Below, piece after piece: positions 1 to 64,000 of a stretch of 64,000 nucleotides of DNA. Both the position numbers and the translations under genes were made by a program. The stretch lies in assembly GCA_965249275.1 (NCBI GenBank), contig CBDFLQ010000005.1, positions 608,001 through 672,000 of the forward strand. The letters are read 5' to 3'. The DNA is from Dehalococcoidia bacterium (lineage in GTDB: Bacteria > Chloroflexota > Dehalococcoidia > Plut-88900). Under the pieces are notes generated by a model that worked only from the letters and a program-made list of their open reading frames with translations, was not told where the DNA came from and ran no database searches. Every line of letters starts with the position of its first letter. Within the stretch, counting starts at the first letter, position 1.

Positions 1-469
1 CATGGGCCTCCTGGAAGCGCTCCCAGTTGTAGGCGGGGGGGATGTTGTGGGATACCATCTCCCGCCCCGTGCCCCGAACCCATCCGGGGATGAGGCGGCC
101 GTGGGAGATGAGATCGATCATGGCAAGCTGCTCGACCAGCCAGAGGGGATCATCCCAGAGGGGAAGGATGTTGCCGAGGAGGACGATCTTGGCGTTCTTA
201 GTGATGCGGGCGAGGATAGCGGCCTCGACGTTGGTGGCGCCGCCCATGCAGAAGGGGGTGGAGTGGTGCTCGTTGAGCATAAGGCCGTCGAAGCCCGCTT
301 CGTCGGCGTAGATTTTTTCGTCGAGGTAGCGGTTATAGAGGTCTGCGCCGACCTCCGGGTCGTAGATCTCGTTGCTGAGGGTCAGGTCCTTGATGGGCAG
401 GCCGGTAGCCCCGAAATAGCCGGACTTGGGGTCCTGGTAGGGTCTTTCGGTAAAGTGACCTATGAACAT
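1..469 (-). CDS. LLM-class (luciferase-like) flavin-dependent oxidoreductase, truncated at the window edge
   Basis: Not in the ORF track. Manual translation from ATG at 469 gives MFIGHFTERPY...EAGFDGLMLNEHHSTPF...EQLAMIDLISHGRL. AGGAGGA RBS at 474-480. Confidence 0.85.
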   Translation of the reverse strand, partial: MFIGHFTERPYQDPKSGYFGATGLPIKDLTLSNEIYDPEVGADLYNRYLDEKIYADEAGFDGLMLNEHHSTPFCMGGATNVEAAILARITKNAKIVLLGNILPLWDDPLWLVEQLAMIDLISHGRLIPGWVRGTGREMVSHNIPPAYNWERFQEAH

Positions 470-528
470 GGCGTCCTCCTGCCCGCTGCGAGGGTCCCGT
501 GCCGTGGATTATACACGGGGGACCGGGG

Positions 529-1332
529 CTAACTGTCTTTGAAGAAGTCCAGGACCAGCTTAAGGAACTCGTCAGGGGCTTCTATCTCGGGGCGGTGGCC
601 TGAGCCCTCGATAACTACCAGCTCGGAGCCCGGTATGGCCTCTTTGTACGCCTGGCCTGCGCTGACAGGTACTATTGCGTCCTTTGCGCCCCAGACCAGA
701 AGAGTGGGAATGCTTGCGGCGCGGCCCAGGAGGTGGGGAAGGGCGGGATCGTGCATGTAGGGCCGCCAGCTAAGTCGCACCGACTGCTCTCGGGCGACCT
801 CCCAGGCCTCGGCAAGCTCGGGGGACGGGGTGTCGGGGCAGACTGTGCGGAACTCTTCCGTGGCGAAGGTGTCGGCGACGGTTAGCTTGATGTAGTCGGA
901 GGCCGTCTCCATGAACATGTCGAAGATTTCACCCTCCGGGGGTTTGATGCCCGCGGCCCCGACGAGGACCATCTTCTTGAAGTGGTGGGGGCAGAAGGCG
1001 GCTATGGTTGCCGCAAGCCATCCCCCGAGGGACAGGCCGATGACGTTGGCCTCCCGAATCCCCAGGTCGTCGAAGGCCTGAAGGTACCAGTTGGCCATGT
1101 CCCTCATGGTCATTATCCAGTCGAGTCGTGTCGACTTGCCGTATCCGGGGTGGGAGGGGACCGAGACCTCGAAATGCTCAGACAGGGCTTGCTGGTAGCG
1201 GAGCCAGGCGTGCTGTCCCAACTCGTCGTGGAGGATGATGAGGGGAGGGCCCGAGCCGGCCTTGAGGACCTGGAGGTCGGCGCCGGCGACGGGGATGATA
1301 TCTTCGGTGTAGGTGGCTGTGGCTGGAGTCAT
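529..1332 (-). CDS. Alpha/beta-fold hydrolase
   Basis: GLSLGG nucleophile elbow, WGAKDAIV acid and GSGH catalytic His. Confidence 0.85.
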   Translation of the reverse strand: MTPATATYTEDIIPVAGADLQVLKAGSGPPLIILHDELGQHAWLRYQQALSEHFEVSVPSHPGYGKSTRLDWIMTMRDMANWYLQAFDDLGIREANVIGLSLGGWLAATIAAFCPHHFKKMVLVGAAGIKPPEGEIFDMFMETASDYIKLTVADTFATEEFRTVCPDTPSPELAEAWEVAREQSVRLSWRPYMHDPALPHLLGRAASIPTLLVWGAKDAIVPVSAGQAYKEAIPGSELVVIEGSGHRPEIEAPDEFLKLVLDFFKDS

Positions 1333-1383
1333 AGGGCCACTATTGAGGAAGAGGGCGGGGTTGTCAAGAGAAAAGAGGGAGGG

Positions 1384-2304
1384 CTAGTCCCACATGCCGG
1401 TCGAGAAGTATCTTTCGCCGATGTCATTGAAGATGGTGACGATCCGGCCTTGCTTCTCACGCTGGGCCACCTGGCAGGCGCCCTGAAGATAGGCCCCCGA
1501 GGACTGACCCACGAATATACCCCTGGAGGCCAAGAGCCGAGACATGTCGTGGGCGGCGTCTACATCAATCTCGATACGCTCGTCGATGATGGTCTCGTCG
1601 AGGATCTCCGGCACTATGGCCCCTTCGCCGAGGGGCTTCAGGCCCTCTACGCCCCGCCAGTCTCCGGGGACTATGCAGATGACCTTTATGGCCGGATTAT
1701 CCTTTTTGAGCCGCCTGCCGACGCCCGTTATGGTGCCTCCCGTTCCCACGCCCGCTACGAAGTGGGTGATACCGGGGGCCTGGGCCATTATCTCTTCTGC
1801 GGTGCTTTCATAGTGGGCACGCCAGTTGTTGTCGTTCTTGTACTGGTCGCAGAAGAAATAGGCGTCGGGGTTTTCGTCGAAGCGACGGCGGACTTCACGT
1901 AGGCTTTCGTCGTAGCCGAGAAGGGAGTCGGTGAGCACGATGTCGGCGCCATGGGCACGGATGCGCTTCTTACGCTCCTCACTGGCGTTGGCAGGCATTA
2001 CCAGCTGGACTTTGCACCCGAGGATCGCGCCGATCATGGCGTAGGCGATGCCGGCGTTGCCGGAGGTCGAGTCCAGGACCACCTTGTCCCGGGTCAGTTG
2101 GCCGGACATCATGGCCTCAATGAGCATCCTGAGGACGGGCCGGTCTTTTATGGACCCGCCAGGGTTTAGCTGCTCGTATTTGGCCAGGATCTCGGCGCTG
2201 CCGAAGTCTAGCGGAAGGTCCAGTTTGACCATCGGCGTATTGCCGATGGCCTGGAGGGTTGGGTAAGCGGCGAGGAAATCCTGGAAGGCTTTGGGCTGGG
2301 GCAA
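1384..2304 (-). CDS. PLP-dependent cysteine synthase family protein (CysM/CysK-like)
   Basis: IGNTP, NPGGSIKDR (PLP Lys), STSGNAG and GVGTGGT motifs. Confidence 0.9.
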   Translation of the reverse strand: MPQPKAFQDFLAAYPTLQAIGNTPMVKLDLPLDFGSAEILAKYEQLNPGGSIKDRPVLRMLIEAMMSGQLTRDKVVLDSTSGNAGIAYAMIGAILGCKVQLVMPANASEERKKRIRAHGADIVLTDSLLGYDESLREVRRRFDENPDAYFFCDQYKNDNNWRAHYESTAEEIMAQAPGITHFVAGVGTGGTITGVGRRLKKDNPAIKVICIVPGDWRGVEGLKPLGEGAIVPEILDETIIDERIEIDVDAAHDMSRLLASRGIFVGQSSGAYLQGACQVAQREKQGRIVTIFNDIGERYFSTGMWD

Positions 2305-2393
2305 AAGGCCACCTCATTCGGGTTAAGAGTTTACCACCTATTTTACATCGGTAGTGAGAGAGAGCCCCATAGCCTCATGAATTGGATGAGCAC

Positions 2394-2427
2394 AAGAAAG
2401 CCCCGACACTCGATGCCGGGGCTTTCT
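2394..2427 (-). terminator. Intrinsic terminator-like hairpin downstream of the TPR gene
   Basis: agaaagccccg...cggggctttct inverted repeat. Confidence 0.55.
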
Positions 2428-2476
2428 AAAGGTCAAACTACAGAGGAGGAGAGATGTGGAGGAAGGTGTAGACGGA

Positions 2477-3358
2477 CTACTCCTCGTCTTCCTCTTCATC
2501 CAGAGAGTCTTTTTGATCGTCTAAGATACGGATGCCGTGGGGAACAGTGGCGTCCAGGGGGTCTTCGTCGGGCCCCTCGTAGTCCTTGTTCCAGGCCTGA
2601 TGGCTCTCCAGATCGTCGTCGTCCTTCTGCCAATCCGGTGAGGCCTCTGACTCATGAAGCAGCCCGGCCCTGCTCTTGAAATAAGGCCGGAAGCCGTCCG
2701 CCGACTTCGAAGGGAAGGACCTCTTACCCACCTGGTCCGGGGCCACGAGGGTTTCCCGGAGCATCACCTTCACATGGCCTTCTCTTGCGCTGGTTATGGC
2801 CCCCTGATACTTGTTGCCCCCCCTGACCAGTTCCGACAACCGGAAGGCAAGCTTCGGCTCCACCTGCCCGATATAGTCACCGTTAAGGGTATCCACGGAT
2901 AGCTTCCCGTCCTGAATCCGCAGCTCGACCGATTGCCCGCTCACGAGCCGTTTCAGCGTCTCGGGGTCGCCCAGTTTTACGAGGTCCGTCACGCTGGACT
3001 TGCCCGTATCTTCAATGAACTGCTGAGGGGACATCTCCGCCGTGACAGCCTGGCACACCGGTCCATCCTCCGACAGGCCCTCCAGCTTTTCGAGGTTCTT
3101 GCGGGCGATGCCATTGGCCGGGTCGAGTCTAAGGGTCTCGGCGAAAGCGTCCCGGGCCCCGGAATAGCGGCCGAGTTGTACCAGGGCCTTGGCCATCCGG
3201 TTCCACGCGGCACAGTCGGCAGGATCGCGTTCGAGGATCTGGCGGTTCAGGTCAAGGGCGTCGGTCCATCGGCCCTTGGTAGCCATTTCTATGGCGCTAC
3301 GTGCCAGGGCGGCGGGGCCGGTGCGGGCGATTAGGGTATTACCAGATGTTGTTCGCAT
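2477..3358 (-). CDS. Tetratricopeptide-repeat protein with a possible HIRAN-like domain and acidic tail
   Basis: N-terminal TPR pattern (AWNRMAKALVQLGRYSGARDAFAETLRLDPAN), a YIGQVEPKLA segment and a D/E-rich C-terminus. Confidence 0.75.
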   Translation of the reverse strand: MRTTSGNTLIARTGPAALARSAIEMATKGRWTDALDLNRQILERDPADCAAWNRMAKALVQLGRYSGARDAFAETLRLDPANGIARKNLEKLEGLSEDGPVCQAVTAEMSPQQFIEDTGKSSVTDLVKLGDPETLKRLVSGQSVELRIQDGKLSVDTLNGDYIGQVEPKLAFRLSELVRGGNKYQGAITSAREGHVKVMLRETLVAPDQVGKRSFPSKSADGFRPYFKSRAGLLHESEASPDWQKDDDDLESHQAWNKDYEGPDEDPLDATVPHGIRILDDQKDSLDEEEDEE

Positions 3359-3439
3359 GGTTATCCAGTGTGGGAATCAAGATTTGTGAACCGGGGACTC
3401 GGGAACCGGGCATCCGGCGCTGAGCGCCGGGCAGGAATT

Positions 3440-3835
3440 CTACGGAACCAAATTCCGGTGCTCTACGAGCATGCAGCGATCCATTACGACTCCCAGACCC
3501 GCCTCCCGGGCCTTAGCGGCAGCATCTTCGTTAACAATGCCAAGCTGCATCCACACGGCCTTAGCGCCAATGTCGATGGCTTGATCGACAACGGGGGGCA
3601 CATCATCCGACCTGCGGAAGATGTCAACTACGTCGACCTTCTCGGGGATGGAAGCGAGGTCGGGGTAAGACTTTTCGCCGAGGATGGTGTCGGCCCTGGG
3701 ATTGACGGGCACGATGCGATATCCCTGGTCCTGCAGGTATTTTGCCACTTCGTGGCTATCCCTCTCCGGCTTGGGAGAGAGGCCCACAACGGCTATGACT
3801 TTGCTCTTTTCGAGTATGTCTCGAACGGTATTCAT
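3440..3835 (-). CDS. CoA-binding protein (YccU-like)
   Basis: IAVVGLSPKPERDS, VPVNP, VDIFRR, VWMQLG and DRC motifs. Confidence 0.9.
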   Translation of the reverse strand: MNTVRDILEKSKVIAVVGLSPKPERDSHEVAKYLQDQGYRIVPVNPRADTILGEKSYPDLASIPEKVDVVDIFRRSDDVPPVVDQAIDIGAKAVWMQLGIVNEDAAAKAREAGLGVVMDRCMLVEHRNLVP

Positions 3836-4055
3836 GAGGGTTCACTCAAGGTAGGGGCAATTTTGCAAACAAATTCCAGACAGCGCAAGGGGTTTTTGGC
3901 GCAACTTTTTGGAATTCTTTCCACATCCCACTCCATACCACGGGGAATAGGCTATGGACGATTGCTCTCGCCGACCGGCCATAACCTAGCTTCTAAGAGG
4001 GGATTGGAGGGATGGAATGCGGCTCCAGGGCTGGATTGATGGAGCGATCAGGTTG

Positions 4056-4793
4056 TCACCGGGTGCGATAGCGTCCGCGGAGAGCATTTAATCTAATTGC
4101 CGTCAGGTCGGAGAGCATGTGGAGAGTGTCCCTGATTGGACGCACCTTGCTGCCGATACGGTAATGCCAGTCTATGGGGACTTCCACTACCGGGATACCG
4201 GTGCGTCGGGCTAAGTAGAGCACTTCTACGTCGGATCCGAAACCGTCCAGCAGTTGCACATTGAACAGAGTGTGGGCCCGAGTCCCGGCGAAGCACTTAA
4301 AGCCGCATTGGGTGTCAGTGAAACCGGCGCCTCCCAGCCTGACGAGAAGATTGAAGGCTTTGCCCATTAGCTTACGCAAGGGTGGCTCGCCGAGTCTGCG
4401 GGCCCCGGGGGCCGACCGTGAGCCGATGGCTATGCCGGGTCCGATGAATTCGGGAGGGAGGAAGCGCGACAGCTGCTCTATTGGCATGGATAGGTCGGCG
4501 TCGCATTGAAAGCGATACTCTCCGGCGGCGGCCTGTATCCCCACACGGACGGCGTGGCCCTTGCCGCGATGAGGCTGAGATATCAGGCGAACACCCTGGA
4601 TTCGGGAGGAAGCGTCCGTCACGAGGCGTGCGGTGGAGTCGGAGCTGCCATCGTCAACGACGATCACCTCCCAGGAGTAGGTCTGCCGGGCCAGCCAGGT
4701 TGTGATTTTAGAGAGGGAGCCACCGATCCGGGCCTCTTCGTTGAAGGCCGGGACGATGACGGAGAGGAGAGGGACGCTTTCAGGGAAGGCTAT
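4056..4793 (-). CDS. Glycosyltransferase family 2 (dolichyl-phosphate glucosyltransferase-like); start probably non-canonical
   Basis: The frame is open upstream of the tracked start and encodes [14 protein letters not shown]. Also VVDDGS, GKGHAV, DADLS and DTQCGFK motifs. Confidence 0.8.
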
Positions 4794-6013
4794 AGCTCCG
4801 CCCCTTCCACGTAGAAGGCGTCGTAGAGGACTTGGACGGCCTTCGTGACGTTGGCTCGGTCGACAATGCAGGTGATACGGATTTCGGAGGTGGTGATCAT
4901 CTGGATGTTTATTCCGGCCCGATGGAGGGCGGTAAACATCCGGGCGGCATAGCCGGGCGCGTCCTGCATTCCGTTGCCGACGATACTTACCTTGCCCAGT
5001 TCAGCGTTGGCGACGATACCCTGTCCCCCGAGCTTCTCAGCGACGGGGCGGACGATCTCCTGGGATGCGGCGAGGTCTCGCCGCGAAACGGTGAAGGTGA
5101 GGTCGGTGATGTTGTCCGCACCGGCGTTCTGGACAATGGTGTCGACACTGATGCCGGCGCGGGCGAGGGGCTCGAATAGGGAGGCGGCGATGCCGGGACG
5201 GTCGGGTATGCCCATGACCGTGATCTTTGCAGTGTCGAGGTCATGGGCTATTCCGCTCAGTCTGTTTCTTGATTCCATGGGCTCGCCTCCGTGGATCAGT
5301 GTGCCCTGCTCGCTGCTGAAGCTGGAAGCGACCAGGATAGGTATGCCGTAGAATGCCCCGAGCTCCACCGACCGGGGGTGGAGCACGCCGGCGCCGTAGC
5401 TAGCCAGCTCGAGCATCTCCTCGAAGCTAAGGTCCACCAGTTTGTGGGCGCTTGGGACGACGCGCGGGTCGGCGGTGAAGACGCCGGGTACGTCGGTGTA
5501 TATTTCGCAGCGCTCGGCCTTGAGGGCGGCTGCGAGGGCGACGGCGGTGGTGTCGGAGCCGCCGCGGCCGAGGGTGGTAGTCTCCATGTCGGTAGTCATG
5601 CCCTGAAAACCGGCGACGATGACGATATTGCCCTTCTCCAACTCGCCGAGGACCCGGCGGGTCTCCACCTGCTCAATGCGGGCGCGGCTGTGGGAAGCGT
5701 CGGTCTGGATGCCGGCCTGGGCGCCGCTGAGGCTGATGGCCTTGGCCCCGAGCTCCCGGAGGGCCATGGCAAGAAGGGTGCAAGATACGATCTCGCCGGT
5801 GGACAGGAGGAAGTCGAGCTCACGGGGGCTGGGCTCGGGGGCGATCTCGTGAGCGAGCTCTATGAGCCGGTCGGTGGTGTTGCCCATAGCCGACACCACG
5901 GATACGACTTGATTGCCGGCATCGGCGGCGGCGGCGATGCGCTTGGCGACGTTGATGATACGGGTGGAGTCGGCGACGGATGTGCCACCGTATTTCTGTA
6001 CCAGGAGGGCCAT
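4790..6013 (-). CDS. lysC: Aspartate kinase
   Basis: [27 protein letters not shown] and two C-terminal ACT domains. Confidence 0.95.
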
Positions 6014-6016
6014 GGC

Positions 6017-6940
6017 CTAGGCCTCTCCTTCGGGCACTACGGAAACTCCGGCGGCGGATGGCCGGGTGATGCGAGTGGATGCGCTTACGCCCTGGCGAAC
6101 GGCCTCCTGAAGCATAGCCTCGGCGATGGTGTCCGGTCGGGATTCTGCGAGGGCCAGGATGGTGGAGCCGCTGCCAGACAAGAAAACGCCACGGGCCCCG
6201 GCCTCCATCGCGGCGTCGAAGATGCCGGTCATGGGTGGGAACAGAGGAGCCCGGTAGGGCTGGTGGAGCACGTCCTGGGTGGCGAGGGCGAGGTATTTCG
6301 CGTCGCCGCGGCTGAGGGCAAGGGCCAGCAGAGCGGCGCGTCCGATATTGTGGACCGCGTCCTGCATGGGTATTTGCTTGGGCATGACGGCGCGGGCCTT
6401 GTCGGTGGGGATTTCAACGTCGGGGACCAGGAGGACGGCGCTAAGGCCTTCGTCGACGGGACAGGGAACGGATATGAGCCGGTCACCTTGCCGTATGACG
6501 ATTTGACAGCCGCCGAAAAGGGCGGGGGCAACGTTGTCGGGATGGCCCTCTATGGCGTCGGCGAGACGGAGCAGCTCTTCCAAGGGCAGCGGCCCGCCGA
6601 GGAGCAGATTGGCGGCGACCATGCCTCCGGCGATAGCTGCGGCGCTACTGCCGAGTCCCCTGCGCAGGGGAATTTCGTTGTGGCAGGCGACGGCCAAGGG
6701 CGGGAGTTCGGCGTCGGCTGCGTTGTAGACGGCCGCCACGCCTCGATACACCATGTTATCGGGGCCCGTACTCAACTCCACGGCGCCGTTGCCGCTAATA
6801 CGGATGGAGAATTGGTCCGACCGTTCGATGGATATGGTGTTGAAGACTTCCAGGGCCATGCCCAGGGAGTCGAACCCCGGGCCCATGTTAGCCGTGGTGG
6901 CAGGGGCCCGGACCGTTATCTTGTTCAGTGACGCACCCAT
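6017..6940 (-). CDS. thrB: Homoserine kinase
   Basis: APATTANMGPGFD, IPLRRGLGSSAAA, EGHPDN and LSGSG GHMP motifs. Start placed at ATG 6940. Confidence 0.93.
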   Translation of the reverse strand: MGASLNKITVRAPATTANMGPGFDSLGMALEVFNTISIERSDQFSIRISGNGAVELSTGPDNMVYRGVAAVYNAADAELPPLAVACHNEIPLRRGLGSSAAAIAGGMVAANLLLGGPLPLEELLRLADAIEGHPDNVAPALFGGCQIVIRQGDRLISVPCPVDEGLSAVLLVPDVEIPTDKARAVMPKQIPMQDAVHNIGRAALLALALSRGDAKYLALATQDVLHQPYRAPLFPPMTGIFDAAMEAGARGVFLSGSGSTILALAESRPDTIAEAMLQEAVRQGVSASTRITRPSAAGVSVVPEGEA

Positions 6941-7069
6941 TTCAGTGGGGTATTTTAACCCATCCCCTGTGCCGTGGAAGAGGAGACATGTAGTTGATAG
7001 TGCGGATACTGTGGCATGTGCTTTACTCAAGCTGGGGGCAGAGGCATTTGATCCCGTTCACATAGAGGG

Positions 7070-7750
7070 GTGACATAACCCTCTTGACATTATAAGACGT
7101 ATGTTCTATTATTGGGCCAGTCTAGACCCGATACCCACCTTAAGGAGGAACTAAAAACTAGGGAAGCCCACCTGGCCCACCCGAGGACTCAACGTCCAAG
7201 CCCATCCCAAAGGACGGCCCACACGCCGCCCCACGGCACAAGCGAACGCCGCCATCTCCTCATCCCCACCGGGTCCCGTGCCCCCTTCCCTGACCACAAG
7301 GCGATGGAAGACGCCCTGGACCGTACTTGAAAGTCTCCTCACGGAGCAACCTTGTCCTATGGAGCGGAACGGGGCAGCCCGTAGCCGAGGACCGCTCGGC
7401 TCTCCGTCCGCTTCCTCAAATAAAACTGGACTGCCCGCCACTCCCGGCTCCTGGATACAGGCGGCGAACCGGATACCCCGTACTCCTGCGAGGGGAACTG
7501 ACCCTGGACTTTCCCCTTCCTGCATGTCTCGCAGCGCAGCCAACCCTTATTGGAGCCTATGACGGATGACGGACCCGTACGTCCGACCATACTTCCAGGT
7601 CTAGGCGGCGGCGGAGCCCCGTCCCCACGTTCCTGGGACGCCTCCAAGCCCGCATTATCTAAAAATAGGGAGCCGAATCCAGCAAGCGTCTTCCATCGTC
7701 AACCCAAAACCCAACAGACAGAACGCAAACCCAAACCCCACAACTGAAGA
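7070..7750 (+). ncRNA. Putative large ncRNA element, copy A of a three-copy family
   Basis: Promoter 7084-7112 and a leader homologous to copies B and C. Helix 7300-7314/7686-7700 encloses a 371-nt structured segment, followed by a C/A-rich tail. No conserved ORF. Confidence 0.7.
7084..7112 (+). promoter_or_regulatory. Sigma70-type promoter with LexA-box-like site (copy A)
   Basis: TTGACA-N17-TATTAT, with AGAC-GTAT-GTTC at 7095-7106. Confidence 0.65.
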
Positions 7751-7791
7751 AAAGGCCGGTGTGTCACTAACCTACCGAACGAGTACAGCAT

Positions 7792-7820
7792 TTGGACGGA
7801 AGCCACTAGACCGGTATAAT
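7792..7820 (+). promoter_or_regulatory. Promoter of tRNA-Pro
   Basis: TTGGAC-N17-TATAAT ending 22 nt upstream of the tRNA. Confidence 0.6.
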
Positions 7821-7842
7821 GGCCCAGTATCCTCCCTTAGCT

Positions 7843-7919
7843 CGGGGCGTGGCGCAGTCCGGTAGCGCGCATCGTTCGGGACGATGAGGTCCCGGGTTCG
7901 AATCCCGGCGCCCCGACCA
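7843..7919 (+). tRNA. tRNA-Pro (anticodon CGG)
   Basis: Acceptor stem CGGGGCG/CGCCCCG, anticodon arm CATCG-TTCGGGA-CGATG, GGTTCGAATCC T-arm and encoded CCA. Confidence 0.97.
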
Positions 7920-7976
7920 TCCAACTCCTCCCTGTTCCCGGTGGCAGATCCTTTTGGTGCGAAAGGACGAGAGTCG

Positions 7977-9371
7977 ATGGACGAGCTGTTTTATTGGTCC
8001 GCCCAGGCCATGGCCGATGCATTGCATAGGCGAGAGGTCTCGTCTAAAGAGCTGACCGAGGCCCACCTCGCCCGCATAGACGAGGTGAACCCCCTGCTCA
8101 ACGCCGTGGTGCTGGTAGATGCGGAGGGGGCGTTGGCAACGGCTGATGAGCGTGACCGGGAGTCGGCGCGAGGCGAGAGCAGGGGCCCTCTGCATGGCCT
8201 GCCCATCACCATCAAAGACTCGCTGGACACGGTTGGGCTGGTCACGGCGGCCGGGACGGAGGGCAGGTCTGGATTCGTGCCTGATGAGGACGCTACTGTG
8301 GTTGCTCGGCTGAAGGGCACCGGGGCGGTGCTCCTTGGCAAGAGTAACACCCCGGAGATGACCATGATGTGGGAAACCTACAACATGGTCTACGGGCGCA
8401 CGAACAACCCCTACGACCTGTCGAGAAGCCCCAGCGGGAGCAGTGGAGGAGCGGCGGCCATAATCGCAGCGGGGGGATCGCCCCTGGACATGGGCACGGA
8501 CAGCGCGGGCAGCATCCGGATGCCCGCCCACTACTGTGGCATCGCCGGGTTGAAGCCGACCCAGGGGCGGGTGTCCCGGGCAGGTCACGTTCCGCCGCAT
8601 GGGACGGGGGCCGTAGGGCCGCTGAACCAGGTCGGTCCCATGGCACGGTACGTCGACGACCTGTGGCTTGCTCTGCCGGTGATATCGGGAGTCGATGGAC
8701 GAGACCCGGCAATAGTACCGATGCCGCTAAGTGGACCCGACTCAGTGTCGCTGCACGGAATGCGATGCGTGTACTTCACGGGGATCGGAGACGTGCAGCC
8801 GGACAAGGCGACGACGAAATCCGTGGAAAACGCGGCGGCTGTCCTAAGGGAGTCGGGGGTGGACGTTCGAGAGGGTGTGGTCCCGGGCATGGCGAAAGTG
8901 AACGCCCTGTGCGACCGCCTTAGCTCCGCCGACGGTTACTCGTGGCTGCGCCGTCAGCTTGATGCGGCGGGGACGGTGAACGTGGACCCGGTGCTGGTGG
9001 AGCGCATGGGGAAGGCCAAGCCGATTTCTTCGGCGGAGTTGATGGCCTTGCTGGAGGAGATGGACCAGGTCCGGGGAGAAATGCTCGCCTTCATGGATGA
9101 CTATGACCTGGTACTTTCGCCGACGGGCTCCGCTCCGGCCCTGCCTCACGGCGAGGCCAACAGAGATGATTACCCGGACGCCGTCTACACCAGGCCTTAC
9201 AACCTGACGGGATGGCCGGGCTGCGTGGTAAGAGCAGGGGCCTCGCCGGAGGGACTGCCCATCGGGGTGCAGTTGGGTGCGTTGCCTTGGCGCGAGGACA
9301 TCGTTCTGGCTGCCGCAGGGGCCATAGAGTCCGGGCTTGGGGGCTGGCAGCCTCCGGCGCTGCCCCTCTGA
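7977..9371 (+). CDS. Amidase signature family protein
   Basis: GPLHGLPITIKD, GSSGGAAA and GTDSAGSIRMPA. Start at ATG 7977 because the longer ORF overlaps the tRNA. Confidence 0.92.
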   Translation: MDELFYWSAQAMADALHRREVSSKELTEAHLARIDEVNPLLNAVVLVDAEGALATADERDRESARGESRGPLHGLPITIKDSLDTVGLVTAAGTEGRSGFVPDEDATVVARLKGTGAVLLGKSNTPEMTMMWETYNMVYGRTNNPYDLSRSPSGSSGGAAAIIAAGGSPLDMGTDSAGSIRMPAHYCGIAGLKPTQGRVSRAGHVPPHGTGAVGPLNQVGPMARYVDDLWLALPVISGVDGRDPAIVPMPLSGPDSVSLHGMRCVYFTGIGDVQPDKATTKSVENAAAVLRESGVDVREGVVPGMAKVNALCDRLSSADGYSWLRRQLDAAGTVNVDPVLVERMGKAKPISSAELMALLEEMDQVRGEMLAFMDDYDLVLSPTGSAPALPHGEANRDDYPDAVYTRPYNLTGWPGCVVRAGASPEGLPIGVQLGALPWREDIVLAAAGAIESGLGGWQPPALPL

Positions 9372-9458
9372 ATCGCATTTGGGAATCGGGTACTATTCGT
9401 TAACGCGGGTTTCGGGAGGGGCATAGACCTCATCCAGTTCTGTAGAAGGGGGTTTGAC

Positions 9459-10568
9459 ATGGCCAGGAACGGTTTTAAGGTGATGGATTCGGACATGCAC
9501 GTCATCGAGCCTAGCGACCTGTGGCAGAACTATATCGATCCCAAGTTTCGGGACCGGGCCCCGAAGGGGTTCGATCGCTACCTGGGAGACATGCAAGTGC
9601 TGGTGGAGGGGCATCTCCATCCGGCAGACCCGGGCGACAGGGGAAACCAGATCATCGAGGAGAAGGACTTCCACCGGGTCTACGCCGACCCATACTCCAA
9701 CGGCTGGGACTCCGCCTCCCAGGTGAGAGCCATGGATGCCGAGGGGATAGACGTGGCTTTCCTCTATCCCAGCCGCGGCCTCTTTGCCCTGGCCCTCGAC
9801 ACCATGGACCCGGGGCTTGCCGACGCAATAGCCAGGGCCTATACCCGCTGGATGAGCGACTTCTGCGCCCCGGCCTCGCAGCGCATGTGGGGAGCGGCCA
9901 TGATATCCCCCTTCGACGTTGAGTCGGCGGTGGAAGAGGTGCGCCAGTGCGTAGACTCGTTAGGATTCAGAGCAGCGTTCATGCGCCCCAATGTGGTCAA
10001 CGGCCGCAACTGGCACGATCCCTACTACGATCCCCTCTGGCGGGAACTCGAGGCGCGGGACGTGACCATGGGATTCCACGAGGGCGCCACCACCGCTATG
10101 AACCAGATCGGCAACCGCTTCCCGGACTACTCCATGTACCACGTCTGCTGCCACCCGATGGAGATGATGATCAGCGTGGTGGACACCATAGGCGGCGGCG
10201 TGATGGAGCGGTTTCCCAACCTGAGGATAGGTTTCCTGGAGGGCAACTGTTCCTGGCTGCCGTGGCTTCTGTGGCGCATGGACGAGCACGACGAACTCAT
10301 GGGCATGAACCAGGGGACGGAGCTAACCATGACCCCTACGGAGTACTTCAAGCGGCAGGGGTTCGTCTCATTCGAGGCGGACGAGATCACGGGCCGATAT
10401 CTGTCTGAATTCGGTCTCGGGGACGTTGCGGTATTCTCCACCGACTATCCCCACAGCGACTCCAAGTACCCCCACGCCACGGAGGAGTTCCTGGAGATGC
10501 CCCTCAGCGAGGATATGAAAAAGGCCGTGCTATGGGACAACTGCGCCCGGCTCTACAACCTGAACTAA
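9459..10568 (+). CDS. Amidohydrolase family 2 protein
   Basis: DSDMH, GFHEG, FLEGN, STDYPH and DNCARLY motifs. Confidence 0.9.
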   Translation: MARNGFKVMDSDMHVIEPSDLWQNYIDPKFRDRAPKGFDRYLGDMQVLVEGHLHPADPGDRGNQIIEEKDFHRVYADPYSNGWDSASQVRAMDAEGIDVAFLYPSRGLFALALDTMDPGLADAIARAYTRWMSDFCAPASQRMWGAAMISPFDVESAVEEVRQCVDSLGFRAAFMRPNVVNGRNWHDPYYDPLWRELEARDVTMGFHEGATTAMNQIGNRFPDYSMYHVCCHPMEMMISVVDTIGGGVMERFPNLRIGFLEGNCSWLPWLLWRMDEHDELMGMNQGTELTMTPTEYFKRQGFVSFEADEITGRYLSEFGLGDVAVFSTDYPHSDSKYPHATEEFLEMPLSEDMKKAVLWDNCARLYNLN

Positions 10569-10596
10569 ACGTCTCCCACATCTCATTTAAGAGTGA

Positions 10597-10636
10597 ATAC
10601 CCTCGTACTGTCGGCTAGCCGACAGTACGAGGGTAT
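10597..10636. repeat. Perfect 40-bp palindrome between convergent genes (probable bidirectional terminator)
   Basis: ataccctcgtactgtcggct|agccgacagtacgagggtat. Confidence 0.75.
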
Positions 10637-10684
10637 CTCTTCAAGAGGGAAGACGGACGCTCTGGCGGGGAGCTATTGGAACCT

Positions 10685-11737
10685 CTATCCGGTAAGGGGG
10701 TGGGCCATGGGGAGGTTGGGGTGGACTTCCAAGTCCCAGCCGGAGCGTTCGCCGGAGAGCAGGCGGCGGTAGGCGCAGGCGGCGATCATCGCCGCGTTGT
10801 CGGTGCAGAAGATGGGCGGCGGGCAACTCGTATCCACGGGGCTCCCTTCGATCATGGCTGAACGAAGGGCGCCGTTGGCGGCAACCCCTCCCGAGAGGAG
10901 GACACGGCGTACGCCTTCTCGTTTGGCCGCACGGGCTGTCTTCTCTACCAGCACGTCCACCACGGCCTCCTGAAACCCGGCGGCGACGTCGGCTAGCAGG
11001 GGGTCGGGATCGGTTGCATCCACACGGTCGTCGATGCTGTCCACGGCCAGGCCCATCTCCCTGGAGGCCCGTATCACTGCCGTCTTGAGGCCGCTGAAGG
11101 AAAAGTCGTCACTTCCCTTGAGCCAGGCCCTTGGGAAATTCTTGGGTTGACTGCCCTTGCGAGCAACCCGCTCGACGACGGGTCCGCCGGGGTACCCGAG
11201 GCCAAGGACCCGTGCAACCTTGTCAAAAGACTCGCCGGCGGCGTCGTCCCGGGTGCGGCCCAGGAGCAGGTAGTCGCCGTGGTCCCGCATCAAGACGAGG
11301 TCGGTGTGGCCGCCGGAGGCGATGAGGCAGAGGCAGGGAAGCTCGGGGCCCGCGTCCTTCGGGCCTTCCTTGACCAGCCAGTTGGCGTAGACATGACCCT
11401 CCAGGTGATTGACTCCAAGCAGGGGCAGTCCGTGGGCCAGCGCGAGGGCCTTGGCCATGCTCACGCCGATGAGCAGAGAGCCCGCTAGTCCCGGGCCCTT
11501 GGTCACGGCTATTGCGTCGACGTCGTCCCAGCCGATCTCCGCCTGTTCGAGGGCCAAGTCGACTACCGGTACTATTTGAAGCATGTGCTGTCGTGAGGCG
11601 ACCTCCGGTACTACGCCACCGTACCGGGCGTGGATGTCCACCTGGGTTGATATGACGTTGGAGAGGACGAGGGCGCCGTCCTCAACGACGGCGGCTGCGG
11701 TCTCATCGCAGGAGGTCTCTATGCCGAGTACTAGCAT
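10685..11737 (-). CDS. tsaD: tRNA N6-adenosine threonylcarbamoyltransferase
   Basis: [47 protein letters not shown] and TDNAAMI. Confidence 0.96.
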
Positions 11738-11763
11738 GACTGGGGTATTATACCGCCTGCCGG

Positions 11764-13074
11764 TCAAGACGCGGCGGTCAGGGCCACGTGCCTCGGGACA
11801 GCCCGGCCCAGGGGACATTCGGCACACCAGCCATGACGGCATGGCCCCTCTATGAGATGAACGAGGCCCTGCTCCCTGCGGGCCGTCATTGGCACCCCGA
11901 AGGGTCTTCCGATGCCCAGTTGCGCGGACATGTCCTTCAGTTTCCGGTTGCCGGGCCCAGGGGGCGCCAGTTCGAAGAGGAACGATGCCGTTCCTGCCAG
12001 GGCCTCGTCACTCCGTTCGAGCCCGAAGGCGCGGAAGAAGGGGAGAACGACGTTCACAACCATCTCACGGGCGCGCTCGCTGCCTATGGCGGGTGGGGCG
12101 GCGGTCAGGTCTATAAGCAAGCCGGGGTCTTCGTGATGGGCGGCTATGAGAAGCGCTCTTTCGAACCCTTCCACCAGCCCTTCGTCCATGAATCGGGCCA
12201 GCGCATCCCCCGCGCCCAGAATCCTGCGGGAGGGGTGGTTCGCCGGTCTCACGCCGGCAAGCCGCCAGTCCGAGGGCCGCATCTCCCTGGTAAGCAGGCA
12301 CCGGCGCCATATATCTTCAATGTCGGACCCCGCGTCCTGAAGCAGGCCCGCCGTTCCCAGGAGCCAGGCAGCTATGGCCCGAGGTCGCTCCTCATGCGGG
12401 GTTGATGCGGCCAAGGCTTCAACCGTGGACCACGGGAACAGCCGGGCTAGGGCTAGAAAGGGCGCCCGGTTCTTGCTGTAGCCCAGGGCCCGCATCATGC
12501 CCTGGTAGAGGACCTCCGACGGCGGCCAGACGGCCATCTCTCCCTGGAAACGGACGGCCTTGGCTGCGAAGCGTTCGTCTCCCGCCTCGTCCAGGAGCCG
12601 AGCCACCTGCTCGGCGCCCAGCGCCGAGGCTATCTCATCACACCCTTTCAAAGGTGGATTCCCCGTGACTCCATCCCCGGAGTCCGCCTCTGCGGACGTC
12701 TGCAGGCAGCCCTTAAGGGGGGCTGTGGGGACGTGCTCGCCGTCCTCCCGTTCAGTCCAGAGGGAGTCGGCGTCCCAGACCACGTGGAGGACGACGCCGT
12801 TGTAGGCCGGGTCCCGGTGATGGCCATGGGACATCCAGTCCCGGGCGCGAACGTGGATTTCCATGTCTCCCCGGAGCAGACCGCGTCCCTCAACGTCGAC
12901 CGAGGCATCCAGGAAGTCGGGGCCCGCGCCGCCGTTGCGCCGGCCGGGGAAGACGACCTGGGTCCGCGCACCGTCGACGGTGCGGAGCTTTCTCGGGTCG
13001 TAACCGCGCCGGGCCCACACGCCGTATAGAAACTCCTCATCCGGCGGTCTGTGTATGGTGAGGTCACTCTTCAC
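11764..13074 (-). CDS. DUF2851 family protein
   Basis: GPDF, GDMEIH, W..HGHH.DPAYN.VVLHVV, RPANHP and a C-terminal C-x4-C-x2-C. The GTG start overlaps the upstream TGA. Confidence 0.8.
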
Positions 13075-13328
13075 TTGGAGTCTTCGCCCTCCTGGCGACC
13101 CTCGCCGCGGTCTGTGTTGTAGGCGGGGCCGCTTTCCTCGGAGACCATGCGGAGAAGGGTGATGGAAGCGCCCCTCGGAGCGTAGATCCCGGTCTCCCAC
13201 TCGCTGATGGTCTGCTGCCGGACGCCGAGGCGCCGGGCCATCTGCTGCTGGGTCAACCTCATGCGGCTCCTGAGCTCCCTTACGGCGTCGGCGTCCCAGT
13301 TTCGGGAGTAGGGATTTTCTTCGGTCAT
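13071..13328 (-). CDS. XRE-family helix-turn-helix regulator
   Basis: VRELRSRMRLTQQQMARRLGVRQQTISEWETG. Confidence 0.88.
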   Translation of the reverse strand: MTEENPYSRNWDADAVRELRSRMRLTQQQMARRLGVRQQTISEWETGIYAPRGASITLLRMVSEESGPAYNTDRGEGRQEGEDSK

Positions 13329-13627
13329 TGCTTGAGTATACACGGAAACGTGTAAAGCGGCGCTCGACTAATGGCAAGCAGGTGAGAACCCTCGTCTGAA
13401 ATCGGCTGCAGCATTGGAACGGGGAAACCACTTCAAAAGGAGGAGTCGGAAGACGACGTTTAACGGTAAGGCGGTCCAAAGTTGCTCTGACCTCAGCTGC
13501 CATACGGCGGTTGATCAGAGGCGAGCGTTTGACTTGATTTCCGTAACGTGTATAGTATCTTCATCGTACCCAATGGGCGCCAAGGGTGGCGGGGGCCCAC
13601 TTGAAGCTAGAAGAAACACGGTCCGAA

Positions 13628-14242
13628 ATGCAGCATACGCGAAGGCAGATACTCGACTGCATCAAGCTCAATGGCGGCATGAGTGTCGACCAGCTGGGCC
13701 GAAAGCTGCAAATCATGTCCGTCACCGTCAGGGCCCACATCAACGTCATGGAGCGCGGCAACCTGGTCAAGGGCCGGGAGTTGCGTACGGGCCGGGCGGG
13801 TCGCCCACGCATCGTCTACTCCCTCACCGATCAGGCGCAGGAACTCTTCCCGAAGGACTACGACCACCTGGCCGTCAGCCTGATCAGCAATATGCGCAAG
13901 CTTTACGGCAATGACTCCGTGAAAGAGGTGCTGAAGCTGGTTGGGGAGGAGATCGCCGCGTCCAACGCCGATGAGGTGCAGTCGGAAGATCTGGGCGACC
14001 GGATCAAGGGTGCGACCCGGATAATGAACAAGATCGGGTCCCTGGCCACGTGGGAGAAGGGCGAGAACGGGTTCATGGTCACCGCGCACAATTGCCCCTA
14101 TCTGCAAGTGGCAAACGAGTGCGCGGACATATGCGACATGGAGGTCTCTTTCCTGGAGGAAGTCCTGTCACGGGACGTGATGCTTGAATGCTCGGTCGTG
14201 GGTGGGGCTCACAACTGCCAGTTCTTTATCGCAGAACCCTAA
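13628..14242 (+). CDS. SufR-like winged-HTH regulator with a Cys-containing C-terminal domain
   Basis: TRRQIL...VTVRAHI, GRPRIVYSLT, FPKDY and HNCPY...C...C...C. A TTGACT-N16-TATAGT promoter lies upstream. Confidence 0.8.
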   Translation: MQHTRRQILDCIKLNGGMSVDQLGRKLQIMSVTVRAHINVMERGNLVKGRELRTGRAGRPRIVYSLTDQAQELFPKDYDHLAVSLISNMRKLYGNDSVKEVLKLVGEEIAASNADEVQSEDLGDRIKGATRIMNKIGSLATWEKGENGFMVTAHNCPYLQVANECADICDMEVSFLEEVLSRDVMLECSVVGGAHNCQFFIAEP

Positions 14243-14280
14243 CAAGAATATATCCGGCTTAGATTGGGACGGACGTTTTG

Positions 14281-14304
14281 AAGCCCCTACCGGCAGGGGC
14301 TTTT
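14281..14304 (+). terminator. Intrinsic terminator-like hairpin
   Basis: aagcccct-accggc-aggggctt followed by Ts. Confidence 0.55.
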
Positions 14305-14361
14305 CCTATGACTCCCGCACAACGACACGAAGGCTACCGACTGTAGGAAGAGGATACCCAG

Positions 14362-14673
14362 ATGGCTGAATTTGTGACCGTTGCAAAGACCTCGGAAATC
14401 GAGCCGGGGCAGATGATCCTCGTGGAGGTTGACGACGAGGACGTGGCGGTAGCCAACGTAAACGGCGAGTATTACGCTTTCGGGGCGGAGTGCCCTCACG
14501 CAGGTGGTCCATTGGACGAAGGTGACGTAGAAGGCAACATTGTGGTCTGCCCGTGGCACGGTGCGGAGTTCGACATGACTACGGGAGAGGCGCTTACCAT
14601 GCCTGCCTCGGATAGCATCGCCACCTACAAGGTCAGGGTAGACGGCGAAGAGATCCAGCTATCGTCGGGATAG
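14362..14673 (+). CDS. Rieske [2Fe-2S] ferredoxin
   Basis: CPH...CPWH Rieske ligands. Confidence 0.92.
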   Translation: MAEFVTVAKTSEIEPGQMILVEVDDEDVAVANVNGEYYAFGAECPHAGGPLDEGDVEGNIVVCPWHGAEFDMTTGEALTMPASDSIATYKVRVDGEEIQLSSG

Positions 14674-14710
14674 CCCGCTCGGAGCGCTGGCGGCTTCTTC
14701 GTGCCCGATC

Positions 14711-16078
14711 CTAGCCCAAAGTATTGAGCAGTATGCCTGCCAGTCCCAGGAACAGCAGGAAGCCGCAGATGTCGGTTATCGTAGTTACGAAGACCATTGA
14801 GGCTACGGCTGGGTCTACCTTGAAGAGCTTAAGGCCAAGAGGCACGGCTACACCACTGACCCCGGCCATCACCATAGTTCCCAGCATGGCAATGCCCAAA
14901 GCCAAACCCAGGACGATACTGTCCTTCCACAAGTAGGACACGACCCCAACCATCACACCGAGCACCAGGCCGTTGGTCAGCCCCAGGACGAACTCCTTGA
15001 CGAGCGCCCTTCTGGAGTCTCGGAAGCTGATGTCGCCCAGGGCGAAACCCCTGACCATAAGCGTGATGGTCTGAGCACCCCCCACACCCCCCTGGCTCGC
15101 CACGACGGGGATAAAGGCGGCCAGTATCACCATCCTGGCTATGGTTGATTCGAAGAGGCTGATCACCACTGCGCCGATTCCGATGGTGACCAGATTCAGC
15201 ACGAGCCAAGGAAGACGGTTCCTGAGGGAAGCCGAGATGGGGGTCGCTAGCCGCTCTGGCTGGGAAAGGGCTGCCAGCCTGTACATGTCCTTGGTAACCT
15301 TCTCCTCCATCGCGTCCACGGCCTGGTTCATCGAGATGGCTCCGAGGAGTGTGCCGTGTTCGTCGGTCACGGGAATGCTGGACAGTTTGTGCCGGAGCAT
15401 CAGTTGAGCGCATTCCTCCTGGCGGGTGCCGGGCGCCACGTAGATGAGCCGTGAGTCCATCATGTTTCGCATGGGAGAGTCGGGTTCGGCCATGATGAGG
15501 TCTCTCATGGCGGCCGCACCCTTGAGACGGTCCCACATGTCGACGATGTAGACCCGGTCGGTAGTGTCAATGGAAGGGCCGCTCTTTCGGAGCCAGGCCA
15601 TGGCCTCGGAGACAGTCATCCACTCCTTGAAGGCGATGAACTCGGGGGTCATGAGCGCCCCTGCGGTGCTTTCGGACTGTTCTATTAGGGGTACGAGAGC
15701 CTCGGGGTTGGAGACGGCGTCCAGTACCCTGCCGGCAAGGGGGACGGGAAATTCCCGGATTATCTGGGCGGCAGCGGCAGTGCCTGCGTGGTCGAGCCAA
15801 AGGGCGACCAGAATGGGGTCCGCTCCCCGTATGATTTCCATAGCGTCACTCACTTCCAGGACGGACAGGACGCGGCCTGCAGCCTCATGGGTGAGGCCCG
15901 AGAAGAGGAGCTGCCTGGACCTGGTGTCGATCTGGAAGAGGACTGACGCCCTCTCGGGTGGCTGAAGCGCCTCCAGGGCAATTACCGCCTGATGCAGGTC
16001 TCCCCTGTGAAGGTGTGACCTTATCTCCTGGACGGGTGGCGGAGGGGGGCTAATCTGTTGGTTTATCTGATCTAGCAT
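14711..16078 (-). CDS. mgtE: Magnesium transporter MgtE
   Basis: N-domain, TAGALMT, a CBS pair, RLPWL, GGVGGAQT and DPAVAS..VTTITD. Confidence 0.9.
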   Translation of the reverse strand: MLDQINQQISPPPPPVQEIRSHLHRGDLHQAVIALEALQPPERASVLFQIDTRSRQLLFSGLTHEAAGRVLSVLEVSDAMEIIRGADPILVALWLDHAGTAAAAQIIREFPVPLAGRVLDAVSNPEALVPLIEQSESTAGALMTPEFIAFKEWMTVSEAMAWLRKSGPSIDTTDRVYIVDMWDRLKGAAAMRDLIMAEPDSPMRNMMDSRLIYVAPGTRQEECAQLMLRHKLSSIPVTDEHGTLLGAISMNQAVDAMEEKVTKDMYRLAALSQPERLATPISASLRNRLPWLVLNLVTIGIGAVVISLFESTIARMVILAAFIPVVASQGGVGGAQTITLMVRGFALGDISFRDSRRALVKEFVLGLTNGLVLGVMVGVVSYLWKDSIVLGLALGIAMLGTMVMAGVSGVAVPLGLKLFKVDPAVASMVFVTTITDICGFLLFLGLAGILLNTLG

Positions 16079-16255
16079 GGGCCAGGGGTAGAGCCCCAAA
16101 AAACAAAGAGGCAGTCACGTAGACCGCCACCTACTTTGCGAAATTGGATTTGACCTTCAGTCCCGTTGGCCCCTGGCCCTTAAGGCACCCTCCCCAGCGG
16201 GACTGCTGAAATGTATTATTTGGGTTGTTCTACACCCTCCGATATTGGATTCTCC
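16079..16255 (-). promoter_or_regulatory. Structured mgtE 5' leader with an internal terminator (candidate riboswitch/attenuator)
   Basis: Stem 16158-16169/16194-16205, terminator hairpin 16110-16128 with a U-tract, and a 10-bp long-range pairing to the start-codon region. Confidence 0.5.
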
Positions 16256-16368
16256 TCTGATTTTGACATAAAGAATACGGGTTAGCAAGCGGGTTCACAA
16301 CGAGAATTCTGCCGATTTCTCCGGTGTTGCACCATCGGTGATTGGAGATTGTTAACCGGAGAAAATCG

Positions 16369-16398
16369 AGGGGCCCCCGGCATTGCCGGGGGCCCCTT
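16369..16398 (-). terminator. Terminator hairpin downstream of the substrate-binding protein gene
   Basis: gggcccccggca/tgccgggggccc inverted repeat. Confidence 0.65.
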
Positions 16399-16424
16399 CT
16401 TTCGCTATCCAGGTGAAACGGGGT

Positions 16425-17831
16425 CTAGTTCGTAAGGGACTGCTGCCAGCCGACCCACTGTTCGCCCATGACACTGCCTACCTGACCATCATGGTTTTCG
16501 TCTTCGACGAGGGCGTAGGCCACGTTGCCCGCCGAAGTGGGAAGGTGGTCTCTCACGTCGTCGAAATCCGGGCCGTTGAGGATGGGAACGGAGGCCAGGT
16601 TCATTGGGCCGTAGCTGATGTACTTGGAAATCTCAGCGTTCCTCTCGGGGAATGAGGTCCAGGCCATGAAGAGCTGGGCCAGTTCAAACACGTCGGCGTC
16701 CTGGTCTTTCAGGCCTCTGGGTATTGCCCAGGAGTCAGTGTTTATCATGTGCCCGCAGGTCCAGCAGATTGCAACCGGCTCACCCTGGGACGAGGCGTCG
16801 TAGATACGTCCATTCCAGGCCGTGCAGAGGTCGATCTCCCGGGATATCAGGTTGGCCGGGCAGTCTACACCCGAGCTCCACCAAACCTTGATCTCGGATC
16901 CGATCTCGTCCATGACCTCGTATGCCTCTTCAATCTGCTCGTCGGACAGCCGTGTGAGGGAGGCTCGGCCCTCGGTGGTCTCCAGAAGCTCCGGGTACCT
17001 GGAGAGAAGGGCGAATCTAAGACTGGTCTTCCAGCTCCACTCCGGGGCGGCAAGGGAGCGTGCGCCCGGGAAGCCTTCGAAATCGAACACGTCGGCCATG
17101 GTCTGGGGATGCCGCCCACCCCATTTCTCGTCCACGGACTCCAGGCTGTAGGCGACCACGTTGGACCAGGTAATGCCTCCACCGCCGAAGTAGTCGGATA
17201 TACCGGCTTCCAGGAAGTCCCTGGTATCGACAATGCTGAAGTCCAGCGGTTCCAGGTAGCCATCGGTAGCGGCTTGCCAGGCGGCCTGTCCGCCGTAGTC
17301 CAGCACGTGCCATTGGAGGTTGCTGGTCTCTACCTGGGCTCTGACCTTGGCGTAGTTCATTGTGTCGGTAATGATTTCCACACCGAACTGGTCCTGGAAG
17401 GGGACAAAGTAAGCCTGACGCTGGGCCGCTTCGTAGGCGCCGCCCCAGGTGGAGAATACCAGGGACTCACCGCGGTGGGACTGAAGGGCAGCCTCTATCT
17501 CTTCCAAGGTTGCCGGGTTTTCCACCGTCCACTCGGCCATGGCTCGGGGGCCGGGAGGCTCTGGCATTGCCGTGGCGTCTGGCATTACCGTGGCGTCTGG
17601 CATTGCCGTGGCGTCCGGCATTGCCGTGGCGTCCGGCATTGCCGTGGCGTCTGGCATTGCCGTAGCCTCTGGCATCGCTGTAGCCTCTGGCATCGCGGTC
17701 GGCTCTGGGGTTGCCGTCGCAGTCGCGCCACAGGCCACCGCCACGAGCAATGCAACCAGAGCAAGTCCCAACACGGCAAGCGTCAGCTTTCCGCGGCCGG
17801 GTCTGCTATATGTTTGTTTTACTAGCTTCAT
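16425..17831 (-). CDS. ABC transporter substrate-binding lipoprotein (PotD/PotF-like)
   Basis: Lipobox LVAVAC, STWGGAY, AWNGRI and YISYGP. Start at ATG 17831 after AAGGAGG. Confidence 0.85.
   Translation of the reverse strand: MKLVKQTYSRPGRGKLTLAVLGLALVALLVAVACGATATATPEPTAMPEATAMPEATAMPDATAMPDATAMPDATAMPDATVMPDATAMPEPPGPRAMAEWTVENPATLEEIEAALQSHRGESLVFSTWGGAYEAAQRQAYFVPFQDQFGVEIITDTMNYAKVRAQVETSNLQWHVLDYGGQAAWQAATDGYLEPLDFSIVDTRDFLEAGISDYFGGGGITWSNVVAYSLESVDEKWGGRHPQTMADVFDFEGFPGARSLAAPEWSWKTSLRFALLSRYPELLETTEGRASLTRLSDEQIEEAYEVMDEIGSEIKVWWSSGVDCPANLISREIDLCTAWNGRIYDASSQGEPVAICWTCGHMINTDSWAIPRGLKDQDADVFELAQLFMAWTSFPERNAEISKYISYGPMNLASVPILNGPDFDDVRDHLPTSAGNVAYALVEDENHDGQVGSVMGEQWVGWQQSLTN
17562..17705 (-). 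repeat. In-frame 18-bp tandem repeat encoding a (D/E)ATAMP linker, about 7-8 units
   Basis: Repeated ggcattgccgtggcgtc(t/c) units. Confidence 0.9.
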
Positions 17832-18008
17832 ACAAGGTCCTCCTTGATACTGGTTGGACTCAGATGAACTCCGATAGGGACTGAGTATGCACGAGCCCTG
17901 CGACAGGGCCTCTGCCACCTCGGCGATGTACCGCCGCAAGGCCCGCTGGATGGAATTAGGATAGTGGCGAGGAATAAAGCTGTCAAGCTGGGCGCGTCAC
18001 ACCCCAGC

Positions 18009-19043
18009 CTATTGGGAGAAGCGGGGAATGATATGCTCGCCGACCTTGCGGAACATGCCTATCTTATCGATGAGGGTGTAGGCGGTCATGGAGATGGTCT
18101 TTATCCCCAACTCGCCCAGTATCTCGATCCTTTCGCACATCTCGGAGGGGGTACCGGAGATGTGGTAGAAGTCGATGAGGCGCTGGGTTACGACGTGGGA
18201 ATGGGGAGCATCGACCCTCTCGGCGACGTCCGGGTCCAGGGCCTGGGCGAAGGTGCGGGAGTCGTTGATCAGGGCCTGGACGGAGCCGGGTTCGTTGGCT
18301 TCGAGGGCTTCCCGCAACTCGGCTACGTCAGCATCGTCCCTTTCGAGCATGTCGCAGAGGTCTGCGTAGCTGGAGGGGTAGGCGGAGGTCTCGCGTCGGG
18401 CGGCCTCTTTGGAGTCGGCGACGTAGAGCATGGTGCGGGCCCACGTGTCTATCTTGGAAAAGTCCCGGCCGGCCCTTTCCGCTCCCTTGCGCAGCTGATT
18501 AAGCTCCCATTCGACGTACACGGGATCGGTGCAGAGGGAGATCAGTCCGTCGGCGATTTCGCCGGCAAGCTGCATGGTCCTGGGCCCGTGGGCCGAGAGG
18601 TAGATGGGCAGTGGTTCGCCGATCCAGAAGGAGCGCATCTTCACGCCCTGAAACTCGGCTTCCTCACCGGCCATGAACTTTCGCATGAAGTGGACGGCCT
18701 CCCGCATGACGGCGTGGGTGACCTTCTTTCGGTTCTTCACGATGGGATTGCCCGTACCCAGACCAATGAACGCCCGCCCATCCGACAACTCGTTGATGGT
18801 GGCCGTCATATTGGCGATGACCGAGGGGTGGATGGTCACCGGGTCCACGACCCCGTGCCCTATCTTGATCCGGTTCGTGGCCTGAGCGGCCAGAGTCATC
18901 ATTATGTGGACGTCTCGGGACCTGATCGGGGAGTCGACCAGCGTGAGGTAGGTGAACCCGCTGTCCTCTACCACCTTGGCATGCTCCCCCACGTTTCTTG
19001 TGGTGAGGGTACCCCCCATCCCGACGCCGAAGTGCATCTTCAC
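18009..19043 (-). CDS. LLM-class oxidoreductase (Mer-like, flavin- or F420-dependent)
   Basis: ATNRIKIGHGV, ELSDGRAFIGLGTG and AHGPRTMQLAGEIADG. Confidence 0.85.
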   Translation of the reverse strand: MKMHFGVGMGGTLTTRNVGEHAKVVEDSGFTYLTLVDSPIRSRDVHIMMTLAAQATNRIKIGHGVVDPVTIHPSVIANMTATINELSDGRAFIGLGTGNPIVKNRKKVTHAVMREAVHFMRKFMAGEEAEFQGVKMRSFWIGEPLPIYLSAHGPRTMQLAGEIADGLISLCTDPVYVEWELNQLRKGAERAGRDFSKIDTWARTMLYVADSKEAARRETSAYPSSYADLCDMLERDDADVAELREALEANEPGSVQALINDSRTFAQALDPDVAERVDAPHSHVVTQRLIDFYHISGTPSEMCERIEILGELGIKTISMTAYTLIDKIGMFRKVGEHIIPRFSQ

Positions 19044-19052
19044 GGCAAGCTC

Positions 19053-19949
19053 CTAGCCCCGCGCCTCGACTCCGGCAAGCTTTTCCAGGACCTTGACGTA
19101 GGCCTGCGTACCCTCGTTGCCGTAGCCGTCGTTTTGGAGGACGTTGTAAAACTGCTGGATAAGACCGGTTAGCGGCAGGGGAAGCTGCATTTCCCGGCCT
19201 GCCTCGCTGATCAGGCGGAGGTCTTTGTGCATGAGCTTGACCATGAACCCGGGGTCGAAGTCTCTTTTGAGAACGCGTGAGCCCAGGTTCTGGAGCTGCC
19301 ATGAGCCTGCCGCCCCACCGGCTACGGCTTCGAACACGGGGCCAAGGTCTATGCCGGCCTTCGCCCCAAACACCAGTCCCTCGCAGACTGCCGCCAGCGT
19401 TCCACCGACGATAATCTGGTTCACCAGCTTGGTCACCTGACCCATGCCGTTGGCACCGGTGTAGATGATTGTTTTGCCCATAGCTTCGAATACGGGCATA
19501 CAGCGGTCGAAGACCGGCTTTTCTCCTCCGACCATTATGGACAGGGTGCCCTGGATAGCGCCCCAGGACCCGCCGCTGACCGGGGCATCAAGCATGCTGA
19601 CGCCCTTCCCGCCCAGGGCCTTGGCGATATCCTGGGTGATCTGAGGCGATATGGAGCTCATATCGATGACGACGGAGCCCTCGGCGGCGGCTTCTATGAC
19701 TCCGCCCGACCCGAGGATGACCTCCTCAACGTCCGGGGAATCGCTGACCATGGTTATAGTGACGTCGCTATTCCGTGCGACGTCGGCTGGGGAGTCGGCT
19801 ACGGTGGCGCCCATCTCTCCCAGTTCCTCGGCCTTGCTCCGGGTCCTGTTGTAGACAGTGAGGGGGAAACCCGCCTTGAGGATGTTGGAGGCCTGGGCCT
19901 TCCCCATAATCCCCAGGCCGACGAATCCGACCCGGTCTTGCTTCGCCAT
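19053..19949 (-). CDS. Beta-hydroxyacid dehydrogenase (GarR/MmsB-like)
   Basis: GFVGLGIMG, DAPVSGG, KLVNQ and KDL. Confidence 0.9.
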   Translation of the reverse strand: MAKQDRVGFVGLGIMGKAQASNILKAGFPLTVYNRTRSKAEELGEMGATVADSPADVARNSDVTITMVSDSPDVEEVILGSGGVIEAAAEGSVVIDMSSISPQITQDIAKALGGKGVSMLDAPVSGGSWGAIQGTLSIMVGGEKPVFDRCMPVFEAMGKTIIYTGANGMGQVTKLVNQIIVGGTLAAVCEGLVFGAKAGIDLGPVFEAVAGGAAGSWQLQNLGSRVLKRDFDPGFMVKLMHKDLRLISEAGREMQLPLPLTGLIQQFYNVLQNDGYGNEGTQAYVKVLEKLAGVEARG

Positions 19950-19972
19950 CGATTCCTCCTTGTGTGGGCCGG

Positions 19973-21310
19973 TCACTGGATTTCGGGGTCGAAGTCCATG
20001 CCTATGTGGCCCTCGGCCTCAAGCTCGGCGTATTCCCGGTCCGAGACCTTTAATATTTCTTTGTAGACGTATTCATTGTGCTCCCCGAGACGGCACGGAG
20101 GGTTTCGGACCACGGGCGGGGTGCGGGACATGTTGAAGATGAAGCCGGGGTAGTTGTGGGTGCCCGCCTCCGGGTGAGTAATCCTGTTGAAGAAGTCCCG
20201 TTCCTTCACGTGGGGATCGGAGTGTGCGTCTCCGGCGTGCATGACAGGGCCCGCGGGCACACCGCAACTTTGGAGCAGATGGAATGCCTCGTATTTGTCG
20301 TGCTGGACAGTCCACCGGGACAATTCCTCTTCGAGTTGGTCCGCGTTCTTCCAGCGGGAGTACTGGTCGGAGTAGCGTTCCTCCTGGCACCAGTCGGGAT
20401 TGCCCATAGCCTCGCACAAGCCGCGCCATTCGGAGTCGGTGGAGACGGTAATGTTGATCCAGCAGTTTTCGCCTTTAGCCGGGAACGCGCCGCACGGGGC
20501 CGAGCCGAAGTGATTCCTGTTCCCCTGAGTTCCCTGGAGCCGACCGTTCAGCGTGTAGTCCATCACTGCCTCTGCGAGGAAGGACACCGCATTCTCGGCT
20601 TGGGACAACTCGATGAACTGGCCCTTGCCAGTTCGCTTCCGGTAGTGTAGAGCGGCCATAACGGCGAAGGCGCCCTGGACACCCGCGGCGTAGTCGCCCA
20701 TATAGATGGCGCTGTTGGTTGAGGGGTCGGAGTCCCGGTATCCCCGGATGAGCGAGTGTCCTATCACCGATTCCAGGTGCACGCCCAGTGCACGGTAGTT
20801 CCGGTAGGGTCCGACGCTGCCGTAGGCGGGCACTCGGACCATGATGATGTCGGGGCGGATAGCCTTGAGCATGTCGTAGCTGATATTCAGCTTATCCATG
20901 GTCTCGGTGACGTTGTTCTCGTAGAAAATATCGCACTCTTTTATGAGGCGTTCGAGCATCTCCCTGCCCCTGGGCTGCTTGAGGTCGATGGTCACGCTCT
21001 TCTTGTTGCGGAACAGGTTGTTGAATCCGGGGCAGCGGTTCCAGGGTCGGGGGCCGGGATCGTTGTCGGGATAGCCACCCAGCATGGGCAGGAGATTAGG
21101 GACAGCCTCCTTTGGGGGCCTGGCTACGAAGCCCCGCGTCATCGGCTGCCAGTGGTGAATGTTTTCGACCTTGATGACCTCGGCACCGAGGTCGGCGAGG
21201 ATCTGGGTGGCGAATGGGCCGGCCCATACGACGCAGAAATCGAGTATACGGATGCCTTCCAGTGGCAGCCTGGACGCACTCTTCACCTTTCCATTGACCT
21301 TAGATGCCAT
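19973..21310 (-). CDS. Class III (CaiB/BaiF) CoA-transferase, catalytic-type subunit
   Basis: PLEGIRILD, AGPFA..LADLGAEVIKVE, RNKKS and GDYAAG with Asp. Confidence 0.9.
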   Translation of the reverse strand: MASKVNGKVKSASRLPLEGIRILDFCVVWAGPFATQILADLGAEVIKVENIHHWQPMTRGFVARPPKEAVPNLLPMLGGYPDNDPGPRPWNRCPGFNNLFRNKKSVTIDLKQPRGREMLERLIKECDIFYENNVTETMDKLNISYDMLKAIRPDIIMVRVPAYGSVGPYRNYRALGVHLESVIGHSLIRGYRDSDPSTNSAIYMGDYAAGVQGAFAVMAALHYRKRTGKGQFIELSQAENAVSFLAEAVMDYTLNGRLQGTQGNRNHFGSAPCGAFPAKGENCWINITVSTDSEWRGLCEAMGNPDWCQEERYSDQYSRWKNADQLEEELSRWTVQHDKYEAFHLLQSCGVPAGPVMHAGDAHSDPHVKERDFFNRITHPEAGTHNYPGFIFNMSRTPPVVRNPPCRLGEHNEYVYKEILKVSDREYAELEAEGHIGMDFDPEIQ

Positions 21311-21313
21311 TGG

Positions 21314-22528
21314 TTAGATAACGCCCCTCTCCCGGAGCCTTGTCAGGTCATCCCTGCTGTAGCCCAGGTGCCCGTACACCTCTTCCAGGTGCTGGCCAAG
21401 CTCAGGGGCGGGACGTCTCATCTGGCGCGGGGTCTCTGCCATCCTGGTCGGAGCGCCCGGATAGGAGATGGGGCCCGTGTGGGGGTGGTCGAGCGTGGTC
21501 CAGAAAGCCCTGCCGGTAAACTGGGGGTCGTGAAGCAGGTCACTCATGGAGTAAAGGGGGCCGCAGAGGACTCGGGCTTTCTGCCCCTCCTCCCATATCT
21601 CGCGCTTGGTGCGCCCCATAAGCCAAGGAATGAAGAACTCGTTGAGCTCTTCCTGGAGCTCGGGGTCGGCGCCCGCGCCGGGCTCCAGCCACTTGGGGTC
21701 TTGCAGGAACTCGGGGTTGCCCAGCATCTTGACGACTCTGGGGAAGAGGTGCCCTCCGCCGGCCATCTCGATATAGCCGTCCTTGCAAGGCAGGGTGCCG
21801 GAGGCAAAGGCGGGTCCGGCCCAGCCGGCCTGCTGCGTGCTAATCCGCCCCGAATAGGCGTAGGCCATCAGTGCAGCGTGACGGCGGTCCACTCCCCCGA
21901 GCTGGGTCTCAAATATCGAGATATCCAGGTGCTGCCCCTCATCGTCGCGGTCGGCGGCCCAGAGAGCGCCCATAGTGGCGGCGGCTGCCGTGGCCCCGGC
22001 TTCGTACTGGGTTACGTTGCCGCCCTGCTTGAGGGGTTCGCGGCCCTCCATGCCAATGGAGTGCATCTCGCCACCCATGCCGAAGAGGACCAGCTCGGAG
22101 GCCTTGTAGTCGCGGTAGGGCCCCGATTCACCGAAGTTGCTTATGGACGTCATGACGAGACGGGGATTGATTTCAGAAAGAGCATCATAGCCCAGGCCCC
22201 AGGCGTCCATTACACCGGGAGCGTAGTTCTCGACCAGGATGTCGGCTTCCTTGACCAGCTCGTGGAGGATGAAGCGGCCTGACGTCACTTTCAGGTTTAG
22301 GGTGACGCTCCTCTTGTTGGTGTTGAGGTGGAGGAAGAGACCGCTCTTTTCGTGGTGAGGGTCGTCTTCGTAGAAGGGGCCGAGACGCCGGGCCGGGTCT
22401 CCGCCGTCGGGCCTTTCGACCTTGATGACGTCTGCGCCGTAGTCGGCCATGAGCTTGGTGCAGAAAGGCCCTGCAATGTACTGGGTTAGGTCGAGGACCT
22501 TTACACCTTCAAGCGCTTGGTCAAACAT
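21314..22528 (-). CDS. Class III CoA-transferase, subunit lacking the catalytic Asp
   Basis: LEGVKVLDL, AGPFC, NTNKRS and APELGQH. TQYEAG occupies the Asp position. Confidence 0.88.
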   Translation of the reverse strand: MFDQALEGVKVLDLTQYIAGPFCTKLMADYGADVIKVERPDGGDPARRLGPFYEDDPHHEKSGLFLHLNTNKRSVTLNLKVTSGRFILHELVKEADILVENYAPGVMDAWGLGYDALSEINPRLVMTSISNFGESGPYRDYKASELVLFGMGGEMHSIGMEGREPLKQGGNVTQYEAGATAAAATMGALWAADRDDEGQHLDISIFETQLGGVDRRHAALMAYAYSGRISTQQAGWAGPAFASGTLPCKDGYIEMAGGGHLFPRVVKMLGNPEFLQDPKWLEPGAGADPELQEELNEFFIPWLMGRTKREIWEEGQKARVLCGPLYSMSDLLHDPQFTGRAFWTTLDHPHTGPISYPGAPTRMAETPRQMRRPAPELGQHLEEVYGHLGYSRDDLTRLRERGVI

Positions 22529-22752
22529 AATTCGCTTCTCGAAAGGAGCCGGTTATCCTGCCGGTCAGGGAGTGTTTGATTAACTAGTCGACAGCGGGTT
22601 TGAGTGGCTGGCGGCCCCGAATTTCAGGCCTCTCGTCAGCGTGGACAATCTTAGCCACGAGGTAAGGGGGCTGTCAACGAAAGCATGTCATAGTCGTGCT
22701 ATAATCAGCCCCCTAATCCCGGCAGCGGCGCCGATGCGTCAAGGTGGACCTC

Positions 22753-24054
22753 ATGCACCTGGAACTGGCCTCCTACGATGTCAAGGACGTTGTCTTTTCA
22801 GATGAGGACGGCCTCGTAAAAGGCGTCCTCCACGTGGACAAGGCCGCTCTCCTAGACCACCTTTCCAAGGTCTCGCCGTTTGAGGCTATCGAACTCGACA
22901 TAGCCAGACCCGGCGAATCCGTACGGATTATTCATACGTTGGACGTGGTGGAGCCGAGGGCCAAGGCCCCGGGAGCCGGCCGTGTATTTCCCGGACTCCT
23001 GGGCCCGCCATTGGGCGCGGGTGAAGGGAGAACGCTCCGCCTAAATGGGGTTGCAGTGGTCGGGGTGGCGGAGCCCTTCGCCGGAGAGGACCACTGGGCC
23101 TTCCGGGAAGGGGTCATCGAGATGTCGGGGCTGGGGGCCGAGCTGTGCCCGTTTTCCAAGACCGTCAATCTTGTGGTGAAGTTTGTGCAGGAGCAGTCGG
23201 GGGAGGGGGTGCGGGAGAAGGAGAACTTCCAGGTTGATGCCTGGGACGACGAGGGAGAGCGTGCCATTGAGGCTACGAGGCTTCTAACAGTCCGAGCTGC
23301 CGAATATCTGGCCCGGGCAGCGCACGAGGCTGCACCGGACAATGTAACTTCCTATGACCTCACTCCTGCAAAGGAAGACCTGCCGAAAGTCGTATACATC
23401 CACCACAACGTCGGATCGTCCCTTTACGGTTGGTCTGACTACTCCTCCGACCACGCCATGCTTCTTCATCCCAACGAGATAATGGACGGCGTACTGGTAC
23501 TGTCCGACCGTTTTGTGGAGCCGGCGATCCGGGATTGCACCTACTTCCACCAGAACAACTCGATAATTGAGGAGTTGTATAGTCGGCACGGGAAAGACCT
23601 GAACTTCGCGGGAGTAGTCTTCTTCACTGGGCACTCGGCGACATTGGAGGACAAGGAGCGTGAGAGCGACAGCGCGGTGAAGCTGGCCAACGCGGTCGGG
23701 GCGGATGTAGCGATCGTATCTCCGTTCAGGAGCGGTCACAGTGGGGTGGCCTTCATGATGGTGTGTCAGAAGTGTGAACGGTCCGGGATAAATGTGGCCG
23801 TGGGAGTGTCGCAGCTGGTGGCAGGGGCGGGGGAGCCGGGGTTGAACCACTGGGTGCCGGAGGCGGATGCGATGGTGGTGTCGGGGAATGACAGGGAGAC
23901 GATGAAGCTGCCGGCGGTGGAAAGGGTTATAGGGGGCACGGAGCTTCTGAACGGCCTGGGAAGGGCCGATGCTGAGGTGGAGATAGAGGTGCGAAATCTG
24001 TACGGGCTCTCGGCGCCGATGGGGCCGACGCGTTTGTCGGCGGGGCTCTACTAG
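22753..24054 (+). CDS. Glycine/sarcosine/betaine reductase component B proprotein-like (GrdE-like)
   Basis: DIARPGESVRI, DVVEPR, GVIEMSG.GAE..PFSKT, HPNEIMDG and ELYSRHGKDLNF.G. Confidence 0.8.
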   Translation: MHLELASYDVKDVVFSDEDGLVKGVLHVDKAALLDHLSKVSPFEAIELDIARPGESVRIIHTLDVVEPRAKAPGAGRVFPGLLGPPLGAGEGRTLRLNGVAVVGVAEPFAGEDHWAFREGVIEMSGLGAELCPFSKTVNLVVKFVQEQSGEGVREKENFQVDAWDDEGERAIEATRLLTVRAAEYLARAAHEAAPDNVTSYDLTPAKEDLPKVVYIHHNVGSSLYGWSDYSSDHAMLLHPNEIMDGVLVLSDRFVEPAIRDCTYFHQNNSIIEELYSRHGKDLNFAGVVFFTGHSATLEDKERESDSAVKLANAVGADVAIVSPFRSGHSGVAFMMVCQKCERSGINVAVGVSQLVAGAGEPGLNHWVPEADAMVVSGNDRETMKLPAVERVIGGTELLNGLGRADAEVEIEVRNLYGLSAPMGPTRLSAGLY

Positions 24055-24068
24055 ACGAAGGGGACGAA

Positions 24069-25376
24069 ATGCGGCTTGAACTGGCGTCCTTCCAAGTCCA
24101 CGACGTGGAAATCTCCTCGGAGACGCGTCTTTCGGGGAAAACGCTGTACGTCAACGAGATGGAACTGAAAGAGCATCTGCTCCCCGACCCGTATATCGAG
24201 GACATCCGGATGGAGGTGGCGAGGCCGGGGGAGAGCACCCGGATAGTGCATGCCGTGGACGTGGTGGAGCCGAGGGACAAGGCGTCGGGGCCGGGGACGG
24301 TGTTTCCGGGGCGGCTCGGGTCACCGACTCAGGTGGGAAGCGGCACGACGAACAGATTGGCAGGGATGACAGTAATCGGGACGGCGGAGCCTTTCGTTGG
24401 AGAGGAGTACTGGTATGCGCGGGAGGCGATCATCGACATGTCCGGGCCTGGGGCGGAGTTCTCACCCTTCTCCCAGACGGTAAACCTGGTGCTGCACTTC
24501 ATACCGAAAGCGGGGGGCGATGAGCTCGATCCGGCGAGGCGAAAGCAGTTCATAGTCGACACCCGGACCCGTGATGCCGAGTTTAGAATGAAGGCCACGC
24601 GGCAGCTGTGCCTAAAAGCGGCCAAGTTCCTCGCCGGGAAGGTGAGGGGCATGACGCCCGATCACACACAAACCTACGAGCTCGGGCCGGTGGACCCGGA
24701 GCTGCCGGGAGTCGTCTACCTGTGCAAGAGCCTGGCTGCCAGTTTCTACGGCTCCTTCACGACGACCCGGAACTGGGTAATGCCTATGCACCCGAACGAG
24801 TTGATGGACGGGGCTGTGTTGAACTTCGGGTTCCTGATTGCAGCCAACTTCCGCGACTGCACATACTCATACCAGCAAAACACCATAGTGGAAGAGCTTT
24901 ATTCGCGGCACGGCGTCGACCTAAACTTCCTCGGCGTCCTCTTCTACTCCGCTTTTCCGTACACGCTTGAAAACAAGGAGCTGGAGGCGGGGAGCGTGGT
25001 ACGTACGGCGAAGATGCTGGGGGCGGATGCGGCGATCATCGCACCTCTCAGCGACGGCCATCCCAGCGTCGAGACGATGATGATCTGCCAGATGTGTGAA
25101 GAGGCGGGGATCAGCACGGCAATCGGGGCGGGGGAGATGACGGTAGGGGAGGGAGACCCGGGCTTTACGCACTGGGCCCCCGAGGCCGACGCCCTGGTGA
25201 TTGCAGGGGACAGCCACAACAAGGTGAAACTTCCCGCCATGGACAGGGTGATAGGCGGGAGCCGGGTGCTGCACGGGGACCAGGAGGCATCGGGGGAGAT
25301 AGAGGTCGAGGCCCGGCAGATGTACGGGGCCAGCAACCCGGGTGGTGCGACCAAACTTATGGGTCGGCTGTATTAG
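24069..25376 (+). CDS. Second GrdE-like reductase component B paralogue
   Basis: Same motifs: ARPGESTRI, IDMSGPGAEFSPFS, HPNELMDG and ELYSRHG. Confidence 0.8.
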   Translation: MRLELASFQVHDVEISSETRLSGKTLYVNEMELKEHLLPDPYIEDIRMEVARPGESTRIVHAVDVVEPRDKASGPGTVFPGRLGSPTQVGSGTTNRLAGMTVIGTAEPFVGEEYWYAREAIIDMSGPGAEFSPFSQTVNLVLHFIPKAGGDELDPARRKQFIVDTRTRDAEFRMKATRQLCLKAAKFLAGKVRGMTPDHTQTYELGPVDPELPGVVYLCKSLAASFYGSFTTTRNWVMPMHPNELMDGAVLNFGFLIAANFRDCTYSYQQNTIVEELYSRHGVDLNFLGVLFYSAFPYTLENKELEAGSVVRTAKMLGADAAIIAPLSDGHPSVETMMICQMCEEAGISTAIGAGEMTVGEGDPGFTHWAPEADALVIAGDSHNKVKLPAMDRVIGGSRVLHGDQEASGEIEVEARQMYGASNPGGATKLMGRLY

Positions 25377-25391
25377 CCGTCCTACCTCCCG

Positions 25392-26612
25392 GTGAAGGCA
25401 AAGTTGTCAAACGCCCACACTCCTCTATACGACCTGCGTGTCCTGGACCTATCCAGCAATCTGCCGGGGGCGTACTGCGCCCGATCCCTCTGTGCATATG
25501 GGGCCGACGTGATTCACATGGAGACGCCCGGTACAGGCAATACCCTTAGGGGCATCGGCCCGTTCTACAGGGACATTCCACATCCTGAGCGGGGCGTATT
25601 GCACAATCACGTGAACTGCGGCAAACGCAGCGTGACGCTGGACTTGGAGTCGGGGGCGGGGCGGAGGATGATGCTCGGCCTTACGAAGGACGCTGATGTC
25701 ATTATCGAGGACTGGGGCCCCGGAGCGATTGAAGCCCGGGGCCTGGGCTACGAGACCCTGGGCGAAGTTAACCCTGATCTGGTTATGGTCTCCCTCAGTA
25801 ACTTTGGACGCACGGGTCCTTACAAATACTACAAAGCATCTGAACTTATATCATCCGGCCTATCAGGGCCTCTGTACATCAACGGCGCCCTGGATAGGGA
25901 ACCGGTCAAAGCAGGTGGCAGGATAGTCCAATTTCAGGCGGGTGTTGTAGCAGCCCTCCTGACAATGGTGGCCGTCCGCTCGCGGGACCGATCGGGAGTT
26001 GGCAGCCGTGTTGATCTTTCTACTATGGAGACCCAGGCCGGCACCGCCGACCGCTGGGTGCCGGTCCTGCTCCACTACGCCTACACCGGCCAGATAGCGG
26101 AGCGAACGCGGGGAATAGTACTTGCCGGGGCCGGAGTGGTACCGACCCTGGACGGATATGCCAACACCCTTAATCCAACCACCCCCAGTCGGCTGAAGAA
26201 AATCATGACCATGGTAGGCAAACCCGACCTTGTAGAAAACCAGGAGTTTGCCGACCCGGAGCAACGGCTCGCCATGGTAAATGAAGAGTTCCTTCTATGG
26301 GCGCTTCAGCATTCCACCGATGAGATCGTCTACGCGGGATTGCGACACGGGGTGATGATCGGGCCCGTCCACACGCACGAGTCGCTCCATCAGGACGCAC
26401 ATATGCTGGTCCGACGTCCGTGGATTGAGGTGGAGCATCCCGAAATGGGGGTACAACCTTTTCCCCTCAGACCGGCGCAGCTATCCACTACGCCGATTCA
26501 GGTCTCGAGGCCCGCTCCTTGGCTGGGGGAGCACAACCGGGACGTGTACCGCGGAGAGCTGGGATACAGTAAAGCGGAGCTGGCAAGGCTGGGGCGGATG
26601 GGGGTGGTGTAG
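25392..26612 (+). CDS. Class III CoA-transferase, subunit lacking the catalytic Asp
   Basis: LRVLDL, NCGKRSV and APWLGEHN. VQFQAG occupies the Asp position. Confidence 0.85.
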   Translation: MKAKLSNAHTPLYDLRVLDLSSNLPGAYCARSLCAYGADVIHMETPGTGNTLRGIGPFYRDIPHPERGVLHNHVNCGKRSVTLDLESGAGRRMMLGLTKDADVIIEDWGPGAIEARGLGYETLGEVNPDLVMVSLSNFGRTGPYKYYKASELISSGLSGPLYINGALDREPVKAGGRIVQFQAGVVAALLTMVAVRSRDRSGVGSRVDLSTMETQAGTADRWVPVLLHYAYTGQIAERTRGIVLAGAGVVPTLDGYANTLNPTTPSRLKKIMTMVGKPDLVENQEFADPEQRLAMVNEEFLLWALQHSTDEIVYAGLRHGVMIGPVHTHESLHQDAHMLVRRPWIEVEHPEMGVQPFPLRPAQLSTTPIQVSRPAPWLGEHNRDVYRGELGYSKAELARLGRMGVV

Positions 26613-26659
26613 ACTACTTATCTTGTAGAATTTCTTGTGTCACTGCCGCACTTTTCACT

Positions 26660-27265
26660 ATGCCAATTATTCGAAATAGAGTAGAGGCAAGCAGATTCAA
26701 CGACCTGCTAGCCTTGCCTTATGAATTGCGTCTGCAAGACTTCGAACTTGCAATGCAGGACGTGTACGACTTCTTCTTCGACGTGAACGCTCATCTCACC
26801 GGGAAGGGCCTCCAAAGGTTGGACGATATGCTGCGGCCCGCAATAATGTCTGGTGTATTGTCGGATATGCTGACTGCCAGCTTGGCCAAGCACTCACGCG
26901 TCCTTACGGAAAATCGTTATCACAATGGACATCCGGATCTTGTAGTTCAAGGGGTGCACCCTACCAATGCGGTCAAGGCTGGAACACACGGGGTGGAAGT
27001 GAAGACAACACGTAAGGCCGGAGGCGCCGTAGACACCCATGGCGCTCGGAACCAGTGGTTATGTGTGTTTGTATATCAGGTGGATACGGAATCGGAGCCA
27101 GCTCTGGACCGGAGGCCCATGACTTTCACCGAAGTTTATCTTGGACACGTCACGGTTGACGACTTCCGAAAAAACCCGCGCGGCGAACTTGGCACACGAA
27201 CGGCAACACTACACAAGGATGGAATCCGGGGATTGCGGGAGAGATGGGTATATAAAGCAGGTTGA
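26660..27265 (+). CDS. Putative type II restriction endonuclease (PD-(D/E)xK fold)
   Basis: HPDL...GVEVK motif. Convergent with a DNA methyltransferase gene in a lower-GC segment. Confidence 0.65.
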   Translation: MPIIRNRVEASRFNDLLALPYELRLQDFELAMQDVYDFFFDVNAHLTGKGLQRLDDMLRPAIMSGVLSDMLTASLAKHSRVLTENRYHNGHPDLVVQGVHPTNAVKAGTHGVEVKTTRKAGGAVDTHGARNQWLCVFVYQVDTESEPALDRRPMTFTEVYLGHVTVDDFRKNPRGELGTRTATLHKDGIRGLRERWVYKAG

Positions 27266-27267
27266 GC

Positions 27268-28446
27268 CTAGTCCCAAGAGACCTGTGTAAGTTTCGGGAT
27301 TGAGCCACGGGCCATTTCGAAATATACCTCGTCTTTCTCCACGCCGATGCTGGAGTAGCCCACTGATTCCGCAGCAGCCAGAGTTGATCCTGCCCCTGCG
27401 AAAGTATCCAAGACGACCCCCTCTCCGAGAGGTAAGATCGAGCGTACCAGTTGTCTTAAGAAGGCCTGAGGCTTGAGGCTAGGGTGTGGAGCTAAGTCTC
27501 GCTCTGATTTCCTTGTTGGCGAAGAACGAATCACATCCCCGAATGGCCGGTCTCGGCAGGGGCGCCGAAATCCCCCGGCATTCCATCTCCGCAAATTATC
27601 CTGGACCCTGCCCTCCAAGGGTTTGCGACAAACGATCCAGGGTTCCCACATGGAACGAGGCATTACACTTACGTTGGGGAACTCGTCGTGAGCAGATTTC
27701 GGTCGGTCCCCTCCCCGTAAAGTCATTGTCAGCCGCACAATCTCTCCCCGGCGCTCGAAACCGGCATCCGCCAAAGCTGTCGACACCAAGTAAGAGACTA
27801 GAGGATTGGAAGCCACAACTACGTTTGCTCCCGGTACAAGCTTGGGTATGAGCAGCCGACCCCACACAAAGAAAAAGGCCCTGATTTGGTCAAGTTGTTC
27901 CGGAGTTAAAATAGTAAATCGAGGCAGGGGAGAACGAACATGGCCGTCAAAAGAAGGGGGGATGCGCCAGACGCCACCCTTTCCGGTCCGGAGCTTGGCC
28001 TGCTGTTCTCGAGTGTATTCGTGAAGACCATAAGGAGGATCTGTGACAACCGCATGTATGCTATTGTCATCTTGTTGGCCCAGCCAGTCGAAGCAGTCCG
28101 CGTGATAGAGAGTGGCCGCCCCGAAAGAAAATGGGGGACTCCATTCCCTTTCCAAACGCAGTTCTCTCTGGGTCCCGAGAGATGCCGCTGACCGGAGTGC
28201 GTATACCCCGCGTTCCTCCCGTATGAACCTCGTTGGTGTATTCAACCTCAGATAGGAGCGAACCGAGGAAGCTCGGGTAGGGCCAACCACCTGCGTCACT
28301 CGCCCTTCGATCTCCTTGACGGACAAGTGTTTCGAAGTGAGGGACATTACCTGGATTATGCCGTCCCTTACGCGTCCGGGTGCATATCTGCTTCGATTCT
28401 CTGTCATTTCAACTTGAATAGTAGACGTCTGGACGTCTGTAGTCAA
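27268..28446 (-). CDS. Site-specific DNA methyltransferase (N4C/N6A, beta class) with a putative N-terminal wHTH
   Basis: VTDPPY precedes HPSLKP and VLDTFAGAGST...GVEKD. Confidence 0.9.
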   Translation of the reverse strand: MTTDVQTSTIQVEMTENRSRYAPGRVRDGIIQVMSLTSKHLSVKEIEGRVTQVVGPTRASSVRSYLRLNTPTRFIREERGVYALRSAASLGTQRELRLEREWSPPFSFGAATLYHADCFDWLGQQDDNSIHAVVTDPPYGLHEYTREQQAKLRTGKGGVWRIPPSFDGHVRSPLPRFTILTPEQLDQIRAFFFVWGRLLIPKLVPGANVVVASNPLVSYLVSTALADAGFERRGEIVRLTMTLRGGDRPKSAHDEFPNVSVMPRSMWEPWIVCRKPLEGRVQDNLRRWNAGGFRRPCRDRPFGDVIRSSPTRKSERDLAPHPSLKPQAFLRQLVRSILPLGEGVVLDTFAGAGSTLAAAESVGYSSIGVEKDEVYFEMARGSIPKLTQVSWD

Positions 28447-28516
28447 ATCTAATGCTACTCGCCCTCTAGAGCGTTCGTATTGACATCCCCTTAATATGAA
28501 TTAACAATTCACTGCC

Positions 28517-29857
28517 GTGAGCATGCGTGACAACCCGTCGACACTTCGACAGAGTGGAAACAAGCGCCCATCCTTTCCCTTGGAAGGGATACGAGTGGTG
28601 GCCATCACGCAAGCGTGGGCCGGGCCCTATGCCGGGACCTTATTGGCCGACTGGGGCGCTGAGGTGATACAGGTAGAAAGCCGGGAGCGTTTCCCCGTTG
28701 GCACTCGAGGGTTGGTTGTAGATGGGAAGGGTGTAGTGCCTGAGAAGGAGCGCATGTGGTCAAGAGGTTACCCAGACTGGGACGGGGGCGAGAGGCCGTG
28801 GAACCGGTACGTGGGATTCAACGCTCTGAATAGGAACAAGTTGGGAATTACCCTCAACGAGTCCCGGGAGGAGGGCCGGGAACTGCTGCTCGATCTCGTG
28901 TCCATTTCGGATGTCGTGCTGGAGAACAACCCACCCTCGATGTTGAATGATTCCTCGCTAGACTATTCCGACCTTCGTAAGATCAAACCCGACCTGATTA
29001 TGGCCAGAATGCCCGGTTATGGACAGACCGGCCCCTACAAGGAGATGAGGGCTTGGGGTTCCCATATCGAGGGATTTATAGGTCATACCTGGGTCCGCAG
29101 CTACGGCGACATCGACCCGTCCCTGAAGGACGACGTGTATCCCTCGGACGCGGTGGCGGGAATCACAACGGCGTTCTCGATACTCGTTGCACTGCGGCAT
29201 CTACAGGCCACAGGCGAGGGCCAGCTTATCGACGCGCCTCTCTCCGAGGGCTTGATACCGTTCCTCGCCGAGGCTTTCGTGGACTACACGATGAACGGGC
29301 GCGTCCAGTCGGCCATTGGGAACGCGGACACGTCCATGGCGCCGCATAACGTGTACCGGTGCTCGGGGGACGACCTGTGGGTCTCGATCAGTGTGGGTAG
29401 CGACGAGGAATGGGAAGGGCTGGTGCGGGCAATGGGGCAGCCAGCGTGGGCGTCGGATCGAAAGTTCTCTCACGTGCTGGGTCGGTGGAGATGCCAGGAG
29501 GAGATCAACGCTCATATTGGTGAGTGGACGGAGGGTCTCACTTCAAGAGAGGTGATGGAGAGGCTTCAGGCGTCAGGTGTACCAGCCGGGATGGTCCACA
29601 ATACCGAACAAGCATACGAGGACCCGCAGCTGGAGACCCTCGACTTCTTCCAGGAGGTCACCCACCCGGAGGCGGGGACTCACCGGTATCCGGGAATCAT
29701 TGGACAAATCTCGGGCTTTCCCAATCGCATCCGGAGACCTGCTCCGTGCCTGGGAGAGCACAACGAATATGTGTACCGGGAGCTTGTGGGCATGTCCGCT
29801 GAACGGTACAGGCAACTGGAAGACCTGGGCCAGATAGGTGATGAATATCTGACCTAG
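28517..29857 (+). CDS. Class III CoA-transferase, catalytic-type subunit
   Basis: PLEGIRVV, WAGPYA, NRNK, SDAVAG with Asp and APCLGEHN. Confidence 0.9.
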   Translation: MSMRDNPSTLRQSGNKRPSFPLEGIRVVAITQAWAGPYAGTLLADWGAEVIQVESRERFPVGTRGLVVDGKGVVPEKERMWSRGYPDWDGGERPWNRYVGFNALNRNKLGITLNESREEGRELLLDLVSISDVVLENNPPSMLNDSSLDYSDLRKIKPDLIMARMPGYGQTGPYKEMRAWGSHIEGFIGHTWVRSYGDIDPSLKDDVYPSDAVAGITTAFSILVALRHLQATGEGQLIDAPLSEGLIPFLAEAFVDYTMNGRVQSAIGNADTSMAPHNVYRCSGDDLWVSISVGSDEEWEGLVRAMGQPAWASDRKFSHVLGRWRCQEEINAHIGEWTEGLTSREVMERLQASGVPAGMVHNTEQAYEDPQLETLDFFQEVTHPEAGTHRYPGIIGQISGFPNRIRRPAPCLGEHNEYVYRELVGMSAERYRQLEDLGQIGDEYLT

Positions 29858-29876
29858 GCCGGGTAGCCGGGCCCGC

Positions 29877-31175
29877 TTACTGCAGTCTTCGTATCTTGCC
29901 AACTCCCTGCTCAGCGAAGCGGGTCAGGCGGAAATCGTAGAGAGACAACGAGGGGGTGCCGTCCAGGATAAGCTCTGAGATCAGCTTGCCGGTTATCGGG
30001 CCGAGGGCGAAACCGTGACCGCTAAAGCCGGTGGCCAGAATCAGTCCCTTGACGCCCGGCGCCTCTCCGAGGACGGGCAGGATGTCGGGGGTGATGTCGA
30101 TGAGGCCGGCCCAGGTCTTTACGAATCGCAGGCCGCTCAGGTGGGGCATGTGCTCGAAAAAGGCCTTGCGCATGCGCTTGATAGTGTTCCAGTTCACCTC
30201 GGGCTCCACGCCCACGGTAGTCGAGAAGAACTTCCGGTTCTGCACCGTACCGGGCACATGGCTAAGCACGTCGTTCAGGAGTTGGCTCCCGACGTGGAAG
30301 GCTATCTGCTTTCTGAACTGGCTTAGGCCCGGCAGGAAGTATTTCAAGTCCCTCACCGAGGTGAGATCTAAGTCATGATCGGCCTTGAGGGCGGAGCCAG
30401 CGCCCAGGAGGATGTTGCCGTCGGCGGTGGGGCGGAATGAGACCCTGGGAGACCAGACAAGGGGGGCGCGGTAGTCGGGCATGGGCTCTGTAATGGTGAC
30501 GTGGGTCCGGACTACCCGCACCGGAACCCTCACGTCGCAGGTCCTGGCCAGACGGGGAGCCCAGACGCCGGCGGCGTTGACCACGATGTCGGCCTCTATC
30601 TTCTCGCCGCGTTCGGTTATGACGCCCTTGACCTGCCCGCCGGAAGTCTCGATACGCTCCACCGAGCAGCCGGTACGCACCGTGGCACCGTTCTCCTGGG
30701 CGGCCCTGGCGAAGGCATTGGTGGTCTTGACGGGGTGCGCATAGCCGTCGCTGGGTGAGTACATACCGCCGATGAACTTGCCAGAGAGCCCGGGCAGTAT
30801 CTCCTGGGCCCGCTTGCGGTCCACTATGTCGGATTCCAGGCCATATTCCCTGGTGATTCTGACGGTGTTCTCAAAGTCGGCGAGCTCTTTGGCATTAGAG
30901 GCGAGAAGAATGTTGCCGCCGCGAATGAAATGAGTCTCGGTGCCCAGGTCTTCGCTGAGCTTGTCCCAGAGCTTCAGGCTCTCGATGGCCAGGGGAACCT
31001 CGGGGGCCTGGCGGCCCTGCCGCCGGACGGCGCCCCAAGTCCTGCCGGAGGCCTCGTCGGCGATCTGGCCCTTTTCAAGAAGGATGACGTGGGCGCCACG
31101 CTTGGCGAGGTTGTAGGCGGTAGCGCAGCCGGAGATTCCTCCGCCTACGACTATAACGTCGGTCTTAGTTGCCAT
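29877..31175 (-). CDS. FAD-dependent oxidoreductase (DAO/sarcosine oxidase beta-like)
   Basis: VVGGGISG, ASGR..G, NAAGVW, WAGLID.TPD and GFSGHGF. Confidence 0.9.
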   Translation of the reverse strand: MATKTDVIVVGGGISGCATAYNLAKRGAHVILLEKGQIADEASGRTWGAVRRQGRQAPEVPLAIESLKLWDKLSEDLGTETHFIRGGNILLASNAKELADFENTVRITREYGLESDIVDRKRAQEILPGLSGKFIGGMYSPSDGYAHPVKTTNAFARAAQENGATVRTGCSVERIETSGGQVKGVITERGEKIEADIVVNAAGVWAPRLARTCDVRVPVRVVRTHVTITEPMPDYRAPLVWSPRVSFRPTADGNILLGAGSALKADHDLDLTSVRDLKYFLPGLSQFRKQIAFHVGSQLLNDVLSHVPGTVQNRKFFSTTVGVEPEVNWNTIKRMRKAFFEHMPHLSGLRFVKTWAGLIDITPDILPVLGEAPGVKGLILATGFSGHGFALGPITGKLISELILDGTPSLSLYDFRLTRFAEQGVGKIRRLQ

Positions 31176-31190
31176 TCCTAATACGCTTTC

Positions 31191-32459
31191 TCACTTGGCC
31201 TGGGCGTACCACTGGAGGAGGGGGTGAATTTGGCGTACCAGCTCTTCTCCCTCGGGGCTGATGGCGTTCTTGGCCAGATCTGCAATGGTAACCGCGGCGT
31301 TGGACTGATGAAATACGGAGCGAGCCTTTTCGAGGGTCGGCTCATCGTCAATGTAGACTTCCTTGATGCTGGATTCGGTGTCGGTCCAGACTAGCTTGAC
31401 CGGGTCTATGGGGCCCGAGTACTCAATGCGGTCGCCGCCGATCTCCTCAGGGAACCAGAGTCGGTGGCCGTTGGAGCTGCCCAGTTTGACGACCTGAGGC
31501 TCGATGTCTTTGCTCACCTGCTGCAGACCGTTGAGCCTAGCCAGAGAGGCTGTCAGCCTCATAACCGGGCCGAGACCCTGCTCGTCGCCGGAATTGGAGC
31601 CATCGCTTCCAAGGGCTACGTTCACGCCTTCCCGCAGCATCGTGCCTATGGGGGTGATGCCGTTCTGCAGCTTCATGTTGCTGAGGGGATTGTGGGAGAC
31701 GGAGACCCCGCGGTCGGCGAGGAGTTCGATGTCATCCCGGGACACCTGTACGCAGTGTGCGGCCAGGGTGCGCTCCGTGAGCAGCCCAAACTTGTCCAGT
31801 CTCTGGACGCCGCTCATTCCCCATTGGTGCATGGCGGCCTCGCGCTGGACGGGGGACTCTTCGACGTGAATTTCGAGGGGGATGTCTAGTTTTGCAAGAG
31901 TGTCCCTGGCGGCTTCGAGGAGGGCGTCGGTGCACCAGACGGCGTTGCCGAGGGCTAGGCCAATCTGTACCCGCTTGCCGCTCCAGCCCTTGATCAGTTC
32001 GACGAGGGCTTCAAGCCGGGGTTCGAAGGGGAGTGGTTCGATCCGGGCAAGGACTTCTTCCGGGAGCGAATCGTCTGGGATGGCCTTGGGGTATTTGGGG
32101 TAGAAGCGCCGGGTGTAGATGCCGACGGGGAGATTGTCGATGTTGGGGAAGACCCAGGCCCGTATGCCTAGGGACTCGTAGGCTTGCGCTACGCCGTAGA
32201 CGTTCTCCTCGGTAATCGGGGAGTAGAGGTGATCGATGATTGCGGCGTTGCCGGCGCTCAGGTTCTCCAAGCCACAGGCCAAGGCGCAGGCGATTTGCTC
32301 AGGGGCAGAGAGCCTGCCGACATTGGACGCCAGTCGGTAGGCAATCCAGATATCAAAGGGAGCAGAAGCTACCGAGCCTTTGAACGGCATCGAGTGGCTG
32401 TGGGTGTGAGCGTTGACGAATACTGGGAAGGTGTTGTCTGGCAAGGGTTTCTCTCCCAA
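31191..32459 (-). CDS. Metal-dependent amidohydrolase (deaminase-like)
   Basis: NAHTH, IHVEE, AAHCV, HNPLSNMKL and LGSDG. Confidence 0.85.
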   Translation of the reverse strand: MGEKPLPDNTFPVFVNAHTHSHSMPFKGSVASAPFDIWIAYRLASNVGRLSAPEQIACALACGLENLSAGNAAIIDHLYSPITEENVYGVAQAYESLGIRAWVFPNIDNLPVGIYTRRFYPKYPKAIPDDSLPEEVLARIEPLPFEPRLEALVELIKGWSGKRVQIGLALGNAVWCTDALLEAARDTLAKLDIPLEIHVEESPVQREAAMHQWGMSGVQRLDKFGLLTERTLAAHCVQVSRDDIELLADRGVSVSHNPLSNMKLQNGITPIGTMLREGVNVALGSDGSNSGDEQGLGPVMRLTASLARLNGLQQVSKDIEPQVVKLGSSNGHRLWFPEEIGGDRIEYSGPIDPVKLVWTDTESSIKEVYIDDEPTLEKARSVFHQSNAAVTIADLAKNAISPEGEELVRQIHPLLQWYAQAK

Positions 32460-32511
32460 GGCGGTAAAAAAAATTATAGCATGGGGAGAATGGCCTAAAG
32501 GGAGGGGCGGG

Positions 32512-34572
32512 TCAACTAATCTCGATTATGAGGTTGCCGTGGGCGTCGATGGTGGCGGAGCTGTCGGGGTAGACGACGGTGGTGGTGTCCAGCTGCTGAA
32601 CGATGGAAGGGCCTTGCAGCACGGCTCCCGCGCCGAGGGCGTCACGGTCGTAGATTGGGGTGTCGGTGAGGCCGCCGGATTCGGGGAAGTAGGCTTTGCG
32701 GGTAGTCCGGGGAGAAGGCTCACCCTGAGACGTTACCAGCTCCGGACCACCCGGCATACGCCCAGGCGCCTGAGACAGGACAACGCGTAACGTTACTAGT
32801 TCTACAAGATCATCCGAGTCCCGGTGGCCGTAGACCCTTTCGTGGAGGGTGTGGAAGTCCTCGATGACTTGGGCTATGGCTTTATCGTCCACATCCTTGC
32901 CCTCGATGGAGACCTCTAATTCGTAGGACTGGCCTACGTAGCGCACCTCCACGGACTTGGCCGTAATTACCGGGCGTCCGGGGACTGCGTCCCTGTCCAT
33001 CTGGGAGCGGCAGGCGGCTTCCAGAGCATCGAAAGCCATTTGCAGTTCTGCAGAGACGGCTTCGACGGCCTTAACACGGAAAGTGCGGGCCCTTTCATGC
33101 TCCAGGTTGGCAACAAGGAGCCCAAATGCTGAGAGAACGCCCGGGTTTAGTGGGACCAGGACCTTGCCGGTGTTGGTCTGCTGTGCCAGCCGACCCGCGT
33201 GCACGGGCCCCGCGCCCCCGAGGGCTACCAGGGAGAAGTTGCGGGGGTCATAGCCGCGGAAGACGGAGACCAGGCGGACTTCGTCGGCCATGTGGTTGTT
33301 GACTATGGTGTGGATGCCATGGGCGGCGTCGAGTACGTCGATGCCGAGGGGTCCAGCGATGTTGGTTTGGACTGCCTCTTCCGCCTTTTCCACCGACAAC
33401 TTCATGGAACCGCCGGCGAAGTAGCCGGGGTCTAGGTATCCGAGGAGGAGGCTGGCGTCGGTGACGGTAGGCTCGGTGCCGCCCATATTGTAGGCAGCTG
33501 GGCCGGGCGAGGCGCCCGCGCTCCGGGGTCCGACCCTCAAGGCTCCGCTGCCGTCCACCCACGCTATGCTGCCGCCACCCGCCCCGATGGTATTGATATC
33601 GAGCATTGGCTGGCGCAGAGGGTACTTTGCGATCTTGCCCTCGTTGGAGAGGACGGGCTTGCCCTTGTCCACCAGGGAGATGTCGCAGCTGGTGCCGCCC
33701 ATGTCGAGGGTGATTAGGTCGGTAAGATCGCTGAGCTTGCCGGCGTGGACGCCACCGATTACCCCGGCTGCAGGCCCCGAAAGGACTGTGGATACGGTGT
33801 TGGATAGGATGGTTTCGTCACTGGTGATGCCGCCGCGGGAGTGGATGATGTGGAGCCGGGCCTTGACGCCGCTTTCGGAGAGGGAGTCCCGGACTTGCTG
33901 GATGTAGCGTTCAAGCACGGGCCTGAGATAGGCGTCGAAGGCGGTTAGGCAGAGGCGCTCGTATTCCCGGAACCGGGGGTCGAGCTCGGAGGATAGGGAG
34001 ATCCTGAGACCGGGATGGGCATTGAGGATGATGTCCCGGGTACGCTCTTCGTGGGCGGCGTTGGCGAAAGAGAATAGGTAGCAGACGGCTATGGCTTCGA
34101 CATCGTGCTCGGTTACTAGGGTCTCGACGGCCGTGGCAACATCGGCTTCGTTGAGAGGAACGTCGACGCCGCCATTGGCGTAGATACGCTCCTCGATACC
34201 AAATATCCTGCGGCGAGGGGCGAGGAAGACCGGGGTCTCGGGCTCGATGAAGACGTCGTACATGTCGGAACGCTTCTGGCGCCCGATGGTCAGGACGTCC
34301 TCGAAACCCTTGGTGGTAAGGATGCCGATGGTCGAGCCACGGGCCTCCAGGATGGCGTTGGTGCCGATGGTCGTGCCGTGTGCAATGCGGGATACGTCGG
34401 CGAAGGAGGCGGAGGCCAGGCGTCGGACGCTGTCCGCGCCCTTCATAAAGCCGTCGACGAGCCTGGGGGGGGTCGAGTGGACCTTGGTGTACTGCAACTC
34501 ACCCGATTTGTTGTCCAGGGACACTACATCCGTGAAGGTGCCGCCGATGTCGATGCCGATGGTTATGGACAT
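32512..34572 (-). CDS. Hydantoinase A/oxoprolinase family protein
   Basis: GIDIGGTFTD, HGTT.GTN, SGPAAG, DMGGTS, IGAGGGS, GGAGP and RYVGQ. Confidence 0.92.
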   Translation of the reverse strand: MSITIGIDIGGTFTDVVSLDNKSGELQYTKVHSTPPRLVDGFMKGADSVRRLASASFADVSRIAHGTTIGTNAILEARGSTIGILTTKGFEDVLTIGRQKRSDMYDVFIEPETPVFLAPRRRIFGIEERIYANGGVDVPLNEADVATAVETLVTEHDVEAIAVCYLFSFANAAHEERTRDIILNAHPGLRISLSSELDPRFREYERLCLTAFDAYLRPVLERYIQQVRDSLSESGVKARLHIIHSRGGITSDETILSNTVSTVLSGPAAGVIGGVHAGKLSDLTDLITLDMGGTSCDISLVDKGKPVLSNEGKIAKYPLRQPMLDINTIGAGGGSIAWVDGSGALRVGPRSAGASPGPAAYNMGGTEPTVTDASLLLGYLDPGYFAGGSMKLSVEKAEEAVQTNIAGPLGIDVLDAAHGIHTIVNNHMADEVRLVSVFRGYDPRNFSLVALGGAGPVHAGRLAQQTNTGKVLVPLNPGVLSAFGLLVANLEHERARTFRVKAVEAVSAELQMAFDALEAACRSQMDRDAVPGRPVITAKSVEVRYVGQSYELEVSIEGKDVDDKAIAQVIEDFHTLHERVYGHRDSDDLVELVTLRVVLSQAPGRMPGGPELVTSQGEPSPRTTRKAYFPESGGLTDTPIYDRDALGAGAVLQGPSIVQQLDTTTVVYPDSSATIDAHGNLIIEIS

Positions 34573-34598
34573 AAGTGGAAGAGTATGGACTGAGAGGG

Positions 34599-35726
34599 TT
34601 AGTTAAGGAATCCGTAGAGGCGGCCGGTGTTTTCGCAGATCACTTTACGGCGGGCGTTTTCGTCTTTAAGGCCCTTCAGGCTGAACTCGATGGTCTCGAG
34701 GGAGTCGGGCCATACACAGTCGTTGTGGGGGTAGTCGTTGCCCCACAGGACGTTATCTTCGCCGACCAGTGAAAGGATATCTCCGGCGATTCCTTCTTTC
34801 TGGAAGGTGGAGAAGCCTTGTCTGTACCAGTAGGCACTGGGCTTCATGCTCAGGCTCTTGATGCCTTCACTTTCGTGGTCCATGCGGTCTATGACGTAGG
34901 GAATCCAGCCGATACCCGCTTCGCCGAGGACGAACTTGAAATCGGGGAACCTATCGCAAGCCCCCGACATGATGATGCTGCTCAGGTGCTCGATGCCGTC
35001 CAGCTGGGCCATGGTGAGCAGGACGGTCCAATAGGCGTCGAAGTACTCCTTTTCCTTGGGTTCCTTAGCCTTGGGCAAGTTTTCGAGGAGGTGAAAGGAG
35101 AGCGGCATATTACATTCCACCGAGGCCTCCCACAGGACATCCCAGTCTGTGTAGAAGATAGGAATGGAGGCGAGGCCGGCGCGGAGCTCGGCGCCCTTGA
35201 GGCCCAGGCCCGCGGCCCTTCTGAGCTCATCGGCGGCGGCCTGGGGATTGTGGTGGGGCAGGCAGGCCAAACAGGCCAGCCGTTCCGGATTGTGGCTGGC
35301 GAAGGAGGCGGCCCAGTCGTTGTAGATGCTATATACGAGGGAGCGGGCCTCCATGTCACGGATCTGATCGGGGCCGAAAGCCATGCCGTAGATCACCTCA
35401 GCGTCGATGCCGTCCAGGTCCTGGTCCTTGACTCTGAGTTCGGGGTTGGAGGGGTGGTAGATGCCTCGGCGGGAGTCCGCGGAGAAGCCGACTTCTTCCA
35501 GCCGCTGCTCCCTGTGGAAACCGGCGGGATTTGTCCAGGACTCTGCCCTAAACACTCCCACGGGGGTCATGATCTTGCCGTTGGCCTTCCACACGGGACC
35601 CGAGGATGCGTCCTCTACGTGGGGCATCTTGTCCTTCCACTGAGCCGGTGCGTTGTCCACAAAGAGGTCGTGTGGGAGCCAGTTAAGGTCAACATGCCCG
35701 TCGCCGGATATTATGTTGTAGGTCAT
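34599..35726 (-). CDS. Amidohydrolase family 2 protein
   Basis: ISGDGH, SFH, GEAG.GW, GNDYPH and ENTGRLY. Start at ATG 35726. Confidence 0.88.
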   Translation of the reverse strand: MTYNIISGDGHVDLNWLPHDLFVDNAPAQWKDKMPHVEDASSGPVWKANGKIMTPVGVFRAESWTNPAGFHREQRLEEVGFSADSRRGIYHPSNPELRVKDQDLDGIDAEVIYGMAFGPDQIRDMEARSLVYSIYNDWAASFASHNPERLACLACLPHHNPQAAADELRRAAGLGLKGAELRAGLASIPIFYTDWDVLWEASVECNMPLSFHLLENLPKAKEPKEKEYFDAYWTVLLTMAQLDGIEHLSSIIMSGACDRFPDFKFVLGEAGIGWIPYVIDRMDHESEGIKSLSMKPSAYWYRQGFSTFQKEGIAGDILSLVGEDNVLWGNDYPHNDCVWPDSLETIEFSLKGLKDENARRKVICENTGRLYGFLN

Positions 35727-36104
35727 CTCTTCCCTCCCGTGTAAACCCTGCTTCATCAGACAACCGGACATGCGAAACCTCGGCACCTTGCCGCGGGCGT
35801 TCCGAGGCGGGATTTACTCTAGCACGCAGCGATTGGGCGTCGCAAGGGAATGTACATTTAGTTGTTGGGGTGGGGGTTGGGTTATGGGCTAGCGGGCGGC
35901 CTCCTTTGGGGCATAGGGTGGGACAACGGAAGGGGCCGCTCCAGATTGATGATCCGGTTGGGCCGACGGGCCGGGGTTTTTGATTGATGTGCGGACTCAG
36001 GCATGAACTTTGATTGTTTTTAGGGAAATTCGTTTTTGGGGAAGGCATGGGCTAGTAGGCGGCGCCTTTCGTGGATGGGGGGAGGTGGGGCAACCAGCCT
36101 CGAT

Positions 36105-36792
36105 GGGATATTGAGTTGTAGCAAGGATTTGTGGGTTCATGTCTGTTCTGGAAGGGCAGGCGATGGAAGGTCCGGGACTAGAAACCAGGCCGTGGGTTGC
36201 TGCCGAGCCGTCGGCGCCGGGCTGGATTATCCCCACATGTTGTCGGCTGCGGTCAGGGTTGTGTGGGGCAGATCCCTCCGTGAGCGGCACTTGACCGGAC
36301 CGCTGACGGGGAAGATGCCGCCTTAGGCGGACTTTCATAACCGGCGTCCCGGTGCATCCGCCGGATAGACGGATGGCAGGGACGGCGGGACAAACAAGGC
36401 ACGAGGGCCTTGCTAAACCGGGGGTCGGTTGACCTACCGGGAAAACCGGCGCGCAATGGGCCGGGGTAAACGCACCCGATGATGGGGGGCGTTGAATCGG
36501 CAGGGGCGTCGTTGGACGGGGCCTGCCGAGCATAGTCTGTGGATCTTCCATCGCCTGGGTTGCGGGGGAAGGTGAGCCGAGGCCTTTGGTATGAGGAGAT
36601 GGCGGCTTTCGCTTGAGCCGAGGGGCGGCGCTTGGGCCGCCCTTTGGGATGGGCTGGGACGTTGAGTCCTCGGGGCCGGGGATGGGCTTCCCCCTGGGTT
36701 GTGGTTCCTCCTTAGGGTTTAGGGTGAGTGACGAGCTAGTCGGGGGTGAATATAGTACAAGTGTTTTGCTTTAGTCAAGGGGTTCGTGTCAC
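36105..36792 (-). ncRNA. Putative large ncRNA element, copy B (with a possible 3' extension to about 35855)
   Basis: Promoter 36749-36778 and conserved leader. Helix 36541-36557/36157-36173 encloses a 367-nt structured segment. Tail motif AACAGACA-GAAC is shared with copy A. Confidence 0.7.
36749..36778 (-). promoter_or_regulatory. Sigma70-type promoter with LexA-box-like site (copy B)
   Basis: TTGACT-N18-TATATT, with AAAC-ACTT-GTAC at 36755-36766. Confidence 0.55.
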
Positions 36793-36809
36793 TTTTTGCC
36801 AAGTGGGAT

Positions 36810-37151
36810 CACCCTCACCCTAGCCCTCTCCCATCAGAGGGAGAGGGGACAGGACGCCCCGCCCTCTCCGCCTCCGGGGATGGATTCCGGCTCGGCGGGG
36901 GGTGCGCCTTCAGGAGGGATGGGTTCCTGCCTCCGCAGGAATGACGGGGGAGTGGGGGGTGGGTGGGTGGGAGGCGATCACGTGGTACTGCTCCTATGCG
37001 GGCACCCCCCCGCTCATACTTCGAGAGCCTCCCGCCTCGGCGGATCTTCGACAGCACGATCGGGCCCGCCCGGGCCGTGGATTCGCGCCTGAGGCGTACC
37101 CTCCAGAGGCGAGTGGGGCACTTGCAGCCCGATCGGAGTCTGGAATGACGG
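36810..37151. repeat. Mosaic cluster of short palindromic REP/boxC-like repeats
   Basis: caccctcaccctagccctctccc..gggagagggga, ggattc..ggaatgacgg units and a cttcga..ctc/ag..cgg unit. Confidence 0.75.
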
Positions 37152-37211
37152 GAGGGAGGGGGTGATATATTATGGGCAGGTACTGGCGAACGCATAGTTG
37201 GAGGGGAAATT

Positions 37212-38339
37212 ATGGCGGACTACAGGGTTATCTCATCGGACAATCACATAGTGGAGCCGCCTAACTTGTGGCTTGATAGGATGGAACCGGGGTTCCGGGA
37301 CCAGGCCCCGGCCATGCGGGATACGGAGAAAGGGCCGTTCTGGTTTGTAGAAGACAAGCCGACCTTCAACGTCACAAGCATGGCGAGCCAGGCCGGGAAG
37401 CGGTTTGAGGACGCCGAATCGCTGCAGACCGTGGATGCCTGGGAGAATGCGAGGCCAGGGGCCTACATCCCGGAAGAGGCCATTAAGGACATGGACTTCG
37501 ACGGGATAGACGTCGGGATCGTATATCCGAGCCTGACCATATTCCTGTACGCGTTCGTGGAGGGGAGCGAACTGCTCTCGGCGATACTGCGGGCTTACAA
37601 CGGTTTCGCGGCGGATTACTGCCAGGCCCAGCCGCGTAGGTTGAAGGGAATCGCCACGATAAACATTGACGACGTGTCGGTCGGGGTAGAGGAACTGAAG
37701 CGGTGCGCGAAACTCGGTTTTGTAGGCGCGGCTATACCGGAATACATGGCGGCGCGACCTTACTTCGATGAAGCTAACGAGCCGTTATGGGCCACCGCCC
37801 AGGACCTGGGGATGCCGCTGGGACTGCATATCTCGACGGCGAGGATCCAGGCGGGGCGAGGGTGGGACCGAGAGCTGGACGCCTTCAACTTCTCCACCCT
37901 GATGCTGGACAATGCCGACTTCTGGGTGAGGGTATCGCTGACGGAGATGATATTAAGCGGCGTGTTCGAACGCTACCCCAATCTGAGGGTCGGGGTTGCG
38001 GAGCACGAGCTCAACTGGGTGCCCTACTGGATAGAGCGGATGGACTACAGCTACAGCGAACGGGCGGCGGGACGCGAGGGGTTCCAGCTGAAGAACGGAA
38101 TGGTGCCGAGCGACGTGTTTCACTCCAACTGCTTTGTCGATTTCCAGGAGGACGCCCTGGGCATCACCCACCGGGACATCATAGGGGTGGACAACATAAT
38201 GTGGGGATCCGACTACCCCCACACAGAGGGCACGTTCCCCAAGTCACGGGAGTTTATCGAGAACACGCTGGCGGACTGCACGCAGGAAGAGAAAGAGAAG
38301 ATAGTAGCGGGCAACGCGGCGCGGATCTACAAGGTCTAG
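37212..38339 (+). CDS. Amidohydrolase family 2 protein
   Basis: ISSDNH, LGLHI, AEHE, WGSDYPH and NAARIY. Confidence 0.9.
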   Translation: MADYRVISSDNHIVEPPNLWLDRMEPGFRDQAPAMRDTEKGPFWFVEDKPTFNVTSMASQAGKRFEDAESLQTVDAWENARPGAYIPEEAIKDMDFDGIDVGIVYPSLTIFLYAFVEGSELLSAILRAYNGFAADYCQAQPRRLKGIATINIDDVSVGVEELKRCAKLGFVGAAIPEYMAARPYFDEANEPLWATAQDLGMPLGLHISTARIQAGRGWDRELDAFNFSTLMLDNADFWVRVSLTEMILSGVFERYPNLRVGVAEHELNWVPYWIERMDYSYSERAAGREGFQLKNGMVPSDVFHSNCFVDFQEDALGITHRDIIGVDNIMWGSDYPHTEGTFPKSREFIENTLADCTQEEKEKIVAGNAARIYKV

Positions 38340-38405
38340 CGGGTCTCTCAGCATACACGGGGCGGGCAAGGGGGAGGAGAGTACCCCACCCATTCCGCTC
38401 TAAAG

Positions 38406-38467
38406 ACCCTTCGACTCAGCTCAGGGCGAGCGGAATTCCCGACCCTTGGACAAGCTGGAATGACGGA
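38406..38467. repeat. REP-like palindromic repeats
   Basis: acccttcgactcagctcagggcgagcgg and ...ggaatgacgg, matching units near 58075-58147. Confidence 0.65.
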
Positions 38468-38475
38468 GAGGCAGT

Positions 38476-39621
38476 CTAGCGGGTAGCTTCCTCGATATCG
38501 GTCAGCGAAAGCTCAATGCCGAATCCCGGCGCGTCGGAGGGTACCAACATGCCGTCTTTGGGGAATACCATCCCGGGATTTGTGCGGTAGCCGTCATTCT
38601 GCGGCTCACCGGGGGCGGTGATGATGAGGCACTCGGCCCAGGTGGCGCTGGGCATGGCGTAGGCAAGGTGTTGGCCGTAGGAGTCGCCGCCGGCTAGGTG
38701 GGGCATGACCTGTATCCCTGCGGCCTCGGCGAGGTGGCATATTTTGACAGAGGCGGTCATACCTCCCACGTAGCGGATGTCGGGCTGCATGATGTCGACA
38801 AGGTGCATTGCAGCGGCGGCGGAAAAGGGGGCGAGCATATACCAGCGCTCTCCAGAGGCAAGGGTCTGCCACGGGAGCCGCTTTCTCACCGAGCGGTATC
38901 CCTGAAGGTCTTCCGGGAGCAGGTAGTCCTCAATCCATTTTAGCCTGTAGGGGCGCAGCCTCTCGGCGAGACGGACGATGAAGTCCTGGTCGGACTCGAC
39001 GCCGTAGCAATCGAGCATAAGGTCCCGGTCGGGGCCGAGGAGGTCGCGGGCGGCGGCGATTATCTCTTCGGTCTCTCCGATAATGGCGGGGTCATGGGTG
39101 TCGGTGGCTGGAAGGCCGATCTTGGCGGCTCGGAAGCCGAGCTCCTTGAACCACTCGATGTCGGCGCCGGTGGCGTAGCAGAAGAGAGCATCTTTGGCCG
39201 GGCCACCGAGAAGCTCGTAGACGGGTCTGCCGAGCAGCTTGCCCTTGAGGTCCCAGAGGGCGAGGTCCACGGCGCTGATGGCGTACCCAGCGAGGCCGGC
39301 GGCGCTGTAGTGGACGGAGGAGTCGACCATCATGGTCCATAGCCTCTCGGTGGCCATGCAGTTTTGGCCCTTCAGGAAGGCTGCGTAATGGTCGTTGATG
39401 ATGGAGGCGACGGGGCCGGCGTTGCTGGTCATTCCCAGGCCCCAGGTTCCGTCCTCTGCGGTGACGACGCAGGCGACGTGTCCCCAGGGCGGGAACCGGT
39501 CGGGGGCCCAGACCCCGCCCCTGGTGGACATTTCATGATACCAGTCGGCCTTGGGAGTCTCGGGGCCGGTTAGGACCCTGTCGTTGGTTATCGAGGCTGC
39601 GTGGACAGATTTGATTTTCAT
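38476..39621 (-). CDS. Mandelate racemase-subgroup enolase (rhamnonate dehydratase-like)
   Basis: ISAVDLALWDLKGK, LMLDC, WIED, ASGE, QPD and PSDAPGFG. Confidence 0.88.
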   Translation of the reverse strand: MKIKSVHAASITNDRVLTGPETPKADWYHEMSTRGGVWAPDRFPPWGHVACVVTAEDGTWGLGMTSNAGPVASIINDHYAAFLKGQNCMATERLWTMMVDSSVHYSAAGLAGYAISAVDLALWDLKGKLLGRPVYELLGGPAKDALFCYATGADIEWFKELGFRAAKIGLPATDTHDPAIIGETEEIIAAARDLLGPDRDLMLDCYGVESDQDFIVRLAERLRPYRLKWIEDYLLPEDLQGYRSVRKRLPWQTLASGERWYMLAPFSAAAAMHLVDIMQPDIRYVGGMTASVKICHLAEAAGIQVMPHLAGGDSYGQHLAYAMPSATWAECLIITAPGEPQNDGYRTNPGMVFPKDGMLVPSDAPGFGIELSLTDIEEATR

Positions 39622-39718
39622 GGGTGGGTCGCTTTCAGCTATGTCTTTCAGAGGGTGATTCGCGAGTCGCCCCTACGTGGGGGTCATTCTATGCGTTCGT
39701 CGCTCGAGATACCGAATT

Positions 39719-39778
39719 CACCCTCACTCTCCTCGGCGAGTCTTAGACCCTAGCCCTCTCCTGTCAAGGGAGAGGGGA
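39719..39778. repeat. boxC-like palindrome carrying a 21-bp insertion
   Basis: caccctcac[tctcctcggcgagtcttagac]cctagccctctcc..gggagagggga. Confidence 0.7.
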
Positions 39779-39823
39779 TAAGAGTACGCCACTGATCGCT
39801 GTGGAATTGGGTGAAATAAGAGC

Positions 39824-41044
39824 TTAGAGGAGGAGGCTGGAGGGTTTTTCCAGGTAGCTTTTGATTTCGTTGACGAACTGAGCGGCCTCTGCGCCGTTGA
39901 CGACGCGGTGGTCGGCGGAGATTGTGCACTGCATGATATCGGCGATGGTGATCTGGCCGTCCCGGACGACTGGCTGTTTCGTCACGCTTCCCACGGCGAT
40001 GCTGGCGCTCTGCTTGGGGTTGATGATGGCGATGAAGCTATCGATCTGGAACATGCCAAGGTTGCTTATGGCAATGGTGGCCTCGGTGTACTCCTGGGGC
40101 TTGAGGACGCCATTGCGGGCTCGGGTGCTAAGGTCCCGGCTGGCCGCCGAGATATCTTTCAGGCTCTTGCCTCTGCAGTCGAGTATCGCGGGGGCGATGA
40201 GGCCGTCTTCCAGAGCTATGGCGACGCCTATGTTGAGGGATGGGTTGTGCTTTATTTTGCCGTCGGCGTAGTGGGAGTTGAAGGCAGGGAACTTGGCGAG
40301 AGCAAGGGCGGAGGCCTTGATAATAAGGTCGTTGACGGTGAGGCGGGCCTCGCCGGCCCAGAGCTCGTTAAGTTCCTCGCGGAGGGTCATGGCGCGGGTC
40401 ATGTCTATGCTTGCGGTGACGTAGAAGTGGGGCATCTCCTGCTTGCTCTGGGTCATGCGTCGGGCTATGGTCTGACGCATCTTTGAGAGCTCGCTGACAT
40501 CCGCCACTGCTGACGGCGCGGGGGCCGGGGCCTGGTCTGCCTCGGCGGCGGCGAGGACGTCCTCCTTGGTGATTCTGCCTTTGGGCCCCGTGCCTGTGAC
40601 CGTGGAGAGGTCTACGCCCTTCTCCTCGGCTATGCGTTTTGCCAAGGGGGATACGAGAATGCGGTCACCCTTGGAGGGGGCGGGGGGAGTGGGGGTGGGC
40701 TCAGAAATAACCGATGCAGGCGTGGCTGCGGTGGAGGGGGTGGGAGAGTCACCCTCACCCTGACCCTCTCCCGTCGAGGGAGAGGGGATTTGAGGGAGGT
40801 CTTCGTCGGCGGAGGCGATGATGCCAATGATCTGGCCGACGGGTACGGTGATGCCTTCCGTGACTACGATACGACGCAGGAGACCGGAGGCGAAGGACTC
40901 GACTTCTACGGTAGCCTTGTCGGTCTCTATCTCGACGATGGGTTCGCCCCTGTCGACGTTATCGCCTTCCGCCTTGAGCCAGCGGACGACGGTGCCCTCC
41001 TCCATATCGAAGCCCATCTGGGGCATTATTACGTCGGTGGCCAA
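39824..41044 (-). CDS. pdhC: Dihydrolipoamide acetyltransferase (PDH E2)
   Basis: Lipoyl motif ETDKA, E3-binding GTGPKGRI and catalytic DHRVVNG. Confidence 0.93.
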   Translation of the reverse strand: MATDVIMPQMGFDMEEGTVVRWLKAEGDNVDRGEPIVEIETDKATVEVESFASGLLRRIVVTEGITVPVGQIIGIIASADEDLPQIPSPSTGEGQGEGDSPTPSTAATPASVISEPTPTPPAPSKGDRILVSPLAKRIAEEKGVDLSTVTGTGPKGRITKEDVLAAAEADQAPAPAPSAVADVSELSKMRQTIARRMTQSKQEMPHFYVTASIDMTRAMTLREELNELWAGEARLTVNDLIIKASALALAKFPAFNSHYADGKIKHNPSLNIGVAIALEDGLIAPAILDCRGKSLKDISAASRDLSTRARNGVLKPQEYTEATIAISNLGMFQIDSFIAIINPKQSASIAVGSVTKQPVVRDGQITIADIMQCTISADHRVVNGAEAAQFVNEIKSYLEKPSSLLL

Positions 41045-41100
41045 TGGTCTGCCTCCTATGAAATCTAGGCGATTGCTGATACGTAGAAAGGCGCGAAAAG

Positions 41101-42075
41101 CTAGAAAAGGCGGTGGACAGCCTCGATGACTCGGGCGTCGCTGGGCATAGCGGCCTGCTCCAGGGAACGGGCGTAAGGCATGGGAATATCGAGAGAGGCG
41201 ACCCTTTGAACGGGGGCATCAAGGTATTCGAGGACGTTTTCCATGATAAGGGCGGAGACCTCTGCGCCGATGCCCATGGGCTTCCAGCCTTCCTCGACGA
41301 CGACGGCCCTGCTGGTCTTTTTCACCGACTCGACAATCGTATCGGTGTCCATGGGTCGGAGGCTGCGGAGGTCTACGACCTCGGCTTCTATGCCCTCCTC
41401 GGACAGCTTCTCGGCGGCGTCCAGGGAGACCCTGGTCATCCGGGAGTAGGTGATGATAGTGACGTCCGAGCCCTCGCGTTTGATGTCGGCCTTGCCGAAG
41501 GGGATGGTGAAGTCGGGGTCTTCGGGGACTTCGCCTCGGGACCCGTATAGGAGGGAGTGCTCTATGAACATAACGGTGTTCGGGTCACGGTAGGCGGTCC
41601 TGAAAAGGCCTATGGCGTCGGCGGGGGTGGAGGGTGCGACTACGCGGAGACCGGGGACGTGGGCGTACCAGCCCTCGAGGCTCTGGGAGTGGGAGGCGGC
41701 AAGCTGGTTGCCACCACCGCTGACGGTGCGGATGACAAGAGGCACGGTGACCTGACCGCCGGACATATAGTGGAGCTTGGCGGCGCTGTTAACGATCTGG
41801 TCGATGGCAAGCAGGCTGAAGTTGATGGTCATTAGCTCGACGATGGGGCGGGAGCCTCCCATTGCAGCGCCGATACCCGCGCCCACTATCACTGATTCGG
41901 ATATGGGCGTGTCCTTGATCCTCTCTCGGCCGTATTTGTCCAGGAAGCCCTTGGTGACGGCGTAGGCCCCTTCATAGGTGCCGATATCCTCGCCCATCAA
42001 GAAGGCGCGGGGGTCGTTGTCCAGAGTCTCCTTGAGGACCCGGCTGATGGCTTTCCTGTAAGTGATTGATGCCAT
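41101..42075 (-). CDS. pdhB: Pyruvate dehydrogenase E1 beta
   Basis: GEDIG, DTPISE, HSQ and VDLRSLRP. Confidence 0.93.
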   Translation of the reverse strand: MASITYRKAISRVLKETLDNDPRAFLMGEDIGTYEGAYAVTKGFLDKYGRERIKDTPISESVIVGAGIGAAMGGSRPIVELMTINFSLLAIDQIVNSAAKLHYMSGGQVTVPLVIRTVSGGGNQLAASHSQSLEGWYAHVPGLRVVAPSTPADAIGLFRTAYRDPNTVMFIEHSLLYGSRGEVPEDPDFTIPFGKADIKREGSDVTIITYSRMTRVSLDAAEKLSEEGIEAEVVDLRSLRPMDTDTIVESVKKTSRAVVVEEGWKPMGIGAEVSALIMENVLEYLDAPVQRVASLDIPMPYARSLEQAAMPSDARVIEAVHRLF

Positions 42076-42087
42076 GTCGGTGGGTGT

Positions 42088-43068
42088 CTAGGCGTATACG
42101 TCGTCGGAGATGGATTCGTAGGGAAGGACGGGGCTTTCGTCGGCGAAGCGGACTGCGTCCTCAATAACTTCGTCGGCCTCGGCTTCAAGGGCCTTCATTT
42201 CCGTTTCGTCCAGCAGGCCAAGCTCTTCCATGTGGCGTTTCATGCGGACAATGGGGCCCTTGTTGCGCCACTCCTCTTCCTCGGTCTTTTTGCGGTAGAC
42301 CATGGGGTCGGCCATTGAGTGGCCTCGGAAGCGGTAGGAGATCGCCTCAATGAAAGTGGGTCCCTGGCCCTTGCGGGCCCGGTCGACGGCCTCCCTGGTC
42401 GCTTCCATCACCTCGAAGACGTCCATGCCGTCGATCTTGCCGGGGGTGTTGATGCCGTAGACGGGGGCGAAGCGGAAGATATCGGTGCCGGCGAAGGTGT
42501 CGGAGATGGGAGAGCCCATGCCATAGCCGTTGTTTTCGCAGAAGAAGACGACGGGCAGGTTCCAGAGGGCGGCGAGGTTGAGGGACTCGTGGAACTCGCC
42601 CTCGTTGACTGCGCCGTCGCCGAAGAAGCAGAGGGTCACACTATCCTTGCCCTGCTGCTGGGCAGCGAGGCCGAGGCCCACGGCGATGGGCATCATGCCG
42701 CCGACTATGGCGTAGCCCCCCAGAAAGCCTCGTTCGGCGTCGAACAGGTGCATGGAGCCGCCCTTGCCCTTGCTGGTGCCGGTGGAACGACCGAAGAGCT
42801 CGGCCATTATGCGCCGGGGCTCGATGCCCCGGGCGAGGGCGTGGCCGTGCTCCCGGTAGTGGCTGACTATGTAGTCCTGGGGTTTCAGAGTGGAAATCGA
42901 GCCTACGGCCATGGCCTCTTCGCCAATATACAGGTGCAGAAATCCGCCGATTTTGCCTCTCATGTACATTTCTGCGGCCTTCTCCTCAAATCTGCGGATG
43001 AGCAACATCTGTTTGAGGAGGTCCGTATACTGCCATTTTTCCATGATGGGCTTGCTGAGTACTTTCAT
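42088..43068 (-). CDS. pdhA: Pyruvate dehydrogenase E1 alpha
   Basis: GFLHLYIGEE, GKGGSMH, TPP motif GDGA...ENN and YRFRGHSMAD. Confidence 0.95.
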   Translation of the reverse strand: MKVLSKPIMEKWQYTDLLKQMLLIRRFEEKAAEMYMRGKIGGFLHLYIGEEAMAVGSISTLKPQDYIVSHYREHGHALARGIEPRRIMAELFGRSTGTSKGKGGSMHLFDAERGFLGGYAIVGGMMPIAVGLGLAAQQQGKDSVTLCFFGDGAVNEGEFHESLNLAALWNLPVVFFCENNGYGMGSPISDTFAGTDIFRFAPVYGINTPGKIDGMDVFEVMEATREAVDRARKGQGPTFIEAISYRFRGHSMADPMVYRKKTEEEEWRNKGPIVRMKRHMEELGLLDETEMKALEAEADEVIEDAVRFADESPVLPYESISDDVYA

Positions 43069-43086
43069 GGCCTGCTCCGCGTCCCG

Positions 43087-44466
43087 CTACATGTGAATAG
43101 CCTGGCCCATTGCTGCCAGTGCTGCTTCCTTAAGGGCTTCGGAAAGGGTGGGGTGGGGGTGAACCGCGAGGCCGATATCCTCGACCGTAGCATCGAGGGC
43201 CTGGGCCACCGACACCTCTCCCAAAAGCTCCGTAACCTCCGGCCCGATCATATGGGCTCCAAGTATCTCGCCGTACTCTGCCCCGGCGACGACTTTTACG
43301 AACCCCTCCCTGTCACCCAGTCCCAGGGCTTTTCCGCTGGCCATAAAGGGGAACTTGCCGACTTTCACGTCGAGGCCGCGCTCTCGGGCCTGGGCTTCGG
43401 TAATGCCGACGCTGGCGACCTGGGGTTGGCAGTAGGTTGCCCTGGGTATGTTTTCAGAGACCAGCTTGGTTGTTGGGAGGCCGGCGATGGTCTCGACGGC
43501 GATGTGACCCTGGGCGAAGGCCGTGTGGGCGAGGAGAGGAGCACCGGTGACGTCTCCTACGGCGAATACATTAGAAAGATTGGTGCGCATCACGTCGTCG
43601 ACCGCGATGAAGCCGTTTCGCATCTCAATGCCAAGCTCCGGCAGGCCAGTGCCCGCAATGTTGCCCTCCAGCCCTACGGCAACGAGAACTTTGTCGCAGA
43701 CGACCTGGGAGGTGTCGGGGCCAGTGGATACCGTGAGGGTGCCTACGCCGTTGGTGAAATCTGAGGCCTCGACACGGGAGCCGGTCATGATATTGATGCC
43801 CTGTTTCTGGAAGGACTTTTCGAGGGTTTCGCTGATCTCAGGATCCTCGTTGGGGAGGAGGTGGGGCAGGAGCTCGATGATGGTAACCTCGCAGCCGTAG
43901 GTGGACCAGAGATATGCGAACTCGGCGCCCGCGGCGCCGCCCCCGACAATGGCCGTGCGTCCGGGAAGCTGCTTCATCGCAAGGGCTACGCGGGTGGTGA
44001 TGATACGTTCGCCGTCAACGGGGAGCGGTGGCAAACCTTTGTTGAGAGCACCGGTGGCAACGATGATGTTCCCGGCTTCGATCTCTTCCTGGCCGTCGAC
44101 CAATACGCGGCCGGGGGCAGGAATCGAGGCCATTCCGGGGATAACATCGATGCCGTAGCGCTTCATAAGGGACTTCAGGCCGCCTACCAGTCTCTTCACC
44201 ACCTGGCGGCTGCGGTCGACGGCCTTGCCGTAATCGACGGTGAGGTTGTCGAAGGAGATGCCGAACTCGTTGGCTCGGTGGAAGAGAGAAAGGACCTCGG
44301 CGTTGCGTAGGAGGGCCTTGCTGGGTATGCAGCCCCAGTTCAGGCACAGGCCCCCGACCTCTTCCTTTTCGACTATGGCCGCGCGGAGACCGAGCTGGGC
44401 CCCGCGGATGGCGGCCACATAGCCCCCCGGGCCCCCACCAATGACGACTATGTCATAACTTTTCAT
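43087..44466 (-). CDS. lpdA: Dihydrolipoyl dehydrogenase
   Basis: GGGPGG, CLNWGC and HPHPTLSE. Confidence 0.95.
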   Translation of the reverse strand: MKSYDIVVIGGGPGGYVAAIRGAQLGLRAAIVEKEEVGGLCLNWGCIPSKALLRNAEVLSLFHRANEFGISFDNLTVDYGKAVDRSRQVVKRLVGGLKSLMKRYGIDVIPGMASIPAPGRVLVDGQEEIEAGNIIVATGALNKGLPPLPVDGERIITTRVALAMKQLPGRTAIVGGGAAGAEFAYLWSTYGCEVTIIELLPHLLPNEDPEISETLEKSFQKQGINIMTGSRVEASDFTNGVGTLTVSTGPDTSQVVCDKVLVAVGLEGNIAGTGLPELGIEMRNGFIAVDDVMRTNLSNVFAVGDVTGAPLLAHTAFAQGHIAVETIAGLPTTKLVSENIPRATYCQPQVASVGITEAQARERGLDVKVGKFPFMASGKALGLGDREGFVKVVAGAEYGEILGAHMIGPEVTELLGEVSVAQALDATVEDIGLAVHPHPTLSEALKEAALAAMGQAIHM

Positions 44467-44482
44467 GCTTACAGGATACTAC

Positions 44483-45361
44483 CTAGACCTGCTCGTGAGC
44501 GTGGTAGGAGCTGCGGACCAAGGGGCCGGACTCCACGTGACGGAAACCCATCCTCCGGCCTTCTTCCTTCAGCTCGGCGAACTCCTCGGGGGTGTAGTAG
44601 CGAGATATGGGGAGGTGCGACTCGGAGGGGCGGAGGTACTGGCCTATGGTGAGGATGTCGCAGCCGACGTCATGCAGGTCGTGCATGGACTGCAGCACCT
44701 CTTCAACCTCTTCCCCAACACCCATCATCATGCCGGATTTGGTCAGCTTATCCGGCGACTTGATCTTGGCCCTCTCCAGTAGCTGCAACGATCTTTCGTA
44801 TGTGGCCCGGGAGCGGACAACCTTCTGGAGACGGGCGACGGTCTCGATGTTGTGATTTAGGATATCGGGTCCGGCGCCGAGGACCGTGTCCAGGCTGGAC
44901 TCGGAGCCGCCAAAGTCGGGTATAAGCACCTCGATACGGGTTTCGGGATTGCGCAACCTAGTCCTGGTAATCACCTCGCCGAATGCAGAGGCGCCGCCGT
45001 CGGGCAGATCGTCCCGGGCCACGGAGGTAATGACGACGTGGGAGAGGTTCATCTTCTCGACGGCTCGGGCGACGCGCTCGGGCTCCAGGGGGTCGTTCCA
45101 AGTGGGCTTGCCGCTGGTTACGGCGCAGAAGCGGCAAGCTCGGGTGCAGACGTCACCGAGGATCATGAAAGTAGCGGTGCGGTTCTGCCAGCATTCGAAG
45201 ATGTTGGGGCAGTTGGCCTCCTCACAGACCGTGTTGAGGGTCATCTTCCGCATCAATGACTTCAACTCCAGGTAGTTGGGGCCAGTCTTGAGGCGGACCT
45301 TCAGCCACGGGGGGCGTCGGGAGGGTGGGGAGGATTTTGTGGAGATAGTTGTAGGGCCCAT
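44483..45361 (-). CDS. lipA: Lipoyl synthase
   Basis: [20 protein letters not shown] and RSSYHA. Start uncertain (45361 or 45415). Confidence 0.95.
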
Positions 45362-45622
45362 ATCTAAATTATTCGCAGGCCAAATACCAGGGGACACTCC
45401 GAGCACATTATACACTTTCGGCCCGTAGGCAAATTTATGCCTATTGCCATCCCCCCCTGCACCCCAGCCCCGGGCCTATTTGCCCATTCATGTCCCAGTG
45501 TGAACGGGGAAGGGAATCAAATCAGGTTGCGGGGGAGTCGGGGGTGGGGTGCAGAAATGAGCTCTTAATGCCCTGTAGTTGAGCCCCATAACTTTAGAAG
45601 CTAGTGCGTTACTGATATGTAA

Positions 45623-45708
45623 TAGCAATAATGATTCATTGCTACTGCTACCCTGACTGCCACTGGTCATTGGTACGACTTGACAAGAGTTTCAGGTGAT
45701 TTTATGAT
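45623..45708 (+). promoter_or_regulatory. Fur/Zur-like inverted repeat and promoter of the Zn ABC operon
   Basis: TAGCAAT-N8-ATTGCTA at 45623-45644 and TTGACA-N17-TATGAT at 45680-45708. Confidence 0.55.
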
Positions 45709-45781
45709 GTCGTACAAGCTAAGTCGATCACCCTTAAATGACTGACTAAAGATACTGAATATCAAGTGAGACGCACCGCAC

Positions 45782-46981
45782 ATGATATTACATGCCAATA
45801 AATTTCAGCTGCCAGCTATTGCTCTGACGCTAGTCTTGGCGGGCATCTTGGCAATTGTGGTGGTCGCAGGTTGCTCGGGTGGGGATGGCACGGACGGTGG
45901 GGGAGAGTCAGATGTGGTCCAGGTGGTCACTACTATCAGCTTCATAGCAGACTGGGCGGAGAACGTGGGTGGTGACCGGGTGGAGGTGTTCAGCCTGGTA
46001 CCGACCGGCGCCGACCCCCACGGGTTTCAGCCCGGGGCCAGGGACGTTGCCAAGATCGCGGATGCCGATATCGTATTCAGTGTCGGGCTCAGTCTTGAAG
46101 GATCCTGGTTGAGGGAACTGTTGGAGAATGCGGCTCGGGACCCTTCCACCATCATTGAACTCAGCGACGCCATAGAGCCCATTGAGTTTGCTGAATCTCA
46201 CAAGGAAGACGTGGAGCTTCTTGAGCACATTGGTGAGGCCGTTCATGAGGTGGAAGAAGGGGAACTCACGCCCGATGCCGCTATCGAAGAGATAAAGGGT
46301 CTGCTCACTGCTGCCGATGAGGAAGAAGAGACCGCGATGGTCCAGGCAATAATTGATCAGGTGGATGGCGGCGCGATGGACCCCGCAGATGGCATCGAGG
46401 AGATCGAACACCTTCTTTCCGAAGGAGAGGATGAGCACGAGGGCCACGGGCATGGTGTAGAGGACCCGCACTTCTGGTTCGACCCGCTCCGGGTGAAGCT
46501 GGCAGTTAACGAAATCACAGCCCGTCTCTCAGTCCTGGACCCTGATGGCGCTGATGGCTATGTAGCAAACGCTTCCGAATACAACGCTCAGTTGGACGAG
46601 CTGGACGAATGGACGCAAGATCAGGTTGCTTCCATTCCTGATTCCCAAAGGTTCCTTGTGACCTCCCACGACAGCTTCGGATACTTCGCAGAGAGGTACG
46701 GGTTCGAAGTGGTGGGGGTTATTCTGTCCACGACCACGGAAGTGGAGCCGTCGGCGGAGCACCTCACGGAACTTGTTGAAGTGGTGGAGAAGTACAACGT
46801 ACCGGCGGTGTTCGGAGAGGCGACAGTAAGCGAGCGGCTAGCCACATCCATCGCCGAAGAGTCGGGGGCGGAGCTCATATGGCTCTATTCCGGGTCTCTC
46901 GGGGTAGATGGGAGCGGGGCAGAGACTTACCTGGACATGATGCGGACGAATGTCGAGCGCATAGTCAGGGCTCTCAAGTAA
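45782..46981 (+). CDS. znuA: Zn/Mn ABC transporter substrate-binding lipoprotein
   Basis: Lipobox VVAGC, DPHGFQP, a His/Glu-rich loop, DPHFWFDP and SHDSFGY. Confidence 0.85.
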   Translation: MILHANKFQLPAIALTLVLAGILAIVVVAGCSGGDGTDGGGESDVVQVVTTISFIADWAENVGGDRVEVFSLVPTGADPHGFQPGARDVAKIADADIVFSVGLSLEGSWLRELLENAARDPSTIIELSDAIEPIEFAESHKEDVELLEHIGEAVHEVEEGELTPDAAIEEIKGLLTAADEEEETAMVQAIIDQVDGGAMDPADGIEEIEHLLSEGEDEHEGHGHGVEDPHFWFDPLRVKLAVNEITARLSVLDPDGADGYVANASEYNAQLDELDEWTQDQVASIPDSQRFLVTSHDSFGYFAERYGFEVVGVILSTTTEVEPSAEHLTELVEVVEKYNVPAVFGEATVSERLATSIAEESGAELIWLYSGSLGVDGSGAETYLDMMRTNVERIVRALK

Positions 46982-47021
46982 GCGTCGGCAGTATAAAGGC
47001 AACGACAAGGCAGGACGGCAG

Positions 47022-47789
47022 ATGGTAAAGACAGTTAATGATCCGGGCATAAGCATGGAAGACGTGACAGTGCTGCGCGGCGGCCACACTGCGTTGACTG
47101 AGGTCACATTCTCCGTGGGGCCGGGCACTCTGATGGGGGTTCTGGGGCCCAATGGCGCGGGCAAGAGCACCCTGTTCGAGGCCATAGTCGGCCTGCTGCC
47201 CCTTAGTAAAGGCACGGTGAAACTTCACGGCTCCGCCACCGAAAAGGCTGGAGTGTCCTACGTGCCACAGCGAGACAAGATCAACTGGCAGTTTCCCGCC
47301 ACTGTCCAGGACGTGGTGACCATGGGGCGAGGCTGGAATATCGGGTGGTTCAGGCAGCCTGGGAAACAGGACCGTGAGATAGTACGCGATTGCCTGGACC
47401 GGGTAGACCTGTGGGACAAGCGCAAATCTCTCGTCACCGAGCTATCCGGGGGGCAGCGGCAGCGGGTCTTTATAGCTCGGGCCCTGGCACAGGAGGCCAG
47501 CATAATCCTGCTGGACGAGGCCTTTAGCGGGGTAGACGTCGGGGCGCAGGAGGGGATTATCGAGGTGCTCCAGACCCTTCGGGACGAGGGTAGGGTAGTT
47601 TTACTGGCAACCCACGACCTCACCAATATGGCCCAACGCTTCGATCAGATTCTATGCATCAATCACCACGTTTGCGCCCAAGGCCCGCCCGATGTGGCGT
47701 TCACGCCAGAGGTCCTTGAAGAGCTTTATGGCTCTCACGGCATCGAGTTTGCCGTCAACCACTTCGACCCAACACTCGGGGGCGGGTGA
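47022..47789 (+). CDS. znuC: Metal ABC transporter ATPase
   Basis: GPNGAGKST, YVPQ, LSGGQRQR, LLDE and THD. Confidence 0.85.
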   Translation: MVKTVNDPGISMEDVTVLRGGHTALTEVTFSVGPGTLMGVLGPNGAGKSTLFEAIVGLLPLSKGTVKLHGSATEKAGVSYVPQRDKINWQFPATVQDVVTMGRGWNIGWFRQPGKQDREIVRDCLDRVDLWDKRKSLVTELSGGQRQRVFIARALAQEASIILLDEAFSGVDVGAQEGIIEVLQTLRDEGRVVLLATHDLTNMAQRFDQILCINHHVCAQGPPDVAFTPEVLEELYGSHGIEFAVNHFDPTLGGG

Positions 47790-48616
47790 TGGACTACATA
47801 TTCGGGCCTTTCGAATACAGCTTCATGGTGCGGGCGCTGATTGTGTCCGTGCTCGTGGGGGTGATGTGCCCGATCCTGGGGGCCTACGTCATCACCAGGG
47901 GACGCTCCTTCATGGGCGACGCCCTGGCGCACTCCGTGCTGCCCGCGATGGTGGTCGCCTTCCTGCTCGGTATCAGTCCTTTCTTCGCAGCAGTGCCGGC
48001 GGGAATTTTGATTGCACTGTTGATGGGGGCAGTGAGCCGGCGCACGGGGGTCAGCGAGGACACATCGATCGGAATAATTTTCGCGGGCATGTTCGCGCTG
48101 GGACTGGTGATGCTTTCCAGGGCGACGAATATCAACGTTGACATAGAGGACCTGCTTCTCGGACAAGTTCTCGGGGTTTCACAGACGGACGTATATGTGT
48201 CGCTGGGCCTGACGGCCCTTGTGTTGGTGGGTCTTTACGCGTTTCACCGACAGCTGGTCTACACGACGTTCGACGCGGTGGGTGCGGCGGTGGTTGGAAT
48301 AAAGACCCGGTTTATCGAATACGTGCTCTTAGCCCTTCTAGCTCTAGTTATTGTTATCGGAATACAGGCGGCGGGAATCGTGCTGGTGATGGCGATGCTG
48401 ATCACGCCTGCGGCGGCTGGGTACTTGCTGGCGAGACGGTTTGTCGGGGTGATGGTCATAGGGGCGGTTATTGGAGCGTTATCGGCGATAGCGGGTCTTT
48501 ACCTTTCCTACTACGCTGATCTGCCCTCGGGCCCGGCCATGGCACTGGTAGCGACAGGATTCTTCGCTGTAGCAGCAGTTGTAAAGAAGGGCATATTCGC
48601 CAAGTCTGGAGGTTGA
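47786..48616 (+). CDS. znuB: Metal ABC transporter permease
   Basis: GDALAH, EDTSIG and DLPSGP in a hydrophobic protein. Confidence 0.85.
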   Translation: MMDYIFGPFEYSFMVRALIVSVLVGVMCPILGAYVITRGRSFMGDALAHSVLPAMVVAFLLGISPFFAAVPAGILIALLMGAVSRRTGVSEDTSIGIIFAGMFALGLVMLSRATNINVDIEDLLLGQVLGVSQTDVYVSLGLTALVLVGLYAFHRQLVYTTFDAVGAAVVGIKTRFIEYVLLALLALVIVIGIQAAGIVLVMAMLITPAAAGYLLARRFVGVMVIGAVIGALSAIAGLYLSYYADLPSGPAMALVATGFFAVAAVVKKGIFAKSGG

Positions 48617-48827
48617 GACTGACATCTTGGGCACCCGGACAATCTAGGCCTGGGGCAAGATGTACAGCTTAGGATCGAGTGGAGACTGCCAATCCTCCAT
48701 AAGTATGGTACAAGGTATAGAAAACCATGCCAAAGGACAGCCTCACGCTGGTGCGGTCCTACCGTTGCGGTAATAAACTTAAGCTATTGCGGTTCCTGCG
48801 AAAAAGGTTACGGGAATCCGTGCGCAA

Positions 48828-49853
48828 TTAAATCGGGAGCCACTTCCTTCTACGCGTCTTGGAGCGCACCTTGGATACCGGATGGTCCTCGTGGTGGTCT
48901 TCCTTGCATCCTACGACTGATTCCTCCATCTGCACGGTAGCATGGGTGATGCCGAAGTTATCGTGCGCCAAGTCTTTGATCCGCCTCAACAGGCCGTCCC
49001 TGTCTCCGGGGTAGGCAGGATCGACAAGCACGTGGGCGGTGAATGCCACCATTCCTGATGTGATAGTCCAGACGTGAACATCGTGGATCAGGGTCACGCC
49101 CTCAAATTCTTCGATGTCGCTGCAGAGCTTGTAGACATCCAGGTGCTCGGGGGCGGCTTCGAGCAGCACGTTAACTATCCTGGCGATCAGGCCCCGGGTG
49201 CCGTTCAGGATCAGGGCGACAATGACGATGCTGATGATCGGGTCGGCGATGGTCCATCCGAATCCCATTATCAAGGCTGCGGAAATCACTACGCCCACCG
49301 AGCCGAGCAGGTCTGCCAGAACATGCTGGAAAGCCCCCTCAACGTTCAGGCTGTGCCCCGATGCCCGCTGAAGCATCCAGGCGGCTACGACGTTGACCGC
49401 AAGACCCCCCAGCCCTACGTAGAGCACGAGAGGCCCCTGCACCTCCAAGTGTCCGGCACTCAGTTCGTGGAACCGGTGGTACGCCTCCACGCATATCCAG
49501 GCGGCAATCAGCCACAGGCCGATCACGTTGGCCAATGCGGCGAGGACCTCTGCCCTGTAGTAGCCGAAAGTACGGGTGGCCGATGAAGCCCGCTCGCCGA
49601 TCCACATGGCTACCAGGGCCAAGACTATAGATAGCGCATCGGTGAGCATGTGGCCGGCGTCGGCGAGAAGGGCGAGGCTGCCGGAGAGGATGCCGCCGAC
49701 CACCTCGGCGACCATGTAGCTGGAAATCAGGGTAAGGGCAAGGGCCAGGCTGCGGCGGCTGGCGCCCCGCAACTCGGCGGCATGGTCATGGCCGGCGTGA
49801 TCATCGTGGTCGTGACCGGCGTGGGAGTCATGGTCGTGTTCTTTTTCCGACAT
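48828..49853 (-). CDS. Cation diffusion facilitator (CzcD/ZitB-like exporter)
   Basis: His-rich N-terminus, SLALLADAGHMLTD, TFGYYRAE, HVLADLLGS and HDVHVW. Confidence 0.92.
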   Translation of the reverse strand: MSEKEHDHDSHAGHDHDDHAGHDHAAELRGASRRSLALALTLISSYMVAEVVGGILSGSLALLADAGHMLTDALSIVLALVAMWIGERASSATRTFGYYRAEVLAALANVIGLWLIAAWICVEAYHRFHELSAGHLEVQGPLVLYVGLGGLAVNVVAAWMLQRASGHSLNVEGAFQHVLADLLGSVGVVISAALIMGFGWTIADPIISIVIVALILNGTRGLIARIVNVLLEAAPEHLDVYKLCSDIEEFEGVTLIHDVHVWTITSGMVAFTAHVLVDPAYPGDRDGLLRRIKDLAHDNFGITHATVQMEESVVGCKEDHHEDHPVSKVRSKTRRRKWLPI

Positions 49854-50015
49854 AGTGTCTCCCCCAGTTGGCGTCATGTTAGCTTGATATGCATAGCCTG
49901 TCCACACGGAATCCCTATTACCCATTTACATCTATTTCTTTGGTATAATCCCCACTCGATGGACATTCCCCGTAATAAGCTAGTTTCCGGAAGGAAAGGG
50001 GAGAATATACCTGTT

Positions 50016-51086
50016 ATGAGCAAATACAAAGTGCTTTTAGGAATTCTGGGACTTGCCCTTGTGTTGGCAGTTGCAGTCGCTTGTGGCGGCGGGGACTCTG
50101 AGACGACGTCGGGTGAAAGGCTTGCCGCGGTGCAGGACCGGGGCAATGTGATATGCGCGAGCAGGAACGACGTGCCCGGATACGGGTACCTTGACGAGGC
50201 CGGAAACAACGTTGGATTCGACATAGACCTGTGCCGGGCCTTAGCGGCGGCGGTCCTGGGCGATCCCAACGCATTCGAGATCCGGCTGATAACCGCGGCG
50301 GAACGGGGCCCGACGATCCAGTCCGGCGAAGTGGACATGCTCGTGCGGACCGTTACCTGGACCACCTCCCGTGACGCTAGCTGGGGTAACTACGTTCAGA
50401 CGATGTTCTACGACGGCCAGGGGTTCATGGTCCCGAAGGCCTTGGGAATCTCAAGCGCCCTGGAGCTCAAGGACACAAGTGTTTGCGTGACGCAGGGTAC
50501 TACTACGGAGTTGAACCTTCAGGACTTCTCCAACCAGAACAACCTGAACATTACTCCTCTTACCTTTGAGGACACCGACGCTGTCCTAGCCGCCTACGAG
50601 AACGGTCAATGTGATTCCTTTACAAATGACAACTCTCAGTTGGCCGCGCTGGGCACGGCATTGTCGGACCGGGACGCTCACACAATTCTCCCTGAGACTA
50701 TCTCGGAAGAGCCCCTAGGGCCTGTTGTTCCTCACGGCGATGACCAATGGTTCGACATTGTAAAGACCGTCATGGGCATCCTGATCTACTCCGAAGCCTA
50801 CGGCGTAGATTCCGGCAACGTGCCCACCGCGATCACGGGCGACACCAAGGTTGACCGACTGTTTGGTCTGGAGGGATCCTTCGGACAGGACGTACTGGGC
50901 CTCAAGAAAACGGCAGCCCAGGACGTGATTAGATCTGTTGGAAACTACGGCGAGATTTACGAACGCAATTTGGGACCTGGCGGGATAAACCTGCCGAGGG
51001 AGAACGGACGAAACGCACTTTGGGCCGACGCCCCGTGCACGGATTGCCCAAAGGGAGGTCAGATCTACGCAGCGCCGCTGCGTTAG
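50016..51086 (+). CDS. aapJ: General L-amino acid ABC transporter substrate-binding lipoprotein
   Basis: GFDIDLCRA, TWTTSRD, FYDGQG, GTTTELN, ISEEPLGP and VGNYGEIYERN. Start at ATG 50016. Confidence 0.88.
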   Translation: MSKYKVLLGILGLALVLAVAVACGGGDSETTSGERLAAVQDRGNVICASRNDVPGYGYLDEAGNNVGFDIDLCRALAAAVLGDPNAFEIRLITAAERGPTIQSGEVDMLVRTVTWTTSRDASWGNYVQTMFYDGQGFMVPKALGISSALELKDTSVCVTQGTTTELNLQDFSNQNNLNITPLTFEDTDAVLAAYENGQCDSFTNDNSQLAALGTALSDRDAHTILPETISEEPLGPVVPHGDDQWFDIVKTVMGILIYSEAYGVDSGNVPTAITGDTKVDRLFGLEGSFGQDVLGLKKTAAQDVIRSVGNYGEIYERNLGPGGINLPRENGRNALWADAPCTDCPKGGQIYAAPLR

Positions 51087-51116
51087 TGCCCCACTGGACT
51101 TAAACTGAAGCTATCA

Positions 51117-51149
51117 GAGGGGCGGCCAAGCAAATGCTGGCCGCCCCTC
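51117..51149 (+). terminator. Intercistronic hairpin after the substrate-binding protein gene
   Basis: gaggggcggcca...tggccgcccctc. Confidence 0.6.
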
Positions 51150-51224
51150 ACTGCATTTAGGCATGCACAAGTTATGGGTTTGCAATAGAATCGGCCTGAC
51201 ACCGGGCCCGCTAATTGGCAGAAT

Positions 51225-52424
51225 TTGATTACATCACGGCTTCCTAACATCACTTATAAGGGCATACCGGTCTGGCGGCACGCCCAGGTAATCCAGTGGG
51301 TCGCACAGATCGTTTCGGGGATCCTGGTGGTTGTCCTGGTCGTATGGTTCTTTGCGAATATAGCGAACGCGATACGGGACCGGGACATACCTTTTGGCTT
51401 TGGATTTCTGGGACGGGCGTACCAGACTCCCATAGGTCAGCATTTCCTGCCTTTTGAGTCGTCTGATTCGTTCCTCTATGCGATGGTTGTTGGGGCGACG
51501 AATACGATTTTCGTCTCGGTGATAGGGGTAATTGCGGCGACGGCGCTTGGGGTATTCATTGGCGTGTCTCGCCTATCCGGCAACTGGCTGGTATCGAAAA
51601 TCGCCCTGGTCTATATCGAATTCTTCCGCAACGTGCCGCTTCTGATTCAGCTTTTCTTCTGGTTTTACATAGTGTTGGCGTTGCCACCCGTGAGAGAGGG
51701 TTATGTTATAGCCGACCGGTTGTACTTGAACAATGCTGGGGTGTCCGTACCCATTCCAACCGGGGACGGGGTAGCTCAGGGACTGATTTGGCTAGTATCT
51801 GCGGCTGTGGCCATAGCTGTGGGCGTGCTGGCGCACAAAGCAATGGCCAGGCGGGAAGAACAGACAGGGTCAACGTCCTATCCAATTTTGACAGGTGTGG
51901 GTTCTACCGTTCTGGTTGGCCTTGTTGGGTGGTTCATCATCACGGCGATAAACGGAGGATTCCCACTTACCATTACGACGCCGGCTCCGCATGGGACTTT
52001 TGGGAGGCTAGAGGGTGGCTTCGAACTATCGGGTGGACTGATGGCCTTGCTGCTCGGACTGGTGATGTACACTGCGGCATTCATTGCAGAGATCGTGAGG
52101 GCGGGGATACAGTCGGTGGGGAAGGGGCAGACGGAGGCTTCACGGTCCTTGGGACTATCGGGGATGGGGACTATAAGAAGCGTAACCTTTCCCCAAGCTC
52201 TCCGAGTCATTGTGCCTCCGACCATCAGCCAGTATTTGAATCTGACTAAGAACAGCAGCCTTGCGGCGGCGATCGGCTACAGCGAACTCACGAACGTGGC
52301 CAAGACGATGACGCAGACGGCGCCTGCGGTGTCGATATTCATATTGGTGATGGCGGCCTATCTTGCCATGAGCTTGACCTACTCTCTGATAGGGAACTTC
52401 TATAACCGGCGGATAGCCTTTTGA
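51225..52424 (+). CDS. aapQ: Amino acid ABC transporter permease
   Basis: RNVPLL, AFIAEIVRAGI, PQALR and LTKNSSL. Confidence 0.85.
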   Translation: MITSRLPNITYKGIPVWRHAQVIQWVAQIVSGILVVVLVVWFFANIANAIRDRDIPFGFGFLGRAYQTPIGQHFLPFESSDSFLYAMVVGATNTIFVSVIGVIAATALGVFIGVSRLSGNWLVSKIALVYIEFFRNVPLLIQLFFWFYIVLALPPVREGYVIADRLYLNNAGVSVPIPTGDGVAQGLIWLVSAAVAIAVGVLAHKAMARREEQTGSTSYPILTGVGSTVLVGLVGWFIITAINGGFPLTITTPAPHGTFGRLEGGFELSGGLMALLLGLVMYTAAFIAEIVRAGIQSVGKGQTEASRSLGLSGMGTIRSVTFPQALRVIVPPTISQYLNLTKNSSLAAAIGYSELTNVAKTMTQTAPAVSIFILVMAAYLAMSLTYSLIGNFYNRRIAF

Positions 52425-52451
52425 AGAAGACGTGTGACATAAAGCAGCGAG

Positions 52452-53702
52452 ATGGCAACGAACTCTAATTTAGGTGGTCCGCCGTCTCTGCCTCCGCCTC
52501 TATTGAATAGAGGGGTGGTGGGATGGGCGCGCGAAAACCTCTTCAGCGCGTGGTACCACGCGCTGTTGACAGTAGTGACCGCCTGCCTGGTGCTCACAGG
52601 CCTATGGTATGGGCTGGGCTGGATCTTGCTGGATGCACAGTGGGGAGTGATACCGACCCTAGGGGGGCGGCTCGTCATCGGCCCGTACAACATCGAAGCG
52701 GCGTGTGAAGGGCAAAACTGCTTCTGGAGACCTCAGGCCGGCCTAATGCTGGTCATGATGCTGGCCGGGTTGGCATGGGCAACTGCAGGAGGAGGACTGA
52801 CGAAGCGAATCGTAATCATTGTGACTACCGCGCTGGTGGTATTCGCGTTCTTGCCTTATAACCTGGACCGGTTGGACCTCGATGTCCGGTTGCTTCTCCT
52901 GGCCAATGTGCCTGCAGTGGCAATCGGGTGGGCACTGGGTCGGTACACGCGTCTGGGGACATCGAAGGGAATCATCTTACTCGGCATTGCCTTCTTCGCG
53001 CTCATCCTGATTCTGTTCCGAGGAGTGCCGGGCATACCGGGGCTTCAGCCTGTCTCTGTAATCTATTGGGGCGGAATGATGCTGAACCTGCTGCTTGCGG
53101 TGGTGGGTATAGTGTTCAGTTTTCCGATAGGGATAGCGCTGGCGCTGGGTCGGCGGTCGAAGCTACCCGTGGTAAAGATTATCTGCGTGGCGTTCATAGA
53201 GGTTTTTCGGGGCGTGCCGCTAATAACGCTGTTGTTCATGTCGCAGGTGCTGGTGCCGTTGGCCTTCCCCCAGGACTTTCCTGTAAACAGCCTATTGCGT
53301 GCCGCTATTATCATTACGTTGTTCAGTTCGGCTTACACTGCCGAGAACATACGGGGCGGACTACAGGCACTGCACCCAGGCCAGGCGGAAGCGGCGAGGG
53401 CGTTGGGCCTTGCAAGCTGGCAGACGATGATTTCCATTTCCCTGCCACAGGCCATCCGGAACGTGATACCTGCGATTGTCGGGCAGTTCATCGCCCTGTT
53501 CAAGGACACGACACTGGTCACGATAATAGGGATGTTAGACATACTGGAGTTCAGCAGGGCGTTCATACAGGGGAACCCGCAATACTTATCAAACCAAAAA
53601 GAGCTGTTTGTATTCCTAGCCTTCTCATTTTGGATATTCACATTCGGGATGTCCTACGTTAGCCGCCATGTCGAACGGCATCTAGGCGTGGGAGAGAATT
53701 AG
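52452..53702 (+). CDS. aapM: Amino acid ABC transporter permease
   Basis: W.RENLF, LALGRRS, RGVPLI, AENIRGGL and FKDT. Confidence 0.85.
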   Translation: MATNSNLGGPPSLPPPLLNRGVVGWARENLFSAWYHALLTVVTACLVLTGLWYGLGWILLDAQWGVIPTLGGRLVIGPYNIEAACEGQNCFWRPQAGLMLVMMLAGLAWATAGGGLTKRIVIIVTTALVVFAFLPYNLDRLDLDVRLLLLANVPAVAIGWALGRYTRLGTSKGIILLGIAFFALILILFRGVPGIPGLQPVSVIYWGGMMLNLLLAVVGIVFSFPIGIALALGRRSKLPVVKIICVAFIEVFRGVPLITLLFMSQVLVPLAFPQDFPVNSLLRAAIIITLFSSAYTAENIRGGLQALHPGQAEAARALGLASWQTMISISLPQAIRNVIPAIVGQFIALFKDTTLVTIIGMLDILEFSRAFIQGNPQYLSNQKELFVFLAFSFWIFTFGMSYVSRHVERHLGVGEN

Positions 53703-53726
53703 GCGAGAGATAGTCGAGGGTTGGAT

Positions 53727-54485
53727 ATGACTTCCACAGAAAGCAAGAACAGCTCCGAGGACATAATCATCTGCCGAGACGTGCATAAGTGGTACGGGGA
53801 GTTCCACGCGCTACGGGGGGTGACGACGACGATCAAGAAAGGGGAGGTTGTGGTGGTGTTCGGGCCATCGGGGTCAGGGAAATCGACGTTCATCCGCACA
53901 ATCAACAGGCTGGAGGAGCATCAAAGGGGACAGATAATAGTCGACGGCATTGAGATGTCGGACGACGTGCGTAATATCGACGCCATTCGCCGGGACGTGG
54001 GGATGGTGTTCCAGTCTTTCAACCTGTTTCCGCACCTGACAATCATGCAGAACATAACCCTGGCCCCGACTAAAGTTCGAAAGTTACCGGCGTCGGAGGC
54101 GGAAAAGATCGCGATGGAGCTGTTGGAGAGGGTCGGGATCCCGGACCAGGCAGACAAGTACCCCAAGGAGTTATCTGGAGGGCAGCAGCAGCGGGTGGCG
54201 ATAGCTCGGGCCCTGGCTATGAAGCCGAACATCATGCTGTTCGACGAGCCGACGTCGGCGCTGGACCCGGAGATGATCAAGGAAGTGCTTGACGTGATGA
54301 AGGAGCTGGCGGAGTCGGGGATGACGATGATTGTCGTGTCCCACGAAATGGGCTTTGCGCGAGAGGTGGCGAACCGGATGATGATGTTCGACGAGGGGAT
54401 GATCGTGGAGGAAGGGACGCCACATCAAATCTTCGAAGATCCGCAGAGCGACCGGACTAAGCTTTTCTTGTCGCAGATTCTCTAG
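53727..54485 (+). CDS. aapP: Amino acid ABC transporter ATPase
   Basis: [17 protein letters not shown] and [11 protein letters not shown]. Confidence 0.9.
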
Positions 54486-54542
54486 CAGCTTCAATCTGTC
54501 CTATAATAAACAGGTGTACGCTGACCGCAGGAGCATCTTGTC

Positions 54543-54830
54543 GTGACCCAAGCCGAACCTAGAGTATGGACTGTAACTGAGGCCAAAGCCCGTCTGTCGG
54601 AGATCCTGCGCCTTTCCGAAGAGGAGGGGCCGCAACGTATTGGGACGCGGAAGTCCTTCGTAGTTGTTCCCGAGAGTGTATGGCAGGGTCACGATTCTCC
54701 TCCCAAGGCTGACGCCTTGCCGCGCAAGCCTCTTGGACAGTGGCTTGTTGAAAACCTGCCTTGCGGGGTCGAACTCGAACTTCCTAACCGTAAGGAAACT
54801 GGCCGGCCGATTCCCTTTGTAGACTACTAA
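54543..54830 (+). CDS. Phd/YefM-type antitoxin
   Basis: WTVTEAKARLSEIL...GPQRI, translationally coupled (TAATG) to a PIN toxin. Confidence 0.85.
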   Translation: MTQAEPRVWTVTEAKARLSEILRLSEEEGPQRIGTRKSFVVVPESVWQGHDSPPKADALPRKPLGQWLVENLPCGVELELPNRKETGRPIPFVDY

Positions 54831-55249
54831 TGAGCGGATACCTCCTGGACACAAATGTTGTGTCTGAGGTGATACGAGTTGTTCCGAACCCTAGTGTGTA
54901 CACATTTTTCGTTGAGCAAGACGACCTATGGCTATCATCCGTTGTCATCCACGAACTTGAGTATGGAGTGCAGCGCTTGGCGGAGGGTCGGCGGAGGACA
55001 GATCTGCGTGCAAATCTATCTCATCTGACAACCGAATACGGAAATCGGATCTTGACATTGGATCGCGATGGGGCGGAATTGGCAGCGAGATTTAGGGTGG
55101 ATTCTGAGCGATCCGGCTACGCCCTCGGCTTGGCGGATGCGTTGATTGCCGGCATTGCCAAGGCCAACGACCTGATAGTCGCAACCAGAAATGTGTCTGA
55201 TTTCCGATCGATCGACATCGAAGTCTTCAATCCTTGGGAGACTTCTTAG
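54830..55249 (+). CDS. vapC: PIN-domain VapC toxin
   Basis: YLLDTNVVSE, ELEYG, DALIA and TRNVSDF. Confidence 0.92.
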   Translation: MSGYLLDTNVVSEVIRVVPNPSVYTFFVEQDDLWLSSVVIHELEYGVQRLAEGRRRTDLRANLSHLTTEYGNRILTLDRDGAELAARFRVDSERSGYALGLADALIAGIAKANDLIVATRNVSDFRSIDIEVFNPWETS

Positions 55250-56285
55250 TCAGCCTCGCTCTTGCTAGCCGAGCTCCTTCCACCATAGCCCTCAATTTAC
55301 TCCTGGCTGATGAGCCGCTTATTGGAACGAGCCCGCAGTCGGGGGCGGCTTTCAGTTTTTCTGCGGGATGGCACTCGGCCGCTTCCAGGAGTCGGTTGGC
55401 TATTCGATCCGCATCTTCCACCTCTTCCGACGTGTTGGTTATGCACCCGAAGAGCACCGTCTTCGATGGGCACAGAGCCAGGAGATCCACGGAGAGAAAC
55501 GGGGCCTCGAATTCCAGGGCTAGCTGATTTATTGAAGAGCGCTCGAGGGCCGGGAGGATAGTCGGGTAGCTAGGCACTATGGGGCGGGGGACTCCGGGAA
55601 GGGGGTAGCTGTAGCACACGTGCACTGCGGTTTGAGCGTTCACCCCGTGTGCTGACCTGTCCAGGGCCTCGATACCCCAGGCAAGGACTTTATCCGGGTA
55701 TCGGCTGAAGACAGGTTCGTCGAACTGGATCACCGATGCGCCCTCCAACGCCAGGGCTTTCGCCTCCATGTGCAGTGCATCAGCGACGGCTATAGCCATG
55801 GATTCTTCGTTGCCGTAGAACTCGTCGAGGATGGAATCGCAGACGGTCATCGGGCCGGGGAGGGTTACCTTGACTGGTGTGCGAGAGTGTTTAATCGTGA
55901 AGCGCAGGTCATCGACCAGCATGGGGCCCGGCCAGGTGACGGGGCCGGTGCATCGGCCCACCTGGGCCAAGCGTCTGCCGCCTCTTACCCACTTCTCCCC
56001 AAATGTTTCGTAGTCGAACCCGTTTAGCCTTCGCACCACGTAGCTCAGGTAGGACTCGCGTCTCTGCTCGCCGTCGGTTATCTCGTCAAGACTGGCTGAC
56101 TCTTGCATCCCGATGGCAAGCCTAACGGCGTCGTCATGCGCCTCCCGAAGCTCTTTCCCAGAATAGGCCCACGTACCACCCTTTCCGTGCAGCCCTTTCA
56201 CTTCCGTAGAAAAGCCGGAAGAATCATAAAGCCAAGGCGGTTTAGGAAGGCTGCCAATGACAGTGGTCTGAAAGGGGATACTCAT
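55227..56285 (-). CDS. Cobalamin-independent methionine synthase II family (single-domain) protein
   Basis: IGSLPKP, TDGEQRR, QFDEP, HVC, LEF and APDCG Zn ligands. Confidence 0.85.
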   Translation of the reverse strand: MSIPFQTTVIGSLPKPPWLYDSSGFSTEVKGLHGKGGTWAYSGKELREAHDDAVRLAIGMQESASLDEITDGEQRRESYLSYVVRRLNGFDYETFGEKWVRGGRRLAQVGRCTGPVTWPGPMLVDDLRFTIKHSRTPVKVTLPGPMTVCDSILDEFYGNEESMAIAVADALHMEAKALALEGASVIQFDEPVFSRYPDKVLAWGIEALDRSAHGVNAQTAVHVCYSYPLPGVPRPIVPSYPTILPALERSSINQLALEFEAPFLSVDLLALCPSKTVLFGCITNTSEEVEDADRIANRLLEAAECHPAEKLKAAPDCGLVPISGSSARSKLRAMVEGARLARARLTKKSPKD

Positions 56286-56369
56286 GCCGGCGAATATATC
56301 ACAGGGACGCAGTGGACCGGGCCTGCTTTGCCGGAGGGGACGAGGCTATAATTTGGGCGGAGACACGTA

Positions 56370-57083
56370 ATGAGAGACAAGGACGAAATACGGAAGGACG
56401 TTTGGCAGTCGATGAGGGACGCCGGTGTTGCTGCGTTTCCGGGGGCTGTGGGTCGGATACCAAACTTCACGGGCTCGGGGCGAGCACATCTGCAGCTTGC
56501 CGAGTTGGATGTGTGGAAGAACGCCCAGGTGATCAAGTCGAACCCCGACCTGCCGCAGAGGCCACTGAGAAGGCTCGCTCTGGAGCAGGGTAAGACCGTC
56601 TACATGGCCGTGCCCCGGCTCACGCAGGAAAAATGCTTTGTTGAGCTGGACCCGGCGCGTATCAGTGACTACCGGTTGGCGAGCAGCATCAAGGGCGCAG
56701 CACAGCTGGGCAGGTTGGTACACCCTGACGAGATGCGACCAATTGACCTGATTGTCTGCGGGTCGGTGGCGGTGAACAGGGAAGGGGCTCGGTTGGGGAA
56801 GGGAGGCGGGTTTTCGGACCTTGAATACGCTGTTGCCCTGACCCTCGGCCTGATATCTAAGAGTACGCCGATAGTCACTACCGTTCATCCTGTACAGCTT
56901 TTGTCGGAAGAGCTGCCCATGACTCCACACGACATATCTCTCGACTATATTGGCACGCCGGAGGAGTTGGTACGCTGTGATGGGGAGTTCCACAGACCCT
57001 TGGGGATCATTTGGGAGGACCTCGGAGAGAAACTGGACGAGGTGCCCATTCTTCAGGCACTGCGGGCAAGGGAGTTCAGGTAG
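56370..57083 (+). CDS. 5-formyltetrahydrofolate cyclo-ligase family protein
   Basis: GRIPNF, NPD.PQ, VPRL, GSVAV...GARLGKGGGFSDLEY and TTVH. Confidence 0.85.
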   Translation: MRDKDEIRKDVWQSMRDAGVAAFPGAVGRIPNFTGSGRAHLQLAELDVWKNAQVIKSNPDLPQRPLRRLALEQGKTVYMAVPRLTQEKCFVELDPARISDYRLASSIKGAAQLGRLVHPDEMRPIDLIVCGSVAVNREGARLGKGGGFSDLEYAVALTLGLISKSTPIVTTVHPVQLLSEELPMTPHDISLDYIGTPEELVRCDGEFHRPLGIIWEDLGEKLDEVPILQALRAREFR

Positions 57084-57157
57084 TCTGCCTACGTCGCCCC
57101 TACGGGCTTGGGGTTATTAAGTCCTCCTGAGGCGGACCCTCCAAAGGCGGATGTTCC

Positions 57158-57805
57158 ATCTTCGATTGGGGTTTGGGGGTTTGGTTTGGTTGTTGGGGGG
57201 TAGGCGATGGAAGGTCCGAGACTCGTGTGCGGGGAGGCGGGAGGCCAGCCTGCGATGACCCCACGTGTCTCTTAGCTAGGCGGACGAGGTGAGTGGGGTG
57301 TTCTCGTCCACAAGACGCTTGGCTCGACCATTCGGAGGAATGGGAGCACGAACCCGCTGCCGTCGTCTACCGAACGGAACTCTCGGATGGTGACGACGGT
57401 GGAGTCCCATAAGGGCTCGATGGCCCTTAGCAAGCCCTGCATAGGCGGGCTGTTATATTTCGCTGGGCTATGCGCATAGCGTTGACTCGAACACTCCGGG
57501 TGAATGGTGCGTCGAGTAGGCTGGTCCCGCACGCCTACATGTTGCTTAGAGTTGATGGACCTTCCATCGCCTGATGGTTGGGGGGGGGTGAGCCGGGGCC
57601 TTTAGGTGAGGAGATGGCGGCTTTCGCTTGAGCCTGGGAGCGGCTAACGCCGCTCTTTGGGATGGGCTGGGACGTTGAGTCCTCGGGGGCCGGGGATGGT
57701 GTTCCCCCTGGGTTGTGGTTCCTCCTTGGCCTTGGGGTGGGTAACTGGCCAGTCGGGGGTGAATATAGTACATGTGTTTTGCTTTGGTCAAGGGGTTCGT
57801 GTCAC
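57158..57805 (-). ncRNA. Putative large ncRNA element, copy C
   Basis: Promoter 57762-57791 and conserved leader. A perfect 16-bp helix 57557-57572/57202-57217 encloses a 339-nt structured segment, followed by a C/A-rich tail. Confidence 0.7.
57762..57791 (-). promoter_or_regulatory. Sigma70-type promoter with LexA-box-like site (copy C)
   Basis: TTGACC-N18-TATATT, with AAAC-ACAT-GTAC at 57768-57779. Confidence 0.55.
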
Positions 57806-57822
57806 ATTTTGCCAAGTGGAAT

Positions 57823-58378
57823 CACCCTCACCAGCCTCAGGGATATATTGAGTCCCGCCCACCCGCCCTGTTTTATTGACATATCAGCCATGTTGCCCTG
57901 CAACATGGCTGATATGTCGTTACCAAGGGGGAGGGGAAGGAAGGCGAGGAATGGTGTGAGAGGGCAAGTCCTAGATTCCTCGCGGGGCGTCGGAATGGTG
58001 GGGAGAGGGGGTTGGGTGGAGAGGTTGAGGGTGGCCGCGACGGATTGGCATAACGGGGTCGCCACCCCTCTCGACCCTTCGACGGTGCTCAGGGTGAGCG
58101 GCCCCACCCCAGGGATGGATTCCGGCTCTCGGCGGCCGGAATGACGGGAGAGAAAGGGGTATGGGGCTTTCTAGGGACGCGACGGATTGGCAGTGCGGGG
58201 CCGCCCCCCCGCTCGACCCTTCGACGGTGCTCCCGCCTCGGCGGATCTACGACAGGATGAGCGGCCCCTCTCCAAGGATGGATTCACGCCTCGGCGCACG
58301 CCACAGGCGCACCCTCCCGAGGCGGACGTTCCGCTTGCAGCATCTTCGACCGGCTCTCGGGGGCCGGAATGACGGGGG
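57823..58378. repeat. BIME-like mosaic of nested palindromic repeats
   Basis: An interrupted boxC-like unit, a 19-bp perfect stem at 57878-57918, and two tandem composite units starting cgcgacggattggca near 58036 and 58178. Confidence 0.8.
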
Positions 58379-58492
58379 GAGGGGGTGGGGTTTATGGAAA
58401 GGTCTTAGTGTGTGGACGCCCTCAAGGGGGTATAATATTCTCGCTCCATAGTTCAAGGTTTCCAATTCACCCTTGACCACATATACAAACTT

Positions 58493-59602
58493 ATGGAACG
58501 CCCGATTTTCAAAGCACCCGGCACGCCAGTTGAAGAGCTGGACACGCCTGCCCTGATAATTGATCTCGATGCTCTGGACCAGAACATTGAGACGGTACAT
58601 TCCTTCTTTCGGGGGCAGGAAGCGGGGCTGAGGCCCCACGTCGAGGCGCACCGTTGTCCGGCAATAGCGAGCCTGCAATTGGCCTCGGAGGGGACGGTGG
58701 GGGGGATATCCGTCAACACGGTCGGACTGGCAGAGCATTTCGCCAACGCCGGTATCAAAGACATTTTCGTGGCCAACCCGATAGTAACCGGGCTGAAGAT
58801 CGAGAGGTTGTGCCGGCTGGCGCGACGCGCCTCGATAACCGTATTCGTGGATAACGCACGGAATGCCGAGGCCATCTCCAGCGCTGCATCGTCTCTCGGT
58901 GTCACCATTCGGGCGGTTGTGGGCATAGACACCGGTCTGCACGTCTGCGGAGTCGAGCCGGGGCACGCGGCACTCGACATTGCCCAGGCTGTTGAGCGGC
59001 TTGAGGGCCTTGCATTTGCCGGGTTTGCTACCTACGAGGGTCGGCTTTCATCCAATGACCCTGGCCAGCTAGCCGAGAAATCTCGGGACGTTGCCTCGAT
59101 GTTGGTTGATACCAAGAGGATGGCGGAGGGGTCGGGGCTGAACGTAGAGGTCCTTTCGGCGGGCGGGACGCATAATTACGAGATCATGGGCGCTGTCCCG
59201 GGCATCACCGAGGTTTGTGCGGGGGCCTACGCCCTGCTGGATTGCCGGTACGTGCCCCAACGACCCGAGCTCAGACCCGCGGCCCGGATCATGGCCACGG
59301 TAACCAGCCGCCCGGAGCCGGGCCTGGCCATAACTGACACCGGTCAGAAGGCGGTGGGAGCCGACACGGGCCTCGCCGCTTTGGATGTCGAGGTCAACGC
59401 AACCCTTAAATCGCTCAGCGCCGAGCACGGCAGCCTTACGCTCCACGATGATGAGGCTGAAAAGTTGCATATGGGCGACCACGTCTGGCTTGTCCCATCG
59501 GATATCGGGACGTGCGCGAACCTGTACGACTACATGCACGCGGTGAGGAACGGTAGACTGGAGACGGTCTGGCAGATCACGGGCCGAGGGCTTTACAGGT
59601 AA
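58493..59602 (+). CDS. DSD1/D-threonine aldolase-like fold-type III protein lacking the PLP Lys
   Basis: LDTPALIID, IDTG, YEG, AGGT, DTGQKA and LSAEHG. RPHVEAH replaces RPHxKTH. Confidence 0.8.
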   Translation: MERPIFKAPGTPVEELDTPALIIDLDALDQNIETVHSFFRGQEAGLRPHVEAHRCPAIASLQLASEGTVGGISVNTVGLAEHFANAGIKDIFVANPIVTGLKIERLCRLARRASITVFVDNARNAEAISSAASSLGVTIRAVVGIDTGLHVCGVEPGHAALDIAQAVERLEGLAFAGFATYEGRLSSNDPGQLAEKSRDVASMLVDTKRMAEGSGLNVEVLSAGGTHNYEIMGAVPGITEVCAGAYALLDCRYVPQRPELRPAARIMATVTSRPEPGLAITDTGQKAVGADTGLAALDVEVNATLKSLSAEHGSLTLHDDEAEKLHMGDHVWLVPSDIGTCANLYDYMHAVRNGRLETVWQITGRGLYR

Positions 59603-59626
59603 GCCCTGGCCTCACGGAGGTATATC

Positions 59627-60727
59627 TTGGAGAACTACAGACCCGCGGTAGGCACTTCGATTCAAGAGCTCGACACGCCATGCCTTCTGATCGATATGGA
59701 GGCCCTGGAGCATAACTACCGCTTCGTTGCCGAGACCTACAAGGACTCCCAGTGCAAGATGCGGGCCCACGTGAAGAACACCAAGAGCCCGATCGTGGCA
59801 CATTTGCAGATCCGGGAGGGTGGCACGGTCGGTGGGGTCTGCACGGCCAAGGTTGCCGAGGCGGAGGTTATGACGGAAGGCGGAATAGAAGATATTCTCA
59901 TTCCGAACCAGGTGATCACCGATGACAAGATCACCCGCCTGTGCTCCGTAGCCGAACGGGCCAAGGTTACGGTTGGAATAGATAACGCGGAGAACGTTCG
60001 GAATCTATCTCGGATAGCCTCCGAGCGGGGCGTCAACATCGGGGTGGTGATTGAAGTCGACACGTCGATGGGACGGGCAGGTATACGGAACAAGGAGCAG
60101 GGCGTCGAGCTGGCCAAGCTTGCCCACTCGCTGCCGGGGGTCGATTTCAAGGGAGTGATGAGTCACCAGACCCTGGACGGCTCACCCGACAGGGAGACCC
60201 GCTACATCTGGGGCCGCAAATACATCCAGCAGTGCCTCGACGTGAAGGATGCGATAGAAGCCGAGGGCATTCCCGTAGAGGTTGTGTCATCGGGGGAGAC
60301 CTTCACCATCGACGTTGCCGCCACCATTCCCGGCGTCACGGAGGTCGAAGGGGGTACGTATGCCCTGATGTCCCACAACTTCGACTATATGGACGACCTT
60401 CGCTACGCTGCAAAAATCCTGTGCACGGTTGTCAGCGCTCCGAGACCCGGGATAGTCGTGGCGGATGTCGGGTCACGGGCGCTTGCTTCGCCGGGAGGAG
60501 TCAAGCCCTTCGTCGAAGACATGCCGTATCTGACTGCTGAAGCACTGCACGAGGAGCACATAGTCTTCAAGTGCGACGGAGGCCCGACGCCGGAGGTCGG
60601 GGATAAGTTGGCGCTCATCAGCGGGCAGCAGGACATGTTGACCAATCGCTGGGACCAGTACGTCGCCGTGCGGGATGGCTCAGTGGAAGCCGTCTGGGAC
60701 ATCACGGCCAGAGGCTGCCACAACTAG
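59627..60727 (+). CDS. DSD1/D-threonine aldolase-like PLP-dependent enzyme
   Basis: LDTPCLLID, RAHVK, CTAKVAEAE, EVDTSMGRAG and EEH. Confidence 0.82.
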   Translation: MENYRPAVGTSIQELDTPCLLIDMEALEHNYRFVAETYKDSQCKMRAHVKNTKSPIVAHLQIREGGTVGGVCTAKVAEAEVMTEGGIEDILIPNQVITDDKITRLCSVAERAKVTVGIDNAENVRNLSRIASERGVNIGVVIEVDTSMGRAGIRNKEQGVELAKLAHSLPGVDFKGVMSHQTLDGSPDRETRYIWGRKYIQQCLDVKDAIEAEGIPVEVVSSGETFTIDVAATIPGVTEVEGGTYALMSHNFDYMDDLRYAAKILCTVVSAPRPGIVVADVGSRALASPGGVKPFVEDMPYLTAEALHEEHIVFKCDGGPTPEVGDKLALISGQQDMLTNRWDQYVAVRDGSVEAVWDITARGCHN

Positions 60728-60731
60728 CACG

Positions 60732-61634
60732 GTGTGGTTCAAGGGAAACATACACACCCACACCACCCGGTCCGACGGTGACTCCGAGCCCGAAGTCGCC
60801 GTGGACTGGTACCGGCGAAACGGCTACGACTTCCTGGTACTGACCGACCATAACCACGTGACGCTTTTAGAGCACGGGACCGGAGCGGCGCAGGGGCCTT
60901 TGATGATCCCCGGTGAAGAGGTCTCTGTGGAGCTGAACCGTGGGGAGACATCGATTCACCTGGGTGCGATTGGGATCAGGAGTTACATGGAGCCCGTGGA
61001 CGCCGGTGATATCGTCCCGACCCTGCAGGCCAACATCGATGCCGTCCACGCAGCCGGTGGAATCGTCTCCCTGAACCATCCCAACTACACCTGGGCATTC
61101 GACGACCGGCACATAGTGCAGGTCTCGGGGGCGAATCTGCTGGAGATATTCAACGGTAATAACGTACTCAACAACTATGGGGGTGGAGGACGCCCGGGCT
61201 GTGAGGAGATCTGGGACATGGTGCTCACCGCCGGCCGTCCCATATTCGGCGTAGCGGTGGATGATTCCCACCACTTTCAGGGTGACTTCAAGCCGAGCCT
61301 GGCCAATCCGGGCAGAGGGTGGGTGATAGTCGATGCACCAGCGCTGGAGCGGGACGCTGTAGTGGAAGCCCTGGAGGCGGGGACGTTCTATTCCTCCACG
61401 GGTGTTGTGCTGGACGAGTTGGTCATCACCCCGGACAGAATTGAGGTTGCAATCTGCCAAGAGTGGCACATGGCCTACGACACCGAGTTTGTCACGCGGG
61501 GCGGACGAGTGCTGGACCGTGAGTACGGGCTCCGGGCTTCCTACGACGTGCGGGGAGACGAGGGATACGTTAGGGCTCGGGTGCTTGGCTCAGACGGGTC
61601 TCGGGCCTGGACGCAGCCTCTCTTTCTGCCATAG
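60732..61634 (+). CDS. PHP-domain metallohydrolase (CehA/McbA-like)
   Basis: WFKGNIHTHT..SDG, LTDHN, GEE, NHP, EIFN and DDSHH. Start placed at GTG 60732. Confidence 0.85.
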   Translation: MWFKGNIHTHTTRSDGDSEPEVAVDWYRRNGYDFLVLTDHNHVTLLEHGTGAAQGPLMIPGEEVSVELNRGETSIHLGAIGIRSYMEPVDAGDIVPTLQANIDAVHAAGGIVSLNHPNYTWAFDDRHIVQVSGANLLEIFNGNNVLNNYGGGGRPGCEEIWDMVLTAGRPIFGVAVDDSHHFQGDFKPSLANPGRGWVIVDAPALERDAVVEALEAGTFYSSTGVVLDELVITPDRIEVAICQEWHMAYDTEFVTRGGRVLDREYGLRASYDVRGDEGYVRARVLGSDGSRAWTQPLFLP

Positions 61635-61878
61635 CCGCAATTTTCTGCGGAACATGCTCCCTCCTCAATTTGACAGTTTTGTTCTATCAGTATAATAATT
61701 GACTTGGAGGCGCTCCTTTGTCGGACGAGTTAGTCCTGCGCGGAGCCAAGTCCATAGTCCCGGCGTTCCACGATAACCGCAAATAACGAGACCCGATTGC
61801 CGACCAATGTGGAACTTTGCCGGACAACCCCGTTAGTTGCCTTTGTATCCTGTATCCTTCTATGACCTGTAGAGTCCC

Positions 61879-63225
61879 ATGCAAACCCTGAACATCGAAA
61901 GAAAAGTTTCCGCCCGAATCCCCACTCCCGTCGCCGAGTTCAGGCTCTTCTATTACTCGAACAACCTGGACGACAAGGAGCATGTCGCTCTAGTCACGGG
62001 TGACGTCACCGATGGGAAAGATGTGCTGGTACGCGTCCACTCCGAGTGCTTTACCGGAGACGTCCTTGGTTCCATGCGCTGCGATTGCGGCAGCCAGCTC
62101 AACCTTTCGATTCAGCGCATAGCGGCAGAGGGGCAGGGTGTGGTCCTTTATCTGCGCCAGGAAGGCCGCGGTATCGGGCTTCTGGAAAAGCTAAAGGCTT
62201 ACAACCTGCAGGACGTGGGCTACGATACTGTCGACGCCAACATCCTCCTGGGTCATGTCGCCGACCTGCGCGATTACGAAGTCGCAGCGCTCATTCTGAA
62301 GGACATCGGCGTCAAGTCCGTACGGGTGCTCACCAATAATCCCTCAAAGATCGACGGGTTGAAGAAGTTCGGTATCGAGGTGTCCTCCAGGGAGGCCCTT
62401 CAGCCGCGTATCACCGTTGAAAACAAGGATTACATAGAGACCAAGGCTTCGCGTCTCGGCCATCTCCTGGACCTGCCGTCCTTGCCGAAGCAGATGGAGT
62501 CGGGGGCCAATGGGACATCTCACACACCTCGCGAGACGAAGAGACGCAACGCTGAGTCGGGTCTTCCGTCGGTGACCCTGTCCTACGCCCAGAGCCTCGA
62601 CGGCTGCATCGCCGTCAAGCCGGGCAGTCCAATCCGCCTCAGCAGTCCCGAGTCGGAGGCGATGACCCACAGCGTTCGGGGTGTCCACGATGCCATATTG
62701 GTCGGCATCGGGACCGTACTAGCGGATGACCCGGGGTTAACGGTCAGGCTTGCTAAAGGGGTACAACCCCAACCCGTAATCCTGGACAGCAAGCTGAGGT
62801 TTCCAATTGATGCCCAACTCCTTGGCGGCAGCAACCTGCGACCCTGGATCGCAACTACAGAGCAGGCATCTACAGATAGGATAAAGGCCCTGGAGGAAGC
62901 AGGGGCCCGCGTCCTGTGCATTCCGTCCAACAGCAGGGGTTGGGTCGATTTGCCTGCCCTTCTGGCCCTCCTTGCCAGTGAGTCTGTCGGTAGCGTCATG
63001 GTGGAAGGAGGGGCTCGGGTCATCACCAGCTTCTTCACCGAGCGGCTGGTAGACCACGTGGTGCTCACCGTCGCGCCTGTTGTTTTGGGCGGCATGAGGG
63101 CGGTCAAGCCAATGGAAGGCGCCTACCCCGAGTTCCCCAGGCTAGCCAACACTGGCTACAAGAAGGTGGGCGACGACATGGTCATCTGGGGAGACCCTGT
63201 CTGGGACCGTCCCCTCGAGGGATGA
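61879..63225 (+). CDS. ribA: GTP cyclohydrolase II fused to a RibD C-terminal reductase domain
   Basis: VRVHSECFTGD...RCDC, QEGRGIG and TNNP, followed by YAQSLDG, HDAILVGIGTV..DDP.L and VEGGA. Confidence 0.88.
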   Translation: MQTLNIERKVSARIPTPVAEFRLFYYSNNLDDKEHVALVTGDVTDGKDVLVRVHSECFTGDVLGSMRCDCGSQLNLSIQRIAAEGQGVVLYLRQEGRGIGLLEKLKAYNLQDVGYDTVDANILLGHVADLRDYEVAALILKDIGVKSVRVLTNNPSKIDGLKKFGIEVSSREALQPRITVENKDYIETKASRLGHLLDLPSLPKQMESGANGTSHTPRETKRRNAESGLPSVTLSYAQSLDGCIAVKPGSPIRLSSPESEAMTHSVRGVHDAILVGIGTVLADDPGLTVRLAKGVQPQPVILDSKLRFPIDAQLLGGSNLRPWIATTEQASTDRIKALEEAGARVLCIPSNSRGWVDLPALLALLASESVGSVMVEGGARVITSFFTERLVDHVVLTVAPVVLGGMRAVKPMEGAYPEFPRLANTGYKKVGDDMVIWGDPVWDRPLEG

Positions 63226-63229
63226 CCCC

Positions 63230-64000
63230 ATGTCCCACGCCGCCCTAGTTTTCGCTGCCCCATACCGCGTCGAGGTCCAACGCTCCGTTCTCGGAACCCC
63301 TGGCCCCGGCGAGGCGTTAGTCAAGACCCTAGTCTCGGCTATCAGCTCGGGCACGGAGATGCTCTTGTATCGGGGCCAAATGCCCGGCGAGATGGCGGTT
63401 GATGAGTCCATAGCGGCTTTGAACGGGACTTTTCAGTATCCAATCAAGTACGGCTATGCGGCGGTCGGGAGGGTGGAAGAAGTGGGGTCAGGCGAGGTGG
63501 GTGTCGGGCCGGGGGACGTGGTGTTCTCGTTCCGTCCCCATGAAAGCAGTTTTATCTCTCCAACAGCAGAATTGATAAAGGCTCCTGATGGCATTTCGGC
63601 TGAGGATGCTGTGTTTCTGCCCACCATGGAGACTGCCGTGAACCTCGTGATGGACGGCCAGCCTTCCGTCGGGGAGCAGGTGGCGGTATTCGGGCAGGGG
63701 GTGGTCGGGCTTCTGGTCACGGCGCTCCTTTCGGAAATGCCCCTGGCCAGCCTAGTGACGGTAGACCAGCACGAGAGGCGCAGACGGGAGTCGTTAGCCT
63801 TGGGAGCGACTGCAAGCCTCACGCCAGATGACTCGGGTCTCATGCACGCGCTTCAGGGGAGCCGGGACTACAGGGGCGCCGACCTATCATTTGAGCTTTC
63901 GGGTAACCCCGCTGCCTTGGACCAAGCGGTTAAGACTGCCGGGTACAACGGACGGATAGTCGTCGGGTCATGGTATGGGACCAAGGAATCTCGGCTGGAC
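63230..64000 (+). CDS. MDR-family alcohol dehydrogenase, truncated at the window edge
   Basis: Manual translation: MSHAALVFAAPYRVEV...SAISSGTEML...YPIKYGYAAVG...GQGVVG...ELSG. Confidence 0.85.
   Translation, partial: MSHAALVFAAPYRVEVQRSVLGTPGPGEALVKTLVSAISSGTEMLLYRGQMPGEMAVDESIAALNGTFQYPIKYGYAAVGRVEEVGSGEVGVGPGDVVFSFRPHESSFISPTAELIKAPDGISAEDAVFLPTMETAVNLVMDGQPSVGEQVAVFGQGVVGLLVTALLSEMPLASLVTVDQHERRRRESLALGATASLTPDDSGLMHALQGSRDYRGADLSFELSGNPAALDQAVKTAGYNGRIVVGSWYGTKESRLD

Follow-up and report, generated by a model that had tools for sequence, protein, structure and literature searches.

The window, the whole stretch of 64,000 nucleotides (nt) from a Dehalococcoidia bacterium that was analysed, contains three copies (A, B and C) of a protein-less element of 0.74 kb. 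The element has TG..CA inverted ends, 5-bp target duplications, a promoter, a leader, a core and a tail. Two arms that pair with each other enclose the core; P1 designates the long outer part of this helix and P1b its short inner extension. Copy A, with GHMP-kinase and amidase genes in its flanks, lies on the forward strand, B and C on the reverse strand.

Copy A and its right flank:
7044-7048, no strand: target-site duplication GCATT, left copy, repeated at 7788-7792
7049-7075, forward strand: left terminal inverted repeat TGATCCCGTTCACATAGAGGGGTGACA, which recurs at many copies
7084-7112, forward strand: element promoter TTGACA-17-TATTAT (11 of 12 consensus positions)
7119-7299, forward strand: C-rich leader, conserved in 54 copies in the genome
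7300-7320, forward strand: 5' arm, with P1 GGCGATGGAAGACGC (7300-7314), unpaired C7315 and P1b CTGGA (7316-7320)
7321-7677, forward strand: folded core of core cluster 1 (11 members in the genome), covered by RNA-library contigs
7678-7700, forward strand: 3' arm, with P1b TCCAG (7678-7682), unpaired CAA (7683-7685) and P1 GCGTCTTCCATCGTC (7686-7700)
7701-7757, forward strand: C/A-rich, G-poor tail, from composition and terminator scan
7758-7787, forward strand: right terminal inverted repeat ending in ...CGAACGAGTACA, from end comparison across copies
7788-7792, no strand: target-site duplication GCATT, right copy, directly after the right end
7793-7916, forward strand: host promoter TGGACG-16-TATAAT (7793-7820) and tRNA-Pro gene (7843-7916), immediately after element A

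Copies B and C:
36749-36811, reverse strand: left-end repeat variant of copy B (starts at 36811) and promoter TTGACT-18-TATATT (36778-36749; 10 of 12 consensus positions)
36533-36557, reverse strand: 5' arm of copy B, with P1 at 36541-36557 and P1b at 36533-36537
36182-36532, reverse strand: folded core of copy B, core cluster 0 (13 members)
36157-36181, reverse strand: 3' arm of copy B, with P1 at 36157-36173 and P1b at 36177-36181
57762-57824, reverse strand: left-end repeat variant of copy C (starts at 57824) and promoter TTGACC-18-TATATT (57791-57762; 10 of 12 consensus positions)
57557-57572, reverse strand: 5' arm of copy C (complement of these positions)
57218-57556, reverse strand: folded core of copy C, core cluster 4 (4 members)
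57202-57217, reverse strand: 3' arm of copy C (complement of these positions)

Element A is bounded by TGATCCCG... and ...GAGTACA. The left end and the reverse-complemented right end are about 60% alike. Inverted ends of the type TGATCCCGTTCACATAGAGGGGTGACA / ...GTGTCACTAACCTACCGAACGAGTACA were found in copy A and about 25 other copies. In many further copies, among them B and C, the left end is a variant and a right end could not be recognised. According to a genome search, the end repeats occur almost solely at these elements. Duplications of 5 bp border at least nine further copies (e.g. GCGGA, CACCG, CAGGG, CAGGT, TCAGC, GGGGC, CCCCC and CTCCC) and are absent in copies e51 and e52. Inverted ends, target duplications, many copies and the lack of an internal transposase gene are in line with a non-autonomous DDE transposon or MITE. 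The orthologous site that was compared (copy A with L161) is filled in both genomes.

Two promoter-like sites were found in the copy A region compared to 0.3 ± 0.6 in shuffles. The leader of about 180 nt (44% C, 22% G) is highly conserved in sequence, and RNAalifold predicted almost no structure for 122 leaders (-7 kcal/mol). A perfect Shine-Dalgarno-like AAGGAGG is located at 7142-7148 in the leader of copy A, about 23 nt from the predicted RNA start. The tail has a family mean of 36% A, 39% C, 14% G and 11% T. An intrinsic terminator was not detected in the tails of copies A, B and C scanned on the sense strand. The 11-letter word ACAACTGAATA is common to the end of the tail and the rRNA leader and is their sole shared word; homology to rRNA leaders was rejected, as the likeness is limited to this word.

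A long-range helix maintained by compensatory changes

The helix is internal to the element, at a distance of about 250 nt from the left and about 90 nt from the right end. The preliminary description had proposed that it clamps the variable segment in all three copies, and every detail that could be checked was correct. P1 of copy A comprises 15 bp including one G·U; C7315 is opposite CAA 7683-7685, and CTGGA/TCCAG continues the helix. In copy B, 16 of 17 positions are paired, the mismatch is A·C, and the extension is GACTA/TAGTC. Copy C has a perfect P1 (16/16). The core word GGCGATGGAAG occurs 11 times in the window with at most one mismatch, compared to 2.08 ± 1.5 times in shuffles, none of which (0/100) reached 11.

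An nhmmer search with a profile of the conserved stretch 5' of the 5' arm revealed 54 leader copies in the 2.9-Mb, 7-contig genome. Of these, 53 are complete family-1 copies with both arms; the 54th is truncated by a contig end and its arms were found separately. In all 53 complete copies, a two-part helix of 15-17 bp, a small internal loop and 4-6 bp closes the core. Duplexfold yielded 18-24 bp in each of them, with a mean duplex energy of -37.3 kcal/mol for the own 3' arm compared to -29.9 kcal/mol with the 3' arms of other core clusters. Of 30 loci in four further genomes of the genus, 28 fit the initial arm pattern. One of the two that do not, L011, has a compensated core GACGG/CCGTC in which U-A is replaced by C-G in an otherwise invariant core. 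The other, L026, is a decayed copy with 12 of 15 positions paired. A collection scan with the leader word yielded at least 80 loci, all in six Dehalococcoidia MAG chromosomes among the matches listed, and all 80 loci listed have the helix (14-25 bp). Since 12 of these 80 are identical to 12 of the 28 earlier loci, 151 distinct copies were examined, 53 own and 98 non-own. The helix is kept in 97 of the 98, one being decayed, and in 150 of 151 overall. The complementarity of the arms postulated from three copies thus holds in nearly all further ones.

Covariation was analysed in an alignment of 81 copies, 53 own and 28 from the related genomes. Paired cells amount to 93.1% compared to 90.0 ± 0.3% in shuffles (0/500 reach the observed value), and the covariation score is 0.142 compared to 0.090 ± 0.005 (0/500), although related sequences may exceed shuffles even without a structure and the copies are not independent. 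When the partner was slid by 1-3 columns, pairing dropped to 32.5-56.2%. Neither pairs changed on both sides (3 compared to 2.9; reached by 403/500 shuffles) nor further pair types (11 compared to 12.1; 500/500) were in excess over the shuffles of these 81 copies. At pair 12, 44 copies have A-U and 33 have G-C; at pair 13, the counts are 40 for C-G and 30 for U-A. This large class split may be due to one old event inherited by many copies. Smaller changes were found among the listed scan loci: GACGC/GUGUC with G·U is present in seven copies and GACAC/GUGUC in one. GGCAAUGG faces CCAUCGCC in four copies, CCAUUGCC in one, which is a compensation. One copy gains an additional pair (GGUUCC/GGAACC). 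Furthermore, the sequence of P1b differs between core clusters and its complementarity is retained. The separate small compensations and the cluster-specific P1b add weight. The helix is maintained in nearly all copies by compensatory change. Thereby, two further proposals were confirmed, namely the copy-specific extensions (CTGGA/TCCAG in A, GACTA/TAGTC in B) and the compensatory inner bases, which are represented by the class split A-U/C-G versus G-C/U-A as well as by several single-copy compensations.

Transcript and core

The promoters of A, B and C are located on the strand that gives the arms the described 5'/3' order. For the sense strand of copy A, the predicted fold is more stable than those of its shuffles (z = -2.56; 0/20 fold as well), which is not the case for the antisense strand (z = +0.11; 12/20). 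P1 and P1b are present in both the minimum-energy and the centroid structure of the sense strand of copy A. Of the two strands, the opposite one has the slightly more favourable duplexfold energy (-38.5 compared to -37.3). Wobble pairs show a mild lean to the sense strand, with G·U in 27 cells at 8 site types and A·C in 11 cells at 4 site types; the copies are related, and these counts are too weak to decide on the strand.

Assembled contigs from all four RNA-labelled runs cover 7180-7698 at ≥95% identity. These runs originate from four studies, and the RNA nature of one run is a guess; another two runs found carry the label sponge metagenome. In run X2, three element bins have a depth of 28-116, and the remaining 27 bins of the 5-kb stretch have a depth of zero. 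Runs X1, X7 and X10 display only about 1-5 fold more core than flanks, an excess that is perhaps in part DNA carry-over of a multicopy repeat, since the leader signal is summed over many copies. The tail (7701-7790) and the first 60 nt of the predicted transcript are not covered by contigs in the four runs. Judged from assembled contigs, which are not strand-specific, the RNA is present in RNA libraries well above the flanks, most clearly in run X2. Copy A has an ortholog in another genome that aligns without gaps over 1805 nt (97.8% identity). The ortholog differs at 5 of 657 transcribed positions; the GHMP-kinase and amidase genes in the flanks differ at 24 of 641 and 6 of 188. The orthologous copy changes about four times more slowly than its neighbours, which indicates that its transcribed part is under constraint.

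The core comprises 288-520 nt in this genome and 208-542 nt in the relatives. The 53 cores form ten clusters, and A, B and C belong to three different ones. Thirty class-2 cores from several genomes share a skeleton composed of P1, a CCCC/GGGG helix, a GCAG/CUGC helix and conserved single-stranded words. The GCAG/CUGC helix covaries: it has G-C in 16 and C-G in 9 sequences (columns 459/535). Class-1 clusters share words, too, for instance GGCAAACUUGGACA and GCAGCCAACCC. The skeleton and words shared within each class argue for a fast-diverging homologous fold with variable outer hairpins instead of unrelated inserts.

Exchange of modules, distribution and host context

The distance matrices of promoter, leader, core and tail are nearly uncorrelated (Spearman 0.08-0.22). 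Four promoter classes and ten core clusters were observed in 19 combinations. Among 44 pairs of copies with like promoter and leader, 21 have cores that are at most 60% identical; where cores are alike (185 pairs), promoters differ in 67 pairs and tails in 114. In pairwise profiles, identity switches at the arms (e.g. e0/e17, e20/e10), and the switch on the 5' side is sometimes located within the leader (e41/e20, e6/e5). Between the left end and the 5' arm, a stretch that includes promoter and leader, B and C are 87.5% identical; thereafter they diverge. Ordinary homologous exchange between the conserved flanks is the simplest cause and sufficient for this mosaic pattern.

These data bear on what the preliminary description had said about the enclosed segment. 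It had suggested checking whether identical leaders carry different cargos, and copies with near-identical promoter and leader indeed have different cores. The idea of a boundary that releases or swaps cargo was supported with regard to swapping at the DNA level, with breaks at the arms; circularisation or a dedicated recombinase found no support. In assembled contigs of the RNA runs, which are poor evidence either way, no circularisation joints were detected. A freely variable cargo does not agree with the skeleton of conserved internal helices shared by the cores within each helix class.

A sister family occupies about nine more loci in the genome. It has the same promoter, a different leader and a helix based on the ATGGAAGGTCC/GGACCTTCCAT word. 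At one chimeric locus (G000:C6:141600-142500), the leader of the sister family is fused to arms and core of family 1. The leader word was found in all eight other genomes of the genus that were searched, but in none of three other genera of the family or order and in none of 29 further families of the class that were covered. The RNA family is present dozens of times in each genome of the genus that was searched. Rfam 15 yielded no family at gathering score in the whole window except a tRNA. For copy A, searched with E up to 10, the best match was a miRNA model with 19.8 bits compared to a cut-off of 88, and nothing was better than E = 0.72. On 20 related loci, only tRNA and 5S rRNA were detected. 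A description of this RNA was not found in the literature searched. If the interpretation as closing stem holds, the RNA family would be a candidate for a new class of large non-coding RNA without known relatives.

The right ends are placed at a defined position. Among 57 distinct right flanks, collected across all genomes, five letters separate the end from a preferred T (49), T (38), G (46), A (34) and C (37). TTG is present at +6 in 31 of the 57 flanks, compared to 0-3 at ten other offsets, and 26 of the 31 have a -10-like hexamer 16-18 nt further on. The right end of copy A is placed likewise in front of the tRNA-Pro promoter. A linkage to tRNA genes was not observed in the own genome, where two of 53 copies are located within 1.5 kb of a tRNA (2.1 expected). 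In related genomes, six of 20 loci have a tRNA or 5S rRNA within 1.5 kb.

The genome contains 22 genes for rve-domain transposases. One element of 1.08 kb, present in 12 copies and perhaps IS481/IS3-like, encodes an rve transposase of 329 aa and has TGT..ACA ends and 5-bp duplications. It resembles the RNA element in these duplications and in its 28-nt end repeat, which matches the right end of the RNA element at about 61% of positions. It differs in its target: it inserts into a repeated hairpin at ATTCC and not beside promoters. With such a partial match, it is a candidate helper, not a demonstrated one. An element with ends identical to those of the RNA element was not found in this genome.

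The probable closing stem and alternative explanations

Probably, the helix (P1 and, after a small internal loop, the 4-6 bp P1b) is the stem that closes the folded middle domain of an abundant, roughly 650-nt non-coding RNA, which is transcribed from its own sigma-70-type promoter in the 0.74-kb mobile element, and the arms also mark the homology edges for exchange. P1 and P1b would allow the fast-evolving core to fold independently, whatever its outer hairpins. At the same time, P1 would bring the conserved, largely unstructured leader beside the C/A-rich, G-poor tail. To judge by base composition, transcription may end in this tail by a factor-dependent route, and the GC-rich stem might then block trimming by 3' exonucleases. 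Ribosomes may bind to the AAGGAGG close to the 5' end and protect this end. Such protective Shine-Dalgarno sequences are named STAB-SD. In Bacillus, strong Shine-Dalgarno sequences are reported to block RNase J1 (PMC5737220). The conserved arms and flanks could serve as homology edges at which ordinary recombination or gene conversion swaps cores.

Three known systems are closest, and none of them fits. Correia elements (CREE/NEMIS) and promoter-bearing MITEs (the latter reviewed in PMC10969869) are likewise protein-less and multicopy, have inverted ends, target duplications and promoters and are found beside genes. Transcribed inverted repeats of Correia elements in Neisseria are reported to form an RNA duplex that binds RNase III and to be cleaved or protected (PMC2649163). 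By contrast, the duplex of the RNA element is internal, does not originate from the element ends and encloses a folded core of 208-542 nt; moreover, the RNA element has about 0.74 kb, a complete inward promoter, a conserved leader of 180 nt and signs of RNA constraint. Processing stems of 16S and 23S rRNA share the strong promoter, the leader and the long-range helix flanking a structured RNA. However, no similarity to rRNA was found for the RNA element, which has dozens of copies with different cores and whose cleavage is hypothetical. The third group are orphan large RNAs such as OLE, GOLLD, ROOL and raiA as well as the mobile-element RNAs HEARO/omega RNA of IscB and TnpB. These RNAs have a similar size of several hundred nt and a multi-helix fold with a terminal stem, and HEARO, too, is present in many copies per genome on mobile DNA. 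Unlike with HEARO/omega RNA, no IscB or TnpB gene is located beside the copies in the window, and ends and duplications of the RNA element are of the cut-and-paste DDE type.

A different function would be that of an RNase III-type processing stem: the P1-P1b duplex (20-24 bp) would be cut and the core released from leader and tail. This is compatible with a closing stem and conceivable, albeit rather doubtful. The duplex has 18-24 bp in total with small internal loops, and the arrangement of strong promoter, leader and long-range helix around a structured RNA resembles that of the 16S rRNA gene of the organism itself, which is flanked by a comparable leader/trailer duplex. The Correia repeats mentioned above provide a precedent. 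One X1 contig stops a few letters past 7698, the end of the 3' arm, but contigs do not show transcript ends, and the stop near 7698 was observed in a single study. Contigs X10 7283-7469 and X2 7250-7351 span the border between leader and 5' arm, which means that leader and core are at least sometimes joined. In addition, an internal loop breaks the helix after 15-17 bp, a short stretch for a canonical RNase III site. Alternatively, the arms could delimit a DNA cassette, i.e. be the sites of action of a dedicated recombinase that swaps the enclosed segment or cuts it out. Mosaic copies have their breaks at the arms, in one copy the sister-family leader is joined to family-1 arms and core, and copy e33 apparently switches class inside the 3' arm. 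Nevertheless, this is unlikely: the inner parts of the helix differ between clusters and are still complementary, which argues for selection on pairing and not for a protein recognition sequence. Breaks are also found within the leader (e41/e20, e6/e5), the conserved flanks of 170-200 nt supply ordinary homology, the copies in the window have no linked recombinase gene, and the RNA-run contigs, poor evidence in both directions, contain no excised or circular form.

Two more alternatives concern the nature of the repeat itself. A second miniature transposon consisting of arms and core might be nested inside the element, with the arms as its terminal inverted repeats. Although an inverted repeat of 15-17 bp in two sequence classes could reflect two transposase specificities, this proposal is very improbable and was rejected, as a genome-wide search found the arm pair only inside family-1 and family-2 elements, at a constant place and never alone. 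Its 56 hits comprise 38 in known family-1 copies and 18 both-strand hits at nine loci, which are eight elements of the sister family and the contig-edge copy. Target duplications are not present beside the arms, and internal helices of the core covary. It is hardly plausible, finally, that the repeat is incidental to a small or proline-rich protein encoded by the element. Such a protein might be expected from the perfect AAGGAGG 23 nt from the predicted RNA start, from the AAGGAG followed by ATG in the sister family and from the few stops on the C-rich strand, with a stop-free sense frame in 12 of 53 cores compared to 5.4 ± 2.2 in shuffles. However, in family 1 neither ATG nor GTG or TTG is located within reach of AAGGAGG. 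Stops occur in every sense frame in 41 of 53 cores, and the 12 stop-free ones mostly belong to one related cluster. The core lengths are distributed over the three classes modulo three (17/21/15), indels shift the frames, and the four ORFs inside copy A have no match in Pfam. A coding reading of the cores, also as a stop-free ring that is read round repeatedly, was rejected on the basis of this analysis of frames, stops and lengths in 53 cores.

Beyond the role of the helix as a closing stem, the RNA might be active in the life cycle of the element, a speculative extension that is improbable as matters stand. It could take part in the exact placement of the right end 5 bp before host -35 boxes or control the adjoining promoter, with the core as specificity or partner-binding module and the leader as constant handle. 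This would be a new type of bacterial transposon that depends on RNA and targets promoters.

As a structural feature, the helix is ordinary; it is of interest because of its family. If the interpretation as closing stem holds, one uncultured Dehalococcoidia genus gives more than 1% of its genome to mobile, promoter-driven large folded RNAs. These would constitute an RNA family that is under constraint and whose copies swap cores at a conserved closing stem, and thus a natural example of modular evolution in a structured RNA. Together with the exact placement next to promoters, the family would be a possible bacterial counterpart of eukaryotic promoter-targeting transposons.

Leaders of the RNA element and of a sister family

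The leader of the RNA element (family 1) carries a perfect ribosome-binding sequence, AAGGAGG, which does not vary across 122 aligned leaders. The predicted RNA start and this motif are ~23 nt apart. No start codon is within reach of AAGGAGG in copies A, B and C, the three copies of the window. A sister family in the same genome (G000; C5, C6 and C7 are its contigs) shares the promoter module with family 1, while the leaders differ. The sister-family leader carries AAGGAG followed by ATG, and the closing helix uses the same word as family 1, ATGGAAGGTCC. At a single hybrid locus (G000:C6:141600-142500; n=1), a sister-family leader is combined with family-1 arms, the two strands of the closing helix.

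Leader motif and sister-family loci
7142-7148 of the window: AAGGAGG in copy A; same position in copies B and C
G000:C6:946440-947400: sister-family locus
G000:C5:734700-735640: sister-family locus
G000:C7:453280-454200: sister-family locus
About six further sister-family loci; all loci of this family lie outside the window

One class-1 copy (locus L035, G000:C5:487991-488572) harbours a ~140-nt extra insert within its core. This insert is probably a further small repeat, because its start is found again behind the sister-family element at C5:734700.

Neighbouring repeats and genes

Several copies of a 12-copy insertion sequence are located <1 kb from an RNA element. The target of this insertion sequence is always a repeated hairpin, GTCATTCC/GAGGC.CCGCGAGGAATC, and the duplication it makes is ATTCC or GGAAT.

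Insertion sequence of 1.08 kb encoding a 329-aa rve transposase (12 copies)
G000:C7:510553
G000:C7:521651
G000:C6:525070
G000:C7:452670
Eight further copies

In related genomes, tRNA or 5S rRNA genes are found ≤1.5 kb from the RNA element at 6 of 20 loci (L002, L005, L007, L020, L029, L030); in G000, only 2 of 53 copies have such neighbours, no more than chance. The element tail terminates in CACAACTGAATAA, very similar to AACTGAATAG, a word present in the leaders of both the 16S and the 23S rRNA genes, which are mutually unlinked (G000:C7:727200-727340, C5:432400-432500). In the 16S leader, this word is positioned within the flanking processing duplex. Upstream of the 16S promoter, GGGTACA, 5 letters and TTGACT resemble a decayed right end of the RNA element. 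A single left end repeat, devoid of the rest, is located immediately upstream of the groES promoter (L001:6700-6840; G000:C6, minus strand), and a heat-shock operator-like repeat, TTAGCACTC-N9-GAGTGCTAA, lies between this promoter and groES.

Position relative to host promoters

The right end of the RNA element is followed by 5 letters and a -35-like TTGAC (window 7758-7820 and 57 right flanks from G000 and loci L002-L170). Among the 57 distinct right flanks, 31 have TTG at +6, vs 0-3 at other offsets, and in 26 of these 31 a -10-like hexamer is located 16-18 nt further downstream. The element is always oriented toward the adjoining promoter. The position of TTG and the spacing of the -10-like hexamer indicate that the RNA element is set at a fixed distance upstream of host promoters.

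Follow-up and report, generated by a model that had tools for sequence, protein, structure and literature searches.

What are the three similar intergenic loci that lie within a 64,000-nucleotide stretch of a Dehalococcoidia genome (the window), and how did they come to stand beside such different genes? The reading that we favor, with a probability of about 0.6, is that they are genus-specific, non-autonomous transposable elements, which carry a promoter and a ~600-nt non-coding RNA gene and insert at promoter edges. Each copy would consist of a near-consensus sigma-70-type promoter followed by an RNA gene of ~600 nt in four parts: a conserved 5' domain of ~180 nt, a multi-branched middle of about 290 to 520 nt that belongs to either of two homologous superfamilies, a long helix around that middle, made by invariant 11-nt arms, and a C/A-rich tail left unpaired. 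With both ends, the full-length element would measure 0.74 to 0.9 kb.

A multicopy family confined to one genus

The pattern common to the three loci is far beyond chance, and all motifs that the initial annotation listed in copies A, B, and C were found where it placed them. The observation is confirmed as real and proved to be understated. An nhmmer search of the 2.9-Mb genome with the leader gave 68 matches, 57 of which span at least 150 nt of it; both arms are present in 55 of these long matches, at a spacing of 288 to 520 nt. The expectation of many more copies in the genome thus translates into 55 complete ones (both arms present). The 5' domain has 46 invariant columns across 26 diverse copies. 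At the DNA level, the family occurs in all eight other species of the genus and in none of 32 genomes outside it, and R1, a covariance model of the 5' domain, matched five of five genus genomes and, outside the genus, none of 146 from the class. In agreement with the earlier impression that this is no known RNA class, tRNA-Pro was the only Rfam match at the gathering threshold; at E ≤ 10, copy A gave four chance-level matches, the best being a microRNA model (E = 0.81).

Anatomy of the three copies

Copy A (forward strand) had been placed at 7070-7750. The locus is real but that extent is slightly too small: because a duplicated GCATT bounds both sides, the true unit is 7049-7787. The left GCATT, a 5-bp target-site duplication (7044..7048) that is present at both ends here and single in the empty site of sister species G003, is followed by the left end TGATCCCGTTCACATAGAGGGGTGACA (7049..7075), which repeats the right end imperfectly in inverted orientation, and by the element's own promoter, P1 (TTGACA-17-TATTAT, 7084..7112; 11 of 12 consensus matches). 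The conserved 5' domain (7120..7299), whose model R1 matches genus genomes only, contains the palindrome GTCTAGAC at the predicted start, AAGGAGGAAC (7142-7151), and the cores GAGGACTCAACG..GCCCATCCCAAAG (7183-7212) and CAAGCGAA.GCCGCCATCTCCTCA (7239-7262). The 5' arm GGCGATGGAAG (7300..7310) and the 3' arm CTTCCATCGTC (7690..7700) of the closing helix enclose a densely base-paired middle domain of subfamily 1, superfamily I (7311..7689). Next come the C/A-rich, G-poor tail, which is unpaired in the fold (7701..7760), the right end GTGTCACTAACCTACCGAACGAGTACA (7761..7787), and the right GCATT (7788..7792). The insertion directly abuts the resident host promoter of tRNA-Pro (TGGACG-16-TATAAT, 7793..7820); the tRNA-Pro (CGG) gene itself lies downstream at 7843..7919, on the same strand.

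Copies B and C are on the reverse strand, and both belong to superfamily II. Copy B (subfamily 3, 36107..36811) has a sigma-70-like P1 at 36778-36749, the 5' arm at 36545-36555, the middle at 36170-36544, the 3' arm at 36159-36169, and a tail that ends in CTCAATATC (36107-36115). Copy C (subfamily 0, 57114..57824) has its sigma-70-like P1 at 57791-57762, the 5' arm at 57561-57571, the middle at 57214-57560, and the 3' arm at 57203-57213; its tail bears two small hairpin modules and ends in CTTAATAA (57114-57121). The right-end module is absent from both, and no target duplication was seen at either. The copy B locus is occupied in G002 and, in diverged form, in G001; the element is absent in G005 and G003. 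Copy C is present in G002 and, with a different middle, in G005, and absent from G003, G001, and G008.

The middles of A, B, and C looked unalignable because the three copies happen to represent three different subfamilies; within such recurring subfamilies, middles do align. Profile searches join the subfamilies into two homologous superfamilies, and the same subfamilies recur across species, so what had been taken for variable captured cargo is a set of diverged homologues. Orthologous insertions can hold different middle domains; recombination in the conserved parts on either side may have swapped these from copy to copy.

Mobility

The chief new finding is mobility. Target-site duplications and empty sites bear out the last of the three possibilities first put forward, a non-autonomous mobile element. 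Copies with both ends have TG...CA termini and 5-bp target-site duplications. Among 18 pairs of left and right ends in this genome, ten duplications are perfect (5/5) and two match at 4/5, against at most 3/5 in a shifted control. Genus-wide, 30 elements with both ends include 13 at 5/5, 10 at 4/5, 3 at 3/5, and 4 at 2/5. Comparison with sister species revealed precise empty sites, each with a single 5-mer, at three loci: copy A (in G003; the element is also missing in G001), C6_178161 (in G005), and C2_8075 (in G003 and G001). Presence or absence differs between species at all five loci compared.

A search of the genome with the right end gave 25 matches; 24 are linked to an element, and the remaining one lies ~240 nt from one. 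The module is found in only 25 of the 55 copies here and in 47 of 130 genus-wide; copies B and C have neither right end nor duplication, and the favored reading does not account for how most copies arose. The left end of copy A matches the reverse complement of the right end at 17 of 28 positions, and the terminal inverted repeat alone is weak evidence because 57 of 500 shuffles were equally good.

Insertion at the edge of host promoters

Insertion occurs exactly at the upstream edge of a host -35 hexamer and in the direction of the promoter. When the 47 right-end junctions were collapsed into 36 distinct sites, the right end lay 5 bp from a resident TTGAC(-35)/TAnnnT(-10) promoter of the same direction. 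The five bases that follow the duplication at these sites are T (33), T (28), G (32), A (23), and C (26), with TAnnnT 16 to 19 nt beyond them. The resident promoter is already there in empty sites, and at the copy A site it is unchanged in G003 and G001. In part, the abutment to -35 boxes could reflect selection after insertion instead of target choice. The downstream gene is co-oriented for 45 of 55 copies (P = 2e-6) and for 24 of the 25 with a right end; the other ten, copy C among them, face a convergent gene. As the initial annotation stated, the copies do not serve as leaders of one shared gene: what lies downstream of the 55 is diverse and includes tRNA, aminoacyl-tRNA synthetases, GyrB, UvrA, and many amidohydrolases.

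The RNA and its predicted expression

A promoter had been proposed at the head of each copy. The promoter-like arrangement CTTGAC ... TAYTAT is visible at the heads of the 55 copies, and a consensus scan called a sigma-70-like promoter in A, B, and C. The folds of these three are more stable than those of shuffled sequence (z-scores of -2.8, -4.95, and -6.9, respectively), with the arms paired in both the minimum free energy and the centroid structures. Covariation in the middle domains appears modest. In six of six subfamilies, canonical pairs made up a larger part of the variable pairs than in any of 200 shuffles, with structures that came from the same alignments as were tested, and each subfamily has three to nine pairs with compensatory double changes. 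In the consensus lines, the helix past the arms differs by superfamily with complementarity kept (GACGC/GCGUC versus GGUCC/GGACC). For the 5' domain, the consensus fold comprises just 10 pairs, none with a compensatory change.

Judged by its sequence, the RNA is non-coding. The claim that no open reading frame is conserved stands: the majority of distinct indels have lengths not divisible by 3 (e.g., 16 of 21 and 16 of 23 are of length 1 mod 3), and consistent 3-base periodicity is absent. Contigs from RNA (metatranscriptome) libraries, which carry no strand, ends, or reliable level, cover the element but are no proof of the independently transcribed ~600-nt RNA that the initial annotation inferred; their depth reaches 238 on the conserved leader versus 0 to 33 on the flanks, a difference that copy number alone could explain. 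Scans of A, B, and C found no intrinsic terminator on the element strand. Over its first 55 nt, the tail averages 41% C, 10% G, and 40% A across the 55 copies. RNase III is encoded in this genome. Rho occurs in eight of eight sister genomes, and its RNA-binding domain was not found in this one, which is 87% complete.

We infer that the RNA is transcribed from P1, may be cleaved by RNase III at the long closing helix, and would be ended by Rho in the C-rich tail. Because Rho would stop the RNA in the tail, the downstream host promoter could keep working. We regard the RNA as the element's payload, of use to it through expression, stability, or mobility, and not as a host regulator.

Alternative explanations

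Selection might instead act on the effect in cis on host genes, making the element a mobile promoter or leader cassette in which P1 transcribes through the structured RNA and tail, to provide a second strong promoter with a long, processed 5' leader. The co-oriented downstream genes (45/55; 24/25 with a right end), the insertions just upstream of a resident promoter at 36 distinct sites, and the interval without intrinsic terminator between P1 and the host gene all fit such a role, for which the promoter-bearing, gene-proximal, RNase III-cut Correia elements of Neisseria are a precedent (PMC10969869). We nevertheless consider it unlikely, though deserving of some weight: the downstream genes share no theme, 10 of 55 copies, including copy C, face a convergent gene, the C-rich, G-poor tail resembles a Rho loading site that would block read-through, and a conserved, structured RNA of 600 nt, kept as two superfamilies across species, exceeds the needs of a promoter. 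A host family of trans-acting regulatory or structural RNAs, comparable to other large orphan bacterial RNAs, in which the RNA is selected and only some copies were moved by a transposase, would account for the 30 of 55 copies that have no right end or duplication, for the strong genus-wide conservation of the 5' domain (46 invariant columns in 26 copies), and for the retention of middle subfamilies in several species. It would also suit a second family with the same promoter and another leader, and a promoter type that drives two protein-coding genes as well. This reading is quite doubtful, however, given presence or absence that varies at all five compared loci, restriction to one genus, and the lack of a known target or partner; ~55 copies of 75 to 90% identity with mosaic combinations of promoter and middle fit a proliferating element better.

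That the "RNA" is a dead transposase gene, the remains of a decayed protein gene or complete insertion sequence, is very improbable. Internal deletion of insertion sequences often yields non-autonomous elements, an AAGGAGG near the 5' end resembles a ribosome-binding site, and the 55 elements contain 298 open reading frames of at least 40 amino acids on both strands. Against this, AAGGAGGAAC is not followed by a start codon in any of the three window copies, the indels and the inconsistent codon periodicity do not fit a reading frame, the folds of A, B, and C are more stable than shuffles, and four resident transposases had no tblastn match inside any element at E < 0.03. The proposal of a template for a trans-acting reverse transcriptase, with the arms as retron a1/a2, is close to refuted. 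A helix does enclose a structured segment in 55 of 55 copies; yet the element has no reverse transcriptase inside it, the genome (87% complete) has no RVT_1 match, no reverse-transcriptase gene adjoins any of the 55 copies among the downstream genes examined, duplications of 5 bp and DNA-level ends are signs of DDE transposition, and retron RNAs are far smaller than 600 nt.

Proposed mobilizing enzyme and relation to known systems

For the transposable element that we favor, movement in trans would come from an IS481/IS3-type transposase of the DDE (rve) class. The element has the TG...CA termini and short target duplications of fixed length of these families but, unlike them, encodes no transposase: tblastn with the four resident transposases hit flanks only, save for one antisense match (E = 0.03). 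A resident 1056-bp rve element has TGTA...TACA ends and likewise makes 5-bp duplications, and its end agrees with the right end described here at 19 of 28 positions, a level reached by 9 of 500 shuffles; ends and duplication length thus bear a weak resemblance to IS481/IS3-type elements of the same genome. Those elements enter hairpin repeats, not promoters (the target of the 1056-bp element is ATTCC in a hairpin repeat), and no autonomous partner whose ends match turned up in this genome.

Correia elements (CREE/NEMIS), a MITE family of Neisseria, are described as multicopy, non-autonomous, promoter-bearing, and mostly immediately upstream of genes, with transcripts through them cut by RNase III at a helix that the element forms (PMC10969869). 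The present family is likewise non-autonomous, multicopy, promoter-carrying, and mostly upstream of genes. It differs in abutting -35 hexamers to the base and in having a closing helix internal to a dedicated ~600-nt RNA, where the Correia helix is the terminal inverted repeats themselves. Correia elements are ~100 to 155 bp long with TA duplications, as against 0.74 to 0.9 kb and 5 bp here.

In Pseudomonas putida, the IS110-family element ISPpu9 has a hitch-hiker, the small-RNA module ssr9, which is reported to be a selfish RNA gene without a transposase that is moved by the insertion sequence's enzyme and found with the transposase gene in some places and apart from it in others (PMC12288879). 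Our element would resemble it as an RNA gene without its own transposase that behaves as a selfish module. The ssr9/IS110 system has a DEDD-type enzyme, REP targets, and few copies, whereas here there are signs of DDE/rve transposition (5-bp duplications), ~55 copies, a far larger RNA, and a promoter-edge target.

In yeasts, Ty3 integrates at RNA polymerase III start sites and Tf1 at RNA polymerase II promoters, within a few bases of a site bound by the transcription machinery, and coding sequence is spared. Insertion of the present element is similarly base-precise relative to such a site; Ty3 and Tf1, however, are LTR retroelements of eukaryotes that transcription factors guide to their sites, and this is a bacterial DNA element at the -35 edge of sigma-70-type promoters.

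As an RNA of several hundred nucleotides with strong structure, the product recalls the Rfam orphan RNAs OLE, GOLLD, ROOL, HEARO, and raiA, none of which matched copy A even marginally. Some large orphan bacterial RNAs associate with mobile DNA or tRNA genes; none of these five is known as a transposon payload with target duplications.

Two observations concern the promoter at the head of the element: it is common to a second family, which has a different leader, and promoters of the same type also lie upstream of two protein-coding genes.

A genus-wide family of modular elements

The three copies of the element in the window, A (7049-7787, + strand), B (36107-36811, - strand), and C (57114-57824, - strand), have the architecture described in the initial annotation, with promoter, leader, arm pair, and C/A-rich tail present in each. 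The sigma-70-like promoter, P1, is located at 7084-7112 in A (+) and at 36778-36749 and 57791-57762 in B and C, respectively (both -). It is followed by a conserved leader (the 5' domain) containing AAGGAGGAAC plus two long cores, and then by the 5' arm GGCGATGGAAG, whose complement CTTCCATCG(C/T)C, the 3' arm, stands 339-379 nt farther on. The arms enclose a middle that differs between the three copies. As the annotation predicted, there are many more copies, with 55 complete ones in the 2.9-Mb, seven-contig genome under study (G000). A leader search with nhmmer gave 68 matches, 57 of which span at least 150 nt of the leader, and both arms occur in 55 of these 57, at a spacing of 288-520 nt. 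Contig C4 (9145 bp) repeats the Lgt locus of contig C7 (584543-587307), including the element and its GCGGA duplication; this contig probably represents either another strain or a duplication in the assembly, and its element should not be treated as an independent insertion.

The family seems to be confined to one genus. DNA searches recovered many copies in all eight other species of the genus (among them G001, G002, G003, G005, and G008) and none in 32 genomes from outside it. A 127-position covariance model of the 5' domain, derived from 26 diverse copies, matches all five genus genomes searched and none of 146 other genomes of the class, representing 110 other genera. An exact-motif scan of 185,579 species genomes, one per species, returned at least 83 stretches; among the matches listed, 79 of 80 loci lie on six "Dehalococcoidia bacterium" MAG chromosomes, and the remaining locus, in a Spirochaetales MAG, is without arms and was taken as a chance match. 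The annotation recognized no known RNA class in this layout, in agreement with Rfam: at the gathering threshold of Rfam 15 the whole window yields only tRNA-Pro, and copy A searched at E ≤ 10 gives four chance-level matches, all far below threshold.

Ends, target-site duplications, and empty sites

Among the possibilities raised for this family, a non-autonomous mobile element is the one supported, and more sharply defined, by 5-bp target-site duplications (TSDs), precise empty sites, and the lack of an internal transposase. A 27-nt right-end module, GTGTCACTAAYCTACCGAACGAGTACA, closes 25 of the 55 copies; its 25 matches in the genome are at elements in 24 cases and ~240 nt from an element in one. 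About 20 copies start with the left end TGATCCCGTTCACATAGAGGGGTGACA. The left end matches the reverse complement of the right end at 17 of 28 positions (TG, CGTTC, and GTGACA are common to both), and 57 of 500 shuffles do equally well, so that the imperfect inverted repeat alone proves little. Duplications are 5/5 identical in 10 and 4/5 identical in 2 of 18 left/right pairs in G000, compared with at most 3/5 in a shifted control; the 18 pairs include three mis-paired neighbors and one locus counted twice through the duplicate contig. Across the genus, 13 of the 30 elements with both ends have perfect duplications and 10 match at 4/5, several of the 30 being orthologous loci. TSDs were found solely in copies having both ends, and none was seen at B or C.

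Copy A is the textbook case. Its TSDs (7044-7048 and 7788-7792) flank the element on the + strand and are followed, on the same strand, by a host promoter (7793-7820) and a tRNA-Pro gene (7843-7919). This locus is occupied in G000, G005, and G002, the last with 98% identical flanks. In G003 the site is exactly empty, ...GGCATT being followed directly by TGGACGG... with a single GCATT, and the element is also absent from G001 and G008. The locus C6_178161 is empty in G005 and likewise lacks the element in G003, with the promoter intact, and C2_8075 is empty in G003 and G001. Thus, three loci have precise empty sites, in which the duplicated 5-mer is single and the flanking promoter intact. Copies B and C are present in some sister species and absent in others, with boundaries blurred by other repeats. 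The TGATCC preceding B and C is, at least in part, that of another repeat, GGGTGAGGGTGATCC, which is also found at the C locus in G001, there without the element. Complete copies are 739-902 bp long, whereas MITEs are usually shorter than about 0.5 kb; a more apt label than MITE is therefore "mobile insertion cassette" or "non-autonomous IS derivative with a passenger".

Placement at host promoters

The 47 available right-end junctions represent 36 distinct sites, and the bases directly after the 5-bp TSD are T (33/36), T (28/36), G (32/36), A (23/36), and C (26/36), with TAnnnT 16-19 nt beyond this -35 motif at the junction. The right end therefore abuts the -35 hexamer of a sigma-70-type promoter, with just the duplicated 5-mer between them. 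The abutted promoter faces away from the element and has the orientation of P1. It is unchanged in the empty sites, as TTGGAC-17-TATAAT at tRNA-Pro and as TTGACC...TATAGAAT or TTTAGR...TAAAAT or TAGAAT elsewhere, and these promoters are therefore resident rather than imported by the element.

Gene calls from a custom, simple codon-usage gene caller place a co-oriented gene downstream of 45 of the 55 copies (binomial p = 2e-6), including 24 of the 25 copies with a right end, and a divergent gene upstream of 38 of 55 (p = 0.006). The 55 downstream genes have unrelated functions and belong to many Pfam families; among them are seven Amidohydro_2 proteins and three luciferase-like monooxygenases, as well as LeuRS, a class-I Glu/Gln tRNA synthetase, GyrB, UvrA, Lgt, peptide deformylase, and fumarase. 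The earlier view that the copies do not lead a common gene is consistent with this range of unrelated families. The association with functionally related genes expected of a cis-regulatory leader (riboswitch, T-box, or similar) is not seen, the 55 downstream genes being functionally unrelated and 10 of them convergent.

In the boldest reading, to which we give about one chance in four, the family would be a transposon that finds sigma-70 promoters, integrating in a fixed orientation and with base-pair precision at the upstream edge of the -35 hexamer and carrying a ~600-nt RNA payload of a new class. Such an element would be non-autonomous, and its payload RNA would have exchangeable middle domains. 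The guide would be a transposase that reads either the -35 motif or promoter-bound RNA polymerase; alternatively, the element's own abundant structured RNA would act as an adaptor between the transposase and the transcription machinery. Promoter finding of this kind would parallel, in a prokaryote, the promoter targeting of Ty3 and Tf1.

A solo left end occurs in G000 at C6:928812 (-), followed by a -35-like CTTGCG and TTAAAAT and with no RNA part, directly upstream of the CIRCE operator and groES-groEL. It is either an element remnant or an end sequence acting as a promoter-upstream site.

Resident insertion sequences and a candidate enzyme

A tblastn search with the four resident transposases found no transposase inside the element (none at E < 0.03). 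Matches to rve in the genome number 22 and form three groups; an IS5-type element is also present. One rve group is a 1056-bp element in ~11 copies (boundaries of IS copies were taken from BLAST), with ends TGTAAG.../...CTACA and 5-bp TSDs (ATTCC or GGAAT) inside a hairpin repeat. The termini of the RNA element are TGATCC...GAGTACA, also with a 5-bp TSD, and its right end matches the end of the rve element at 19 of 28 positions, a value equaled by 9 of 500 shuffles. From the TG...CA ends, the 5-bp TSDs, and this end match, we infer that the RNA element would be moved in trans by a DDE enzyme of the IS481/IS3 type. The resident rve elements, however, use targets other than those of the RNA element. 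No autonomous partner with matching ends was found in G000, where the left-end search gives elements, the solo end at groES, and weak matches. End "pairs" of 4081 bp (C5:712489), 1199 bp, and 1029 bp are mis-paired neighboring ends and not larger elements.

The suggestion that the RNA is a template for a reverse transcriptase, as in retrons, is not supported, since the genome (87% complete) has no RVT_1 match and no reverse transcriptase is adjacent among the 55 downstream genes.

Several repeats that border the copies appear to be connected with insertion sequences. The hairpin repeat that the 1056-bp rve element specifically targets is GTCATTCC…GGAATC (window 36920-36945 and 57960-57995); one copy of that element is at C6:65042-66097 in G000, where it has 10 others. 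Immediately upstream of B (window 36811-36850), and of many other copies, is a second repeat, CCCCTCTCCC…GGGAGAGGGCTAGGGTGAGGGTGA, which is the insertion target of an IS481-family element (~1335 bp, eight copies; C5:115252-116585 and seven further in G000). Upstream of C (window 57835-57925) is a ~90-nt piece comprising a long hairpin (ACGACATATCAGCCATGTTGC…GCAACATGGCTGATATGTC) and then AATAAAACAGGGCGGGTGGGCGGGACTCAATATATCCC, which also precedes at least five other copies. Judging from position, this piece appears to be the terminus of an IS5-type element (DDE_Tnp_1 plus DUF772, ~10 identical copies), and its final bases are similar to those that close the short form of the RNA element on the 3' side, …ACTCAATATCCC.

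Structure of the putative RNA

The middles of the 55 copies fall by BLAST into nine subfamilies (of 13, 11, 10, 6, 5, 5, 2, 2, and 1 members), all matches being same-strand. When 75 copies from sister species are added, the same subfamilies return (12 clusters, the largest of 25, 20, 19, 18, and 16). Profiles built after trimming 25 nt from each end of the middles join the subfamilies into two superfamilies, {1,2,4,5,7} and {0,3,6,8}, with E-values from 1e-5 down to 1e-31. Copies A, B, and C belong to subfamilies 1, 3, and 0, respectively, which is why their middles could not be aligned in the initial annotation. The description of the middles as variable captured cargo is thus not supported, as they are recurring subfamilies, joined in two superfamilies and shared across species.

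The interior of the element is non-coding by its indel pattern. Most distinct indels have lengths that three does not divide (for example, 16/21 and 16/23 have a length of 1 mod 3), and column entropy in the middles has no consistent three-base period, both in keeping with the earlier remark that no ORF is conserved. ORFs of at least 40 amino acids abound on both strands, as a G+C content of 59% would lead one to expect, and copies share them only through common descent within a subfamily.

The predicted transcripts of A, B, and C have fold z-scores of -2.83 (20 shuffles), -4.95 (20 shuffles), and -6.93 (100 shuffles), respectively. In all three modeled folds, the arms and their extensions form a 15- to 16-bp helix that closes a multi-branched middle, and the tail is unpaired. 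RNAalifold gives 43-115 pairs in each of the six largest subfamilies, 95-99% of them canonical versus 27-57% with the partner column slid, compensatory double changes at 3-9 pairs per subfamily, and a canonical share among variable pairs above all 200 column shuffles in six of six subfamilies, although these controls are lenient, as each structure was tested on the alignment that had produced it and the copies are related in sequence. Past the invariant arms, one superfamily has GACGC/GCGUC in the helix where the other has GGUCC/GGACC, which amounts to three compensated positions.

The 5' domain has 46 invariant columns among 26 diverse copies. Its consensus fold from 128 copies contains 10 pairs, none of them compensated, and the fold from 55 copies is weak; we claim no more structure here than single hairpins seen by eye. 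One variable hairpin covaries by eye (GAGCGGC/GCCGCTC versus GGGCGGC/GCCGCCC) and tolerates large inserts in some species. In more distant sister species it is replaced by a ~45- to 60-nt insert with GTAGGGGCGACCGGCCAATCGCCCC, a repeat that also occurs elsewhere in those genomes (loci L118, L119, L137, L140, L146, L147, L149, L153, L156, L167, L176, and L180 of the genus-wide set).

Predicted transcription and processing

A palindrome is located at the predicted transcription start of every copy (in A, GTCTAGAC at 7120-7127; in B, GACTAGCTCGTC at 36730-36741). It varies with promoter type (GTCTAGAC, GTTCGAAC, GATTGGCCAATC, GGCTGGCCAGCC) yet stays palindromic. Several of these palindromes are too short for RNA hairpins, which suggests that they are operators bound by a dimeric protein.

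Downstream of the RNA at A, B, and C, its strand has no intrinsic terminator. The tail is rich in C (41%) and A (40%) and poor in G (10%). Rho is encoded in all eight sister genomes and was not found in G000, which we attribute to the 87% completeness of that genome; RNase III is present in G000. These features suggest that the RNA would end by Rho-dependent termination in the tail, and the long helix may be cut by RNase III.

Parts of window positions 6000-9000 occur in 16 sequencing runs, nine of which are recorded as RNA. Contigs from four runs of four studies (X1, X2, X3, and X6; X2 is only guessed to be RNA) were placed on 5000-10000 at 90% likeness. They cover 7171-7700 in all four runs and carry no strand, ends, or reliable level. 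Summed word depths in bins across 7171-7671 are 238/15/9 (X1), 10/7/11 (X2), 16/21/8 (X3), and 121/146/42 (X6), versus 0-33 and mostly <10 in flanking genes and zero cover in bin 7004-7170. DNA may be present in such libraries, and the depth on the conserved leader sums ~55 paralogues per genome. The contig depth is compatible with strong transcription but does not show it. Several contigs begin near 7299 and end near 7693-7698, the positions of the arms. These breaks coincide with points at which paralogues diverge and are therefore most simply assembly breaks, and no RNA ends are read from them. One X2 contig crosses the right end into the flank of another locus, from which read-through is not certain. 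Overall, the proposed new family of large RNAs stands as a reading of the sequence, and its transcription is a prediction.

Copies without a right end and exchange between copies

The right end is missing in 30 of the 55 G000 copies, B and C included, and in 83 of 130 copies genus-wide. Such copies stop a few bases past ...CTGAATAA or ...CTCAATATC, and many have variants of the promoter region. Promoter type and middle subfamily are freely combined, which suggests recombination between copies. Swapped middles occur at three orthologous loci, namely, A and C in G005 and C2_8075 in G005 and G002. In flanks, leader, and tail, these loci are as diverged as the genes around them, whereas the middle is of another subfamily. 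Both exchange through the conserved arms and flanks and repeated insertion into the same promoter would produce this pattern, and we favor exchange.

Relation to known systems and significance

The closest described likeness is to the Correia elements of Neisseria, which are promoter-bearing, border genes on the upstream side, and are cleaved by RNase III, followed by the MITE-borne small RNAs of Coxiella (both in PMC10969869). Third in closeness is ssr9, an RNA module that spreads itself using the ISPpu9 transposase (PMC12288879). All three share with the present family the principle of an RNA payload on a non-autonomous element. The family differs in its size, in how complex and modular its RNA is, and in being placed at -35 hexamers with base precision and in a fixed orientation. 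Among the open-access articles listed by the literature searches, no title or abstract describes a -35-edge target rule for bacterial transposons or a transposon-borne RNA of this size.

If our reading is correct, a single element family makes up ~1.3% of these genomes (55 copies, each ~0.7 kb, in 2.9 Mb) and sets a strong promoter and a large folded RNA before host promoters, such as those that serve tRNA, aminoacyl-tRNA synthetase, gyrB, and uvrA genes. This placement would probably shape expression across a genus of uncultured Dehalococcoidia. Insertion at the -35 edge, oriented and exact to the base, would constitute a directly testable target rule and might serve "safe-harbor" integration. 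The RNA would represent a new large structured class, with a constant 5' domain and two superfamilies of middles swapped between copies, and thus a natural system for modular RNA evolution. The finding would be considerably more important if the promoter targeting reflects a new mechanism.

Related sequences in the genome

A second family has the alpha-type promoter of the main family and another leader, …TAATAAGGAAAGGAC.AAGGAGTCCCATGAGTCGCAC…CACTACAAGCGCTGCC. It occurs in G000 at C7:453315, C6:946487, C5:735584, C5:156942, C7:724367, C6:128755, C6:841641, C6:222323, and C5:272102. AAGGAG followed by ATG is present, and one hairpin is compensated (GCGG/CCGC versus GTGG/CCAC). Two hybrids, C6_141632+ and C5_169201-, combine the leader of this second family with the arms of the main family. 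The same promoter type, AAAAAGTGACACG.ACC.ATTGAC…TATTCTATATT, drives two paralogous protein-coding genes in G000, at C5:2115 (-) and C7:110674 (+), each with an ordinary ribosome-binding site and ATG.

Finally, a ~15-nt hairpin module, TCCGCCTNNGGAGGA, often after GGAACA, is found one to three times in tails (window 57125-57165 in the tail of C) and is inserted in a 5'-domain loop of some copies (L075, L082, L093, and others). It looks like a tiny mobile or duplication-prone unit.
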